The translations under genes were made by a program, and so were the position numbers. Under the pieces are notes generated by a model, which was given only the letters and a program-made list of their open reading frames with translations, searched no databases and was not told the DNA's origin. Below, in pieces: positions 1-64,000 of a DNA stretch of 64,000 nucleotides (position 1 is the stretch's first letter; the number at the start of each line of letters is the position of its first letter). Source of the DNA: Patescibacteria group bacterium (lineage in GTDB: Bacteria > Patescibacteriota > Doudnabacteria > UBA920); contig WARV01000002.1 of NCBI GenBank assembly GCA_013387205.1, positions 3,341 to 67,340 of the forward strand. The letters are read 5' to 3'.

Positions 1-832
1 AGCGTTAATCGACCGCGCGGGAGTTACGACCAGAAAGTGCGTCATTAGTTTTCCCAACAGCGCAGTTTTCACTTCTGTCATTGAAATGCCGAGGATGAAC
101 CCTAAAGAACTGGGTTCGGCTGTGGAATTCGAAGCAAAAAAATATGTTCCGCTGGCTCTTTCTGATATCGACTTGTCCTGGACGATTGTCTCGGAAAATG
201 ACCACAATAGCCCCAATGTAAAAGTCCTTTTAACCGCTGTTCCAAAGCAAATCACCCAAAATTACATGAGGGTTTTCTCCTTAGCCGGCCTTGATCCGCA
301 AGTGGGGGAAATTGAGGCCCTGGCCTTAATCCGCGCCCTGATAGGCAACGTACCCATAAATTGTGTTATAATAGATATAGGCGCAAAGTGTACCGGATTG
401 AATATTATAGAAAACGGATTTTTGCGGCTGTCGAGGAACCTGAATATCGGCGGTGATACCATAACGAATAAAATCGCCCAATCCTTAAACATCAGCGAAT
501 TCCGAGCTGAGCAGTTTAAAAAAGACTTCGGCGTAAGCGGCGGAACCTTTATTCCCGATGCCATCAAACCGGTACTCAATATCATAAAGAATGAAGTCAG
601 GCAGCTGCTGACAATCTACCAATCGCAGAATGTTAATGTGGACAAGCTGATTATAGTCGGCGGCGGCTCGAACCTTCCCGGTATTACCAGTTTTTTTGAA
701 GATTTGAAATTATCAATTGAAGTAGGAGATCCTTTAAGAGCTATAGGATATAGCCAGAGTTTGGCTCCCGTACTTAAGCGTTACGCTTCCAGCCTGCCCA
801 TTGCCATTGGGCTGGGTTTGAGGAAAGAATAG
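1..832 (+). CDS. pilM: Type IV pilus assembly protein PilM, 5'-partial (frame is open to base 2, so the gene starts upstream of the window)
   Basis: Actin-like ATPase C-terminal region; first gene of a pilM-N-O-B-T-C-pilin operon; no in-frame stop between base 2 and the ATG at 86. Confidence 0.7.
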   Translation, partial: ALIDRAGVTTRKCVISFPNSAVFTSVIEMPRMNPKELGSAVEFEAKKYVPLALSDIDLSWTIVSENDHNSPNVKVLLTAVPKQITQNYMRVFSLAGLDPQVGEIEALALIRALIGNVPINCVIIDIGAKCTGLNIIENGFLRLSRNLNIGGDTITNKIAQSLNISEFRAEQFKKDFGVSGGTFIPDAIKPVLNIIKNEVRQLLTIYQSQNVNVDKLIIVGGGSNLPGITSFFEDLKLSIEVGDPLRAIGYSQSLAPVLKRYASSLPIAIGLGLRKE

Positions 833-835
833 AAA

Positions 836-931
836 TAAAATGACAAAAATTAAAAAAATGACAAAATTGACATAAATAATGAACCTAATAATTTTTGTTC
901 ATTTTTGTCAATTATGTCATTTATGTCAATA
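836..931. repeat. Family-M dyad word-array repeat (3x ATGACAAAA then 3x TTTTGTCAT-like), copy 1, immediately upstream of pilN
   Basis: Homologous copies at 4341-4437, 16163-16258 and a half copy at 53503-53541. Confidence 0.7.
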
Positions 932-1524
932 AACTCGTGGCCCAGATAAACTTATTAAAACAAAAATCCAGCAGCTTAGCATCTTTTGACATTGTCCCTT
1001 CCATTTTAGTGAAGGTTTTTGCCGGTGCGTTAATTGCCCTGGTGGTTTATTACGGCTGGATTTATATCCGGATAAACAAGACTAATGCGGAAATTGCCTC
1101 AATCCAAGAACAGATAGCCCAGGGACGAAAGGATGTGGTTAATACCAAAGAGAGGAATGAGTTGTTAACCAGGCAAGCCCAGCTAAAGGAATTGAATGGG
1201 GTATTGGGCAAGCACGCTTACTGGTCGCAGATATTTCCGGAAATTGCCAGGGTTACCTTAAAAACCGCCAAATATTCGGACATTAAAGCTTCTGATGAAG
1301 GCGATTTTTCCCTTTCAGTGGAAGTCCCGAACATAAGCGACTTTGACAAATATCTGCAGGTATTCGATAACCCGAAATTTAACGCTAATTTCAGCGACTT
1401 GAGGGTATCCGGCTACCATAAATCGCAGGATTCAGAAGAAAATATGGCTAATATCAAGTTTGACGTTAAAATGAAATACAATTCTTCAATTTTAAATTAC
1501 AATCCTGCAACAACCCAAAATTAA
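895..1524 (+). CDS. pilN: PilN-like pilus assembly protein (one N-terminal TM helix then coiled coil). The true start is probably the GTG near 937, because the first ~14 codons lie inside an intergenic repeat
   Basis: Size, single TM segment, coiled-coil region, position after pilM. Confidence 0.55.
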   Translation: MFIFVNYVIYVNKLVAQINLLKQKSSSLASFDIVPSILVKVFAGALIALVVYYGWIYIRINKTNAEIASIQEQIAQGRKDVVNTKERNELLTRQAQLKELNGVLGKHAYWSQIFPEIARVTLKTAKYSDIKASDEGDFSLSVEVPNISDFDKYLQVFDNPKFNANFSDLRVSGYHKSQDSEENMANIKFDVKMKYNSSILNYNPATTQN

Positions 1525-1536
1525 TAACTTTTTTAA

Positions 1537-2160
1537 ATGGCAATAAGTATTCCGCAAATCCATACTCCAGTAAGAAGCAGTCTGCCCCAAAAGGCCTCTG
1601 TTCGCTATTCGATGATTGAGGTTGTTTTGCTAATCGTGGTCATTGGGCTGTTTTATTGGTTCATTGCCAAGCCGAAAATTGCGGAACTATCCGTCCAGCA
1701 AGCGAAACTGGAAAGTGTGCAAAGCGAGCAGCAGGCATTGGCCGGCAACTTAAAAAAACTTAAAGGGTTAGTTGCGCAGCTGAAATCCAGCCCTGATAAA
1801 GTAAAGCTTCTCGATGAAGCCATGCCTTTGCACGGAAAAACGACCGACGTGGAAACGTTAATCGATTATTTGGCAAAATCCTCCGGAGTGTCCATAGCTG
1901 ATATTTCCGCAACCACGAAGAATGATTTGGTGGCAGCAGGAAATAAAGAGGTGCTTAAGGACCCTTATGCGGTAAAAAGGACTTTGCAAAAAATCACCGC
2001 GGAAGCCAATGTGATGGGCACATACGACCAATTGGTGTCATTTATGAAAAAACTCGAGCAAAACGGGAGAGTGTTGAATGCCAATGCCATGGAATTAAGG
2101 ACTGGGGACGAGGGGCAATTGAATTTAAGGCTAACCATAGAAACGTATTTTTATGAATAA
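1537..2160 (+). CDS. pilO: PilO-like pilus assembly protein
   Basis: N-terminal TM segment + coiled coil; position after pilN; its 3' end overlaps the next ORF by 8 nt. Confidence 0.5.
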   Translation: MAISIPQIHTPVRSSLPQKASVRYSMIEVVLLIVVIGLFYWFIAKPKIAELSVQQAKLESVQSEQQALAGNLKKLKGLVAQLKSSPDKVKLLDEAMPLHGKTTDVETLIDYLAKSSGVSIADISATTKNDLVAAGNKEVLKDPYAVKRTLQKITAEANVMGTYDQLVSFMKKLEQNGRVLNANAMELRTGDEGQLNLRLTIETYFYE

Positions 2161-2494
2161 AAAACAGATAATACAAACTATTGTCATTGTGGGAGCCTTT
2201 GGGGCAAGCGGGTATGTTTTGTATAGCGGCCTTTACAGCAAAAAACCTACTCCGATTGTGCCAGGGGCATTGACTGAAAGCGTAGCCGGACTGGCTCCGA
2301 CTAAGGCTCCGGAAATTTCCATAGATAAAATTTTGCCTTACGGCGACAGTTTGGATTTTGACAAAGTCCTGAAAAAACAAAACCAGCAATACGGAGTCAT
2401 TGATTACCCAAAGCTCGATCCGAATTCGGAAGTGGGCATATCAGAGCCTCAATTAATGAAAGTCATTCCACCTAAGCAAGTGCAAAAAAAATGA
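2153..2494 (+). CDS. Small membrane-anchored protein (possible PilP-like accessory protein)
   Basis: N-terminal hydrophobic helix; translationally coupled to pilO. Confidence 0.3.
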   Translation: MNKKQIIQTIVIVGAFGASGYVLYSGLYSKKPTPIVPGALTESVAGLAPTKAPEISIDKILPYGDSLDFDKVLKKQNQQYGVIDYPKLDPNSEVGISEPQLMKVIPPKQVQKK

Positions 2495-2592
2495 AACGTT
2501 GCAGCTCGGGTATGGTTTAAAATGACAAGCGTGCAATTTATCATACCAACCCTGCAGCAGGGTTGGTATGTTCATCTCTACAATATTAGCTT

Positions 2593-4341
2593 ATGAATAA
2601 TCCTGTAAAAACAAATGATTCCAAGAGTTTTGACCAGTTTTTGGTAGATAACGGTTTTGTCGCGCAGCAAATAATCCAGGAAGCCTTAGAACAGCAAAAG
2701 AAAAGCGGGCAATCCTTAGGGCAAGTTTTGATAAATAACAAGATTCTGGAAGAAGAAGATTTGACCAAAGCAAAGGCCGCGTTTTTTAATATTCCGTATG
2801 TGGATTTGAGGAAGATCCATGTTTCGCCCATGGTTTTGGCGTTGATACCGAAAGAGTCGATGAACTTTTACAATTTTGTCCCGTTCGACTTGAAAGACAA
2901 AACTTTGAAAGTCGCCATAACCGACCCGACTAACCTTTCCGCTTTGGAGGCGCTGGAATTTTTGGGCCAAAAACAAAACTTGCAAGTCCAGTTATACCTG
3001 GCTTCAGACACTTCGGTGGGGATTGTGGTCGGTAAAAAGGGCAACCTGAAAATGGTGGTCGGCGAAGCATTGAAGGATATCCAGACAAAAGAGGAAAAAG
3101 AGAAAAAGCCGGTCATTACCGAGCAGGAAACAAAGCCTGCGGTTTTGGAAGAAGCCCCGATAATCAAAATTGTGGACGTTATTTTAGCCAATGCAATTGA
3201 AGGCAATGCTTCCGATATCCATATTGAGCCTTCGGAAAAAGACGTCAGGGTAAGGTACCGCATTGACGGTATTTTGCATACGTCCTTAATGCTTCCGAAA
3301 AATATCCAAAGCGCCATTGTTACCAGAATAAAAATATTATCCAATTTGAAAATTGACGAATCCCGCCTTCCCCAGGACGGGCGTTTCCATGTAGAGGTAG
3401 GCAAAAAATCCGTTGACTTGCGCGTATCCATACTGCCTTTGATTTACGGGGAAAAAACCGTTATGCGTATTTTGGATAAGAGCGGCAGCGTGCCGACTTT
3501 GGAGCAGCTTGGCATAAGGGGCAGGGCTGCGACCTGGGTGAAAGAAAATATTAAAAAGACACACGGTATATTCCTTATTACCGGACCTACGGGAAGCGGA
3601 AAATCCACCACTTTGTATTCCATCTTGTCAATTTTGAACACCGCGACCGTTAACATTATTACCCTGGAAGACCCGGTGGAATATTTTATTGCAGGCGTGA
3701 ACCAAAGCCAGATTAACCCGGATATCGGCCTGACTTTCGCTTCGGGACTCAGGAGCATTTTGCGCCAGGACCCGAACATCGTCATGGTCGGTGAGGTTCG
3801 CGATAAGGAAACGGCGGAGATTGCCGTGCACGCCGCGTTGACCGGCCACTTGCTGTTTTCGACACTGCACACCAATAATGCCATTGGCGCCATGCCCCGC
3901 ATGATAGACATGGGCATTGAACCGTTCCTTTTAACCGCTTCAGTCAACGTGGTTATGGCCCAAAGGTTGGTCAGGAAAATTTGCCAGAACTGCAAAAAAG
4001 AAGTGCCTATCACCAAGGCAGTGGAGGATGAAATCAGGAAAAATTTGGTTGGAGTGCCTGAGGAGTATCTGGAAGGGGTTGACCAGAAAACAATTAAGAT
4101 TTATAAAGGCCAGGGTTGTGAGAAATGCGGGCACACGGGTTATGTCAGCAGGTTCGGAATTTTTGAGGTATTGCCTGTCACTACGCAAGTCCAGGATTTA
4201 ATTTTGACCAAAGCCTCAACCCATAAAGTTTATGAAGAAGCATCAAAGCTCGGTATGATTACCATGAAGCAGGACGGTATTGTCAAAGTCATCAGGGGAG
4301 AGACCACTATGGATGAAATTATCAGGGTAACAACAGAATAA
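2593..4341 (+). CDS. pilB: Type IV pilus assembly (extension) ATPase PilB/GspE
   Basis: Walker A GPTGSGKST; Asp/His boxes; tetracysteine motif CQNC...CEKCGHTGY; N-terminal GspE_N-like domain. Confidence 0.93.
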   Translation: MNNPVKTNDSKSFDQFLVDNGFVAQQIIQEALEQQKKSGQSLGQVLINNKILEEEDLTKAKAAFFNIPYVDLRKIHVSPMVLALIPKESMNFYNFVPFDLKDKTLKVAITDPTNLSALEALEFLGQKQNLQVQLYLASDTSVGIVVGKKGNLKMVVGEALKDIQTKEEKEKKPVITEQETKPAVLEEAPIIKIVDVILANAIEGNASDIHIEPSEKDVRVRYRIDGILHTSLMLPKNIQSAIVTRIKILSNLKIDESRLPQDGRFHVEVGKKSVDLRVSILPLIYGEKTVMRILDKSGSVPTLEQLGIRGRAATWVKENIKKTHGIFLITGPTGSGKSTTLYSILSILNTATVNIITLEDPVEYFIAGVNQSQINPDIGLTFASGLRSILRQDPNIVMVGEVRDKETAEIAVHAALTGHLLFSTLHTNNAIGAMPRMIDMGIEPFLLTASVNVVMAQRLVRKICQNCKKEVPITKAVEDEIRKNLVGVPEEYLEGVDQKTIKIYKGQGCEKCGHTGYVSRFGIFEVLPVTTQVQDLILTKASTHKVYEEASKLGMITMKQDGIVKVIRGETTMDEIIRVTTE

Positions 4342-4437
4342 AATTAATGACAAAAATTAAAAAAATAATAAAAATGACAAAAATATAATTGCATTTCACT
4401 TTTGTCATTTCCGTCGTTTTTGTCATTTTTGTTCATT
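4341..4437. repeat. Family-M dyad word-array repeat, copy 2, ends 6 nt before the ATG at 4444
   Basis: See 836-931. Confidence 0.7.
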
Positions 4438-4443
4438 TAACCT

Positions 4444-4872
4444 ATGTCTTACGTTTTCAAACAAAAATTAAAAATATCCGACATTGTCGACTTGCAGCGG
4501 AACCCTAAAATGATTGTTATTGCCGAGCCGGACGAATGCCGTAAGTCTCTATACGCCAGGCATTTGGGGGAAGGCGACTACCAGGTTGTTGTCTGCGGCC
4601 AGCTGGAAAATCTTCCTGAAATGCTTAGAGAAAATAAGCCGCACCTGCTTGTGTTAAGCTCTGAATTTCCAGGATATTTAAACCGGATCGTGTCTTATTT
4701 GCGAAAGATAAAATCGGTTTTTCCCGACTTGCATATTATTACTATAGGTTTCGATTTGCACGCCGACGTTATCAAGCAATTCATGCAGCACGGGGTGGTA
4801 AGCCATATAGACAGGAAATTCAGCCGGCCGCATGACTTAACGCATATCGTAAAAATAATACTATCAAATTAA
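4444..4872 (+). CDS. Receiver (REC)-like domain protein, apparently degenerate (phospho-acceptor position reads LLVLSS not LLVLD)
   Basis: CheY-like alternation of hydrophobic strands by eye (MIVIAEPDE..., HLLVLSSEFPG..., IITIGF); sits between pilB and pilT. Confidence 0.3.
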   Translation: MSYVFKQKLKISDIVDLQRNPKMIVIAEPDECRKSLYARHLGEGDYQVVVCGQLENLPEMLRENKPHLLVLSSEFPGYLNRIVSYLRKIKSVFPDLHIITIGFDLHADVIKQFMQHGVVSHIDRKFSRPHDLTHIVKIILSN

Positions 4873-5023
4873 CATAATCCGAATTTACCCTGTTAAATGC
4901 TGCTTCGCAGCATTCCGACATCTCGGAATATTTAACAGGGTTAATCCGAATATTATCCAAATGACCCGAATAGGGAACCGTTTGGGGCATTCGGATAAGA
5001 ATTCGGGGCATTAGGATTATAAA
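4873..5023. repeat. Family-P dyad repeat (ATAATCCGAAT...CCAAATGACCCGAATA...GGGGCATTCGGATAA..AATTCGGGG.ATTAGGATTATA), copy 1 with an extra internal 70-bp palindromic insert; ends 4 nt before the pilT ATG
   Basis: ~85% identical copies at 23202-23276 and 34753-34846. Confidence 0.75.
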
Positions 5024-5027
5024 TTTT

Positions 5028-6098
5028 ATGTACAAAGCCAGTGAATTAGAGTTAAATAAGCTTTTATCCATTGTCATGGAACGGGACGCTTCTGACTTGC
5101 ATTTAATTGTCGGGGAGCCGCCGGTTATTAGGGTTGATACCCAGCTTATAAGGCTCGACAACTACCAGGTCCTTAGCAACGAAGGCATTGCCGATTTGCT
5201 TAATGTTTTGCTGTCTCCGGCGCAAAAGAGCTTATTTGAAAAACAAATGCATGTGGATTTTTCTTACGCTTTTAAGGACAATATCAGGTTTAGAGTCAAC
5301 GCTTACAGGCAAAAAGGGGTTTTAGGCATAGCAATGAGGATTATTCCTAACCGCATTAAAACTTTGGACGAGTTAAGTTTACCGCCAATCCTGAAAAAAT
5401 TCACGGAAAAGAAGCAGGGTTTGGTTTTGGTGGTGGGACCCACGGGGCACGGGAAATCTACGGCATTAGCGTCAATGGTTAACGAGATCAATAAAACCAG
5501 GAATGAACACATATTAACCATTGAAGACCCGATTGAATTCGTTTTTACTCCGGACCAGTCGATTATCAGCCAAAGGGAGATTTTGCTGGATACGCCGGCT
5601 TTTGCCGATGCGCTTAAGGCTGCTTTACGCGAAGATATAAACGTCGTGCTTGTCGGTGAAATGAGGGATTTGGAATCCGTTTCAGCAGCCCTAACTATTG
5701 CCGAAACCGGGCATTTGGTTTTCGGGACACTGCATACTAACGATGCGGCCCAGAGCATTGACCGTATGGTGGACGTCTTTCCTTCCAGCCAGCAGCCGCA
5801 GATCAGGAGCCAGCTGGCTAGTGTATTGGTTGGAGTGGTTTCGCTAAGGCTTTTGCCGAAGATCGGCGGCGGAAGAGTCCCGTCTTATGAGATTATGGTG
5901 AGCAATCATGCGATAAGGAACGTAATCAGGGATAATAAAGTTTACGAAATCCCGAATATAATCCATACCAATTTGGATGAGGGAATGATTCCGATGGATA
6001 AGACTCTTGCGTTATTGGTTAAACAGGGGGCGGTTGAATTTGAAGTTGCCCAAAATTTTGTTGTTGATAACGAATTCTTTTTGTCATTAATCTCATAA
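5028..6098 (+). CDS. pilT: Twitching-motility (retraction) ATPase PilT
   Basis: Walker A GPTGHGKST; HLVFGTLHTN motif; ~350 aa. Confidence 0.92.
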   Translation: MYKASELELNKLLSIVMERDASDLHLIVGEPPVIRVDTQLIRLDNYQVLSNEGIADLLNVLLSPAQKSLFEKQMHVDFSYAFKDNIRFRVNAYRQKGVLGIAMRIIPNRIKTLDELSLPPILKKFTEKKQGLVLVVGPTGHGKSTALASMVNEINKTRNEHILTIEDPIEFVFTPDQSIISQREILLDTPAFADALKAALREDINVVLVGEMRDLESVSAALTIAETGHLVFGTLHTNDAAQSIDRMVDVFPSSQQPQIRSQLASVLVGVVSLRLLPKIGGGRVPSYEIMVSNHAIRNVIRDNKVYEIPNIIHTNLDEGMIPMDKTLALLVKQGAVEFEVAQNFVVDNEFFLSLIS

Positions 6099-6099
6099 A

Positions 6100-6215
6100 T
6101 TAACTAATCTACGAATCCATACTAATAATAACCAATGACAACTAATCCTTACTAAGATAGCATTAGTTGTCATTGGCAATATTCGTTACATTAGTTGATT
6201 AGTTAATCAAATTCG
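6100..6215. repeat. Dyad word-array element (ACTAAT/ATTAGT words; AACCAATGACAACTAAT / ATTAGTTGTCATTGG arms) immediately upstream of pilC
   Basis: Direct reading; a similar ACTAAT array is at 38055-38165 upstream of pyk. Confidence 0.55.
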
Positions 6216-6218
6216 TAT

Positions 6219-7427
6219 ATGAAATTTTTTTACAACGCCAGGAATAAAGACGGGCAAACCAAGTCAGGTATGGTGGTAGCCCAAGACCAGGCTAGGGCTG
6301 AACAGCTTTTGGCTGAAAATGGCCTGGTTATTACCAGCCTGGAAGCCAGGGAAGACGGTATTTTTGATAGGCTGAATCCTTTCGGTAAATCCGTTAAAAA
6401 TAAGGAACTGGTAATGTTCTCCCGGCAGCTGGCAACTTTAATTTCTGCCAGGGTGCCGATTATCCAATCCTTGAGAATTTTGGAAGGCCAGGTGTCAAAC
6501 AAATACCTTGTTACCGTAGTCCGGGATATTATTGCTTCCATAGAGAATGGGGAAAACTTGTCCTTGGCCATGTCCAAGCACGAAAAGATTTTCGGGAACG
6601 TTTATACCAGCCTGGTCCGGTCAGGTGAAGCGTCGGGTACTTTGGATAAGGCTTTAGTTTATCTGGCTGACCAACTGGAAAAAGATTATGAGCTCAAATC
6701 TAAAGTAAAAAGCTCCATGACTTATCCATTGTTCGTTCTTGGTGCGTTGGGTATTGTCGGAATTTTAATGTTTAAATTCGTTCTGCCCAAATTGACATCG
6801 GTTCTTGAAGAGCAGGGAGGTAGCCTGCCGGCAGTTTCCGTGGCTTTAATTTCTTTTACCAAGTTTTTCGATAAATTTTGGTGGTTGGTGCTGCTATGCA
6901 TAGCGGGCCTGGTTTTGGCGGTAAAATTTTACATTTCGACTGAAATGGGCAGGAACCTGTGGGATCGCATGAAAATCAAACTGCCTATTATCGGGGATAT
7001 TTTTGTAAAAATTTATTTGGCCAGGTTTGCCAGGAATTTATCAACTCTGGTTAAAGGCGGAATTCCCATTATTAAATCCATGCAGATTGTCAGTGAAATT
7101 ATAAATAATACCATTTATAGGGATATTGTCTTAGGCGCTGTTGACAGTATTCAAGAAGGAAGAAGTATTAGCGATGGCTTGGCCGGCCATCCGGCAGAGT
7201 TTCCTCCAATTGTTACCCAAATGGTTAAGGTTGGCGAGCAGACCGCCCAGCTTGATGACATCTTAGGCAAATTAGCGGTATTTTACGAAAAAGAAGTTGA
7301 TACCAAAGTTAGCACCTTAACAACTTTGATGGAACCGGTTATTATGATAATTTTGGGGCTTGGTGTCGGAGTTTTGGTTGCCGGGGTGTTAATGCCTATT
7401 TATAACATGGCGAGCACGTCGGGATAA
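6219..7427 (+). CDS. pilC: Type IV pilus inner-membrane platform protein PilC/GspF
   Basis: Two GspF repeats; 3 TM segments; ~400 aa. Confidence 0.9.
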   Translation: MKFFYNARNKDGQTKSGMVVAQDQARAEQLLAENGLVITSLEAREDGIFDRLNPFGKSVKNKELVMFSRQLATLISARVPIIQSLRILEGQVSNKYLVTVVRDIIASIENGENLSLAMSKHEKIFGNVYTSLVRSGEASGTLDKALVYLADQLEKDYELKSKVKSSMTYPLFVLGALGIVGILMFKFVLPKLTSVLEEQGGSLPAVSVALISFTKFFDKFWWLVLLCIAGLVLAVKFYISTEMGRNLWDRMKIKLPIIGDIFVKIYLARFARNLSTLVKGGIPIIKSMQIVSEIINNTIYRDIVLGAVDSIQEGRSISDGLAGHPAEFPPIVTQMVKVGEQTAQLDDILGKLAVFYEKEVDTKVSTLTTLMEPVIMIILGLGVGVLVAGVLMPIYNMASTSG

Positions 7428-7498
7428 TCAGGGTGACCTTCTTTTTTAGTTATAAAATACCTTCTTCAAGTCAGCTCTATGGATTGTGTATAACTTTT

Positions 7499-7528
7499 TT
7501 GCCTATTAAGCTTTAGAAGTGGTATAAT
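7499..7528 (+). promoter_or_regulatory. Candidate sigma70-type promoter for the major pilin gene (TTGCCT, 18-nt spacer, TATAAT)
   Basis: Sequence match to -35/-10 consensus ~70 nt before the pilin ATG. Confidence 0.35.
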
Positions 7529-7599
7529 TAATATGAAATAATCAATTGGGAAGAAATATTGTAAATATTCCTTCCTTAATTGTTAAAAACAGGCAAATA

Positions 7600-8088
7600 A
7601 TGCCTGTCCCAAGATTGGGGGTGAAAAAATTGCGAAACAAAAACAAAGGTTTTACCTTAATTGAATTGTTGGTGGTTATTGCCATTATTGGTCTTTTGGC
7701 CTCTGTGGTTCTCCTTGCTCTTAACTCGGCTCGAGCCAAGTCCAGGGATGCTAAGAGACTGGCAGACGTAAGGCAATTAGCCTCTGCGTTTGAATTGTAT
7801 TTTAATGACAATAATTCTTATCCGACCGCAGCTGCTCAGAACCCAATTCCTCAAGCCGGTTTTGGTCAGCCAAATATAGTTCCTAACTATATTGGCATGA
7901 TCCCAACCGCTCCAGGACCGCAAGACGGCACTTGTACTCAAAACGGCCAGGGAGGTAATGGATATTATTGGGTGTTAAACAATGCTGCAAGTACCTCAAA
8001 TAGCTACACATTAACGTTCTGTTTGGGTGATAATACTGGCGGTTACGGAAAAGGCCCTCATACCTTAACTCCTGCCGGTATTCAATAG
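7600..8088 (+). CDS. pilA: Type IV major pilin (prepilin with class III signal ...KNKG|FTLIELLVV, C-terminal disulfide-loop cysteines). The track ORF starts at 7546; the ATG at 7600 is more likely
   Basis: G|FTLIE prepilin motif with E+5; hydrophobic alpha1; two Cys flanking a C-terminal loop; strong terminator right after. Confidence 0.8.
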   Translation: MPVPRLGVKKLRNKNKGFTLIELLVVIAIIGLLASVVLLALNSARAKSRDAKRLADVRQLASAFELYFNDNNSYPTAAAQNPIPQAGFGQPNIVPNYIGMIPTAPGPQDGTCTQNGQGGNGYYWVLNNAASTSNSYTLTFCLGDNTGGYGKGPHTLTPAGIQ

Positions 8089-8104
8089 TCAAACTTTTTT
8101 GTTT

Positions 8105-8140
8105 AGTATATTCCCTCCCCTTTGGGGGAGGGAATATACT
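8105..8140 (+). terminator. Strong rho-independent terminator after the pilin gene (16-bp GC-containing stem, tetraloop)
   Basis: agtatattccctcccc tttg ggggagggaatatact. Confidence 0.8.
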
Positions 8141-8155
8141 GACTCTGCATGATAA

Positions 8156-8545
8156 ATGCTGCAAATACCAAAAAAAATTAAAATTTTACTAACAGTCCTT
8201 TGCTTGGCTGTTATTTTGTTATTGTGCCTGTTTTTTGGGTGGAACAGCGGCCGTAATATATCACAAGCTAGTTTAATTTATTCCAACGCGCAGCAGATAG
8301 CCGCAGGATTGGAAAATTTTTATAAGGACCAAAATAGGTTTCCTTCAGCTGCGGAATTTGCTAATAACAATTTTATGGGCGGATATTTTAATATTTTCCC
8401 TGTTCCCGAGGTTGTTGTAAAAAATTGCTCCGGCAATTTTGTATATAAAAGATTAAGCATAGCCAGTTACGAACTGGATTTTTGCCTGCCAGCAAGCGTA
8501 GGGGCTTTTCATTCCGGATGGAATTCGGCAATAATAAATAAATAA
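8156..8545 (+). CDS. Small membrane protein with a pseudopilin-like motif (FYKDQNRFP) but no canonical prepilin cleavage site
   Basis: N-terminal hydrophobic helix; Y-x-D-x-N-R-(F/Y)-P resembles the GspG-family motif. Confidence 0.3.
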   Translation: MLQIPKKIKILLTVLCLAVILLLCLFFGWNSGRNISQASLIYSNAQQIAAGLENFYKDQNRFPSAAEFANNNFMGGYFNIFPVPEVVVKNCSGNFVYKRLSIASYELDFCLPASVGAFHSGWNSAIINK

Positions 8546-8556
8546 TTTTAAGACTC

Positions 8557-10566
8557 ATGAATATACCAGAAAAATTTCGGCTGCCCTTTAGGGATGATAA
8601 GCCTTTTGGCGCATTAATTTTATTGTTTTTTGCCGTACCATTGCTGTTTTCTGTTATAACCTATGAAAATTTTGAAATTATTAAATACTCATTATGGCTG
8701 GGTTTTTTAGGGTTAACGCTTTTTCTATGGGTAAAAGAAAATTATTTACATAGTTCAGAAGGATCTAGCCAGCAAAAACCCGGACGTTTAATTAAGCTAA
8801 ACAAGCCTGCCTTTATACTTTTAGGGCTGTTTTTTCTTTTTGCGGTTATTAGCACGATATTTTCCGCTGACTTGCTAAACAGTTTAGTCGGTTTTTATTA
8901 TCGGTTTACCAACAGCCTTGTTTTTTACGGGTCGTGGGTTTTGCTGGTTGTTTTATTGGTTTTTATTTTAAACCGGCAAAAATTTGAGCTGCTGGCAAAG
9001 TTAGCGGTTTTTGATTCGTTATTAATATCTGTTGTCGGGATTTTCCAAAGTTTTGGCATCGGATACTATCAAGGTTCTGGTTCTGGCGGAATTATGATGA
9101 GGGCGCCCAGTCTTCTTGGCAACCCAAATTTTTCCACGTTATTTATTGTCGCAGCTTTGCCTTACGCCCTGTATTTTTTCTTAGGCAACAACAATTTAAA
9201 ATCAAAAATTTATTACGGCTGCACGATATTTTTTATAGTCTGGTCGCTGGCGATGATGTCAAGCAGGGGAGCCTGGCTGGGTTTTGCGGCTGCAATAGCA
9301 GTCTGGTTGGTAATATCTGCGGCTTACCGGTTAGGAAAAAAGTTTTGGCTGGCGCTGGTTTTACTGGGTGTTTCAGCGGTTATTACGGCAAATTTCTATT
9401 TTTTAATCAGGCCAAGCGATTCCGGGCAAGTCGTTGATTACACGGAGAGTAATGTGCAACTAAGGTTTTTTGTCTGGGACATCGCCAGACAAGGAATGCA
9501 AGTGCATCCGTGGACCGGTATAGGTTTGGGTAATTTTCATATATTATACTCACAGTTTCGAGACAAGCAACTGGCTAGCGAAGGAGTGTTTGACGATGCG
9601 CATAACTTATTTCTACAAATGGGGGCGACTGGCGGCCTGCCGATGGTTGCAAGTTTTTTAGCTTTAATTTTGGCGTCTTTTTTGCTGGGTTTGAAAAAAA
9701 TAGGCGAGGAAAAAGACGGCTTGGCTTTGGCAGGGATGTCTGGCTTATCCGCATTTGTTATAACAGCGGCTTTTACGCCGGTCAGTATCCCTTGCTACCT
9801 GCTTTTGGCCTTGATATTGGCAGGACTTGTGATGCCTTATAGTAAAGATTATTCCGTGCGTTTCCCTAAGGCCCTGGCTTTTGGAACAGGCCTTTTAGGA
9901 ATTTTTATGATTCTGGCAGGGGCTATGTTTTTCCTTTCTGAGCTGGTATTTTATTTCGGTGCAAAAGCTTATTTGCGCGGCGATTATCCCAAAGCATTAA
10001 GCTATAGCACTCTGGCCGCAAAATTAAATCCTACGGATCCGTTGTTTTATGTTTATCGCGCCGGCAGCGAGATTATGCTTAATAAAAATGATAAAATTAT
10101 AAGCGAAAGCATAAATAAAGTGGTTTCTTTGCATCCTAAAGAGAGCGGGAGGTTTGTTTCCGCTTCGAACTTGTATTTTATTTGGTACATGCATAGCCGT
10201 AATGGCGAACACCTTAATAGTGCCATCAGCGCTATGGCGGAAGCGCTTAAAAAGGATCCGTTGTATTCTGACAGGTACGGCAAAATGGCTTTGTATTATT
10301 ACCAGAAAGGTGATTTGGCTGCAGCCAGAATTTATAGTGAAATAAATTTAAAATATGACAACAAATTTTTACCCACCTGGATTTTACTCGCCAAAATTTA
10401 CCAGACGGAAGGAAAGAGAGACCAGGCAATTTATGCTTTGGAAAAAGCTTATAAGCTTCAGCCGACCTCGCCTCGCCTTAAGCTGGTATGGTATATGGCA
10501 AAACAAACACAGGACATTAAAAAGGTTCCCATAGATGTTGCTGTGGTACAAAACTCTTTAGAGTAA
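8557..10566 (+). CDS. O-antigen ligase (Wzy_C/WaaL)-like polytopic membrane protein with C-terminal TPR repeats; candidate pilin O-glycosyltransferase (TfpO/PglL-like)
   Basis: About 10-12 TM helices; SRGAWLG and HNLFLQMGATGG motifs typical of O-antigen ligase domain; TPR-like C-terminus; adjacent to pilin. Confidence 0.55.
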   Translation: MNIPEKFRLPFRDDKPFGALILLFFAVPLLFSVITYENFEIIKYSLWLGFLGLTLFLWVKENYLHSSEGSSQQKPGRLIKLNKPAFILLGLFFLFAVISTIFSADLLNSLVGFYYRFTNSLVFYGSWVLLVVLLVFILNRQKFELLAKLAVFDSLLISVVGIFQSFGIGYYQGSGSGGIMMRAPSLLGNPNFSTLFIVAALPYALYFFLGNNNLKSKIYYGCTIFFIVWSLAMMSSRGAWLGFAAAIAVWLVISAAYRLGKKFWLALVLLGVSAVITANFYFLIRPSDSGQVVDYTESNVQLRFFVWDIARQGMQVHPWTGIGLGNFHILYSQFRDKQLASEGVFDDAHNLFLQMGATGGLPMVASFLALILASFLLGLKKIGEEKDGLALAGMSGLSAFVITAAFTPVSIPCYLLLALILAGLVMPYSKDYSVRFPKALAFGTGLLGIFMILAGAMFFLSELVFYFGAKAYLRGDYPKALSYSTLAAKLNPTDPLFYVYRAGSEIMLNKNDKIISESINKVVSLHPKESGRFVSASNLYFIWYMHSRNGEHLNSAISAMAEALKKDPLYSDRYGKMALYYYQKGDLAAARIYSEINLKYDNKFLPTWILLAKIYQTEGKRDQAIYALEKAYKLQPTSPRLKLVWYMAKQTQDIKKVPIDVAVVQNSLE

Positions 10567-10576
10567 GCGGTGATTT

Positions 10577-11380
10577 ATGGAAAACATTCTCGCAATTTTT
10601 ATAATTTTCAGCTTTGGCTGCATAATTGGCAGTTTTTTAAACGTGGTCATACTTCGTTTGCCGCAGGAAAAAACATTGTCCGGGCGTTCGGCCTGCCCTT
10701 CTTGCGGCCATGTTTTGTCTCCTTTTGAATTGGTACCGTTATTCAGCTTCGTTTTTTTGCTGGGAAAGTGCAGAAATTGCAGGAAAAGAATTTCCTGGAG
10801 GTATTTTTTAATTGAACTGTTCACAGGACTTATGTTTTTGTCTGCATGGCTGATATTTGGGCATAATAATGTTTTGGAAGCCCTGTTTCTCATTAAATCC
10901 TTGTTGCTCATTTCCATATTTATTGTGGTTTTCATAATAGACTTTGAACATTACTTAATTTTGGATAAGGTGGTGTTTCCATCAATTATAATAATTACTG
11001 TTTTAAATTTTGCCATTTCCGCAATCCAGGGAAATCCGCTTAGTATAAATGCGATTTTTATAAGGGGCATTTTAGGGGCAATACTTGCCGCGCTGCCTTT
11101 TTTTGCCATTTGGTATTTTTCAAAAGGCTTATGGATGGGTTTTGGGGATGTTAAGTTGGCTTTATTGTTAGGTGCTGCGTTTGGTGGGGCCTTGGCGGCT
11201 GCCAATATAATGCTGGCAATATTTTTGGGAGGGCTGGTATCTATTTTGCTTATGGCCTTTAGGCATAAAACTTTAAATAGCAAGGTTCCTTTTGGAACAT
11301 TTTTAAGCATCGCCGGCATCGCCACTATCTTTTTCGGCGAAAGAATTTTGAATTGGTATTTAAGGCTTTTGGGTTTTTAG
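10577..11380 (+). CDS. pilD: Prepilin peptidase PilD (A24 family)
   Basis: N-terminal CPSCGH...CRNCRK zinc motif; polytopic; catalytic Asp-containing regions. Confidence 0.88.
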   Translation: MENILAIFIIFSFGCIIGSFLNVVILRLPQEKTLSGRSACPSCGHVLSPFELVPLFSFVFLLGKCRNCRKRISWRYFLIELFTGLMFLSAWLIFGHNNVLEALFLIKSLLLISIFIVVFIIDFEHYLILDKVVFPSIIIITVLNFAISAIQGNPLSINAIFIRGILGAILAALPFFAIWYFSKGLWMGFGDVKLALLLGAAFGGALAAANIMLAIFLGGLVSILLMAFRHKTLNSKVPFGTFLSIAGIATIFFGERILNWYLRLLGF

Positions 11381-11591
11381 CAAAAATAACGCGAATGACG
11401 CGTTAATCGTTATTTGTCGGCGCAGCGCGTATCGGTTAGGGTCTGGCGATAGGCGTTTCCCTTAACGCTATTACCGCTGCTGTATATCGTAATTACGCTA
11501 TGGCTGATTTCGCTCCGCCAGCTGGCGGATTTCGCATTTTCTACACTGTTGTATAAAAACCCCCTCTTGGCTATACTATATATGTAAATAT

Positions 11592-12329
11592 ATGAGGCTG
11601 ATGAAACCAAAGATAAATCAAAAAAATAGTATTTACGGTAACGGCTTCACCCTCATTGAGATGCTGGTGGTTATTTCGATTATGGGCGTGATGCTTTCGG
11701 TATTTTTAATTGACTTAAACGGGCAAAAAACCAACCGAAACTTAAAAATTGCCCAAAACGAAATGGTGACAAATGTCCGAAAAATCCAAAGTTACACCCT
11801 GTCATCCAGGGGTTTTGGAGAGGCTAAGACCGTTTTGTATTATATTTTAAAATTTGACCTGTCACATCCGACCGAATATTACATACAGGCCATGTACCAG
11901 GACAGTTCAAATACCTGGAAGCTTATAAATGTGGAGACTGTCAAGTTGCCGGTGGGTATAAGGCTGGCTGCCAGCGGCCCTATTTCCATTACCCCTCCTC
12001 CCGGCCTGACCCTGTCGTCTTTAAGTCCGGATTCCTGCGCGCTGGTGGCGTTTAAAAACCCTTTTGCAAAAACTTACATTGAAGGCATAAATTATTCGGA
12101 TAGCGGAGATGGCAACGGGGACGGAAAAGGTGATTGTGAACTTTCCGCTTTTCCGATGATTTCGCCAAATGATAACCACAAAAAAATTATAAATTTTATC
12201 ACTAACACCAATAACTATCCGGTTAGCACAGATACCATAATTGTCATAAAACTCACTGATGAAAAAAACTCTGTTGCCCCCAAAACTATAACCATAAATG
12301 GTATTTCGGGATTAGTCAGTTTTAATTAA
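11592..12329 (+). CDS. Minor pilin/pseudopilin (long leader then G|FTLIEMLVV)
   Basis: Class III signal motif with E+5 and hydrophobic helix. Confidence 0.7.
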   Translation: MRLMKPKINQKNSIYGNGFTLIEMLVVISIMGVMLSVFLIDLNGQKTNRNLKIAQNEMVTNVRKIQSYTLSSRGFGEAKTVLYYILKFDLSHPTEYYIQAMYQDSSNTWKLINVETVKLPVGIRLAASGPISITPPPGLTLSSLSPDSCALVAFKNPFAKTYIEGINYSDSGDGNGDGKGDCELSAFPMISPNDNHKKIINFITNTNNYPVSTDTIIVIKLTDEKNSVAPKTITINGISGLVSFN

Positions 12330-12336
12330 CCAAATA

Positions 12337-13068
12337 ATGCACAAACAACTCGAAAACAGAAACGAAATACAAAAATTACCGGCATTTTTTCGAAATTCGG
12401 AGAAAGGGCAAACTTTAATCGAAACCATGGCCGCTGTTTTCATTTTGGTCATGGGTATTACTGCGGCGGTCGGGTTGGCTATTTACGCGTTTTCGACTTC
12501 AACAAACGTGACAAAGCAAATTATCGCAAACGGGCTGGCCAGGGAGGGTATTGAAGCCATTAAAACAATGAGAGATACCAACTGGCTTAAGGCCGCCTTA
12601 GCCACAAATTGCTATAATTACCAATTTGGTACCAGTGACGCTTCGTGTTATCCTGCCTGGCTGACTTCCAAATATGACATAGATCCGGGCGCAGGCTTAA
12701 ATGGTACGACCTTCATTTTGCAGCCTGACCCGACAAATCCTGATTTTTGGGTTCCTGCAAAATTAGCGGTAGGCGATTATAAGTTCGGCCTGAATATGAA
12801 TACAAACGTACAATCAGCAGGCTTTAAGGGTTTTTATTACCATCCAAGCCCTGCTGTCCAAGATGGTGACTCCGCTTATTACCGGAAAATCGTACTTAAA
12901 GAAGATGCCACGCAGCCATATAATACCAATGTCGGGCCGAAGCTTATTGTTAAGTCCCAAGTCTGGTGGACTGACAAGAAATGCCCGAGAGTGAAAGATT
13001 ACGACTTGGCTAATAACACTTGCAGGCTGGAGCTGACCATGTTTTTGACCAATTGGAAGAACTATTAA
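12337..13068 (+). CDS. Minor pilin/pseudopilin (G|QTLIETMAAV)
   Basis: Prepilin motif; hydrophobic alpha1. Confidence 0.65.
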   Translation: MHKQLENRNEIQKLPAFFRNSEKGQTLIETMAAVFILVMGITAAVGLAIYAFSTSTNVTKQIIANGLAREGIEAIKTMRDTNWLKAALATNCYNYQFGTSDASCYPAWLTSKYDIDPGAGLNGTTFILQPDPTNPDFWVPAKLAVGDYKFGLNMNTNVQSAGFKGFYYHPSPAVQDGDSAYYRKIVLKEDATQPYNTNVGPKLIVKSQVWWTDKKCPRVKDYDLANNTCRLELTMFLTNWKNY

Positions 13069-13112
13069 CCGCGGATTTTCGCGGATAGCGACGCAGATTT
13101 AACGCGGAATAT

Positions 13113-14243
13113 ATGACAGACTTATTATATAAAGAAATAACTTACGATATTAGAGGAGCTTGTTTTGACGTTTGGAAAGCCTTTGCAGGAGCTTTTAAAG
13201 AGAAGGTTGTGGAAAGGGCTATGGTTATAGAATTAAAAAAAAGAAATAGGAAAGTTGAAACACAAAAAAGAATTCCGATTTTTTACGGCAATGAAAATGT
13301 CGGTTATTATATACCCGATGCCATTATTGATGATTCGGTGTTGGTGGAAATAAAAACAAAAGAATTTATAACATCCCAGGATTACGATCAGTTTTGGAAA
13401 TATTTAAAAGGTTCAGAATATAAGGTGGGTTTATTAATAAATTTTGGACCAAAAGAATTGGAGTTCAAAAGAGTGGTTTACGATAATGCCAGAGAAAAGG
13501 TGTTCGCGTCGATTCCGCGTGGTAATCCGCGTCGTTCCGCGGAACAGGGTTTTACACTAATGGAAATTATCGTGGCTACCACGATATTTGCCATTGTAAG
13601 CACAGCCATGATGGCATTGTTTAATTACACGTTGATCATAAACAGGAAAAGCGATGCTTTGCGCCAGGCGACCCAGGGGATGAGGAATACTATTGAATTC
13701 CTGACTAAAGAGATTAGGAACGGCAAAATAGATTATGGGGTGGAAAAAGGGATTAAGCCGGAAAATCCGTCTGTCGGACCTTGCGCAATACCTGTGTTTA
13801 CCGGAACGCCGCCGGCTTCTTATACTGATGTGCAGCCTACTTACGTCAGCGAAAATAACAGGCTTGGGCTTACGAATTCCGAAGGTGATAGGGAGTGTAT
13901 ATATTTGGCTTCAGGCCCCGGAGCTGGAACTTATGTGGGAGCGGCATTTAAGAGTGATGCTATAAATAATCCAAATCCTTCATTGGTATTGGAAAAACTG
14001 AATTCCACTGACCAACCTAATACCATAAAAGAAGTTTTAAACCCCAAAAATGTCAGGATTGACCAGTTGAAGTTTTTTGTCCGGCCGCTTAAAGACCCCT
14101 ATACTTCTTTGGGGGGGTATGAAAAAGTACAGCCTTTCGTGACAATGAATATCGCTTTTGTCGCTAAGCTTCCTACGGGGGAAGAGGTTCCCATTTATTA
14201 CCAGACCACGGTCTCAACTAATAAATACGACATCCCGAATTAA
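13113..14243 (+). CDS. Chimeric ORF: N-terminal GxxExxY-family domain (PD-(D/E)xK-like, ~125 aa) fused in frame to a prepilin (..AEQG|FTLMEIIVA). The pilin part may start independently at the GTG near 13497
   Basis: N-terminal part matches the GxxExxY family (IPIFY, YIPDAIIDD, LVEIKT, GLLINFG); C-terminal part has the prepilin motif and hydrophobic helix. Confidence 0.6.
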   Translation: MTDLLYKEITYDIRGACFDVWKAFAGAFKEKVVERAMVIELKKRNRKVETQKRIPIFYGNENVGYYIPDAIIDDSVLVEIKTKEFITSQDYDQFWKYLKGSEYKVGLLINFGPKELEFKRVVYDNAREKVFASIPRGNPRRSAEQGFTLMEIIVATTIFAIVSTAMMALFNYTLIINRKSDALRQATQGMRNTIEFLTKEIRNGKIDYGVEKGIKPENPSVGPCAIPVFTGTPPASYTDVQPTYVSENNRLGLTNSEGDRECIYLASGPGAGTYVGAAFKSDAINNPNPSLVLEKLNSTDQPNTIKEVLNPKNVRIDQLKFFVRPLKDPYTSLGGYEKVQPFVTMNIAFVAKLPTGEEVPIYYQTTVSTNKYDIPN

Positions 14244-14264
14244 GCAAGTTTTTAAGACCCAAAA

Positions 14265-15593
14265 ATGTTAAAAGACGCCAAAGAAAAACTTAAAAAAACC
14301 CTCTTCCAGGCAAGCAGCCAGCAAGGCGTTACTTTGCTTTTGGCAATTTTGGTTTTGTCCGCAATTTTAGCGATAAGTTTCAGCGTCGCGACCATTTTGT
14401 TCGTGGAAATTAGGACTTCCGGGGACCTTATTAGGACGGAAAATTCCTTGTATGCCGCGGAGTCCGTTGCCGAAGAAAACGTTTTTGTGGTTAAGAGAGA
14501 TATTCCGGAATGTTCAGCAACCCAAACAACTTATTGTTATACTGCCGGATCCGGAGGGTACACCTCTGCCATAGGCAATAACCAGCTTACCAGCGTAGCT
14601 TTGCCTAACAACCCTTCTATAAAAGTAAAAATTACTTCTGGATCGGTATTTTCCCAAACCGACAACACGTTCAGATTTTTTGATCCTACTGATCCCATTG
14701 GCGGAAGTGACTTTGGGAAATTTACTATCTCATACATTAATACAGGAAACGTCACCCCAACTGACAAACTTAACGTTTATGTTTGCCAGTTTGACCCTAC
14801 TTTTGGCGTGGATGATACTGGTGCCACAGCTAATACTTATAGGACCGCGGCTTGTTCTTACACTGGCGATAACCAGTCCGGTTATTGGATTCCTCCAATA
14901 GTGCAGCAGTTGGCGCCTGGGGCAACGCAGTCATGGAGTTTAGATCCGTCTAAACAGCAGCAATTATTTTTGGAAAATTTGTCAGGGAAAGACATATACG
15001 CGGAGATTGACACGTTTGCCGCTGACCAGGTAACAGCTAAAGGGCTGCCTACGTTCGGGGAAAAATATTTTAATATCGATTCGGCAAACTCCGGCCTTAA
15101 CAGAAGGTTGCAGGTCAGGATTCCTTTGTCATCAGGAAATAATAATGTCGTGACAAACCTCGCGCAAGGAAAAACAGCGACGGAAAGCAGCGTAGCCTTC
15201 GGCGCTACTGCTGACAGGGCAGTTGATGGTAATACCGACGGCAGTTGGAGCAATAATTCCGTCACTCATACCAATTTTGACGCCAATGCCTGGTGGAATG
15301 TGGATTTAGGAGCTTCGGGGACAATCAATACAATATCTATTTGGAACCGAATGGACTGCTGTTCTTCCCGTTTGGGGGATTACTGGGTTTTTGTTTCCGA
15401 TACGCCTTTTAATCCTTCTGACACTCCGGCGACATTGCAGTCAAGGGCGGGAACCTGGAGCAGCCACCAAACTTCCGCTCCAAACCCTTCCACCAACATC
15501 AGCGTAGGCGGGGCAAAGGGGCGGTATGTGCGGGTGCAGTTGTCAGGAACGGATTATCTAAGTTTGGCTGAAGTGCAAGTCTTTGGTTATTGA
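14265..15593 (+). CDS. PilX-like minor pilin with a C-terminal discoidin/F5-8 type C (lectin-like) domain; candidate pilus tip adhesin
   Basis: N-terminus QQG|VTLLLAILVL resembles PilX_N; C-terminus AVDGNTDGSW...WWNVDLG...NRMDCC..RL matches the galactose-binding-like/discoidin signature. Confidence 0.5.
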   Translation: MLKDAKEKLKKTLFQASSQQGVTLLLAILVLSAILAISFSVATILFVEIRTSGDLIRTENSLYAAESVAEENVFVVKRDIPECSATQTTYCYTAGSGGYTSAIGNNQLTSVALPNNPSIKVKITSGSVFSQTDNTFRFFDPTDPIGGSDFGKFTISYINTGNVTPTDKLNVYVCQFDPTFGVDDTGATANTYRTAACSYTGDNQSGYWIPPIVQQLAPGATQSWSLDPSKQQQLFLENLSGKDIYAEIDTFAADQVTAKGLPTFGEKYFNIDSANSGLNRRLQVRIPLSSGNNNVVTNLAQGKTATESSVAFGATADRAVDGNTDGSWSNNSVTHTNFDANAWWNVDLGASGTINTISIWNRMDCCSSRLGDYWVFVSDTPFNPSDTPATLQSRAGTWSSHQTSAPNPSTNISVGGAKGRYVRVQLSGTDYLSLAEVQVFGY

Positions 15594-15636
15594 GCGAAGA
15601 ATGCTGGTCATTTTGGGAGTTAACTTGTCAAATTAA

Positions 15637-15660
15637 AAACCCCGCTTCTCGCGGGGTTTT
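15637..15660. terminator. Bidirectional rho-independent terminator between convergent genes
   Basis: aaaaccccgc ttctc gcggggtttt. Confidence 0.75.
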
Positions 15661-15669
15661 AAGTAAAAA

Positions 15670-16071
15670 TTATTTTGGGATTTTTATTGTCTGGCCGGGT
15701 TTTAAGGTGAAAGGACTTTGCAAATTGTTTAAAGTGGCCAAAGTAGTCCAGCTTATATTGAACTTTTGGCTGACATTAAACAAAGTATCTCCTTTGGAAA
15801 CTTTGTATTCCATAAACTGGGCCTGGGGGGTTGTTGTTTCAGTCTTAACGTCGGATGCGCCGAGGACTTGGGGCACCGCGGAATTAAGCGCCTGGTTTTG
15901 CACCTGTTTGCTGCCAAATACCAGACGGACTGCGTTTAAGGTCAAGCCGAGGGCGAGGGTTAGGCATATTACCGCTCCGATTTTCAACAGTTGGTTTTGG
16001 CCGCGGTTCCTGCCAACGCCTAATTTTAGGCGGGGGCAAAGTTCGATTTTTTTTCTGAAAGAAGAAGGCAT
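15670..16071 (-). CDS. LysM-domain protein with N-terminal membrane anchor
   Basis: C-terminal YKVSKGDTLFNVSQKF...LKPGQTIKIP LysM motif. Confidence 0.65.
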   Translation of the reverse strand: MPSSFRKKIELCPRLKLGVGRNRGQNQLLKIGAVICLTLALGLTLNAVRLVFGSKQVQNQALNSAVPQVLGASDVKTETTTPQAQFMEYKVSKGDTLFNVSQKFNISWTTLATLNNLQSPFTLKPGQTIKIPK

Positions 16072-16162
16072 TATGTTTTTGATTTCTCCGTAAAAAATCT
16101 ACACCTCAATTTCCTATATTATACCACACTTCAGGTCAATTAGGTTTGTGGATAAACAAGAG

Positions 16163-16258
16163 AATTGACAAAAATGACAAAAATTAAAAGAATGACAAAA
16201 TTAATTTAAACCAGTAATTATGTCAATTTTGCTCAATTTTGTTCAATTATGTCAATAA
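16163..16258. repeat. Family-M dyad word-array repeat, copy 3, upstream of ligA
   Basis: See 836-931. Confidence 0.7.
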
Positions 16259-16285
16259 TAGTATAATTATAGTATAAGCAGGTAA

Positions 16286-18316
<2,031 letters not shown>

Positions 18317-18334
18317 AACCAGTATAAAAGAACA

Positions 18335-18363
18335 GGCCGGAAACGCAAAATGCGTTTCCGGCC
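18335..18363. terminator. Hairpin terminator between ligA and the convergent STAS gene
   Basis: ggccggaaacgc aaaa tgcgtttccggcc. Confidence 0.6.
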
Positions 18364-18390
18364 TTGTCGTTGTGCTCATGGCGCCGCCCT

Positions 18391-18735
18391 TTATGAAAAC
18401 GAGCGGATGGCTTCGTCTTCGTTTTTGAAAGTTTTGAAGACCGTAAATAGCCTTGTGGTCTGCAGCCAGTGCTCTACCCGATAGGACAGGTTAAGCAATT
18501 TGAGCTGTCCGCCCTTGTTGGAAATTGTTTTGTAAGCTGAAACCAGTTCACCCACACCAGAGCTGTCCATGTCATTGACGTTGACTAGGTTAAGAAGGAT
18601 TTGCTTGCGTCCATTGGCCAGCAAGCTATGAATCGCGTTACGAAATGTATCAAAACCTTCTCCAAGCGTAAAACGTCCTATGACATCCAGTATGCTTACG
18701 TCTTCCGACTGTCTCACGACTACTGTTAGACTCAT
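18391..18735 (-). CDS. STAS-domain protein (anti-sigma-factor antagonist SpoIIAA-like)
   Basis: ~114 aa; DSSGVGELV motif with a phosphorylatable Ser. Confidence 0.7.
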   Translation of the reverse strand: MSLTVVVRQSEDVSILDVIGRFTLGEGFDTFRNAIHSLLANGRKQILLNLVNVNDMDSSGVGELVSAYKTISNKGGQLKLLNLSYRVEHWLQTTRLFTVFKTFKNEDEAIRSFS

Positions 18736-18828
18736 TTAAGCACCTCCTTGGCATTGAACGATTGTATATTAGCAAAATATACTTAAATCGGCCAATGGTT
18801 TAATTGAAATATTTATACAAGGGGCATC

Positions 18829-18910
18829 CTTGATCAAATCAAGGATACCCCTTGGAATACCCGATAAAATCAGGCAAACGAATGGCTCAACCTACGGTTG
18901 AGCCATTCAA
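18829..18910. repeat. REP-like hairpin pair: family A (GGGGCATCC stem) followed by family B (GAATGGCTCAACC stem)
   Basis: Near-identical hairpins recur at 33822-33894, 39668-39702, 43414-43441 and 56709-56738. Confidence 0.7.
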
Positions 18911-19011
18911 AAAGGCCAAAATGTGGGTATTTTGGGGATTTCTTGTGGGTATTTAAATTTTACAATGGCTTAAATAAGCCAAAAAATATTTGTAAGGTTG
19001 GCGGCTTATCC

Positions 19012-19038
19012 TTGACAAAGTATTAGGAATCGTATAAT
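19012..19038 (+). promoter_or_regulatory. Candidate rRNA promoter (TTGACA ... TATAAT)
   Basis: Consensus hexamers ~450 nt upstream of the 23S 5' end; spacer length ambiguous (15-17). Confidence 0.3.
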
Positions 19039-19490
19039 ATTAGTGTTACAGATAATTCTTATAAAACGAAATGTTAAAAAGCTCAACACTAACCAACAAG
19101 AAGCGGTCTATGTAACTGGCAGATTTAAATTGTGCCTTACATGCCGCGAAAGCGGTTTTTTTGTTGAAAAGTGTCGAGTGGGCTGTTTAAAAATTATAAC
19201 TATATATATACTGCTCACAGGTCTCAGCGTTCCAATTTACTTTGGGAATACAGGCTCGTAGATCTCCGTTTGGGCAGTAGCTATGTGGTTGTAATAGACA
19301 GAACTTTAAAAACTGAATAATGGGTATCCAATCTCTCAATAAGTAGCGAGAGATTGGAACGTAGATTCAAACAAGTCATTAAAACATTGTATCCGAACCA
19401 GCAATTAAATTATCTCCTTAAAGGGAGGTAGTCACAAATTGCTAGTCAACAAGCCGCCAGAATTTTTTAAAAGGGAATTTTGGCGGATAG

Positions 19491-22995
<3,505 letters not shown>

Positions 22996-23201
22996 TAGTA
23001 CTTAGGAATTAGTACTTAGTAGCAATACTAAGGACTATGAACTAAGAACTTAGTACTAGCATATAGGCTGCAGGTGTAAGCATAGTAATATGTTCAGCCG
23101 AGCAGTACTAATCAATCGAAAGTTTTAACTTATTTTATCTGCCAAAATTTTCTTTTGAAAATTTTTGTTGACTAGCAATTTGTGACTTTAACATAATCCG
23201 A

Positions 23202-23276
23202 ATCTACGGATTCATCCAAATAACCCGAATATAAATTTGGGGCATTCGGATAATAATTCGGGGAATTAGGATTATA
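23202..23276. repeat. Family-P dyad repeat, copy 2, in the 23S-5S spacer, ending 4 nt before a micro-ORF ATG
   Basis: See 4873-5023. Confidence 0.75.
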
Positions 23277-23280
23277 GATT

Positions 23281-23391
23281 ATGATAAAACACAACCTAAA
23301 AATTTTAGCAGCAGTATTGGTTATCTTAGCGGTTATTGGTTTGTTTTTTGTCCTTTCAAATCCTATTTTACAGCAAGTTAAAGCAAATTAA
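23281..23391 (+). CDS. Possible 36-aa hydrophobic micro-protein in the 23S-5S spacer (MIKHNLKILAAVLVILAVIGLFFVLSNPILQQVKAN)
   Basis: ATG directly after a family-P repeat, same arrangement as pilT and the EndoQ-like gene; single TM helix; no homology evidence. Confidence 0.2.
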   Translation: MIKHNLKILAAVLVILAVIGLFFVLSNPILQQVKAN

Positions 23392-23449
23392 TGTAAATGC
23401 CCTTCAAAGCTAGCTTCTTATTAGGCTTATACCTTTTACGGAAGCTAAC

Positions 23450-23566
23450 TTTGGGTGGTATTTACGGCGGGGCTCGACCTGATCCCATCCCGAACTCAGC
23501 AGTCAAAACCGCTCGTGCCAATGATACCCTAGTGCATGCTAGTGGAAAAGTAGGTAACTGCCCATT
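23450..23566 (+). rRNA. rrf: 5S ribosomal RNA
   Basis: CCTGATCCCATCCCGAACTCAG...GTGCCAATGATAC...AGTAGGTAACTGCCCA matches the 5S consensus; terminator follows. Confidence 0.85.
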
Positions 23567-23573
23567 ATATAAA

Positions 23574-23606
23574 AGACCAATCCAAAAAGGATTGGTCTTT
23601 TTTTGT
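23574..23606 (+). terminator. Rho-independent terminator after 5S
   Basis: agaccaatcc aaaaa ggattggtct + T-run. Confidence 0.8.
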
Positions 23607-23727
23607 ATTTAAATTATTGCAATAATATCGCATATATGCTATAATATAATAAAGGTGAGTTAACTAATAACCTTAAAAGCTTTATAGCCAAAATAGCTAA
23701 AAAGCCTTTAAAGAAACAAAAACACAA

Positions 23728-26187
23728 ATGAATAAGCATTATTACAGGCTAATTGGAGCCTTTGCTCTTGCCTTTCTGGCAGGGATTTTGGTTATGTTCC
23801 AAACCGTCAATACCAAATCTTATATCGACGGCAATTTGGCATCTTCGCAAATGCCTTTGGCTAATCACAGACAAGCAAAAGTTTTGGGGGTAATTACCCC
23901 CTGGAGCCAAGGCTACTGGGCACCATGGGCTTCGCCTAATGTGCCGATTTCGGATATCGATTGGTCAGCCTGGACCCATGTCATGCATGTTGCTGCAGAG
24001 CCACAGGCCGACGGTACTTTAAATTTAACCAACCAGAATATTGCGGGAAATGCAGCCGCATTAATAAGTGCTGCCCACTCCCATGGAGCTAAGGTACTGC
24101 TGGATATTTGGACTGGCAATAAAGCCAATTGGAGGTCGGCCACGTCTCTGCATATGACCGAATTTGTCAGTAATATTATGAGTGTAGTTAACACTTATGG
24201 TTATGATGGGGTTGATCTGGACTGGGAGCCTCTTGAATCTGGCGTTGGCTCGCCCACTAACGGACAATTAATGGCAAGTTTGTCAGCTAATTTAAAAGCT
24301 CAGCTGGGATCCAGGCTGTTAACGGCTGCTGTGGAGCCTAACGAGTATCCTTATTGGAGCGCCAATTATGCGAACTTTGACCGGATTAACGTAATGACCT
24401 ATGACATGTCAGGGACCTGGGATGGAAAGAGTTGGTTTAACAGTGCATTGTACAACGATGCTGGTGATACCGGCGTTTGGTCGCTTGAATTAGCCAAGCA
24501 GAGATTTTTAAGCCGCGGCATGCCTTCGACGACCTTGGGACTCGGCTGGGAATTTGGAGGCTGGGAATGGGCCTGCAGCGGCCCAAGAATTAGCGGCTGT
24601 GTCAGGATGGGTAATGAAATGACTACTTACCAAGCTATTAAACCGTTAATTGCCCAAAGGCCAGCAAACTGGGACAGCCAGGCCCGCGTGCCATGGCTTG
24701 GCGGCAATACATTTTTTTCATACGAGAACGCGAGTTCAACTACCGACAAGGTAAATTATGTCAGGGATAATAATTTGGGCGGATGGGTTGTTTGGCATAT
24801 GGGCCTGGACTATTTTCCTAATGAAAACCCCAAGCAGCCGCTGGCCCTTGCAATCAGCAATGCTATCGGAAAAGGAGGAGGGGCTACAGGCTCTGCGCCG
24901 GTTATTAACAGCGCGACTTCTGCTGCCGGAATTGTCGGAGCGGCTTTTTCTTACCAGATTACCGCCACTAACAGCCCTACCAGCTATAATGCTGCAAATT
25001 TGCCGACAGGCTTAACTGTCAATACTTCAACTGGAGTGATTTCCGGTACGCCTGCTGTCTCAGGAACATATAGCATCGGTGTCAGTGCAATTAATTCTTA
25101 TGGTAACGGACAAGCCACTTTAGTGTTGGTAATCTCGGCAAATTCCGGCGGTTCTTCCGCCAACCTGGCCCTGGGAATAATCCCGACTGCCGGCGAAGCT
25201 GCTTCCGAAGGGTCGCTGTCAATGCTTACCGATGGCAATAAGGACAGTTTAGCTTATGCGACTATAGGCTGGAGCAGTGCTCAATGGGTAAGGCTGGATT
25301 TGGGAAAACAGTTTGCCATTAACCAGGTTAAGCTTTGGCATTACTATCTAGATGGCCGCACTTACCATGACGTGGTTGTTCAACTGTCGAATGATATAAA
25401 TTTTAACAGTGGCGTAACGACAGTCTTTAACAATGACACTGACAACACTCTCGGCTTCGGAGCAGGCAGTAACCAGGAGTACGCCGAATCGTCGGCCGGA
25501 AAGAGTATTGTCTTTTCTCCAGTCGCAGCCCGTTATGTAAGGTTCTGGGCGAATACAAACTCGCTTAACGCCGGCAATCATTACGTGGAAGTCGAGGTTT
25601 ACGGCAGCTCGGGCACTACGGCCGATACCCAGGCTCCCACTGTTCCTTCAAACCTAACGGCTTCTGCCATATCCTCTTCTTCTATCAATCTTTCCTGGGC
25701 AGCTTCAACAGATAATGTCGGAGTTGCTGGCTACAAAGTGTTTAGGAATGGTAGCCAGATTGCTGCAATTGCATCGACAAGTTACCAGGATACCGGCTTA
25801 GCCGCCAATACCACATACACATATACGGTTTCTGCTTATGATAATGCGGGCAATGCATCTGTAATATCTGGCAGCGTCAGTGCTACTACCCAATCTGTTG
25901 TTGTTGATAACATCCCGCCCACAGTGCTGATTTCCAGCCCCATGAATGGCATAACTTTGGGGGCTGGTACGACTTCCGTATCAGTTAAGGCAAAGGCTAC
26001 TGATAATACTTCAGTGGTTAAAATGGAAGTGTATATAAACAATGCTTTAAAGGCTACGGCAAGCGGCTCTGCCGCCTCCTACAGCTGGAATGTCAGGAAA
26101 GTAGCCAGAGGAGCTTATACCATTTTGGTTAAAGCCTACGATAATTCAGGTAACGTAGGAAGCAGTTTTGTGACAGTATATAAGTAA
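23728..26187 (+). CDS. Secreted/surface glycoside hydrolase family 18 (chitinase-like) protein with Ig-like, discoidin-like and fibronectin type III domains
   Basis: N-terminal TM/signal; GH18 catalytic motif DGVDLDWE; FN3 segment (PSNLTASAISSSSINLSWAAS...GYKVFRNG); WVRLDLG discoidin-like segment. Confidence 0.75.
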   Translation: MNKHYYRLIGAFALAFLAGILVMFQTVNTKSYIDGNLASSQMPLANHRQAKVLGVITPWSQGYWAPWASPNVPISDIDWSAWTHVMHVAAEPQADGTLNLTNQNIAGNAAALISAAHSHGAKVLLDIWTGNKANWRSATSLHMTEFVSNIMSVVNTYGYDGVDLDWEPLESGVGSPTNGQLMASLSANLKAQLGSRLLTAAVEPNEYPYWSANYANFDRINVMTYDMSGTWDGKSWFNSALYNDAGDTGVWSLELAKQRFLSRGMPSTTLGLGWEFGGWEWACSGPRISGCVRMGNEMTTYQAIKPLIAQRPANWDSQARVPWLGGNTFFSYENASSTTDKVNYVRDNNLGGWVVWHMGLDYFPNENPKQPLALAISNAIGKGGGATGSAPVINSATSAAGIVGAAFSYQITATNSPTSYNAANLPTGLTVNTSTGVISGTPAVSGTYSIGVSAINSYGNGQATLVLVISANSGGSSANLALGIIPTAGEAASEGSLSMLTDGNKDSLAYATIGWSSAQWVRLDLGKQFAINQVKLWHYYLDGRTYHDVVVQLSNDINFNSGVTTVFNNDTDNTLGFGAGSNQEYAESSAGKSIVFSPVAARYVRFWANTNSLNAGNHYVEVEVYGSSGTTADTQAPTVPSNLTASAISSSSINLSWAASTDNVGVAGYKVFRNGSQIAAIASTSYQDTGLAANTTYTYTVSAYDNAGNASVISGSVSATTQSVVVDNIPPTVLISSPMNGITLGAGTTSVSVKAKATDNTSVVKMEVYINNALKATASGSAASYSWNVRKVARGAYTILVKAYDNSGNVGSSFVTVYK

Positions 26188-26339
26188 AATTAATTTTTCA
26201 CCCCACCCTTTCTTTAAAAAAGTAATTCGTTGTTTAGTCATCAAATATTGAATGGTGGTAAGCAGCGTTTATCTTTCAAAAGAAAGGGCGGGGTTTTAAT
26301 TTTTGGCAAGATTATTCGCGATTTGTTATAATTAAATAT

Positions 26340-26936
26340 ATGCTATTAGCCTTTTTAATATTCTTTTTAATATTCACAATCATCCTCCTGTTCGTTATCA
26401 CTAGCGCGTTCTTGGGATTTATTATAACCCGAGTGCCTTTTGTGCCGACCGCTGCTTCTGATATTGAATTTACAGTCAAAAAACTTGGCATAACATCTCA
26501 GGATATTTTTTACGATTTAGGCAGCGGCGACGGCAAGGTGGTGTTTATAGTAAATAAATTAACCGGAGCTAAATGCGTGGGATTTGAATTAACGTGGTGG
26601 ACTCATATTTTAGCGAAGATAAAATCAAAATTTATCCTCCTTCGCCCCGCCTTCGTTAAAACTTCGGCGGGCAGGCAAGGCTATGGTGGACAAGAATATC
26701 AAAATTCAAAATTACAATTCAAGAATCAAAATTTCTTCAAACACTCCTGGGAAGAGGCGACTGTAATATACGGTTATCTGTATCCGCCGTTAATGGGTAG
26801 GGTAGAGGAAAAGTTTTTGGCAGACTGCAAACCGGGCAGTATGGCGATTATCCGCGATTTTCCCTTTCCGAAGCTTAAACCGCTTGAGATTATCTACCGT
26901 CCCAAAAACCACGAAATATATATTTACAAAAAATAG
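26340..26936 (+). CDS. Small membrane-anchored class I SAM-dependent methyltransferase-like protein
   Basis: Motif I-like YDLGSGDGKVV after an N-terminal TM helix. Confidence 0.35.
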   Translation: MLLAFLIFFLIFTIILLFVITSAFLGFIITRVPFVPTAASDIEFTVKKLGITSQDIFYDLGSGDGKVVFIVNKLTGAKCVGFELTWWTHILAKIKSKFILLRPAFVKTSAGRQGYGGQEYQNSKLQFKNQNFFKHSWEEATVIYGYLYPPLMGRVEEKFLADCKPGSMAIIRDFPFPKLKPLEIIYRPKNHEIYIYKK

Positions 26937-27043
26937 CTTGTGGATAAGTATTAGGTTGTAGAAGAATATCCACAAAAACTAATCACAAAATAAGCCTTAT
27001 TAAAGGCTTATTTTATATTTTCATTAAAACTGTCGGTAAAAAG

Positions 27044-27071
27044 TTGACAAAAAACCTTAGGCTGCTATTAT
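27044..27071 (+). promoter_or_regulatory. Consensus-like sigma70 promoter (TTGACA, 16-nt spacer, TATTAT) driving a ~250-nt structured leader and the TrmB-like gene
   Basis: Hexamer match; the downstream leader has a 12-bp long-range helix. Confidence 0.45.
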
Positions 27072-27330
27072 AAAAGTGCCAGTACAATAAAAAGAAGGGT
27101 AAATAAAACTGCTTGGAAAACAAGCACCTTAGAGATCAAGAGAAGAGAGCGGCAAGATTTAAGTTAGCCAAAAAGTTAAGGGCGAACATGGATTAATTAC
27201 CTCTGCCTTTCCCGCCACACCCGCATTTCTCATACATACCATCTTCGTATCAACTTTTTTTAGACTAACCCATAAATCTTCGCCCCCGTCTCACCCACCT
27301 CTTGATCTCTTCCTTTTTAAAAACAACTTT

Positions 27331-28077
27331 ATGCAAATTCAAACAATCTTAAAAAATTTCGGGCTTAACGACAAAGAGACAGCGGTTTATTTGGCATTGG
27401 TGGAAATGGGGCCGTCGCCGGTTAGGGGGTTAGCCGGCCGAACCAAAATTAACCGCGGGACGGTGTATGATATACTAAAGGCTTTGCAAAAGCAGGGGCT
27501 GGTAAGTTTTTATGATACCAAAACCCACCAGCATTTTGCGGCCGAACCGCCGGAAAAGATTTTAACGGCTGTGGAAGACCGGATGGAAGATATGGGAATT
27601 TTAAAAAAAGAGATTAAAGATAGCTTGCCGGAACTGCGCTCGCTGTTTGAAAAAGAGGGCGGCAAGCCGGTGGTTAAACTTTACGAAGGACTAAAAGGTA
27701 TCCGTTATATTTTGGAAGACGTATTGGAATGCGTTTCTCAGGAAAAGAAAAAAGAATATTTCGTCTATTCCTCATCAAGCGTCCGCGGTAATGTCCATCA
27801 GGCCATGCCTGATTTTTCCCAACGCAGGATAAAAAAGAACATCCGCGTCAAAACCATTGCTTTAGGTGAAGGCGGCACTGTCGTGGGACTAGACGAGCGC
27901 AAGTGGATGAATTTGCCGGAAAAAAACTTAAAGGCGACTTACGAAATTATTTACGGAGGCAAGGTTGCACATATTAGTTTGAATGATTCCCAAAATCCGG
28001 TTGGAGTGATAATCCAAAACCAGGAAATTTTTGAAACGCAAAAAATGATTTTTGAATTCAACTGGAACAAATTGTAA
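27331..28077 (+). CDS. TrmB-family transcriptional regulator (N-terminal wHTH)
   Basis: N-terminus GLNDKETAVYLALVEMGPSPVRGLAGRTKINRGTVYDILKALQKQGLV matches the TrmB HTH. Confidence 0.65.
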   Translation: MQIQTILKNFGLNDKETAVYLALVEMGPSPVRGLAGRTKINRGTVYDILKALQKQGLVSFYDTKTHQHFAAEPPEKILTAVEDRMEDMGILKKEIKDSLPELRSLFEKEGGKPVVKLYEGLKGIRYILEDVLECVSQEKKKEYFVYSSSSVRGNVHQAMPDFSQRRIKKNIRVKTIALGEGGTVVGLDERKWMNLPEKNLKATYEIIYGGKVAHISLNDSQNPVGVIIQNQEIFETQKMIFEFNWNKL

Positions 28078-28165
28078 TAATTCTACCTAACTTGACGGCC
28101 GTCAAATTAGGTAGAATAGGGTTTTGGTTGAGTTCAGCAATCATTTATGGTTGTAAAATTCTGCA

Positions 28166-29017
28166 TTGGAGGACTATATGGAAGCCAAACTCGATCTTTC
28201 AAAAGTTGCTGTAGTGGTATTGGCGGCAGGTTACGGGCAGCTCCGCAAGGGGGTTACCAAGCTCGTAGAGAAACTTAACGAGAAGGAAATTCTTTGCCGC
28301 GTGGTAAGCCAAGCCAAGCAAGCCGGATTAGGGCCTGTAGTCGTCGTTGCTAATGGGATGTTTGGCCAAGAAGTTAAGCAGGCGCTTGTTAAAGCCGAGC
28401 ACATTGATTTGCATTTTGCCCATCAGAAAAAAAGGCGAGGACCGGCCAACGCCGCGTTCCGCGCGTTGCCTGTGCTTAACCAGCTTGGCATAAAAAAGTT
28501 TTTGGTTGTTTTTGGGGACATGCCGCTTTTGGATGCCGGCCGCATGAGGGAGATGGCGGCGGCTCATTTGCAGTATAATTCGGATCTGACCTTTTCTAGT
28601 TGGAAATGTGACGTTAGTAACCCTTTGGTCAGGCATATGGTCAACTTCGCGTATTTTGTCCGCAGCGGCGATTGCGGCCTGTCTTCCACCCCCGTAGTAG
28701 TTAGTCTGTATACAGGGAACATGCCACCCCAGGGCTCGGAAGTTTTCTCGTCCATGTATTGCTTGGACGCACAGTGGTTTACCAAAGCTTACCGCAGGAT
28801 AATTCCGCGCCCTAAAGGCGACGGTTTTCCGCCGGAATACCACCTTCCGCCGTTAGTTGAAATAGCGGTAGCAAGCTCTGCCAAGGTGGTTAATATTTCG
28901 GAATGTGATCCGAAAAGGCTTTTGGGGGTAAACACATTTGCCGACCATGAATTGATCGAGACGTTGTTAAATACGCAGCCCGCACTTGTGCAGGCCGCAA
29001 CTCTGGAAGGGCCGTGA
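28166..29017 (+). CDS. Nucleotidyltransferase-family protein (MobA/IspD-like NTP-transferase fold)
   Basis: VVVLAAGYG...K G-rich loop at the N-terminus; GC-richer than neighbouring genes. Confidence 0.4.
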   Translation: MEDYMEAKLDLSKVAVVVLAAGYGQLRKGVTKLVEKLNEKEILCRVVSQAKQAGLGPVVVVANGMFGQEVKQALVKAEHIDLHFAHQKKRRGPANAAFRALPVLNQLGIKKFLVVFGDMPLLDAGRMREMAAAHLQYNSDLTFSSWKCDVSNPLVRHMVNFAYFVRSGDCGLSSTPVVVSLYTGNMPPQGSEVFSSMYCLDAQWFTKAYRRIIPRPKGDGFPPEYHLPPLVEIAVASSAKVVNISECDPKRLLGVNTFADHELIETLLNTQPALVQAATLEGP

Positions 29018-29198
29018 TTTAATGGCCCTTCCGTTTTTTAAAAATTGAAGGAAAAACTATCTTTAATAATAAAGAAATTAAGCGTTATTGGAAAAAAAAT
29101 AATTTATGGATATAATGAAAGAAACCTTTATGCAAGATTTTGCGGTTTAGGTTATGGTGGTAAATAATAAAGTAAATAGATTTGATAAGTTGTCATAT

Positions 29199-29936
29199 AT
29201 GAGAAACCAAATTGTCATTTTGGCCGCGGGGATGGGAAAGCGGATGGGCAACGCGAGCGTTCCGAAAGTCCTGGTAATGCTCAAGGATAAGCCGATGATT
29301 TTGCATTTGCTCGGGCAGGTGGAGAAAATCAACCAACTAGCCAAGTCGGTTATTGTTGTCGGGCACATGCGCGAAAAAGTGGAAGCGATTTTAGGCGAAG
29401 GGTTTTTATACGCGCACCAGAAAGAGCAAAAAGGAACGGCACATGCGGTAATGGCTGCGAGGCCTAAAGTCAGCGCGGAAAATATTTTGGTTTTGTATGG
29501 CGATATGCCGTTTATTACGGCAGAATCTTTAAAAAAACTGATGCACCTGCACCATGACAAGCAATCAATTTTAACTATGTTTACAGTTGTCTCGCCGGAT
29601 TTTGAAGGCGCGTACGAAGCATTAAACGGATACGGCAGGATTATCAGGGACGGGAAAAATCAAGTTATAAAAATTACGGAATTTAAGGACGCAACCGAAA
29701 AGGAAAGGCAGATTAAGGAAGTTAACCCGGGGATTTACATGTTTAACACCGGCTGGCTATGGAGTAATATCGAGAAAGTAAAAAATAATAACGCGCAGAA
29801 CGAATTTTATTTGACTGACATGATAGAGCTGGCTATTTCCCAAAATGTCCCGGTCGCAACTTTGAATATAGACGTAAAAGAAGTTGTTGGCGTAAACACC
29901 AAAGAGCAGCTTACGCAGGCGGAATTGCTGGCGTAA
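29199..29936 (+). CDS. Sugar-1-phosphate nucleotidyltransferase resembling the GlmU N-terminal pyrophosphorylase domain, without the acetyltransferase domain (track ORF starts at 29154; the ATG at 29199 is more likely)
   Basis: IVILAAGMGKRMGNASVPKVL...DKPMILH closely matches the GlmU/RmlA signature. Confidence 0.6.
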   Translation: MRNQIVILAAGMGKRMGNASVPKVLVMLKDKPMILHLLGQVEKINQLAKSVIVVGHMREKVEAILGEGFLYAHQKEQKGTAHAVMAARPKVSAENILVLYGDMPFITAESLKKLMHLHHDKQSILTMFTVVSPDFEGAYEALNGYGRIIRDGKNQVIKITEFKDATEKERQIKEVNPGIYMFNTGWLWSNIEKVKNNNAQNEFYLTDMIELAISQNVPVATLNIDVKEVVGVNTKEQLTQAELLA

Positions 29937-30103
29937 AAATATTATCAAATTTTTTGGCGCTAGGACCAATTTATGCGGCCGCATAAATTGGTCCTAGTGT
30001 GTTTTATTGTTAAGCTAAAGTTGTAAAAATCGTCTTTAAATATATCTGAGATGTATTACTTCTTATGATAAGGTATGATCTTTTCAAGGTTTAAGGAGGG
30101 AAA

Positions 30104-30790
30104 ATGAAAGTGCTGTACTGGCCAAGAAGGCTAGAATGCCTGATATTTGATGTCGATGGCACCATATACCCCTGGTCAAAGAGTTATGAGGGCCACCAAA
30201 GGCAGGTTGAACTGGAAGCCTTGGCTGATTTTTGGGAAACTTCCATAGAAGAAACCAAACAGAAGCTACAGGCTCAAGAGGAAGAACTGACAAAAAAAAT
30301 GGGCAGGAAGCCGAGCGCTGCCGAAATCATCAGGTCGTTTGGGGGATTATTCCACGAATGGCTGGTGGAGATCCGAAAAACCAGATGGCAGCCGGAATTG
30401 TTTTTAGAACCGCAACCGGAATTGGCAAAAAAAATCGGCGGATTGACGGTAGGCTATAAAATAGCTTTTGCCTCCAGTTCGCCAAAAGAAGTGGTTCTAA
30501 AAATTCTTGAGATAGTCGGGCTTAAGGGGTTGAACGGAAAAATTCCGGTGTTCGGCGGTGGGGATTGCCCGCCAAAACCTTTGCCGAATGTGTACTGCCA
30601 AGCGGCAAAAACTCTTGGAGTTAAACCGGAGAACTGTTTGTCGATTGGCGACAGAATTGATTTCGACGCCTACCCGGCCATGGAAATTGGCATGGGCGCC
30701 GTGGTTGTGCAAGACGTGAATGATTTGATGTTAGTAGCTGACAGGTTGCTAGCCGAATCTGAAGATCGCTATGTGTCCAATTGGAGGTAG
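30104..30790 (+). CDS. HAD-superfamily hydrolase
   Basis: Motif I LIFDVDGTI; C-terminal GDRIDFD motif. Confidence 0.55.
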   Translation: MKVLYWPRRLECLIFDVDGTIYPWSKSYEGHQRQVELEALADFWETSIEETKQKLQAQEEELTKKMGRKPSAAEIIRSFGGLFHEWLVEIRKTRWQPELFLEPQPELAKKIGGLTVGYKIAFASSSPKEVVLKILEIVGLKGLNGKIPVFGGGDCPPKPLPNVYCQAAKTLGVKPENCLSIGDRIDFDAYPAMEIGMGAVVVQDVNDLMLVADRLLAESEDRYVSNWR

Positions 30791-31769
30791 TATGGCTGCC
30801 AGATCGCCAATCTTTCCTGTCCCCGTCCCTTTGTTTATCCAAAATTCCCTGTTCGGCCTCGGCCAATTGGAAGTTTTGGAAGGCGGTTACAATTCAGATG
30901 TCCTGCTGCTTTCCCATTCGCGGCAGGTGATAATCAAAGTCATCGGGAACAAAAAAGGTTTGGATCTGACAACCAAGGAAGCGGTTAAGCTCGGGCAGCG
31001 CATAAGCAGGTACAGGAGTTTGCTTTCCGGCGAAGGCGTTAAGGTGCCTGGGTTTTTGGAATGGGCCGTGACCCAAGACAGCGAAACGGGACGAGTGTAC
31101 CTGTTTGTGATAGAGCCGTTTTCCGGACACGACCCGAGGCGACTGCTGCTTTCCGGCGACTATCCCAACTGCATGCACGTTACGGGGAAACTACTGGAAG
31201 CTGCCGAACCCTTGCTTTGCCGCAAGGAAGAAAGTTTTTTGCCTGTGGGATTGGACCCTAAAACCGCGAACTTCGTGATTCCTTCGGAAAGCGAGGCTTG
31301 CGTGTATGTGGATTTCATGCCTCCCCGCTACCGTTTGGAAGACGGGACGTACCTTGTGGAATACCCGCAAATCCGCGAACCTAAGCAGGTTGACCTGTGG
31401 AAGTGGAAGTATTTCACGCTGGAAGGGCTTATCACTATCGCCCTTTACCAATTGGGACGCCTGTGCGCCAGGTTGTTCCAGGAGATAAAGAAAAAAGCCA
31501 GGACGTGGCTGTTGGAACGAAGGCTCCTTAAGGTCTTGGGTTACCTGGATTTTCTGGAATCGGTCACGCCGGGCAGATTGCAGGACGTGACAAACCCTTA
31601 CCATTTAAGGCTGCTCATGTGCGAACTGGCTTCCCGTCCTGGCGCTAATGTGCCTGACACGGTGGTGGAAGATTTTTTCCTGAAAACGCACTTTGAGGGA
31701 GAACTATCCAGGGCCGTCTTATTTTGGTCGCAACGCCAGCTGTCTGCCATTGCCAGCACGGTGAGCTGA
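30771..31769 (+). CDS. Protein-kinase-like-fold protein (atypical kinase), function unknown
   Basis: VIIKVIGNKKG (beta3 Lys), hinge-like IEPFSGHD, catalytic-loop-like GLDPKTANF, DFG-like YVDFMPP; alignment by eye. Confidence 0.35.
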   Translation: MCPIGGSMAARSPIFPVPVPLFIQNSLFGLGQLEVLEGGYNSDVLLLSHSRQVIIKVIGNKKGLDLTTKEAVKLGQRISRYRSLLSGEGVKVPGFLEWAVTQDSETGRVYLFVIEPFSGHDPRRLLLSGDYPNCMHVTGKLLEAAEPLLCRKEESFLPVGLDPKTANFVIPSESEACVYVDFMPPRYRLEDGTYLVEYPQIREPKQVDLWKWKYFTLEGLITIALYQLGRLCARLFQEIKKKARTWLLERRLLKVLGYLDFLESVTPGRLQDVTNPYHLRLLMCELASRPGANVPDTVVEDFFLKTHFEGELSRAVLFWSQRQLSAIASTVS

Positions 31770-31775
31770 ATTGAA

Positions 31776-31811
31776 CCGGACTGGAAACTCTATGTTCCAG
31801 TCCGGTTTTTT
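31776..31811 (+). terminator. Rho-independent terminator
   Basis: ccggactgg ...loop... ccagtccgg + TTTTTT. Confidence 0.75.
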
Positions 31812-31957
31812 ACTACGGATTATCTACAGATTCTACTGATTCCTACAGGTACGCCCGAGTGATATCTAAACAATTAATTACTAGATAACGCCCGAGAACA
31901 TCTGTAGGTATCTGTAGTATTCGGATACTTCTGTAGATCTGTAGTAATCCGTAGTTT
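31811..31957. repeat. MITE-like ~147-bp element bounded by ~20-bp terminal inverted repeats (tactacggattatctacagat / atctgtagtaatccgtagt), with internal CTACAGAT/ATCTGTAG word arrays and a duplicated ACGCCCGAG core; sits between convergent genes
   Basis: Read directly from the sequence. Confidence 0.6.
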
Positions 31958-32735
31958 AAAACTTAAATTCCGCCATGACGGGAAAATGGTCGGAGAGTCC
32001 GTTGGTTTCGGGGGTCCTGAGGATTTTTGCCTGCTGGAAAAACGGCAAAGCGTGCTTGTTGGCAAAAATATAGTCTAGCCTGAGTTTGGTTAAATGCATA
32101 GGGTCTTTATTGTAAGCGGTCGGGACGGAAAATTCATTTTTTCTCGGGCTGGTAATCCTGACCAAATCAACCATGCCCGCATTGAGCAATTTATTTATCA
32201 CGTCATACCTTATTTGCCTGGTGCCGAATTTTTCCATTGAAGCGTCTTTTAATTTTTTTAACAAGCCTTCTTCGCCATAACTGTCCTGTATGGAAAGCGA
32301 ATTTAAATCTCCAATTAAAACCCCGGGGTTATCTTTAGGAAGATGCTTCAAGATGATGTTTAATTCTTTCAGCCTCAAGTCCTCGTTTTTATGGTGAAGA
32401 TGGGTCAGTAGCGTTTCCAGGAAAAAAGGGCCAAAAGAAAATTTGGCTTTTATCATTCCCGTGTTAAAGTCCTTTTCAAAAACTTTACCAAAAAGAAAAT
32501 TTTTTTTTGAGAACAATCCCAAATTGTAACCGCTCGGCGCTTTGGCAAACAAGTGAAAAGGGTAGCCGGCCTGCCGCTTGAAAAAATCAAGCTTTTCGAA
32601 ATTATTTGTTTCCCAGCCGTTTAGTTCGGACAAGCCTAAGACATCGGGCTTTTGCCTTGATATGAAATCCAAAACCTTATTAAAACGATACGGCTCCATG
32701 CAGCCTTCGTATAAATTCAAATAAAGAATTTTCAT
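31956..32735 (-). CDS. Endonuclease/exonuclease/phosphatase (EEP, DNase I-like) family protein
   Basis: C-terminal SDHFPV motif; GLSELNGWE; ~259 aa. Confidence 0.7.
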   Translation of the reverse strand: MKILYLNLYEGCMEPYRFNKVLDFISRQKPDVLGLSELNGWETNNFEKLDFFKRQAGYPFHLFAKAPSGYNLGLFSKKNFLFGKVFEKDFNTGMIKAKFSFGPFFLETLLTHLHHKNEDLRLKELNIILKHLPKDNPGVLIGDLNSLSIQDSYGEEGLLKKLKDASMEKFGTRQIRYDVINKLLNAGMVDLVRITSPRKNEFSVPTAYNKDPMHLTKLRLDYIFANKHALPFFQQAKILRTPETNGLSDHFPVMAEFKF

Positions 32736-32799
32736 CCGGTTTCGTCATTAGTTTTGTCTCTTTATGAGGACGTATGACCAGGTATGAGATTACTTAATT

Positions 32800-33651
32800 T
32801 TGGGCATTATGCCAAGAAAAAGGATTACAATTACTTTGAAAGAAGAAATTTTGCGGCAGATCGATAACGCGGTTGACGGCAGGGATGTGCGAAACAGGTC
32901 GCACGCGGTAGAGCACTTGTTGTCAAAAGCGCTGATGCAAAAGCCGGTCAAGGCTTTGATTTTAGCCGGAGGCAAAGGAGTGGATTTTCCGGAATTCCCT
33001 TCAGGGCTGCCAAAGGCCCTGCTGCCCATTGCCGGCAAGCCTTTGCTTGAGCACGTTTTGGTTAAACTTTGCCATTGCGGCATTAAGGACGCGATAGTTT
33101 CGGTTGGGCAGCAAGGCCAAAAAATAAAGGAGTACTTCGGCAACGGATTAAAATGGGGAATAAATATCAGCTACCTTGACCAGCAATCCGTGCAAAAAGG
33201 CACGGCCCAGCCCGTGCTTGAGGCAAAGGATTATTTTTCCTCGGGAGCTTTTTTACTGCTTTACGGCGATGTCTTAACCAGCATCAGCTATATGGATCTT
33301 TTAGATTTCCATAACAGCCAGACTGCCCTTGTCGCTACCATGGCTTTGGCTTCAGTGGAAAGGGTTAGTATGTGGGGCGTGGCCAGGCTGGTCGGTAGCA
33401 GGATTGTGGAGTTCGAGGAAAAACCCAAAAATCCCAAAACCCATTCCCATCTTGTAAATGCCGGAATTTACGTAGCCGAACCATCGATTTTTAAATATAT
33501 AGGCAAGGACGCGGTAAAATTGGAAAGCGAAGTGTTCCCGAGGCTGGCGGAAGAAGGCAAGCTCGGCGGATATTCTTATGACGGGTCGTGGTATGATGTT
33601 TCTACGCCGCAGGATTACCAGGAAGTTATCCACCACTTGAAGCTTGAATAA
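32800..33651 (+). CDS. Fusion of a ribbon-helix-helix (CopG/Arc-like) DNA-binding domain with a sugar-phosphate nucleotidyltransferase
   Basis: N-terminus MPRKRITITLKEEILRQIDNAV...RSHAVEHLL (RHH); then ALILAGGKG...LPKALLPIAGKPLLEH (NTP-transferase G-loop). Confidence 0.5.
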   Translation: MGIMPRKRITITLKEEILRQIDNAVDGRDVRNRSHAVEHLLSKALMQKPVKALILAGGKGVDFPEFPSGLPKALLPIAGKPLLEHVLVKLCHCGIKDAIVSVGQQGQKIKEYFGNGLKWGINISYLDQQSVQKGTAQPVLEAKDYFSSGAFLLLYGDVLTSISYMDLLDFHNSQTALVATMALASVERVSMWGVARLVGSRIVEFEEKPKNPKTHSHLVNAGIYVAEPSIFKYIGKDAVKLESEVFPRLAEEGKLGGYSYDGSWYDVSTPQDYQEVIHHLKLE

Positions 33652-33763
33652 AAATAAAATAGGAATATGATGAAAGTGCCGGCAGCAGGGAGTGCCTATT
33701 GCTAGAAAAAGCGTAGGCATTGCCTGCTGCCGGCACTTTATTAAATTAAGGATTCAGAATATA

Positions 33764-33894
33764 GTCACCCTTCGGGTGATCACCCGAAGGGTGAAATTTA
33801 GAGATAGTCAAACAAGGGGCGCCCCCCAATGGGGGATGCCCCTTGTAATATCTGATGAATGGCTCATCCGCCAAAAGGGCGGATGAGCCATTCA
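33764..33894. repeat. Cluster of three hairpins in a convergent intergenic region: a tcacccttcgggtga palindrome pair, a family-A hairpin (33822-33846) and a family-B-like hairpin (33856-33894)
   Basis: Direct reading; homologous to the hairpins at 18829-18910. Confidence 0.65.
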
Positions 33895-33924
33895 AACCCC
33901 TATTAACATTGGCTTTTTGTTCTT

Positions 33925-34710
33925 TTATAAAGAAGCGGTTTTTTTAAATAGCGCCTGGTGAAGGTTTGGGCCTGCAGCAATTATTCCGTCAGATTCAGGC
34001 GAAAGCTTTTTCCCGTGCCAGTCAGTTATTATGCCACCAGCTTCAGTTACAAGCAAAGCGCCTGCGGCAAAATCCCAAAGATTAATCTGTTCTGTATAAA
34101 AGAAATCAAACCTGCCTAAAGCTACGAAAGCCAGCTGCAGTTCGGCCGTGCCTAGCACCCTGGCTTTGCCGACATGTTTGCTTGCAATCCCGAACATTTT
34201 TTCTTTTTGGGCTTGGGGCATCTGGCTGGTCCAGCCAAAACACCCGCAAGCCTGGTTTAACTGCGCTGTTTTTGAGGCCCTAATTTTGTTTCCATTCAAG
34301 TAAGCACCCTGTTTTCTAATGGCTGTATATTGCTCATTGCTTATAGGATTTAAAATGACAGAGGCAAGCGGACCAGCGTAATCCCAAAGCGTAATGGAAA
34401 TGCAACACAAGGGAATGCCGTAGGCGAAATTCGTCGTGCCATCTATGGGGTCTATTATCCAAAGATATTGCCCTTTGTTGATTTTGGTTTTTCCTCCGAA
34501 CTCTTCCCCTAAGATCAAGTGGTCGGGAAATTTGGTGTTAATATGTTTCCTTATGATTTTTTCGATTGCCAAATCGGAATCCGTAACCAGGCTGCCAACA
34601 GCGCTGTCTTTATAGCGGACTGACGTGTTGCCGAAATTTTTCAGAAAAATCTTACTGCTTTCTTTGGCAGCTTTTAAGGCGAGATTCAAATATTGTCTGT
34701 TGTTATCCAT
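33925..34710 (-). CDS. Inositol monophosphatase family protein (SuhB/IMPase-like)
   Basis: WIIDPIDGTTNFAYG motif; ~261 aa. Confidence 0.85.
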   Translation of the reverse strand: MDNNRQYLNLALKAAKESSKIFLKNFGNTSVRYKDSAVGSLVTDSDLAIEKIIRKHINTKFPDHLILGEEFGGKTKINKGQYLWIIDPIDGTTNFAYGIPLCCISITLWDYAGPLASVILNPISNEQYTAIRKQGAYLNGNKIRASKTAQLNQACGCFGWTSQMPQAQKEKMFGIASKHVGKARVLGTAELQLAFVALGRFDFFYTEQINLWDFAAGALLVTEAGGIITDWHGKKLSPESDGIIAAGPNLHQALFKKTASL

Positions 34711-34752
34711 AAGTTTATTATACTATATCGAGATGGTATAATACCAATAAGT

Positions 34753-34846
34753 ATAACCCGAATCTACGAATTTATCCAAATGCCACGAATAATAAATGGG
34801 TGCATTTGGGGCATTCGTATATTATTCGGGTAATTAGGATTATATA
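34753..34846. repeat. Family-P dyad repeat, copy 3, ending 4 nt before the ATG of the EndoQ-like gene
   Basis: See 4873-5023. Confidence 0.75.
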
Positions 34847-34849
34847 TTT

Positions 34850-36229
34850 ATGAGAATAATTTCCGATTTACATATTCACTCAAAATATAGCAGGGCCTGC
34901 TCGCAGGACTTAAACCCAAAAAACATTGGTGTTTGGGCGGACAAGAAAGGCATTGGCATAATCGGCACCGGGGATTTTACGCATCCGGCCTGGCTTAATT
35001 TATTAAAACAAGAATTAGAAGAAACGCGTCCGGGTTTATATCAACTTCGAAATAATATGACTACCAGGCCGTCCTCCGAAGCCTTGGCGAAGGAGGACCG
35101 TTCTCCCGCGGCATATTTTTTATTGTCCGTAGAAATCTCATCCATTTACAAACAGGGCGATAAAGTCAGAAGGATCCATCTGTTAGTATTAGCGCCAAAT
35201 TTTGATGCGGCTGAAAAATTCAACCAGGGACTTGAGAAGCGCGGGGCAAATTTAAAAGCAGACGGCCGGCCAATTACCGGAATACACTGCGATGAAATTG
35301 TGAAAATTGCGCAGGAGGCAGATCCCGACATTGTGATAATTCCAGCCCATGCCTGGACACCGCATTTTGGGTTGTTTGGTTCCTTGTCCGGATTTGATTC
35401 CGTGGAAGAAGCTTTTGGTAATGAGTCTAATTTCATCTTTGCCCTTGAAACCGGACTTTCAAGCGATCCAAAAATGAACTGGCAAATATCCGGCCTGGAT
35501 AAATTTTCCCTGGTTTCGAATTCTGACGCACACTCCCTGCGCAAGATCGGAAGGGAAGCAAACGCGTTTGAAGTTAATCCTGAAAAATTATCATTCCAGG
35601 AAATCATCAGAATCATAAAATCAAAAAATCCTGCGGAATTTCTTTATACTATTGAATTTTTTCCTGAGGAAGGAAAGTATCATTTGGACGGGCACCGCGA
35701 CTGCAAGTTTTCCTGTGAGCCGGGCCAGACGAAAAAAATGGCCGGTATCTGTCCTGTTTGCGGCAAGAAACTTTTGGTCGGGGTATTGCATCGCGTGGAT
35801 GATTTAGCGGATAGGGGTTATGGCTTCGTGCCGGAAAGGTCGGTTCCGTTTAAAAACGTCATTCCTTTGGAAGAAATTATTGCCGAAACTTTGGAAGTCG
35901 GCGTGGCGAGCAAGAAGGTTAGCGCCATGTATGAGAGGATGGTTGGTTCTGTAGGGGCGGATATTATCCGCCCTGATAACGGGAAGATATTATCTTCCCC
36001 TACAGGGAGACGTGATTCATATGGCGAATTTGCCATCCTTCTCGACCTCTCTGAAAATCAAATCGCCCAAATCTCCACTCCTGAAATTGCCAAATCCATC
36101 ATCCGCGTCAGAGAGGGTAGTGTCCATGTCGAAGGTGGTTATGATGGGGTGTTCGGTAAAATCCATATATACGATGGTGAAGAAAAAAAGAAGATTTTTA
36201 AAAAACCTGAACAAAAAGAGCTTTTTTAA
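34850..36229 (+). CDS. PHP-domain protein of the endonuclease Q-like (TIGR00375) family
   Basis: N-terminus ISDLHIHSKYSRACS...IIGTGDFTHPAW (PHP); C-terminal zinc ribbon GICPVCGKKLL. Confidence 0.5.
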   Translation: MRIISDLHIHSKYSRACSQDLNPKNIGVWADKKGIGIIGTGDFTHPAWLNLLKQELEETRPGLYQLRNNMTTRPSSEALAKEDRSPAAYFLLSVEISSIYKQGDKVRRIHLLVLAPNFDAAEKFNQGLEKRGANLKADGRPITGIHCDEIVKIAQEADPDIVIIPAHAWTPHFGLFGSLSGFDSVEEAFGNESNFIFALETGLSSDPKMNWQISGLDKFSLVSNSDAHSLRKIGREANAFEVNPEKLSFQEIIRIIKSKNPAEFLYTIEFFPEEGKYHLDGHRDCKFSCEPGQTKKMAGICPVCGKKLLVGVLHRVDDLADRGYGFVPERSVPFKNVIPLEEIIAETLEVGVASKKVSAMYERMVGSVGADIIRPDNGKILSSPTGRRDSYGEFAILLDLSENQIAQISTPEIAKSIIRVREGSVHVEGGYDGVFGKIHIYDGEEKKKIFKKPEQKELF

Positions 36230-36310
36230 AACAGCAATTATCTCCTTATTGCTTTGGTAAATTTTTTCCAATAGGGCTTTGTCCCAAAGAAAAAATTTTT
36301 AATAGGCTTG

Positions 36311-36337
36311 AGCCCGCAAAAAAGTTGCGGGCTTTTC
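36311..36337 (+). terminator. Rho-independent terminator
   Basis: agcccgcaa aaaagtt gcgggct + TTTTC. Confidence 0.7.
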
Positions 36338-36570
36338 AAATTGCAGTAAGGTGTAGGTAAAGCTGCCGTCCTAAAAACTGCAATTAATAATTAAGGAGGG
36401 TTGCTGCCATAACTCTTCTTGATTCATCCAGGCAAAACCCCGACACTATCCAAAATTGATTATTGAATTGTTAAATATATGTTTTTGCTACAGAATTATC
36501 GTATTTAAATAATTTTCCAATAAATATTTTGGATGACATCGGGTAAACTTGGGGGTGCACCTAAACCCCT

Positions 36571-38052
36571 ATGAGGATTTTGATTTTTTTAATTTTATTT
36601 ATTTTAGTATCAATCTTTCTGCCTAAGAATGAACTAATAAAAGAAGCTAAGGCTGATAGTTATGTCCCAAGCGGCAATAAAAATTTATATGTCCGCGTTG
36701 TTTTGGCGAATTTTTCCAACGCCTCTTTTTCCGGTGTTACTCCCGGAGAAATGTCCAGTCAGATGTTTTACTCCTACGATTCCGTAAGGTCTTTTTACAA
36801 CGAAGAATCTTACGGCAAGGTTTCCATAACCGGAGACGTTTATGGCTGGTTTAATTTGCCGGCCAAACAAAGCTGCGATGCTGAATCGGTTTTTGACCAG
36901 GCTGTCGCTGCTGCGGGGATAAGCGTTTCTTCCATAAGCGGAAGTTCGCCGGTCGTGGTAGTGGCGCCTTTTGGCCCGTCGTATTGCGGCTGGGTCGGGT
37001 ATTCGTCGCTCAGCAGGAATTTGATTGCCGTAACTACAACTAACCCGAATTTTGTCGCCACTATCGCCCATGAACTTGGGCATACGCTGGGTTTGGCGCA
37101 CGCCAGTTTTTATAACTGCGACAACCGGATGTTGTTTAGCATCCAAAACTGCATAGTTGAAGAATACGGAGATGATTATGACGTGATGGGCAGCGGCAGC
37201 GTTAAGATGGTCCACATGGACGCAGTGCATAAAGAATTTGCAGGATGGTTTAATAGCAGTAATATCCAGGCAGTGGCAAATAGCGGCCAGTATTTTTTGG
37301 AAAGTATTGAAAACACCTCTTCAAAAACCAAGGCGATAAAAATCAACCGCGGCGACGGCCAGTATTTTTATCTGGAATACCGCCAGCCGACCGGGTTTGA
37401 CCGCAATCTGGACAGCCAGCAAATTTTCGGCGGAGTGCTTATTCATTTGGCCCCCAATCATTCTTCCAAATCATATTTGATAAATCCGCTGTCCCCAAGC
37501 CAGGCGACAAATCCGGCATTGCCGGTCGGCAGGTTTTTTAGCGACCCAGTTTCTGGTATTACCATTGCCCCGGCTTACCAAACCAATTCCGGAATTTATG
37601 TCGATATTACTTTTCCAAGCGCGCAAGCGTTAACCAGTTACAGCTTGCCTAGCCAGTTTGCAACCGGAGATTTGGTTTCCGACCAGGGTACGGTTTATTG
37701 GATTGTCGGCAGGAATAAAATTGCTTTTACCAGCGCAGGGTTATTTTCTTCTTTGGGCTTTTCTTGGGGCTCGGTTAAGAACGGTGATGTATCAAATTAT
37801 CAGGAAATGGAAAAATTAATGGTTAACACAAAAAACTCCAGGCACCCCATTGGCGCTTGGGTTAAGTATGGAAATACCATTTATTATAGCCATGAATCCG
37901 GCCTTATTCCCGTGCCTTCCTGGGAGGTATTCTTGTCCAATGGCGGCAGTTTGGATAAAACTTTTAATGCCAACCAGACTGACGTTAACCTAATAAAGAA
38001 AAGTTATAATCTCAAAATCCTTGAGAGTAATGATTATAGAATATACAAATAA
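36571..38052 (+). CDS. Secreted metzincin-type zinc metalloprotease
   Basis: Signal peptide; HELGHTLGLAH = HExxHxxGxxH. Confidence 0.7.
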   Translation: MRILIFLILFILVSIFLPKNELIKEAKADSYVPSGNKNLYVRVVLANFSNASFSGVTPGEMSSQMFYSYDSVRSFYNEESYGKVSITGDVYGWFNLPAKQSCDAESVFDQAVAAAGISVSSISGSSPVVVVAPFGPSYCGWVGYSSLSRNLIAVTTTNPNFVATIAHELGHTLGLAHASFYNCDNRMLFSIQNCIVEEYGDDYDVMGSGSVKMVHMDAVHKEFAGWFNSSNIQAVANSGQYFLESIENTSSKTKAIKINRGDGQYFYLEYRQPTGFDRNLDSQQIFGGVLIHLAPNHSSKSYLINPLSPSQATNPALPVGRFFSDPVSGITIAPAYQTNSGIYVDITFPSAQALTSYSLPSQFATGDLVSDQGTVYWIVGRNKIAFTSAGLFSSLGFSWGSVKNGDVSNYQEMEKLMVNTKNSRHPIGAWVKYGNTIYYSHESGLIPVPSWEVFLSNGGSLDKTFNANQTDVNLIKKSYNLKILESNDYRIYK

Positions 38053-38236
38053 TATGATACTAATATACTAATTGGAATACTAATAATACTAATTCTCTTA
38101 TAAGATTATTATTTAGATAATTTCGTATTATTAGTATCATTCGCATGTATTCGTATATTGGTATCACATAATTTGTTTTTAAACCAAATAAATGTTAAAA
38201 TAAACACAGAAACAGCATTAATCTCAAGGAAATTAG

Positions 38237-39628
38237 ATGAAAAAAACCAAAATTGTTTGTACGCTTGGTCCGGCATCTTCGACGGTGAAAACCATTACGG
38301 AAATGGTTGAAGCGGGTATGGATGTGGCGCGCTTAAATTTCAGCCACGGCGATTACGACAGCCACCAGCAGCTGGCTAACAATGTCAGGGTGGTTTCCGA
38401 GAAGCTAAAAACCCCCATTGCCATAATCCAGGATTTGCATGGCCCGAAAATCCGCGTCAAGAATTTAAAAGCTCCGTTAGACGTCAAGACAGGGGAAACC
38501 GTGGTTATTGGCGAGGATTTTGATTTGGATGCAGAAGTGGTAAAAAGCATCAGGCTCAAGCAGCATATTTTAATAGAAGACGGGCTCATTGAAATGGAAG
38601 TGCAAAAAATTATCGGAAGAAAAGTTTATTGCACGGCTTTGTCTTCGGGCAAGATTCAGGACAAGAAAGGCGTGAACTTGCCCAGGACCAGGCTGAAAAT
38701 TCCCATTTTGACTGAAAAAGATGTCCAAGATTTGAAATTCGGCCTTAAGATGGATGTGGATTATATTGCCTTGTCTTTTGTCCGCACGGCCCAGGACGTC
38801 AGGAATTTAAAAAAACTTATTGACAAGTATAATCCGAAAAATTTCGACAAGCCGAAAATTATTACCAAAATAGAAAAACCGGAAGCAGTTAAAAATTTTG
38901 ACAGTATCCTAAAGGAATCGGACGCCATAATGGTGGCCAGGGGAGATTTGGGCGTGGAGATGCCGGAAGCGCAGGTGCCAATTATCCAAAAAACTATTAT
39001 CCAAAAATGCCTTAAAGCGGCCAAGCCGGTTATTGTTGCCACGCAGATGCTGGACTCCATGATTAAAAATCCAAGGCCTACAAGAGCAGAAGTTTCGGAT
39101 GTGGCCAATGCGGTTATTGACCAGACTGATTGCGTTATGCTTTCCGGCGAGACTGCCTTTGGACGCTATCCGGTAAAGACCGTACAACAGATGGCAAAAA
39201 TAATCGAAGTTACGGAAAAAAGCGCGTTCTTGCCAGGACATAAGCACTTGCTGGAAAAAGCCGTTTCCAGGTCAGAGGCTATTGCCGAAAGCATAAATAA
39301 CCTGGCGACTAATACTCACGCGCGCGTGATTATCGGCGCCACTGACAGCGGTTTCACTGCCAGGGAAATTGCGCACGAACGTCCCATTATGGCAAATATT
39401 GTCATGCTGACCCCAAGGGAAAAAGTGCAAAGGCAAATGTGCATGTTGTGGGGTGTACAGAGCTTTTTAGTCCCCATAGTCAAAACTTACGAAAAACTTT
39501 TAGCTTTGATGATTGAAACTGCTAAGACCCACAAGCTTATTAAAAAGGGAGAAAAGTTGGTCATTGTCACCGGAGAACCTTTGGGCATGAAAGAGAATTT
39601 GAATTTGGTGGAAGTGAAGACAGTGTAG
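38237..39628 (+). CDS. pyk: Pyruvate kinase
   Basis: MKKTKIVCTLGPAS N-terminus; MVARGDLGVE; ~463 aa. Confidence 0.92.
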   Translation: MKKTKIVCTLGPASSTVKTITEMVEAGMDVARLNFSHGDYDSHQQLANNVRVVSEKLKTPIAIIQDLHGPKIRVKNLKAPLDVKTGETVVIGEDFDLDAEVVKSIRLKQHILIEDGLIEMEVQKIIGRKVYCTALSSGKIQDKKGVNLPRTRLKIPILTEKDVQDLKFGLKMDVDYIALSFVRTAQDVRNLKKLIDKYNPKNFDKPKIITKIEKPEAVKNFDSILKESDAIMVARGDLGVEMPEAQVPIIQKTIIQKCLKAAKPVIVATQMLDSMIKNPRPTRAEVSDVANAVIDQTDCVMLSGETAFGRYPVKTVQQMAKIIEVTEKSAFLPGHKHLLEKAVSRSEAIAESINNLATNTHARVIIGATDSGFTAREIAHERPIMANIVMLTPREKVQRQMCMLWGVQSFLVPIVKTYEKLLALMIETAKTHKLIKKGEKLVIVTGEPLGMKENLNLVEVKTV

Positions 39629-39667
39629 GGCAGAATTTAGAAGATAGAATCTAGAATTTAGGATTTT

Positions 39668-39702
39668 AAGGGGCATCCTTGCATTCGCAAGGATGCCCCT
39701 TG
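39668..39702. repeat. Family-A REP-like hairpin (aaggggcatccttg ...loop... caaggatgccccttg) at the 3' end of pyk
   Basis: Same stem sequence as at 18829 and 33822. Confidence 0.7.
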
Positions 39703-39815
39703 TTGTTAGATTTATGGTGTAATAAAAATCAAATTTTTATAAATTGTCTTGTTATGGTATAATAATAGTATAAAATTTCTTTTGTGAAATAAAATTATCA
39801 ATAAATAAAAAATTT

Positions 39816-42335
39816 ATGGGCAATACAGCAAAACAAAGGCAAAACGCTTACGTTTTATGGTTCGATGAAATTTCCAAAGAAGATATTCCTTTGGTTGGCG
39901 GCAAGAACGCCAACCTGGGGGAAATGTACCAAAAGCTGACTAAGACACCGAGCAAAATTTTTAAAGGCGAAACTATTAAAGTGCCTTACGGTTTTGCCGT
40001 GACCGCGGAAAGCTACCGTTATTTTGTTAAAGCCAACCAGCTTGACGTAAAAATCGCCTCCATATTGAAGGGGTTGGATACAGGAAATATCAAAGATTTG
40101 GAAGAAAAAGGACAGGAAGTCAGGCAGGCGATTTTGGGCGCCAAATTCCCGGAAGACTTGGAAAAAGAAATAAAAAATTCCTACACGGAAATGGCTGAGC
40201 GACTGCATATAGACAAGGGCAGTCTGGATGTGGCGGTTAGGTCTTCTGCCACAGCCGAAGATTTGCCCGACGCCAGCTTTGCCGGCCAGCAGGAGTCTTA
40301 TTTAAATATCAACGGCGAATACCAGTTGCTTGAAGCTATCAAAAAATGCATTGCCTCCCTATTCACCAATCGCGCAATTTCTTACAGGGTAGACAGGAAA
40401 TTCGACCATTTTCAAATTGCTTTGTCTGTGGCTGTGCAAAAAATGGTCAGGTCAGACCGCGGCTCTAGTGGAGTTATGTTTACGCTTGATACCGAAAGCG
40501 GCTTTAAGAATGTGGTGCTGATTAACGCTGCGTGGGGACTTGGGGAATTTGTGGTCAAGGGAGTGGTGACGCCGGATGAATACATGGTCTTTAAGCCCAC
40601 TTTAAAGCAAGGTTTTAATGCGCTTATTTCCAAAAAATTAGGCAGCAAGGAAAAGAAACTTATCTATTCCAGCGAAGGTATTGCGCCGACCAAAGAAGTG
40701 CCGGTTACCGAAGCTGACCGCCATCAGTTCGTTTTATCTGAAGAGCAAATTTTGCAATTGTCCCGCTGGGGCGTAATTATAGAAGAACACTACGGCCGGC
40801 CAATGGATATTGAATGGGCTTATGACGGCGTGACCAGGGAATTGTATATCGTGCAGGCCAGGCCGGAAACTGTGCAGGCCAGAAAAGACCAGAATGTTTT
40901 GGAAGAATACGTGATGCTTGAAAAGGGCAGGATTTTGGTCAAAGGCGCGGCGGTCGGCGCGAAAATCGGGCAGGGCAAGGCGCACTTTATAAAAGATGCC
41001 AGCCAGATCAGCGAATTCCAGGAAGGCGAAGTTTTGGTGACGGAAATCACCGATCCGGACTGGGAGCCGATTATGAAAATGGCCAGTGCCATTGTCACCA
41101 ATTCCGGAGGACGGACCAGCCATGCGGCTATTGTTTCGCGCGAACTGGGGATTCCGGCCGTGGTCGGCTGCGGCAATGCAACAAAAATTTTGCAGACCGG
41201 CCAGCCGATTACCGTGTGCTGCGCCGAAGGCGAAGAAGGCAAAATTTATGAAGGCTTGCTGAAATTCAAAATTGAAAAACACGATTTGAAGAATTTTGTT
41301 GCGCCGAAAACCCAGATTAAAATGATTGTCGCAGACCCGGAACTTGTGTTCGGTTATTCGTTCATACCGAACCAGGGTGTGGGTTTGGCGCGCGAGGAAT
41401 TTATAATTTCCAACTTCATTAAAATCCATCCCAACGCGCTGCTTAATTACGACAAGCTTACGGACGAACACGTAAAGAGGCAGATAGACGAGCTGACCGT
41501 GGGTTACAGCAACAAAGTGGATTTTTACGTGCACAAGCTGGCGTACGGCATAGGGATTCTGGCTTCGGCATTTTATCCGAACGAGGTGATTTTAAGGTTT
41601 AGCGATTTTAAAACCAATGAGTACGCCAGCTTGATTGGCGGGCGAGACTTCGAACCTAATGAAGAAAACCCGATGATCGGTTGGAGAGGGGCTTCTAGGT
41701 ATTATGACCCGAATTTTTCGGCTGCGTTCGCTTTGGAATGCCAGGCGGTTAAAAAGGTGCGCGAGGAAATGGGTTTGTACAACTTAAAGACCATGATTCC
41801 GTTCTGCCGCACGCCGGAGGAAGGCGCCAAGGTTTTGGCGGAAATGGAAAAGAACGGGCTTAAGAGAAACAAGAATCAGGAATCGGGAATTAAGAGAACG
41901 GTCAAAAAAATTAAATCCAAAATCATCAAATCATCAAATCCGATTAATCAGGATCTCGAGGTTTGGTGCATGGCGGAAATCCCATCCAATATTTTGCTGG
42001 TTGAAGAATTCGGCGCGTTGTTTGACGGTTTTTCCATAGGCAGTAACGACTTAACCCAGCTGACCATGGGTATTGACCGCGATGGCAAGCTGGTTGCGCA
42101 TATTGCCAACGAAAAGAGCGAGGCGGTCAAAAAACTTATTAGGGATCTTATTTCCAAAGCGCACAAGATTGGCCTTAAGGTCGGCATCTGCGGGCAGGGA
42201 CCGTCTGACTTTCCGGATTTTGCCGAATTTTTGGTCAGGGAAGGCATTGACTCTTTATCATTACAACCTGATACAGTCCTGAAAACCGCCATTCGCATAA
42301 AAGAGCTGGAAGATTCAATGAAAAAGAAAAAATAG
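39816..42335 (+). CDS. ppsA: Phosphoenolpyruvate synthase (pyruvate, water dikinase) family
   Basis: N-terminal ATP-grasp-like PLVGGKNANLGEM; mobile His domain GGRTSHAAIVSRELGIPAVVG; C-terminal PEP-utilizing domain. Confidence 0.85.
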   Translation: MGNTAKQRQNAYVLWFDEISKEDIPLVGGKNANLGEMYQKLTKTPSKIFKGETIKVPYGFAVTAESYRYFVKANQLDVKIASILKGLDTGNIKDLEEKGQEVRQAILGAKFPEDLEKEIKNSYTEMAERLHIDKGSLDVAVRSSATAEDLPDASFAGQQESYLNINGEYQLLEAIKKCIASLFTNRAISYRVDRKFDHFQIALSVAVQKMVRSDRGSSGVMFTLDTESGFKNVVLINAAWGLGEFVVKGVVTPDEYMVFKPTLKQGFNALISKKLGSKEKKLIYSSEGIAPTKEVPVTEADRHQFVLSEEQILQLSRWGVIIEEHYGRPMDIEWAYDGVTRELYIVQARPETVQARKDQNVLEEYVMLEKGRILVKGAAVGAKIGQGKAHFIKDASQISEFQEGEVLVTEITDPDWEPIMKMASAIVTNSGGRTSHAAIVSRELGIPAVVGCGNATKILQTGQPITVCCAEGEEGKIYEGLLKFKIEKHDLKNFVAPKTQIKMIVADPELVFGYSFIPNQGVGLAREEFIISNFIKIHPNALLNYDKLTDEHVKRQIDELTVGYSNKVDFYVHKLAYGIGILASAFYPNEVILRFSDFKTNEYASLIGGRDFEPNEENPMIGWRGASRYYDPNFSAAFALECQAVKKVREEMGLYNLKTMIPFCRTPEEGAKVLAEMEKNGLKRNKNQESGIKRTVKKIKSKIIKSSNPINQDLEVWCMAEIPSNILLVEEFGALFDGFSIGSNDLTQLTMGIDRDGKLVAHIANEKSEAVKKLIRDLISKAHKIGLKVGICGQGPSDFPDFAEFLVREGIDSLSLQPDTVLKTAIRIKELEDSMKKKK

Positions 42336-42341
42336 AACCAT

Positions 42342-43370
42342 ATGGCAAATTGGAACATCTTTTTGATAATTGAGGTCTTTTCGATTGTCGTTTTTCTGGC
42401 GGTTTTAAGCAGGGAGATGTTCCAGCAAAACAAGGCGCGGGTCTACGAAATTATTGCCTGCGTCTTTTTTGGCATGGTTTTGGAAATTGCCGATTCCTCA
42501 ATTTCGCACAGTTATTGGTATAGCCAGAATTTCTACCTTCAAATTCTGCGCACTCCTTTGGCTATTGGGCTGACCTGGTCGGTTGTAATTTACAGTTGCA
42601 TGCTGCTTTCTGACCAGTTTAATATCCCTTGGTATAAGCGTCCCTTCTTGGACGCCTTAACCGCAGTTGGTTTAGACTTGTTTATAGACCCGATTGCCAC
42701 GCGCTTAGGGCTTTGGCAATGGGCAGTTCCAATAAACCAGGGCTGGTACGGCGTCCCTTACGGGAATTTTGTCGGCTGGATTTTAGTCGTGTTTATTTTT
42801 TCTTTTGTCTTAAGGTTTATCCGCACCTTAAATCCAAAGAGGCTGCTGACAAAAATTTTCATGCTAGCCAGCCCGCTTGTGGCTTATGCAGGGCTTCTGT
42901 TGGGGATAGTAATTTTTAGGATAATTACCATTATCCCTTATGTGATTAACGTGCCTGCCGGCATAACTATATTAAAAAGCAGCAAAGATTTAAGTACTAT
43001 AATTGATCCGCAGATACAATTATGGGAACTGACTGTGTTTGTGATTATTATGGTTGAGTTGGCGCACGTGGCAATATCTGCCTTTGCCAGGCAAAGAGAC
43101 AAGACTGTGGCTCACTTTGACTTCTTCGCGTTTTTTTCTTTGGCAGGCATATACCTGACATTTTTTTGGGCAATGTTCACAAGCGGAATTTACAAAGAGA
43201 TCCCGTTCTTTGCCGCGTTTGGCGTACTGATGTTTTTGCTGCACTGCCTGCTGCACCTTTTTCCTTACTGGTATCATGGCAAGTCCGTTTATCTTTTTAG
43301 AAAGGTAGAGCGTGAGGTTGAAAAGGAAGAACGGGAGATGGCTAAGCTTGTGGCGGAGAACATGAAATAG
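42342..43370 (+). CDS. Polytopic integral membrane protein, unknown function
   Basis: 8+ TM helices; Trp-rich loops. Confidence 0.3.
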   Translation: MANWNIFLIIEVFSIVVFLAVLSREMFQQNKARVYEIIACVFFGMVLEIADSSISHSYWYSQNFYLQILRTPLAIGLTWSVVIYSCMLLSDQFNIPWYKRPFLDALTAVGLDLFIDPIATRLGLWQWAVPINQGWYGVPYGNFVGWILVVFIFSFVLRFIRTLNPKRLLTKIFMLASPLVAYAGLLLGIVIFRIITIIPYVINVPAGITILKSSKDLSTIIDPQIQLWELTVFVIIMVELAHVAISAFARQRDKTVAHFDFFAFFSLAGIYLTFFWAMFTSGIYKEIPFFAAFGVLMFLLHCLLHLFPYWYHGKSVYLFRKVEREVEKEEREMAKLVAENMK

Positions 43371-43413
43371 GCAATTTTGCCGGTGTTAAAATCATCAATG
43401 TTTGCAAGGGTTT

Positions 43414-43441
43414 GAATGGCTCAACCGACGGTTGAGCCATT
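43414..43441. repeat. Family-B REP-like hairpin (gaatggctcaacc gac ggttgagccatt)
   Basis: Same as at 18877 and 56709. Confidence 0.7.
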
Positions 43442-43546
43442 ATCGTAAAACATAAAATCGCCGGAAAATTATCTCGCTGATAGTTCTCGACATAATCGGG
43501 GTATTTATGTTAGAATAATGAGGCAATTTAATAGTTTTAAAGACCA

Positions 43547-43637
43547 GGGAAGCGTCGCATAGTGGTCTAGTGCACACGCTTGGAAAGCGTGCAACCTGTC
43601 AAAGGGTTCGAGGGTTCGAATCCCTCCGCTTCCGCCA
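43547..43637 (+). tRNA. tRNA-Ser (anticodon GGA) with long variable arm and encoded CCA
   Basis: Cloverleaf folded by hand: 7-bp acceptor, anticodon stem cacgc/gcgtg with loop ttGGAaa, long extra arm, T-arm GGTTCGAATCC. Confidence 0.8.
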
Positions 43638-43742
43638 TGCTACTTCGCCCTAACGGGCTTCGAAGCATTAGCCTTCGAATAACGCTAAACGTTAGAAATA
43701 GCGCCTTTGTCCCGCCGAAGCTTTAGCGAAGGGGGACGCCAC

Positions 43743-43779
43743 AAAAAGTCCATTGCCTTTAGGCAATGGACTTTTTGTT
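43743..43779 (+). terminator. Rho-independent terminator
   Basis: aaaaagtccattgcc ttta ggcaatggactttttg. Confidence 0.8.
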
Positions 43780-43861
43780 AATATGATTGGTATCTAATAT
43801 CGGATGATTTGCTAAAAACAGCCATTTTCTGTTACATTTATGTTGTGAGAGCGTTACTAAT

Positions 43862-45610
43862 ATGCAAGACCAGATATTACAAGAAATAAAAGATAGGCTA
43901 AATATTGCGGATGTTTTATCGGGCTATATTGCTTTAAAAAAAGCCGGGACCAATTTTAAAGCGGTTTGCCCGTTCCATAGCGAAAAAACTCCGAGCCTGA
44001 TGATATCGCCCCAAAAACAGATTTGGCATTGTTTTGGCTGCGGCGAAGGCGGGGATATTTTTGGGTTTGTCATGCGTTATGAGAATTTGGAATTCAAGGA
44101 TGCTTTAAAATTTTTGGCAGACAAGGCCGGTGTTAAGTTGCCGGAATATCATCCCAAAGACAAAAAAGAAATCGATGCAGAGCAACTGCTTTACAAAATA
44201 AACGATTTTGCCGCCAGGTTCTATCATCAAATTTTGCTTAAGGACAAATCGGCAAGCGATGCTTTGCAGTATTTAAAAAAGCGGGGGCTTAACCTTGAAA
44301 CCATAAAGCAATGGCAAATCGGTTATGCGCCAAATGATTTTCATGCTCTGGAAAAAGCCTTGCTTGCAAAAAAAGTTGGCCTTAACGATTTGCTTAAAGC
44401 CGGTGTCAGCAGCAAGAACGAGCGCGGACAAATTTATGACCGTTTCCGCGACCGGGTAACTTTTCCTATTTATAATTACATGGGAGAAGCCGTGGGTTTT
44501 TCTGCAAGAATCCTGCATGACGATGGGAAATCCGCAAAATACATTAATTCCCCTGAGACCGTCATTTATAACAAGAGCCGGGTACTGTTTGGCTTAAGTC
44601 TGGCCAAAACCGCCATAAGAAAAGCCGATGAAGCGGTAATCGTTGAAGGCCAGATGGATTGCATTACTGCCCATCAAGCCGGGTTTGCCAATGTGGTGGC
44701 TTCGAGCGGAACAGCTTTGACTTTGGAACAGTTAGCCTTGCTCTCCAGGCTGACAAAAAATTTGAAGTTCTGCTTTGATGCTGATGCCGCGGGGCTTGCG
44801 GCCAGCAGGCGCGCTGGCGAATTGGCGTTAAAGCAGGGTTTTAGGATTAAAGTTATCCAGCTTAAATCCGTCAAAGACCCCGACGAGTTAATTAAAAAGA
44901 GCCCGGGCCTTTGGGAAAAGGCAGCATCTGAAGCCGTCTGGTTTATTGATTTTTATATAGAATTGGCCAGGAAACAGGCTCCAGAAGACAAAATTGAACA
45001 ACTGCATTTTTTAAGCGACCAGGTGGTTCCGCTCATCAGCTTTATCCAGGATCCTTTGGAACAGGACCATTACATAAGGAAAATAACCGAACTGTTTGAA
45101 GTAACGGAGCGGACCATAAGGGAGCAGGTTAAACCCGCAAAGCAGAATTTTCAGAATGCTGCGGTTTCGGCAAAGATAATCCAGAATTTCGGTTTGGAGA
45201 AAATCGTATTGGGTGGCTTGTTAAAATTTCCAGAATTCCAGGATGGAGCGGTAAAAGCGTTGGATGCGGAAGATTTCGAAAACGCGGAAATAAAAGAGCT
45301 GGTAAAACCGCTGCTCTCTGGGAAGAGTATTTCGGAACAGTCTGTAGCGGAATCTACTGTTGCCAAAGAAGCTATTTTTATGGTAGAATCACAATTAGAT
45401 GAACTGGGCGGCAATATCGAATTATTGCATAAGGAATTACAAAAATCCTTTGCCCAATTGAAAATTTCCGGCATTAAGAGGCAGCAGCAAAAACTTAACG
45501 CGGAAATTAAGAGGGTTGAATCCCAAGGCGATAAAATCACATTAAATGAGCTGAACAGGAAATTTGCCCAGCTTGCCTCTTTAAGGATTCAATTTGAAAA
45601 AAGTACATAG
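43862..45610 (+). CDS. dnaG: DNA primase DnaG
   Basis: Zinc-ribbon CPFHSEKTPS...CFGCGEGGD; TOPRIM region; followed by rpoD. Confidence 0.9.
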   Translation: MQDQILQEIKDRLNIADVLSGYIALKKAGTNFKAVCPFHSEKTPSLMISPQKQIWHCFGCGEGGDIFGFVMRYENLEFKDALKFLADKAGVKLPEYHPKDKKEIDAEQLLYKINDFAARFYHQILLKDKSASDALQYLKKRGLNLETIKQWQIGYAPNDFHALEKALLAKKVGLNDLLKAGVSSKNERGQIYDRFRDRVTFPIYNYMGEAVGFSARILHDDGKSAKYINSPETVIYNKSRVLFGLSLAKTAIRKADEAVIVEGQMDCITAHQAGFANVVASSGTALTLEQLALLSRLTKNLKFCFDADAAGLAASRRAGELALKQGFRIKVIQLKSVKDPDELIKKSPGLWEKAASEAVWFIDFYIELARKQAPEDKIEQLHFLSDQVVPLISFIQDPLEQDHYIRKITELFEVTERTIREQVKPAKQNFQNAAVSAKIIQNFGLEKIVLGGLLKFPEFQDGAVKALDAEDFENAEIKELVKPLLSGKSISEQSVAESTVAKEAIFMVESQLDELGGNIELLHKELQKSFAQLKISGIKRQQQKLNAEIKRVESQGDKITLNELNRKFAQLASLRIQFEKST

Positions 45611-45747
45611 CGATTAAAATCGTCATAATGCGAATTACGCGAACAGGAACAATGCGAAAAACGCGAAATTTTTATCATATTTTCGCGAAGTTCGCATTTA
45701 GTTTCGCGTCATTCTCGTTATAATATTTAATTTTTTAAATTTAAACT

Positions 45748-47037
45748 ATGGCAAAGAAGAAGCAAGCAAAGGCCGGAAAGCCTTCCAAAAAAATGAATAA
45801 GAAGGTTAAAGCTAAAATTGCGCGCAAGCCTGTTTCGGGCAAGAATAACGCCAAGAAAAAGGCTAAACTCCACAAACAGCCGGTAGCGGCAAAGCTTGTT
45901 GAAACAGTGTTGACGACCGAGGAAGAAAAGGAGAAGATGTCCAAAGCTTTGGCCCAGCTTATGGAAAAAGGCGCAGAGCGCGGGTTTGTGACCGAGGCGG
46001 AATTGCTGCATGTAATCCCGCATTTTGAAGATGACTTAACAGGCCTTGAAAAAGTGATGGACAGCCTGGAAAAGCGCGGAATTGAAATTGTCGACCAGGA
46101 AGTGGCCAGCGTTTGGGAACAGAACAAGCCGACTGAAGCCAAGCCAGTGATTGTTAAAGGCAGACAGAAGAAACAGGAAGAGATGGTTGACGCTTTTGAC
46201 CTTGGTGACATTTATGATGATTCCATCCAGATGTATTTGAGGGAAATAGGTAAGGTGCCCCTTTTGACCGGAGAAGAAGAAATTGATTTGGCAAAAAGAA
46301 TTGCCAAAGGCGACGTGGCTGCCAGGAAAAAATTAACCGAAGCCAACTTGAGGCTTGTCGTTTCCATTGCGAAAAAATATATGGGCAGAAATTTGGGGCT
46401 TTTGGATCTAATCCAAGAAGGTAATCTTGGGTTGTTCAGGGCCGTGGAAAAATTCGACTGGAGAAAAGGCTATAAGTTTTCCACTTATGCGACCTGGTGG
46501 ATTAGGCAGGCGATAACCAGGGCATTGGCCGACCAGAGCCGCACTATCCGCATTCCGGTTCACATGGTGGAAACCTTGAACAAATACGCCCAGGCCGAAA
46601 GGCAGCTGGTGCAGGATTTGGGCCGCGAACCGCTACCGGAAGAAATTGCCGCAGAAATGGGGATTGAAGTGGAAAAAGTCTATCATTTAAAGAAGATCTC
46701 CCAGGAAACCGTATCTATAGATTCTCCGGTTGGGGAAGATGATGGTGAAGATTCCAGCCTCGGCGATTTTATTGTAGACGAAGATACGACCAAGCCTAAT
46801 GAGGTTGCCGGCAGGCAGATTTTAAAGGAATACGTGCAGAATATTCTGCACGACTTGGATCCCAGGGAACAGAAAATCTTAAAGATGCGCTTTGGGCTGG
46901 AAGACGGAGTGACTCATACTCTGGAGGAGGTAGGCGAGGAATTCGGCGTAACCCGCGAGCGCATCCGCCAAATTGAAAGCAAGGCTTTGGAAAGGATAAG
47001 GGAGCATATAGATATAAATAAGCTAAGGGATTACTAA
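45748..47037 (+). CDS. rpoD: RNA polymerase primary sigma factor (sigma-70, RpoD)
   Basis: Region 2 [18 protein letters not shown]...[13 protein letters not shown]; regions 3/4 present; Lys-rich N-terminus. Confidence 0.93.
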
Positions 47038-47043
47038 AGAGAA

Positions 47044-47071
47044 ACCCCGCCTCTCGCGAGAGGCGGGGTTT
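47044..47071 (+). terminator. Rho-independent terminator after rpoD
   Basis: ccccgcctctcgcgagaggcgggg + TTT. Confidence 0.8.
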
Positions 47072-47099
47072 AAATTTGACTATCAGATATTTCATACTT

Positions 47100-47395
47100 T
47101 ATAATCACTTTTTTTGAATTACTGAGTTATCCACTCCCTGGAATTTTTATCTCAAATATAATGAAATTTCTTACCTTGACCTCCGTTATATTAGATGTAA
47201 GATTAAAACAGAAAGGAAAGAGAGTTGATGAAATACCGAGTGAGTAAAGGTTGGGCTTCCTAAGCTAAAGCGAAAAGCCTTAAGGCGCGTAAGCCTTGTT
47301 TACAAGTAAAAACAAAGTTCGCACATGAAGGGAAACCATACCTGTTAAAACAGGCTTTGGCCTTGAAAAAGGAAAAGCCTGTTTTATTTTTTGTT
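47100..47395 (+). ncRNA. Candidate small non-coding RNA (~250-300 nt) ending in an intrinsic terminator (47349-47393); identity unknown
   Basis: ORF-free interval between two terminators with internal hairpins; no match by eye to tmRNA, RNase P or SRP RNA. Confidence 0.2.
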
Positions 47396-47449
47396 GTTTG
47401 CTATTTTAATTGCGTTTGCTTATAATTATCGGGAAAGGAGGAAGGTTTG

Positions 47450-47674
47450 ATGCCGGTTGAAAAGGGTACCGATGAGTATTATACGCTTTTGCATAGAGAG
47501 GATTTGAATGTTGTAGTTGCCGAAGCTCGCCGCCAGCCCGTGCAATCGAAAAACATTGTAACCCGTCCGCAGCTCGAAGAAGACACGTGCGCCGAAAGGG
47601 AGTTTGAGGCATCTTGCCTGGAATTATCCGGCGCGGATGGCGGACTTGCCACTGTAGTCAGTGGCGACGATTAG
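47450..47674 (+). CDS. Small acidic protein (74 aa), unknown function
   Basis: Strong Shine-Dalgarno GGAAAGGAGGAAGG 8 nt upstream of the ATG; -10-like TATAAT upstream. Confidence 0.4.
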   Translation: MPVEKGTDEYYTLLHREDLNVVVAEARRQPVQSKNIVTRPQLEEDTCAEREFEASCLELSGADGGLATVVSGDD

Positions 47675-47693
47675 CTTTCCCAAAGAAAACGAA

Positions 47694-47720
47694 AGCGTCC
47701 CGATATTACATCGGGACGCT
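47694..47720. terminator. Bidirectional hairpin terminator
   Basis: agcgtcccgat attacat cgggacgct. Confidence 0.6.
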
Positions 47721-47733
47721 CTTCTTATATTAT

Positions 47734-48618
47734 TTAAAATTTATAGTCAATCATTTTATACACCAGTTTTGCAATCATGAAGTCCGGGTGGCTGAGGTCC
47801 TTAATTGGTGCTAATTCCACAATATCCGCGCCAATTACTTCCTTTTTTTCAAAGACAGTTTTTAATATTTCCAGAGTCGGCCACCAGTATAAGCCGCCCG
47901 GTTCAGGTGTGCCAGTGGAAGGCATTATGGATGGGTCAAAAGCATCAACGTCAAAACTAATAAAGACTTGCTTGGTTGTTATGGCCCGCAAAATTTCTGA
48001 AATTTTTGGCTTTTCCCAACCCCAGAAAGTTTTTATTTTACCGTTATTGCGTTTCCTAAAATCCAGTTCGCCGTTTTGGTCGCTGAAGCTGCGGATGCCG
48101 ACTTGCACCAATTTGGCCACCGGATATTTTTTTAAAACCTGGCTCATGACCGAAGCGTGGCTGTATTCCGTACCATGGTAATCAAGACGGGTGTCGGAAT
48201 GGGCGTCAAAATGCAAAACAGTGAAATTTTCATACTTTTCATTCAAGCCTTTTATTACGCCTTGGGTTATGGAATGTTCTCCGCCTAATATTATCGGGAA
48301 TTTTTTGTCGCTGGCTGCTTGCCTGACAACTTGCGCTAAAACAGCCAGGGCAACTTCGGGGTTTTTTGGAATTGCTGGCTGTTTTAAAGTGGCAATGCCG
48401 TTTTTGTAAGGCGATTTTAAGCTTTGCTCATCAAGCGTTTCCATGTAATGGCTGGCTTCAATTATCGCCTTGGGTCCGTTCTTAGTTCCGCCACCGTAGC
48501 TGACCGTGCTTTCCAATCCAAAAGGAATAACAACGACTTTAGCCTGGTCATAAGGCGCCTCAAAGCTAACACTACCAATATTGCCTAAAAATCCGTTTTT
48601 TATAGTTTGAAGTTTCAT
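47734..48618 (-). CDS. Arginase/agmatinase/formiminoglutamase (ureohydrolase) family protein
   Basis: GGEHSITQG, HFDAHSDT and SFDVDAFDP manganese-binding motifs. Confidence 0.8.
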   Translation of the reverse strand: MKLQTIKNGFLGNIGSVSFEAPYDQAKVVVIPFGLESTVSYGGGTKNGPKAIIEASHYMETLDEQSLKSPYKNGIATLKQPAIPKNPEVALAVLAQVVRQAASDKKFPIILGGEHSITQGVIKGLNEKYENFTVLHFDAHSDTRLDYHGTEYSHASVMSQVLKKYPVAKLVQVGIRSFSDQNGELDFRKRNNGKIKTFWGWEKPKISEILRAITTKQVFISFDVDAFDPSIMPSTGTPEPGGLYWWPTLEILKTVFEKKEVIGADIVELAPIKDLSHPDFMIAKLVYKMIDYKF

Positions 48619-48741
48619 AAATATATTATTTATAAGGTAATTTTATCTTTTTTTGCCTATTTTGGCAATTATCGCAGTTGAATCATTTTTTTGGTTTTGC
48701 TAATATTATGCTATTGTAAGTCTGGTTTGGAGGATGGATAA

Positions 48742-48921
48742 ATGGCAAAGAGAGTTCAGGTTTTGATTGGTTTGCTGATAATCTTTTACGGATTATCGAT
48801 GTCCGGATGTGCTCCAGTCATGACAAGGGCCGGGGTGTTGATCGCGGGTGTTTCTGTCCTGGCGGTTCCCTTAATTTTCCGCAAGTTGAAAAACCACCAG
48901 GTCGACCCGGAAAACGACTAG
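48742..48921 (+). CDS. Small hydrophobic protein (59 aa), followed by a GGCGGCGAGA...TCTCGCCGCC terminator
   Basis: Below the track size cut-off; TM helix; paralogue-like arrangement with 49035..49235. Confidence 0.25.
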   Translation: MAKRVQVLIGLLIIFYGLSMSGCAPVMTRAGVLIAGVSVLAVPLIFRKLKNHQVDPEND

Positions 48922-49034
48922 TCAGGGCAAGTATGGGCGGCGAGAACGAGTTCTCGCCGCCATTTTCATATATTGAAAATTTACTAAGGATGTGTTAATA
49001 TCCGTTTGTTGTTAGGATTTCTTGAGGAGGGTAC

Positions 49035-49235
49035 ATGTTGAAGAATGTTTGTTTGCTTTTAGGGGTGTTTTGTTTTTTGCTGGCTTTGTTTCTCCCGGTA
49101 TTTACGTCGGCAATCGCTAGGATGTTGGTATTCTTGCTTGCTGCAATATTTCTGGGAGCCGTCTTATTGATCCGCAAACTGGATAAGGGCAACGCCGAGA
49201 TGCTCAAAACTTTGGGTCGCTCTAGTAGCGACTGA
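49035..49235 (+). CDS. Small hydrophobic protein (66 aa), followed by a near-identical GGCGGCGAGA...TCTCGCCGCC terminator
   Basis: TM helix; second copy of the same gene+terminator module. Confidence 0.3.
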   Translation: MLKNVCLLLGVFCFLLALFLPVFTSAIARMLVFLLAAIFLGAVLLIRKLDKGNAEMLKTLGRSSSD

Positions 49236-49360
49236 TAATCACAAGCTCCCATCAACAAGTTCGGTGGCGGCGAGAAGAATCTCGCCGCCATTTTCTATTT
49301 GTCATAGCTGTATTTGATTTCCGTCATAAATAAGAAGAAAATCACTAAAGCCTTTTTCAT

Positions 49361-50404
49361 ATGGCCAGACAATTAAGGATTGCGCAAATAGCCCCGATTA
49401 TCGAAAGAGTGCCGCCAAAAAAATACGGCGGCACGGAAAGGGTTATCCACGCTTTAATTGAAGAGTTGGTCAGCAGGGGCCATAAAGTAACTCTTTTTGC
49501 CAGCGGGGATTCTTTGACGTCTGCCCAACTGTCATCCGTCTTCCAAAAATCTTTAAGGGAGATGCGGGTAAAAGATTTATATCATCCTAATCCTTTGGCT
49601 TTGTGCCACGTTGGCGCGGCTTACGAGAGACAGAATGAATTTGATATTATCCATGACCATAACGATTATTTTTGTTTGCCCACGGCTAATATCAGCCATA
49701 CGCCGGTTGTAGTCACCGTGCACGGCGCTTTTAGTACGGACAATATCAGGATTTACCAAAAATTAAACAATCCTTATTACGTGACTATTTCCCAGGCTCA
49801 GGGCCAGGCTTATCCTAGTTTGCACTTTGCCGGCACGGTTTACAACGGATTGAAGATGGACGACTATCCGTTTTCCGCAGAGCATGACGGCTATCTGTTG
49901 TTCGTTGGCAGGATATCCATGGAAAAAGGCGTGCATCATGCCATTGATGCTGCCAGGTATTTGAATTTGCCTTTGATAATCGCCGCCAAATTGGATGAAA
50001 AAGACGTGGGGTATTACGAGTATTACGTCAAACCTGGGCTTAGCGAAGACATAAAATGGATAGGCGAAGTGGATGAAAAGGAAAGAAACCAGCTGATGAG
50101 CAGGGCGATGGCGTTTTTGCATCCGGTAACATGGAGGGAACCTTTCGGATTAACGCTTATTGAAGCCATGGCTTGCGGTTGTCCGGTAATCGGGTTTAAC
50201 CGTGGATCGATCCCGGAAATTATTGCTGATAAAAAAACCGGCTTTGTCGTGCAGGATACCGAAGAAATGCTTGACGCAATTTCCAATATTGATAAAATAG
50301 ATAGGAACGAGTGCCGCCGGTACGTTTTGGAAAATTTTTCCGCAGTGAAAATGGCTGACGGTTATGAGAAAATTTATACGCAAATTCTTGAAAGCAAGAT
50401 TTGA
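49361..50404 (+). CDS. Glycosyltransferase family 4 (GT-B, group 1)
   Basis: EPFGLTLIEAMACGCPVIGFNRGSIPEII motif. Confidence 0.85.
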   Translation: MARQLRIAQIAPIIERVPPKKYGGTERVIHALIEELVSRGHKVTLFASGDSLTSAQLSSVFQKSLREMRVKDLYHPNPLALCHVGAAYERQNEFDIIHDHNDYFCLPTANISHTPVVVTVHGAFSTDNIRIYQKLNNPYYVTISQAQGQAYPSLHFAGTVYNGLKMDDYPFSAEHDGYLLFVGRISMEKGVHHAIDAARYLNLPLIIAAKLDEKDVGYYEYYVKPGLSEDIKWIGEVDEKERNQLMSRAMAFLHPVTWREPFGLTLIEAMACGCPVIGFNRGSIPEIIADKKTGFVVQDTEEMLDAISNIDKIDRNECRRYVLENFSAVKMADGYEKIYTQILESKI

Positions 50405-50422
50405 GAATTTGAAAGAGGATAT

Positions 50423-51718
50423 ATGGAATTTAAAGTTGATGCCACGGATTTTTTTTGGGACTTAGGGCTTCAGACAATAAAAGAACTGGAAACGGACAAA
50501 GGGATTCTGGCTTCTTCAAGCCAGGAAATATATGGCTGCATATTCGGACGGGATTCTTTAATTACCGCGTTAAAGCTTTTAAAAGCCAGCGGCGCTGATA
50601 ACCAAAGGTATTTCTTGGATTTGGTGAAAAAGATTTTGGCGAATCTCGTAACTTTGCAAGGCCACCAGGTCAATATTGAAAGCGGGGAAGAGCCGGGAAA
50701 ATGCATCCACGAATACAGGCCTGATAACCACGAGCATTTGACCAAGCGGACTTCTAAACCCTGGTTTGTTTATGCGGATAACACTATGCGCAATTACGAC
50801 AGCGTTGATGCCACGCCATTGCTGCTGATTACGATTTACCGCTATTGGCAAAAAAGCGGGGATGATGAATTCCTGCAACTGGTATTACCGAATATTGATG
50901 CAGCCTTAAAATGGCAGATGGCTTTTTCCGATAAGGACAACGACGGGCTTATAGATTACCAGCCTCATCCGGAAAGGACTTTTGGCGGCCTGGTCACGCA
51001 GAATTGGATGGACAGTGTTGAATCCGTGTTCCATGAAGATGGGAGCGATGTGGTTTTTCCAGTCGCGCCGGTGGAAGTCCAGGCTTACGGCTACTTGGCC
51101 TATCGCTTATGGGCGGATTATTTCCATGACCGGAACAAAGAATTGTCATTGGAGCTAAACAGGCGGGCGGATAAACTAAAGGAAGTATTTAACCGGAAGT
51201 TTGTCTTTTCAGACAACGGCAATTTTGCCTTAGCCTGCGGAGTTGACGGAGCCGGCAAGCAGATGCAGTCTGTCAGGTCGAGCATGGGCCATGTACTTTG
51301 GGCCAGCCGCAACTTGGAAGACGATGGAATACTCGATTGCATTTTGCAAGAGGAGCAAATTTCTGAGCTGGTGCAGCGGCTCATTATGCCGGATTTGTTT
51401 GAACCAGAAGCCGGTATTAGAACATTGAGCGCTAACTCTGCGATGTTTTCTCCGCAAAGTTACCACAATGGTTCCATTTGGCCGCATGATAACGGTTTGA
51501 TTGCCGAGGGCTTGCAGGCATTTGGCTATACGCAAGAGTCAAAAAAAATCAGGGAATCAATCTTTCGTGCTTTGGGCCATTTCCAGACGCCGGTTGAACT
51601 GTTCGTTTTCCATCAAGGGCAGTTTTCAGACTACTTTTTCCAGGGCCAGACAGCCTGCAAAAAGCAAGCCTGGAGCGCAGCCTCGCTGCTCACCACCTCT
51701 TTGGCGCTTAAGAAATAA
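50423..51718 (+). CDS. Amylo-alpha-1,6-glucosidase / glycogen-debranching-enzyme-like (six-hairpin glycosidase) protein
   Basis: N-terminal IYGCIFGRDSLITALKLL; size; adjacent GT4. Confidence 0.55.
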   Translation: MEFKVDATDFFWDLGLQTIKELETDKGILASSSQEIYGCIFGRDSLITALKLLKASGADNQRYFLDLVKKILANLVTLQGHQVNIESGEEPGKCIHEYRPDNHEHLTKRTSKPWFVYADNTMRNYDSVDATPLLLITIYRYWQKSGDDEFLQLVLPNIDAALKWQMAFSDKDNDGLIDYQPHPERTFGGLVTQNWMDSVESVFHEDGSDVVFPVAPVEVQAYGYLAYRLWADYFHDRNKELSLELNRRADKLKEVFNRKFVFSDNGNFALACGVDGAGKQMQSVRSSMGHVLWASRNLEDDGILDCILQEEQISELVQRLIMPDLFEPEAGIRTLSANSAMFSPQSYHNGSIWPHDNGLIAEGLQAFGYTQESKKIRESIFRALGHFQTPVELFVFHQGQFSDYFFQGQTACKKQAWSAASLLTTSLALKK

Positions 51719-51815
51719 TCCAAACACCGCAAAAACCATTCCCGGATTAGCTCTAACAGGGCAAAATCCGGGATTTTTATTTAATCTGCAAAACAATAAA
51801 AATTAAATTGATTCG

Positions 51816-51861
51816 CAAAACCCATAAAATCCTTATAATTATAAGGATTTTATGGGTTTTG
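51816..51861. promoter_or_regulatory. Perfect 46-bp palindrome (caaaacccataaaatccttataa|ttataaggattttatgggttttg) directly abutting the -35 of the DGR-target promoter; candidate operator
   Basis: Direct reading. Confidence 0.5.
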
Positions 51862-51862
51862 C

Positions 51863-51891
51863 TTGACAATAGGGTAAAAAAAGGGTATAAT
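51863..51891 (+). promoter_or_regulatory. Consensus sigma70 promoter (TTGACA, 17-nt spacer, TATAAT) for the DGR target gene
   Basis: Exact consensus hexamers with optimal spacing; SD TAAGGAG precedes the ATG at 52016. Confidence 0.6.
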
Positions 51892-52015
51892 TATAAGGAA
51901 AATTGTTAGCCTTAGCTGTTTGTTCAAAAATGATTGTTTTTGACTTTACAGCTAAGGCCAAAAGCCGACCCCAGTGGCAACACCACTGATTTTGACAACT
52001 CTAAGGAGAAAGACG

Positions 52016-64000: not shown

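Follow-up and report, generated by a model that had tools for sequence, protein, structure and literature searches.

A type IV pilus locus of the Candidatus Doudnabacteria lineage with a candidate F-type lectin tip pilin and a candidate pilus-linked O-oligosaccharyltransferase

In bacteria of the candidate phyla radiation (CPR), whose general description is of cells without a Gram-negative envelope, type IV pili (T4P) that have no secretin are the expected state (PMC6744442). Every cultivated member of the Patescibacteria lives as an episymbiont, and its T4P take part in host binding (PMC12206443). The Saccharibacteria proteins PilX1 and PilX2 carry lectin-like C-terminal domains with no predicted PilD signal, and a pilX2 mutant is defective in host binding (PMC11623550; PMC12206443); in TM7x, the defect of the pilX2 deletion is similar to that of a major-pilin deletion, and pilus number and length are changed (PMC11623550). 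Modular lectin pilins have been described in Streptococcus sanguinis and in a global survey (PMC8179133, which also discusses GspK; PMC9934059), and adjacency to a pilin gene is the criterion by which PglL homologs were identified and pilin O-oligosaccharyltransferases are predicted (PMC3643930).

Secretin-less CPR pili, modular lectin pilins and pilin-adjacent O-oligosaccharyltransferases are thus all already known, and the locus presented here is a variant of known T4P systems rather than a new kind of system. It occupies positions 1-15593 of the window (the whole 64 kb stretch of DNA that was analysed), with every gene on the + strand (Table 1), and is the main T4P locus of an ultra-small CPR/Patescibacteria bacterium of the Candidatus Doudnabacteria lineage. 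The 64 related loci that we compared come from records titled, nearly all, as Candidatus Doudnabacteria-type MAGs, with PilB, PilT and PilC 69-83% identical across them, and a 23S rRNA that is longer by about 700 nucleotides and has no 16S gene ahead of it also fits a CPR genome. Some 50 of the 64 loci, which belong to other species, keep the order pilM-N-O-o113-pilB-REC-pilT-pilC-pilin-o129-WzyC/TPR-pilD-mp1-mp2-mp3-carrier-ligA, the remainder being short or cut contigs; since the same order recurs so widely, the arrangement is no chance juxtaposition. Our overall reading, to which we give a probability of roughly 0.6, is that of a CPR T4P locus with a fucose-lectin tip subunit and pilus-linked glycan transfer by a Wzy_C/TPR protein.

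Table 1. Features of the T4P locus, with positions in the window and the profile matches or other basis of assignment. A slash in a signal marks the prepilin cleavage site.
Feature	Position	Strand	Basis
pilM, 3' part	2..832	+	Pfam PilM_2 5.8e-38, profile positions 55-339 of 340
PilN-like single-TM protein	895..1524	+	Position and conservation in relatives
pilO	1537..2160	+	Pfam PilO 1.7e-06, 28.6 bits vs cutoff 22
113-aa TM protein (o113), after pilO	2153..2494	+	Same position in 33 related loci
pilB, extension ATPase	2593..4341	+	Pfam T2SSE 1.1e-129, MshEN 9.7e-14
Receiver-like protein (REC)	4444..4872	+	Response_reg 2.3e-4, below gathering score
pilT, retraction ATPase	5028..6098	+	Pfam T2SSE 9.6e-40, without MshEN
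pilC, platform protein	6219..7427	+	Pfam T2SSF 1.6e-60, two copies
Major pilin	7546..8088	+	N_methyl 2e-10, TIGR02532
Pilin-like 129-aa membrane protein (o129)	8156..8545	+	Without class III signal
Wzy_C (O-antigen-ligase superfamily) membrane protein with C-terminal TPR	8557..10566	+	Pfam Wzy_C 1.4e-19, 70.8 bits vs 31.7 cutoff; TPR_2
pilD, prepilin peptidase/N-methyltransferase	10577..11380	+	A24_N_bact 2.5e-30, Peptidase_A24 2.1e-10
Minor prepilin 1 (mp1; GspH/FimU-like; G/FTLIEM)	11592..12329	+	N_methyl 4.9e-06
Minor prepilin 2 (mp2; PilV/GspI-like; G/QTLIET)	12337..13068	+	N_methyl 1e-04
PD-(D/E)XK_3 / GxxExxY domain	13113..13499	+	PDDEXK_3 7.1e-28, TIGR04256 1.4e-27
Minor prepilin 3 (mp3; GspJ/PilW-like; G/FTLMEI)	13500..14243	+	N_methyl 2.5e-06
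Fourth minor pilin (442 aa), carrier module, residues 1-290	14265..15134	+
Fourth minor pilin, F-type lectin domain, residues 296-442	15150..15593	+

An earlier note on this DNA had described a complete T4P locus, and all the genes that it named are present at their positions on the + strand. The core set is there, with PilM, PilO, PilB, PilT, PilC, PilD and the major pilin matched by Pfam or NCBIfam in a profile search of the open reading frames (Pfam matches were accepted above the gathering score), but completeness stops at pilM, which is open at the 5' end of the window and therefore truncated, its orthologs being about 340-370 aa long. The naming of PilM and PilO stands on their Pfam profiles, whereas the PilN-like protein matches no Pfam or NCBIfam family and is assigned from its place, as in 46 related loci a homologue (median identity 40%) likewise separates pilM from pilO. 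The absence of PilQ that the note reported is borne out in the window, where no scanned open reading frame contains a Secretin domain; it is no peculiarity of this locus, as CPR bacteria at large share it (PMC6744442), and organisms of the Doudnabacteria lineage, having a single membrane, would need no secretin. PilB (75-82%) and PilT (about 80%, with an AIRNVIRD motif in its translation) are well conserved in related loci.

Three conserved genes lie beyond those listed in the note: the 113-aa TM protein, the receiver-like protein and o129. The first matches no family and is possibly a PilP analogue. The second, kept between pilB and pilT in 42 related loci, reads LVLSSEF at the phospho-acceptor position and may be a pseudo-receiver.

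The major pilin, preceded by a promoter-like site with an extended -10 (7499-7528), probably starts at ATG 7600 and is cleaved at KNKG/FTLIELLVV; it is 61-80% identical in 61 loci, whose alignment shows two conserved segments, PTAPxPxD and a C-terminal FCLG..TGGY..G.H.TL[TS]P.GIQ that ends at the stop codon. The alignment of o129 shows a TM anchor and a pilin-like pattern (YFY.DQ.R.P ... C ... FCLP ... GWN) without a G/FTLIE motif, and in many loci o129 cross-matches the major pilin in phmmer searches. It always adjoins the Wzy_C/TPR gene, on either side.

Wherever a related locus is long enough to show it, the Wzy_C/TPR gene has the major pilin on one side and pilD on the other, even though the protein sequence has diverged to 26-42% identity, so that the TfpO/PglL-like placement proposed earlier holds across the 64 related loci. 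By a crude hydropathy count the protein has about 13 TM segments, so that its TPR tail would be extracellular; we know of no pilin O-oligosaccharyltransferase that carries a TPR domain. Its residues R237, R303 and H349, invariant in 43 orthologs, parallel R215/R288/H338 of WaaL and R224/R298/H349 of PglL (PMC3643930). This protein might instead be the ligase or polymerase of a cell-envelope glycopolymer with a lipid or cell-wall acceptor, and share a locus with the pilus genes for no other reason than that both work at the cell surface. Wzy_C is common to WaaL ligases, Wzy polymerases and O-oligosaccharyltransferases, the sole PDB relative of the membrane domain is WaaL (7tpg, E 2.8e-14), and no PglL- or TfpO-specific family is reached, the best NCBIfam matches, IctB and an exosortase-associated putative ligase, falling far below their cutoffs. 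A glycopolymer enzyme nevertheless seems somewhat unlikely to us, given the constant position despite divergence, the constant pairing with o129, the absence of Pfam matches to polysaccharide-synthesis genes in or beside the locus, and the general description of CPR bacteria as without a Gram-negative envelope (PMC6744442). No initiating phosphoglycosyl transferase or flippase for a lipid-linked glycan was found in the 64 kb window. The constant slot after the pilin and before pilD, with the pilin-like o129 as neighbour, supports a role in pilus-linked glycosyl transfer and makes the Wzy_C/TPR protein a candidate pilus-linked O-oligosaccharyltransferase, which may glycosylate the pilin.

The C-terminal discoidin/F5-8-C domain proposed for the last prepilin has a lectin fold and can be narrowed further. 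Judged from its sequence, it belongs to the F-type (fucose) lectins and keeps their canonical His/Arg/Arg fucose-binding triad: Pfam gives F5_F8_type_C (39.8 bits) and F5_F8_type_C_2 (68.9 bits); phmmer against the PDB finds FBP32 (6.8e-29), the lectinolysin lectin domain (1.7e-22), the S. pneumoniae fucose-binding module (6e-18) and eel agglutinin (1.7e-12); and Foldseek returns the same solved fucolectins. A regular-expression search locates the motif H-x26-R-x-D-x4-R as H335-x26-R362-x-D364-CC-x2-R369 (CC being C365-C366), from which an L-fucose-type specificity is predicted. The His of the triad is replaced in many close non-CPR homologs.

The ligand need not sit on a host. The lectin could bind environmental or self glycans, such as glycosylated pili of sister cells, biofilm or plant and algal polysaccharides, and serve aggregation or surface attachment instead of episymbiosis; no host is known for the Doudnabacteria-type lineage, a candidate glycosylation enzyme belongs to the locus itself, and repeats that resemble F-type lectins, at about 70% identity, occur in abundance in the large proteins that free-living soil bacteria such as Bryobacteraceae and Pyrinomonadaceae secrete. 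We consider this unlikely in view of the episymbiotic life and pilus-aided host binding of cultivated Patescibacteria (PMC12206443) and of the diversity of modules among close relatives, which is easier to reconcile with recognition of specific targets than with a generic matrix ligand. As far as profile matches tell, the 442-aa protein belongs to a family made of a conserved carrier and interchangeable, mostly carbohydrate-binding C-terminal modules. The carrier family is unannotated and has 295 representatives of 250-900 aa; 80 long members carry Laminin_G_3 (24/80), DUF2341 (19/80), F5_F8_type_C (15/80), Malectin (4/80) or PA14 (3/80). Among 48 complete syntenic orthologs, 27 are carrier only and about 21 are extended, with ConA-like, DUF2341, malectin and PA14 modules in the orthologous loci.

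The carrier has a basic leader and a class-III-like signal, QQG/VTLLLAIL, without E5; G21 (-1) and L26 (+5, in place of Glu) are more than 90% conserved in the family. The AF2 model of 14265..15593 shows a 58-residue, pilin-like N-terminal helix to residue 77, with E48, R50, S52 and D54 conserved, followed by 11 strands in a beta-sandwich (mean pLDDT of the carrier 89.6); confidence is low at residues 292-338, in the lectin part of the full-length model. The PilX-type N-terminus claimed earlier does not hold as a family assignment, since Pfam PilX_N is unmatched at any reported E-value; the gene slot, however, is GspK/PilX-like, fourth behind three E5-bearing minor prepilins in about 50 loci. 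It is decidedly improbable that the protein is a membrane-anchored surface lectin, a short-range adhesin on an uncleaved TM helix and no pilus subunit, as its lack of N_methyl and PilX_N matches, its +1 Val and +5 Leu instead of Phe/Met and Glu, and a globular part with no PDB match by fold or profile, unlike any solved pilin, might suggest, because that slot is invariable, a conserved Gly precedes the hydrophobic stretch behind the basic leader, the helix far exceeds a simple TM anchor, and E5 is missing from GspK/PilX-type tip subunits (T2SS, T4aP minor pilins) as well.

The 442-aa protein resembles Saccharibacteria PilX1/2 in lacking a standard PilD signal and in its lectin-type C-terminal domain; that their signals are likewise not predicted could suit a surface lectin, but the altered pili of the TM7x pilX2 deletion argue for a pilus role (PMC11623550). 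We thus regard the 442-aa protein as a candidate tip pilin, probably located at the tip, and the adhesin proposal of the earlier note gains from the intact fucose triad, the fourth slot and the carbohydrate-binding module family.

A rough proposal can be made for how the parts would work together. By analogy with GspH-I-J-K and FimU-PilV-W-X, the three minor pilins that have E5 would join the fourth subunit, which lacks it, in a priming complex whose final place is the pilus tip. From its GspK/PilX position the fourth subunit could then present the lectin outward to glycans of L-fucose type (6-deoxy-hexose) that a partner or host cell displays on its surface, after which retraction by PilT would draw the small cell onto its target; swaps of the lectin module would make target specificity differ between species. 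The Wzy_C/TPR protein, together with o129, would act on the pilus system at the outer face of the membrane, most probably moving a lipid-linked glycan onto the major pilin, where the PTAPxPxD loop and the C-terminal H-T-L-T-P-A-G-I-Q are candidate acceptor segments.

Minor prepilins 1 and 2, kept in 52 and 51 loci, show sub-threshold matches to GspH (7.6e-09, weak) and TIGR02523 PilV (4.1e-05), and minor prepilin 3, whose orthologs span 200-290 aa across about 50 loci, to GspJ; the GspH/I/J labels rest on these sub-threshold matches, mostly to the N-terminal helix. A hairpin (11387-11405) lies directly downstream of pilD. The third prepilin frame (13113-14243) is an in-frame fusion of a single PD-(D/E)XK_3 domain and the prepilin, whose N_methyl match covers residues 142-166 of the fused frame. 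The insertion occurs only in the window and in two related loci (L029 and L030), the other loci with a prepilin 3 gene lacking it, and the three relatives that carry it have three different C-terminal modules on their fourth pilins.

Window positions 1-15593 hold 16 genes that all run in the same direction, as seen from ORF listing and translation, and ORF calls together with Pfam found the pilus genes where the earlier note had placed them. PilM, PilO, PilB, PilT, PilC, the major pilin, the Wzy_C+TPR protein, PilD and three N_methyl prepilins score above the Pfam gathering scores, as do the domains of a T4aP-like core (T2SSE+MshEN, T2SSF, A24_N_bact+Peptidase_A24, N_methyl). PilT is a 356-aa T2SSE protein without MshEN whose translation contains the AIRNVIRD motif, and both A24_N_bact and Peptidase_A24 were matched in PilD. 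In the PilM/N/O set of the locus, which had been called complete, PilM_2 and PilO were matched; the PilN candidate, with no model match, owes its name to its position and synteny only, and pilM is cut by the 5' edge of the window. The reported absence of PilQ held, with zero Secretin domains among the ORFs scanned across the 64 kb. It is not peculiar to this locus, since bacteria of the candidate phyla radiation (CPR) are described as generally lacking PilQ (PMC6744442), and this type IV pilus (T4P) locus is not unusual for the group. A promoter and terminator scan returned weak consensus matches only, which are hints and not evidence. Between pilB and pilT lies a receiver-like protein that is kept in 42 related loci; its Response_reg match is sub-threshold and its phospho-acceptor position is apparently a Ser (LVLSSEF), which would fit a pseudo-receiver that controls the pilus motors. 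Just 3' of the locus, a convergent gene encodes a LysM-domain protein (E 1.9e-16), and the matchless ORF that overlaps it is probably spurious.

Coordinates of the features discussed (window positions)
Feature	Position	Remarks
pilB		T2SSE + MshEN domains
o113	2153-2494	113-aa TM protein
Receiver-like protein	4444-4872	142 aa
o129	8156-8545	pilin-like, 129 aa
Wzy_C/TPR gene	8557-10566	
pilD	10577-11380	
Minor prepilin 1	11592-12329	
Minor prepilin 2	12337-13068	
PD-(D/E)XK_3/GxxExxY fusion	13113-14243	includes minor prepilin 3
Minor prepilin 3	13500-14243	
Fourth minor pilin	14265-15593	442 aa; carrier 1-290, lectin 296-442
Overlapping ORF	15590-16093	+ strand
LysM-domain protein	15670-16071	- strand
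NAD-dependent DNA ligase	16292-18316	downstream of pilus locus
23S rRNA	19494-23131	
5S rRNA	23451-23566	after 23S
GH18 protein	23728-26187	819 aa
Diversity-generating retroelement	51974-54283	
Retroelement target ORF	51974-52648	224 aa, Pfam matchless
Variable repeat	52552-52644	inside target ORF
Template repeat	52998-53090	
Reverse transcriptase	53531-54283	RVT_1, 6e-23
RHS/SpvB protein	56776-63072	2098 aa
ORF after RHS/SpvB protein	63074-63565	163 aa

A first scan of genomes with the single Wzy_C protein as query returned zero relatives; a profile of 43 Wzy_C/TPR orthologs was needed, which retrieved 64 loci in species-representative genomes. By source title, nearly all of these are MAGs of Candidatus Doudnabacteria or of generic Patescibacteria/'Saccharibacteria'. 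ORFs were called by script in these loci and then searched with the window proteins. Essentially all loci long enough share the order pilM, pilN-like, pilO, o113, pilB, receiver-like gene, pilT, pilC, pilin, o129, Wzy_C/TPR, pilD, three minor prepilins, carrier and ligA, with the small pilin-like gene placed after the Wzy_C gene rather than before it in about 10 loci. Identity to the window proteins is 69-83% for PilB/PilT/PilC, 61-80% for the major pilin, 26-42% for Wzy_C/TPR and about 34-40% for the carrier. In three of the related loci (L034, L039 and L047) the major-pilin gene 5' of Wzy_C/TPR is present as two tandem paralogs, and L039 has an extra divergent pilin beyond ligA.

The discoidin/F5-8-C domain that had been proposed for the C-terminus of the fourth minor pilin is correct at the superfamily level (PF00754, 39.8 bits against a cutoff of 28.2; PF22633, 68.9 bits, cutoff 27.8), and the precise assignment is an F-type lectin. 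Sequence comparison of the C-terminal 147 residues matched solved F-type lectins: FBP32 of striped bass (3cqo, E 6.8e-29), the lectin domain of S. mitis lectinolysin (3le0, E 1.7e-22), the fucose-binding module of S. pneumoniae SP2159 (2j1r, E 6.1e-18) and eel agglutinin (1k12, E 1.7e-12). Structure prediction with AF2 followed by Foldseek likewise matched the lectin fold, returning the same entries with probability 1.00; the linker before the domain is modeled with low confidence. The fucose-binding motif His-x26-Arg-x-Asp-x4-Arg, found by regular expression, corresponds to H335, R362, D364 and R369, aligns with the corresponding FBP32 residues and has the Cys365-Cys366 pair beside it, so that sequence homology, motif and adjacent cysteines are all in common with 1K12, 3CQO, 2J1R and 3LE0. 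From this motif, fucose-type sugars are the candidate ligand class. Here the fusion partner of the F-type lectin is a pilin-like carrier, in place of the toxin, glycosidase or tandem lectin repeats found with the known ones. Domains in tandem with about 70% identity to the pilus lectin occur in hundreds of large multi-repeat proteins, some of them labeled Bryobacteraceae or Pyrinomonadaceae, which points to a large and partly non-canonical F-type-lectin-like subfamily in soil bacteria. Many of these repeats have Thr, Ala or Tyr where the triad has His, and the intact triad of the pilus lectin is informative for that reason. Another protein of the window, of secreted type, combines domains of the GH18 (chitinase-like), He_PIG, discoidin, fn3 and Big_7 families; with 26% identity and no triad, its discoidin domain is ruled out as the source of the pilus lectin.

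The carrier is less conventional. Its N-terminus has a basic leader followed by QQG↓VTLLLAILVLS, with about 25 hydrophobic residues after Gly21, V at +1 and L at +5. Two positions exceed 90% conservation across the family: Gly21 and Leu26, the latter at +5, where ordinary pilins have Glu. The earlier note had described a PilX-type N-terminus: the protein does resemble PilX in its fourth place and in lacking Glu5, the glutamate at +5 of the mature pilin, but it does not match the PilX_N model. Membership in PilX_N (PF14341) is ruled out, as residues 1-100 and 1-294 gave no hit even at a maximum E-value of 10, and 1 of 80 family members matches it (E 1.9e-05). Pfam and NCBIfam gave no N_methyl or TIGR02532 match, and Pfam no other pilin-family domain. 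Exhaustive searching with HMMER gave 295 family representatives, 250-900 aa in length, for which the sources offered no name other than 'hypothetical protein'. The AF2 model of the carrier, built from 65 carrier-only relatives (mean pLDDT 89.6), shows a helix to residue 77 and then an 11-strand beta-sandwich. Against the PDB, Foldseek retrieved no pilin for this fold, the best matches being weak ones to jelly-roll proteins (Ena3A, PirA, viral capsids; best E 3e-3), and a carrier profile search of PDB sequences gave zero matches.

Four consecutive minor pilins, with the N-terminal motifs G↓FTLIE, G↓QTLIE, G↓FTLME and G↓VTLLL, keep their order in about 50 loci, and the last is without Glu5. Sub-threshold matches (GspH 7.6e-09, PilV 4.1e-05, GspJ 2.4e-04 and 2.8e-03) concern the other subunits; the fourth has none. 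The arrangement resembles that of GspK (T2SS) and PilX (Pseudomonas T4aP), each the last and largest of four minor (pseudo)pilin genes, lacking Glu5 and following GspH/I/J-like subunits. Unlike these, the 442-aa protein has no alpha-domain insertion, and where PilX works beside a separate PilY1 adhesin a lectin module is appended here. By analogy, the three Glu5-bearing prepilins and the Glu5-less fourth would form a priming complex like GspH-I-J-K or FimU-PilV-W-X, with the fourth subunit capping the filament and presenting the lectin; PilT would then provide retraction.

Directly 5' of the third minor prepilin and in frame with it, a PD-(D/E)XK_3/GxxExxY domain replaces the native leader; this prepilin either starts internally (GTG 13500) or has a 145-residue 'leader' cut off by PilD. 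The fusion recurs in two related loci, L029 (14355-15662) and L030 (14486-15637), hence in three species only. CGCGGA-type repeats lie on either side of the domain, which none of the other related loci with the third prepilin gene contains. A multi-copy mobile element was rejected, with no other copy in the window or the 64 loci; the domain is single-copy, at the same site and in only three genomes, and a single ancestral insertion is more likely.

At the syntenic position of the fourth pilin, 27 of the 48 complete carrier orthologs are carrier-only and about 21 are extended. Among 80 long family members the C-terminal extensions are Laminin_G_3/ConA-like (24), DUF2341 (19), F5_F8_type_C (15), SpaA-like (5), Big_1 (5), Malectin (4) and PA14 (3). 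The F-type motif occurs at this position in the window and in two of the related loci, L001 and L011, only. The nearest relatives of the window, L029 and L030, share its rare insertion yet bear different modules, a weak discoidin-like domain without the triad in L029 and DUF2341 plus a ConA-like domain in L030. To judge from these sequences, modules are exchanged on a carrier that is itself conserved and keeps its place in the locus.

Lectin-bearing modular pilins are already known, and the nearest precedents for the proposed mechanism are those of Streptococcus sanguinis and PilX1/PilX2 of Saccharibacteria (TM7x). In S. sanguinis, PilB carries a vWA module and PilC a lectin module of the concanavalin-A-like type; a survey of modular pilins describes carbohydrate-binding modules as common on pilins, CPR included (PMC8179133, PMC9934059). 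The 442-aa protein likewise joins a pilin-type N-terminal carrier to a ligand-binding module that is not pilus-specific, and the F-type lectin (residues 296-442) is an extra C-terminal module beyond a linker, by which modular pilins are recognized. Both are monoderm-type T4P systems with PilT and predicted tip display, and carbohydrate-binding modules (PF13385, PA14) predominate in the survey set and in the carrier family alike. In contrast to modular pilins, the carrier lacks E5 and the IPR012902/N_methyl motif and would for this reason have escaped the published InterPro screen, and its globular part is a beta-sandwich of about 210 residues with no PDB match. The F-type lectin is not named among the architectures quoted from the survey (PMC8179133, PMC9934059). 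TM7x PilX1 and PilX2 also have lectin-like C-terminal domains, with no PilD signal predicted, and a pilX2 mutant is defective in host binding (PMC11623550 / PMC12206443). Their modules are a jelly-roll and an RCC1 beta-propeller, whereas the window module matches fucolectins by sequence. Published accounts of the TM7x loci mention no Wzy_C gene, and glycosylation there is a sequence-based prediction only.

In the window, the O-antigen-ligase-like/TPR protein between the pilin and pilD scores 70.8 bits against the Wzy_C model, and the position that the earlier note gave it is universal among related loci long enough. The sole solved relative of its membrane domain is the WaaL ligase (7tpg, E 2.8e-14). 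Its R237, R303 and H349 are invariant across 43 orthologs; Arg/Arg/His is common to WaaL and PglL (R224/R298/H349 in PglL; PMC3643930), the parallel with PglL being drawn from order and spacing and not from direct alignment. Since a crude hydropathy count gives about 13 membrane segments, the C-terminal TPR tail of about 200 residues would be extracellular. Pilin and Wzy_C genes are co-oriented and separated by 68 nt plus one small gene, an arrangement kept in all related loci long enough. In the o129 protein, a TM anchor without the G↓FTLIE cleavage motif bears a globular part whose sequence is pilin-like (YFY.DQ.R.P ... C ... FCLP ... GWN). Its gene always adjoins the Wzy_C/TPR gene, on either side, in 60+ loci, and we suggest that the protein is a pilin mimic or a partner of the enzyme. 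The major pilin has two strongly conserved Thr/Ser segments, PTAPxPxD and a C-terminal H-T-L-[TS]-P-x-G-I-Q, which are candidate glycan acceptor sites.

Pilin O-glycosylation by the Wzy_C/TPR protein is the best reading, at slightly under even odds; it is favored because pilin adjacency is how PglL homologs were recognized (PMC3643930). It is unproven because no model specific for O-oligosaccharyltransferases is matched, NCBIfam giving nothing above cutoff (best IctB, 52 bits against 366, and PEP_O_lig_1, 33 against 188), donor-pathway genes were not found within the 64-kb window, and the TPR fusion to a Wzy_C enzyme has, to our knowledge, no characterized counterpart. A generic envelope-glycan role for the enzyme is possible and seems to us rather unlikely; the 64-kb window contains no LPS genes, and a Gram-negative envelope is described as absent from CPR bacteria (PMC6744442). 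Pilin-linked Wzy_C enzymes are a known kind: TfpO/PilO (P. aeruginosa 1244), PglL, PglL-ComP (Neisseria, Acinetobacter) and TfpM (Moraxellaceae) have Wzy_C and Arg/Arg/His in common with the window enzyme, and TfpO/PglL/TfpM-type genes are, like it, downstream of the major pilin gene and co-oriented (PMC3643930, PMC9829042). The window enzyme differs from TfpO/PglL in its C-terminal TPR domain and extra predicted TM segment, its obligatory pilin-like membrane neighbor and its LPS-free CPR organism. Substrate pilins of TfpO end in Ser, unlike the window major pilin, which ends in ...TLTPAGIQ.

Beyond the gene set, synteny, lectin identity and modularity, which the analysis demonstrates, we consider it possible, with a probability of roughly 0.3, that one locus combines an exchangeable receptor-binding cassette on Doudnabacteria pili with the first dedicated CPR protein O-glycosylation system. 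The cassette would be a lineage-specific tip carrier with a fold unlike solved pilins, on which swappable lectins (F-type, ConA-like, malectin, PA14, others) would set the range of partner cells, much as in phage receptor-binding proteins. The pilus would be decorated by a Wzy_C enzyme, whose TPR domain would dock substrates on the outside, together with a membrane-anchored pilin mimic. What is new here is the F-type lectin on a candidate pilus subunit, the unannotated carrier family with its unmatched fold and cassette-like module variation at a single syntenic site, and the trio, kept throughout the lineage, that the pilin, the pilin-like protein and Wzy_C/TPR form. CPR bacteria are a large share of bacterial diversity and mostly uncultivated, and the means by which they locate and keep hold of a partner cell are poorly understood. 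The locus gives a concrete adhesin candidate, with a ligand class, three triad residues and orthologs differing only in the lectin module, a set that could help in predicting host ranges, or in comparing them, from metagenomic data. The trio is a defined protein-glycosylation candidate in a lineage for which we know of no demonstrated protein glycosylation. Current models are not overturned; the ideas of the modular pilin and of the pilin-adjacent O-oligosaccharyltransferase are extended to a new lineage and new parts.

Elsewhere in the window, the 23S rRNA gene is about 700 nt beyond the Rfam model length, which implies insertion(s) or intron(s), and is not linked to a 16S gene upstream; both features are typical of CPR genomes. 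A diversity-generating retroelement has template/variable repeat mismatches that fall at template adenines in 16 of 16 cases. Finally, a polymorphic-toxin-like protein carries SpvB, FG-GAP and RHS repeats, and the ORF that follows it could encode its immunity or partner protein.

Follow-up and report, generated by a model that had tools for sequence, protein, structure and literature searches.

A GxxExxY nuclease gene between translatable inverted word arrays, fused in frame to a prepilin: a candidate selfish cassette of CPR bacteria

Type IV prepilins carry a G(-1)|F(+1)...E(+5) motif behind a basic proximal leader, and, to our knowledge, known prepilin leaders are unstructured and ~5-30 residues long. 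Small genes enclosed by inverted repeats have been described in other settings. In REPIN/RAYT systems, a small nuclease-type gene is flanked by inverted short repeats, which also occur as ORF-less intergenic inverted pairs (hairpins); the RAYT is an HUH/Y1 transposase, the REP is a 20-35-nt palindromic unit, and RAYTs do not lie in frame inside genes (PMC3116915, PMC3337134). In 23S/16S rRNA intervening sequences (IVS), inverted repeats able to form a long stem enclose a small ORF for a four-helix-bundle protein (PF05635), and no PDDEXK_3 ORF has been reported from rRNA insertions of CPR bacteria (PMC11270868). Rickettsia palindromic elements (RPEs) and other intragenic MITEs are selfish DNA of palindromic, inverted-repeat structure found in frame in unrelated genes, where they are translated and tolerated by the protein fold, and also between genes; RPEs span ~150 bp and contain neither an enzyme nor periodic word arrays (PMC10969869). 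Here, we describe a GxxExxY gene that lies between two inverted arrays of short words and continues in frame into a prepilin, within a stretch of 64 kb of DNA (hereafter the window). The GxxExxY/PDDEXK_3 family is large, with 5192 representatives at E <= 1e-3 (a search with the whole fusion as query, which includes pilin-only matches), and its function is listed as unknown (PMC3424549). No published description of the cassette was found in the literature on this family, on CPR repeats, or on IVS proteins.

The features of the locus and of one related dyad, in window coordinates, are as follows.

10577..11380, forward strand: prepilin peptidase (PilD, A24), same operon (PF06750, 2.5e-30; PF01478, 2.1e-10)
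12337..13068, forward strand: upstream PilV-like pseudopilin, whose stop codon abuts the left arm
13069..13109, forward strand: left arm, four forward ACGC-N-GAT words, CGC starts spaced 10-12-11
13069-13076, forward strand: left-arm word 1, CCGCGGAT
13079-13086, forward strand: left-arm word 2, tCGCGGAT
13091-13098, forward strand: left-arm word 3, a variant, ACGCAGAT
13102-13109, forward strand: left-arm word 4, ACGCGGAA
13113..14243, forward strand: fused ORF of 376 aa, open throughout
13113..13502, forward strand: GxxExxY / PD-(D/E)xK nuclease domain, aa 1-130 (PF13366, TIGR04256)
13503..13542, reverse strand: right arm, four reverse words
13503-13509, reverse strand: right-arm word 1, N-less variant, TTCGCGT
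13512-13520, reverse strand: right-arm word 2, ATTCCGCGT
13524-13532, reverse strand: right-arm word 3, AATCCGCGT
13535-13542, reverse strand: right-arm word 4, TTCCGCGG
13548..13565, forward strand: prepilin cleavage/methylation motif G|FTLME (G146 at -1, F147 at +1, E151 at +5)
13551..14243, forward strand: mature minor pseudopilin, N-terminal helix at aa 149-203, then a beta domain
45625..45725, no strand assigned: ORF-less dyad of 4+4 ACGCGAA / TTCGCG words, hairpin z = -7.1

Positions 13069-13542 form a single discrete cassette of ~475 bp, made up of four forward words, the nuclease ORF and four reverse words. On the left, the arm begins 1 base past the stop codon of the upstream pseudopilin (TAA, 13066-13068); on the right, 5 nt separate the end of the arm from the glycine codon (13548-13550) of G|FTLME; and the interior is wholly filled by the PD-(D/E)xK (GxxExxY) ORF. 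The initial annotation, which had placed a GxxExxY gene between two inverted word arms and counted ~3 forward words upstream of it, was thus correct in the arrangement and in the presence of these words but not in their number, which is four per arm. The flanking words are highly significant: the window holds 28 copies of CGCGGAW, where shuffled sequence has 14.1 +/- 3.5 (28 was reached in 0/100 shuffles), and seven of the 28 copies fall at the cassette locus, among them forward copies at 13070, 13080 and 13103 and reverse copies at 13513-13519, 13525-13531 and 13535-13541. A repeat search returned a 38-nt inverted repeat (13069-13106 / 13505-13542) with 71% complementarity, and the MFE RNA fold of 13060-13560 (z = -3.9) pairs both arms, each of the four word pairs included.

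The N-terminal domain is a genuine GxxExxY / PD-(D/E)xK domain, as had been proposed; aa 7-122 match both PF13366 (PDDEXK_3; 7.1e-28, 97.8 bits against a cut-off of 22) and TIGR04256 (1.4e-27, 96.3 bits against a cut-off of 35). The catalytic residues P68-D69 ... E79-x-K81 are intact, and the domain has the restriction-endonuclease-like fold. A search by sequence for a solved structure found none, the best match (Cas1, E = 0.72) being noise. The proposed in-frame fusion to a prepilin likewise holds: ORF 13113-14243 is uninterrupted, and its prepilin motif is matched at aa 142-166 by PF07963 (2.5e-6) and TIGR02532 (4.1e-5). In the AF2 model, two confident modules are separated by a disordered linker of 21 residues (aa 126-146, pLDDT <50) that ends at the cleavage site. 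Translated in frame, the right arm reads FASIPRGNPRRSAEQ, a disordered linker acting as the proximal leader. The leader of the fusion is therefore 146 aa long and contains a folded domain, rather than being short (roughly 5-30 aa) and unstructured; leaders of insert-free orthologues measure 3-48 aa. A scan for a Shine-Dalgarno sequence, promoter or terminator of the nuclease's own stayed at background. The fusion lies among pilus genes (PilB at 2593, PilT at 5028, PilC at 6219, a pilin at 7546 and PilD at 10577), and synteny with PilD is common to loci L001, L003 and L004. Cleavage of the fusion at G|F would be expected from PilD.

The mature pilin is orthologous to ~190 Doudnabacteria-type pilins, most of them insert-free. 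The cassette is present at 3 of 41 species-representative orthologous pilin loci and in ~8/120 orthologous pilins, and the occupied loci are scattered on the host tree (a neighbor-joining tree without support values). Cassette identity plotted against host identity gives a Spearman rho of -0.25; for instance, L065 and L011 share 87% identity in the cassette and 48% in the pilin, and the window locus and L001 share 46% and 62%, respectively. The gene is thus indeed an insert: it is missing from the majority of orthologous pilin loci, and its tree conflicts with the trees of the host genes. Two further proposals, namely that it had entered a dyad already present 5' of the pilin and that it had split the centre of this dyad, did not survive the comparison. 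None of the 37 compared loci without the nuclease domain has a CGCNGAT dyad, and a pre-existing dyad at the pilin site was rejected on these grounds. The spacers at those loci are 19-90 nt long in 28 cases and 124-230 nt in nine, many with ordinary short leaders. In the window, instead of parting a dyad, the cassette has replaced the whole pilin spacer, the RBS, the start codon (ATG) and the leader. The sole locus without a nuclease domain that has a CGCNGAT word array is L030, where the cassette has decayed. At L146, the same pilin site holds a four-helix-bundle (rRNA-IVS family) cassette with its own 4+4 word dyad; this other type of cassette lies within CGCNGAT arms, of which a single outer forward word is left. 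Four-helix-bundle genes were also found in analogous dyads with other words, and the dyad architecture therefore needs no nuclease.

Cassettes built in this way are found widely among CPR bacteria and have defined termini. In 64 of 78 related loci, the gene is accompanied by two or more forward words upstream and two or more reverse words downstream, in line with the expectation that related GxxExxY genes would be flanked by inverted words. The usual arm comprises four words spaced 10-12-10, 11-12-11 or 12-13-12, with means of 3.4 words upstream and 3.6 downstream per locus and 0.4-0.5 in the wrong orientation. Across 645 kb, word arrays occur almost exclusively beside GxxExxY genes or as ORF-less dyads, two stray 3-word runs (L026, L057) being the exceptions, and gaps between forward and reverse arrays fall into two classes, 392-683 nt (nearly all within 392-502) and 0-13 nt. 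The termini are inverted repeats of the form CCGCnGAT...ATCnGCGG or RTAGAAGCnGAT...ATCnGCTTCTAY, and GxxExxY genes of Bacteroides, Bernardetia, Treponema and Gemmatirosa also have the word core AC[GA]C-N-GA next to them. Arms and ORF co-evolve as a unit: complementarity is highest between arms of the same locus (33.8), lower across loci (23.2) and lowest in shuffled arms (13.9; p = 5e-15), and the spacing class of the arms tracks the protein phylogeny in 38 of 44 cases. Because the arms accompany the ORF into every context, the interior of recG included, they represent the ends of the cassette.

Dyads that share the words of the cassette but enclose no ORF had been anticipated and do exist. 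They carry cassette words and termini with 0-13 nt between the arms, and cognate examples were found in 4 of 80 flanks, near resident cassettes (L097, L115, L118 and L124). One related dyad is present in the window (45625-45725); it is built from the N-less word variant that the right arm of the cassette carries innermost, and it may be a non-autonomous relative. Approximately nine other dyad word arrays of the window, with different words, all fold as hairpins (z between -3.5 and -8.1). Arrays with close arms are thus present, as first noted, but their gaps range from 1 to 71 nt rather than ~10-20 bp. No second GxxExxY gene and no four-helix-bundle gene was found in the 64-kb window, and ORFs >108 aa are absent from the 23S rRNA insertion.

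Cassettes occur in three settings: as stand-alone intergenic units, as N-terminal in-frame fusions, and as internal in-frame insertions. Stand-alone cassettes have their own ATG and a stop within the right arm, terminating within 19 codons past the domain in 58 of 58 cases. The partners in N-terminal fusions have a removable or cytoplasmic N-terminus, as in prepilins and signal-peptide proteins; 11 of 12 further fusions of this kind involve prepilins, signal-peptide proteins or TM proteins. Internal insertions lie at fixed loops of RecG, LepA, GatB, AsnB, LeuRS and glycosyltransferases, and the position is the same within each of RecG (7-8 representatives; between motifs II and III), LepA (7; in the G domain) and GatB (2). 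Between the host domains, Pfam reports PDDEXK_3 only, flanked by translated words (..TQIDAD.. on the left, ..RxSA.. on the right). In recG of L151, the sole internal insertion checked at the DNA level, both arms are translated and the ORF lacks an ATG; at the right junction of one lepA insertion (L153), a TAG lies in frame. A cassette in frame inside essential genes of relatives looks like a selfish insertion that needs no splicing. Strict site-specific homing was rejected, given that nuclease domains do not cluster by host gene: the nearest relative belongs to the same host-gene class in 15 of 35 cases, and lepA and gatB copies are 78% identical, which argues against host-site-specific homing and for recognition of shared ends. 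Approximately 15% of cassettes lie in pilus clusters; no significant enrichment beside pilins relative to other ORFs of the same flanks was seen (p = 0.33), in a control that is invalid because the flanks are themselves pilus clusters.

With regard to mobility, which we infer from comparison among loci, several searches gave null results. Direct repeats in the flanks of 37 elements stayed at chance level (k = 1-4, either terminus class), giving no sign of target-site duplication; near-identical cassette copies at different sites were not found among the loci compared; and no relatives of the cassette were found on viral contigs. The best cassette DNA identity between species is 75-79%, and a recent transfer event was therefore not caught. 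The cassette encodes no recognized transposase (DDE, HUH, or serine/tyrosine recombinase), its sole ORF being the 125-aa PD-(D/E)xK domain, which alone cannot perform strand transfer. As for the arms, a selected continuous RNA/DNA stem was rejected as the main constraint, even though the arms can pair. The spacers between words show a complementarity of 0.43-0.47 against 0.46 when permuted and are hence not locus-specific, the central N of the word is uncompensated in mirror register (mismatched in 35-44% of mirror pairs, like non-mirror pairs), and the word pairs show no G-U asymmetry. With four copies per arm and a conserved period of 10-12 nt, the words look protein-recognized rather than paired as a perfect stem.

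Several other explanations were weighed against these data. In the simplest, the fusion is only apparent: nuclease and pilin would be two co-transcribed genes, with an independent pilin start at GTG 13473 or GTG 13500, inside the ORF, and an incidental lack of a stop. In the window, a restart at a GTG near 13497, as initially suggested, is possible; GTG 13500 has no good SD, but a GGAG lies 9 nt before GTG 13473, an arrangement shared with L013, and L001 has an ATG with GGAGG at -78. Such a restart is not general, however. L003 has no in-frame SD-like start before the glycine codon, none lying within ~100 nt; L011 and L022 have only TTG/GTG codons inside the domain and likewise no SD-like start before this codon; and L004 offers only an SD-less TTG. 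At the L030 remnant, the nuclease ATG, followed by 14 nuclease codons in frame with GFTLME, is the only start. Moreover, cassettes that abut the prepilin glycine codon are in frame and stop-free in 13 of 13 cases (the eight occupied orthologous loci plus L062, L076, L112, L113 and L114) despite differing linker lengths, whereas those located before pilins with their own SD and ATG (L093, L098, L111 and L123) are out of frame or separated by a stop. The chimera is in frame at every occupied locus and, as first suggested, constitutes a real translation unit, which makes independent genes decidedly improbable. A domesticated fusion, with the nuclease working in the pilus or competence machinery (for example, in DNA processing at the cytoplasmic face), would agree with the conservation of catalytic residues in all fused copies and with the share of cassettes in pilus clusters; in addition, DNA uptake is commonly associated with the type IV pili of CPR bacteria. 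Nevertheless, so few orthologous pilins carry the cassette, and the same cassette with its arms occurs in recG, lepA, gatB, asnB and glycosyltransferase genes and at arbitrary intergenic sites. Together with the disagreement between cassette and host trees and the decayed copy at L030, this leaves domestication as a far-fetched reading.

Two further alternatives concern the dyad itself. The cassette could act at the RNA level in the manner of an IVS: the arms would pair in the transcript and loop out the ORF, and RNase III or the encoded nuclease would cut, thereby releasing or regulating the nuclease mRNA or, with a ligase, splicing the cassette from host mRNAs. The predicted pairing of all four word pairs, the folding of ORF-less dyads as hairpins (z down to -8.1) and the mirror-symmetric arm spacing, which places the words in register, are consistent with this scenario, as are the four-helix-bundle cassette of the rRNA-IVS family at L146, the stop codon at the junction of one lepA copy, and two literature findings: the same family occurs in CPR rRNA insertions (PMC11270868), and Correia TIR stems are cut by RNase III (PMC10969869). 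On the other hand, the arms lack locus-specific spacer complementarity, compensation at the central base and G-U asymmetry. Host-fused and internal cassettes remain in frame and stop-free for >190 codons, while free ones stop within 19; such selection on the frame would be pointless if the RNA were excised. Cutting of the stem would also leave the pilin coding region without the one start codon that is conserved, and we regard the RNA-level scenario as unlikely. Alternatively, ORF-less dyads could be primary, as the initial annotation implied, with the nuclease binding the 4+4 words and cutting an empty dyad at its centre, after which repair templated by an occupied copy would install the ORF. 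This view draws on the ORF-less dyads near resident cassettes and the related one at 45625-45725, on the exact filling of the dyad centre by the ORF without non-coding sequence, on the conservation of the word core across phyla along with the protein family, and on the nesting at L146. Yet insert-free pilin loci carry no CGCNGAT dyad (0/37), and insert-free recG has a short protein loop at the site rather than a dyad; at these sites, arms and ORF therefore arrived together. The single outer forward word at L146 does not fit a clean central insertion, and ORF-less dyads could equally be deletion derivatives, given the decay seen at L030. Homing into dyads is thus quite unlikely.

The best explanation as a whole, to which we assign a probability of roughly 0.6 on the basis of sequence comparison, is that of a selfish, fully translatable dyad cassette that is silenced at the pilin by PilD-mediated leader removal. 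According to this model, translation of the pilin would begin at the nuclease ATG and give a precursor of 376 aa, with the N-terminal nuclease domain staying in the cytoplasm while the pilin helix enters the membrane. The prepilin peptidase of the operon would then cut at G146|F147, separating a 146-aa nuclease from a normal pseudopilin; the insertion would therefore be phenotypically silent, like an intein, but through a host protease. The cassette would thus be tolerated in the pilin because the prepilin peptidase removes the leader. We know of no precedent for PilD cleavage of a folded 146-aa leader. The nuclease, in turn, may recognize the word arrays at its own cassette ends and make the breaks that start movement, which host recombination would complete; surviving copies would be those in spacers or at permissive in-frame positions. 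Since the terminal word arrays are translatable, the whole unit could reside inside coding sequence without splicing machinery. It is possible, though short of probable, that GxxExxY cassettes as a whole constitute an undescribed class of selfish elements with translatable terminal word arrays, living in coding sequence without splicing by two routes, namely loop insertion tolerated by essential enzymes (RecG, LepA, GatB) and N-terminal addition followed by removal by prepilin or signal peptidase. In such a scheme, ORF-less CPR dyads would be non-autonomous relatives and four-helix-bundle cassettes a sister class.

These findings provide the GxxExxY/PDDEXK_3 family with a genetic anatomy (defined ends, 4+4 words, three modes of residence) and a testable candidate substrate, the ACGC-N-GAT word, and they offer a first entry point to the dyad arrays that abound between genes in CPR genomes. 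If correct, the model would mean that, besides introns and inteins, parasitic genes have a third means of hiding silently in coding sequence. It would also explain 'multi-domain' annotations in CPR bacteria (RecG+nuclease, LepA+nuclease, nuclease+pilin) and the repeat-derived N- or C-terminal tails of many small proteins. Moreover, it predicts that prepilin peptidase can act on a leader with five times the length of any known one.

Relative to described systems, the fusion resembles type IV prepilins in its cleavage motif, basic proximal leader and PilD in the operon, but differs in a leader of 146 residues containing a folded enzyme. As with inteins bearing homing endonucleases, a nuclease is inserted in frame in housekeeping genes (RecG, LepA, GatB), occupies identical sites in divergent hosts, is patchily distributed, and is expressed in host genes only within the host protein, the pilin copy presumably being removed after translation. 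Unlike inteins, the cassette has no Hint/splicing domain and no Cys/Ser...His-Asn junctions; internal cassettes apparently remain in the host protein, and removal at the pilin would fall to a host peptidase. Its nuclease is a 125-aa PD-(D/E)xK domain rather than LAGLIDADG or HNH, its boundaries are inverted 8-mer word arrays, and near-identical nuclease domains occur in different host genes. In contrast to a homing endonuclease gene, the nuclease lineage is not tied to one target site. The gene flanked by inverted repeats and the ORF-less pairs recall REPIN/RAYT, although the cassette protein is a PD-(D/E)xK enzyme instead of an HUH/Y1 (IS200/IS605-like) transposase, each arm holds four tandem 8-mers, and the unit lies in frame inside genes. 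The small enclosed ORF and the stem-forming repeats recall rRNA IVS, except that the window ORF is a nuclease, the host is a pilus mRNA operon rather than an rRNA helix, and the arms are translated. Finally, the cassette shares with RPEs and intragenic MITEs an in-frame, translated and fold-tolerated existence in unrelated genes and between them, but holds a folded nuclease domain between its arms; by analogy, the ORF-less dyads may be its RPE-like form.

The window has a GC content of 43%, is of CPR genome type with nearest relatives annotated as Candidatus Doudnabacteria, and holds a complete type IV pilus cluster, listed here with the fused ORF and its arms.

2593-4341, PilB
5028-6098, PilT
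6219-7427, PilC
7546-8088, pilin
8557-10566, Wzy/TPR protein
10577-11380, prepilin peptidase (PilD)
11592-12329, first of two pseudopilins
12337-13068, second of two pseudopilins
13069-13109, left arm, four forward words
13113-14243, fused ORF of 376 aa in two parts, nuclease domain and prepilin
13503-13542, right arm, four reverse words

Profile searches matched residues 7-122 of the fused ORF to PF13366 (7e-28) and TIGR04256 'GxxExxY' (1.4e-27), and residues 142-166 to the prepilin N-methylation motif. Seven of the 28 copies of CGCGGAW in the window (14 expected) fall at this locus, where the arms, built of ACGC-N-GAT words, jointly form a 38-nt inverted repeat with 71% complementarity. The left arm starts 1 base after the upstream gene's stop codon, and the end of the right arm is 5 nt short of the G|FTLME glycine codon. 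The domain matches and the 4+4 inverted words bear out the initial annotation in describing a GxxExxY gene that lies between the arms of a dyad and is fused to a prepilin.

That related genes might also be flanked by inverted arrays was supported by a domain-profile scan of metagenomes, which yielded 80 loci (48-73% identity): two or more forward words precede the ORF and two or more reverse words follow it in 64 of the 78 loci with both flanks available. Arms averaged 3.4 upstream forward and 3.6 downstream reverse words, against 0.4-0.5 in the wrong orientation; the typical arm has exactly four, with a stereotyped, mirror-symmetric spacing (10-12-10, 11-12-11 or 12-13-12). The cassette, comprising both arms and the ORF, has termini of two defined types, CCGCnGAT...ATCnGCGG (as in the window) or RTAGAAGCnGAT...ATCnGCTTCTAY. 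Word variants differ among loci but are common to both arms of one locus (ACGCTGAT/ATCAGCGT, ACGCGGAT/ATCCGCGT, ACGCCAT/ATGGCGT, ACGCAAAT/ATTTGCGT, TGCTGAT/ATCAGCA), and arm complementarity is for this reason higher within a locus (33.8) than across loci (23.2) or in shuffled arms (13.9), with p = 5e-15. Protein tree and spacing class agree in 38 of 44 cases. Across the 645 kb compared, word arrays are nearly confined to GxxExxY genes or ORF-less dyads, the exceptions being two stray 3-word runs (L026, L057). Reverse words in translation also make up the C-termini (...KSA, ...YQR or ...SASLSA) of most of 120 stand-alone CPR homologues. The word core AC[GA]C-N-GA recurs outside CPR, at GxxExxY loci of Bacteroides finegoldii (CACAGAGGA x3 / CTCTGTG x3), Bernardetia (a similar word pair), Treponema (a single word on either side) and Gemmatirosa (a 3+3 CGCGGAT dyad); three further plasmid loci (Fusobacteria, Persicobacter, Prevotella) had no clear inverted words. 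On the sequence evidence, the arms belong to the nuclease gene rather than to the pilin locus.

The fusion is carried by 8 of ~120 orthologous pilins, and a frame-blind scan with one genome per species found 3 of 41 orthologous loci occupied (L011, L013, L022). The proposal that the gene entered the centre of a dyad already present in the pilin 5' region was not borne out: a CGCNGAT dyad occurs in 0 of 37 orthologous loci without the nuclease domain, whose spacers measure 19-90 nt in 28 and 124-230 nt in the other 9. Short leaders of the ordinary kind, such as MNKELGIKNKKQS|GFTLME, are encoded at many of these nuclease-free loci. In occupied loci, the whole spacer, RBS, ATG and leader are replaced, the last word lies 0-3 codons from the glycine codon, and junctions are of several types. 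These loci are dispersed on a neighbour-joining tree of flanking genes, where occupied L004, for example, is sister to empty L006. Cassette identity is unrelated to host identity (Spearman rho -0.25): cassette and pilin identities are 87% and 48% for L065 against L011, and 46% and 62% for the window against L001. The best-conserved DNA block between species is the cassette (75-79%). Decay has left L030 with a left arm of four words, the ATG followed by 14 codons of the nuclease, and two reverse words, all joined in frame to GFTLME. The cassette is, as judged from these comparisons, an insert at the pilin site. A separate motif, 'GFTQHHF' / GGTTTTACCCAGCACC, recurs upstream of true prepilin sites in two spacers (L026, L029) and five protein leaders (P0048, P0089, P0091, P0120, P0125); it resembles a prepilin start that has been duplicated or has degenerated, or else a further repeat family.

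The initial annotation's nuclease/pilin chimera was upheld by reading frame, start codon and structure prediction. All occupied orthologous loci and five cassettes adjoining unrelated prepilins (L062, L076, L112, L113, L114) are in frame and stop-free (13/13); free-standing cassettes reach a stop within 19 codons past the domain in 58 of 58 cases. Pilins equipped with an SD, ATG and leader of their own (L093, L098, L111, L123) lie downstream of cassettes that are in a different frame or separated from them by stops. Between domain and glycine codon, several fused loci lack any in-frame start codon that has a Shine-Dalgarno-like sequence; the window locus does hold candidate GTG starts there. 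The sole pilin start in L030 is the nuclease ATG. The AF2 model comprises two confident modules, a PD-(D/E)xK domain (aa 1-125) and a pilin (helix 149-203 plus beta domain), joined by a disordered linker (aa 126-146, pLDDT <50) that ends exactly at G146|F147. The N-terminus of a type IV prepilin is cytoplasmic, and a folded N-terminal domain is therefore topologically compatible with the fusion. We infer that PilD of the operon would cut the fusion, freeing a nuclease part and a pilin part. In one secreted-protein family (L079, L095, L104, L108), the right arm supplies the signal peptide n-region (..RKSALLSAFIGFY..A-x-A|QQ); signal peptidase is the likely releasing enzyme, parallel to the prepilin case.

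With the whole fusion as query, 1.84 billion representative proteins were searched exhaustively, giving 5192 matches.

Arrangement of domain-bearing proteins among the best 150 of 5192 matches, with examples in brackets
Stand-alone: 32
N-terminal fusion to diverse prepilins: 7 (P0241, P0247, P0256, P0257, P0265, P0273, P0283)
Other N-terminal fusions, with signal-peptide or TM segments next in about half: 16 (P0266, P0269, P0313, P0344, P0347)
Tandem double domains: 11
Internal in-frame insertion: 29 (RecG, LepA, GatB, AsnB, GT2, GT4-like, RtcB-like, DHFR-like)
Host N-terminal fragment plus cassette: 6

The metagenome loci include 12 N-terminal fusion cassettes, 11 of them with prepilin, signal-peptide or TM protein partners, and 4 internal ones. 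Essential CPR housekeeping proteins carry the cassette in frame at fixed positions with both arms translated: RecG (P0299, P0303, P0308, P0311, P0333; recG DNA, L151 1480-2100), LepA (P0291, P0301 and others), GatB (P0280, P0319), AsnB (P0294) and LeuRS (P0297). Among the best 150 of 5192 matches, the insert lies constantly between DEQHRFGV.QR and PH.LSMTATPIPR in RecG and between ITIK..PVRM and EYILNLIDTPGH in LepA, and translated words flank all internal inserts (left ..TQIDAD.. or ..TNAE.., right ..RxSA..RESA..). The L151 recG copy reads in frame throughout, from a left arm (CCGCGGAC, ACGCAGAC, ACGCAGAC, ACGCGGAA; spacing 10-12-10) through an ORF without ATG to four reverse words. Inserted copies inspected keep the catalytic residues. 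Nuclease domains from the same host gene do not form clusters: for 15 of 35, the nearest neighbour shares the host-gene class, and one lepA copy is 78% identical to one gatB copy. The start of class I aminoacyl-tRNA synthetase genes is a further recurrent insertion site, since cassettes end directly before (L069, L077, orthologous sites) or overlap (L126) the start codon of a gene with a MetRS-like N-terminus (..YITTxxPYVN).

In lepA locus L153 (860-900), one in-frame TAG stands exactly where the right arm meets resumed LepA (..VCDQV*NDEYILNLIDTPGH); it could be a pseudogene, sequencing error, read-through site or split gene. Eleven proteins of ~250-277 aa (P0298, P0304, P0310, P0318, P0341, P0342, P0358, P0359, P0362, P0366, P0377) have two tandem GxxExxY domains per ORF and may be tandem or nested cassettes read through. 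The partial LeuRS P0297 also bears a NUDIX domain (aa 301-419) past its editing domain. Short palindrome-derived peptides, such as GGSASGGK from GGCGGATCCGCC-like DNA, recur in frame within unrelated CPR proteins (P0291 ~aa 560, VSAKGGSASGGKETL; P0294, ARGGSASGGKNRL) and pilin leaders (L015, P0013; PPRADLPPAD / PEADPPLAE).

A link between ORFs and dyads, as initially proposed, is supported by L097, L115, L118 and L124, where ORF-less dyads near resident cassettes have the same words, termini and spacing, with 0-13 nt between arms. About nine ORF-less dyads of other word families lie in intergenic spacers of the window.

833-930
4342-4443
4873-5027
6099-6218
16160-16262
23190-23285
31808-31956
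38053-38170
45625-45725, built on ACGCGAA, the variant in the cassette's innermost right word

Their families are TGACAAAA (three arrays), ATCCGAAT (two), CTAC-N-GAT, ACGCGAA, TAACTAAT and ATACTAAT; the pilB-pilT-pilC operon contains three of the dyads, and another separates the 23S and 5S rRNA genes. Nearly all window spacers longer than ~80 nt hold such a dyad, of ~4+4 tandem words. At the same pilin site, L146 (ORMF010320321.1, 1050-1610) has a four-helix-bundle ('23S rRNA IVS protein') gene (TIGR02436, 4.7e-23; PF05635) enclosed by its own 4+4 AATTGTT/AACAATT dyad, which in turn is nested between CGCNGAT arms; the inner right arm contains the start codon of the pilin, and the reverse CGCNGAT words encode the leader. 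L076, L129, L115 and L029 hold other four-helix-bundle cassettes or remnants, again with word arms of their own. rRNA intervening sequences, including CPR rRNA insertions, carry this ORF family (PMC11270868). The window's 23S rRNA gene (19494-23131) measures 3638 nt against 2925 nt in the Rfam bacterial LSU model, with a longest ORF of 108 aa, antisense; the excess of ~700 nt suggests at least one ORF-less insertion of the type reported for CPR rRNA genes.

The cassette arms pair in the RNA MFE fold of window 13060-13560 (z = -3.9), and every ORF-less dyad of the window folds into a long hairpin (z -3.5 to -8.1). A selected continuous stem is nevertheless argued against by spacer complementarity, which shows no gain within loci (0.43-0.47) over that between loci (0.46), by the uncompensated central N of ACGC-N-GAT, mismatched in 35-44% of mirror pairs, which do no better than non-mirror ones, and by a lack of G-U asymmetry in arm pairing. 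Together with the fixed word number, the periodicity and a word core conserved across phyla with the protein family, this points to recognition of the words by a protein, for which the cassette's own nuclease would be the most economical candidate.

We found no published description of the GxxExxY cassette in the literature, and how it would move is something we infer. The cassette has no TSD and no rRNA location, and departs from each family compared in a defining trait. It differs from inteins in having no Hint domain and from REPIN/RAYT systems in having no HUH transposase, but resembles inteins and homing-endonuclease parasites in its residence sites, Rickettsia palindromic elements in its in-frame translation (PMC10969869), and REPIN/RAYT in its combination of hairpin repeats and a small nuclease gene (PMC3116915).
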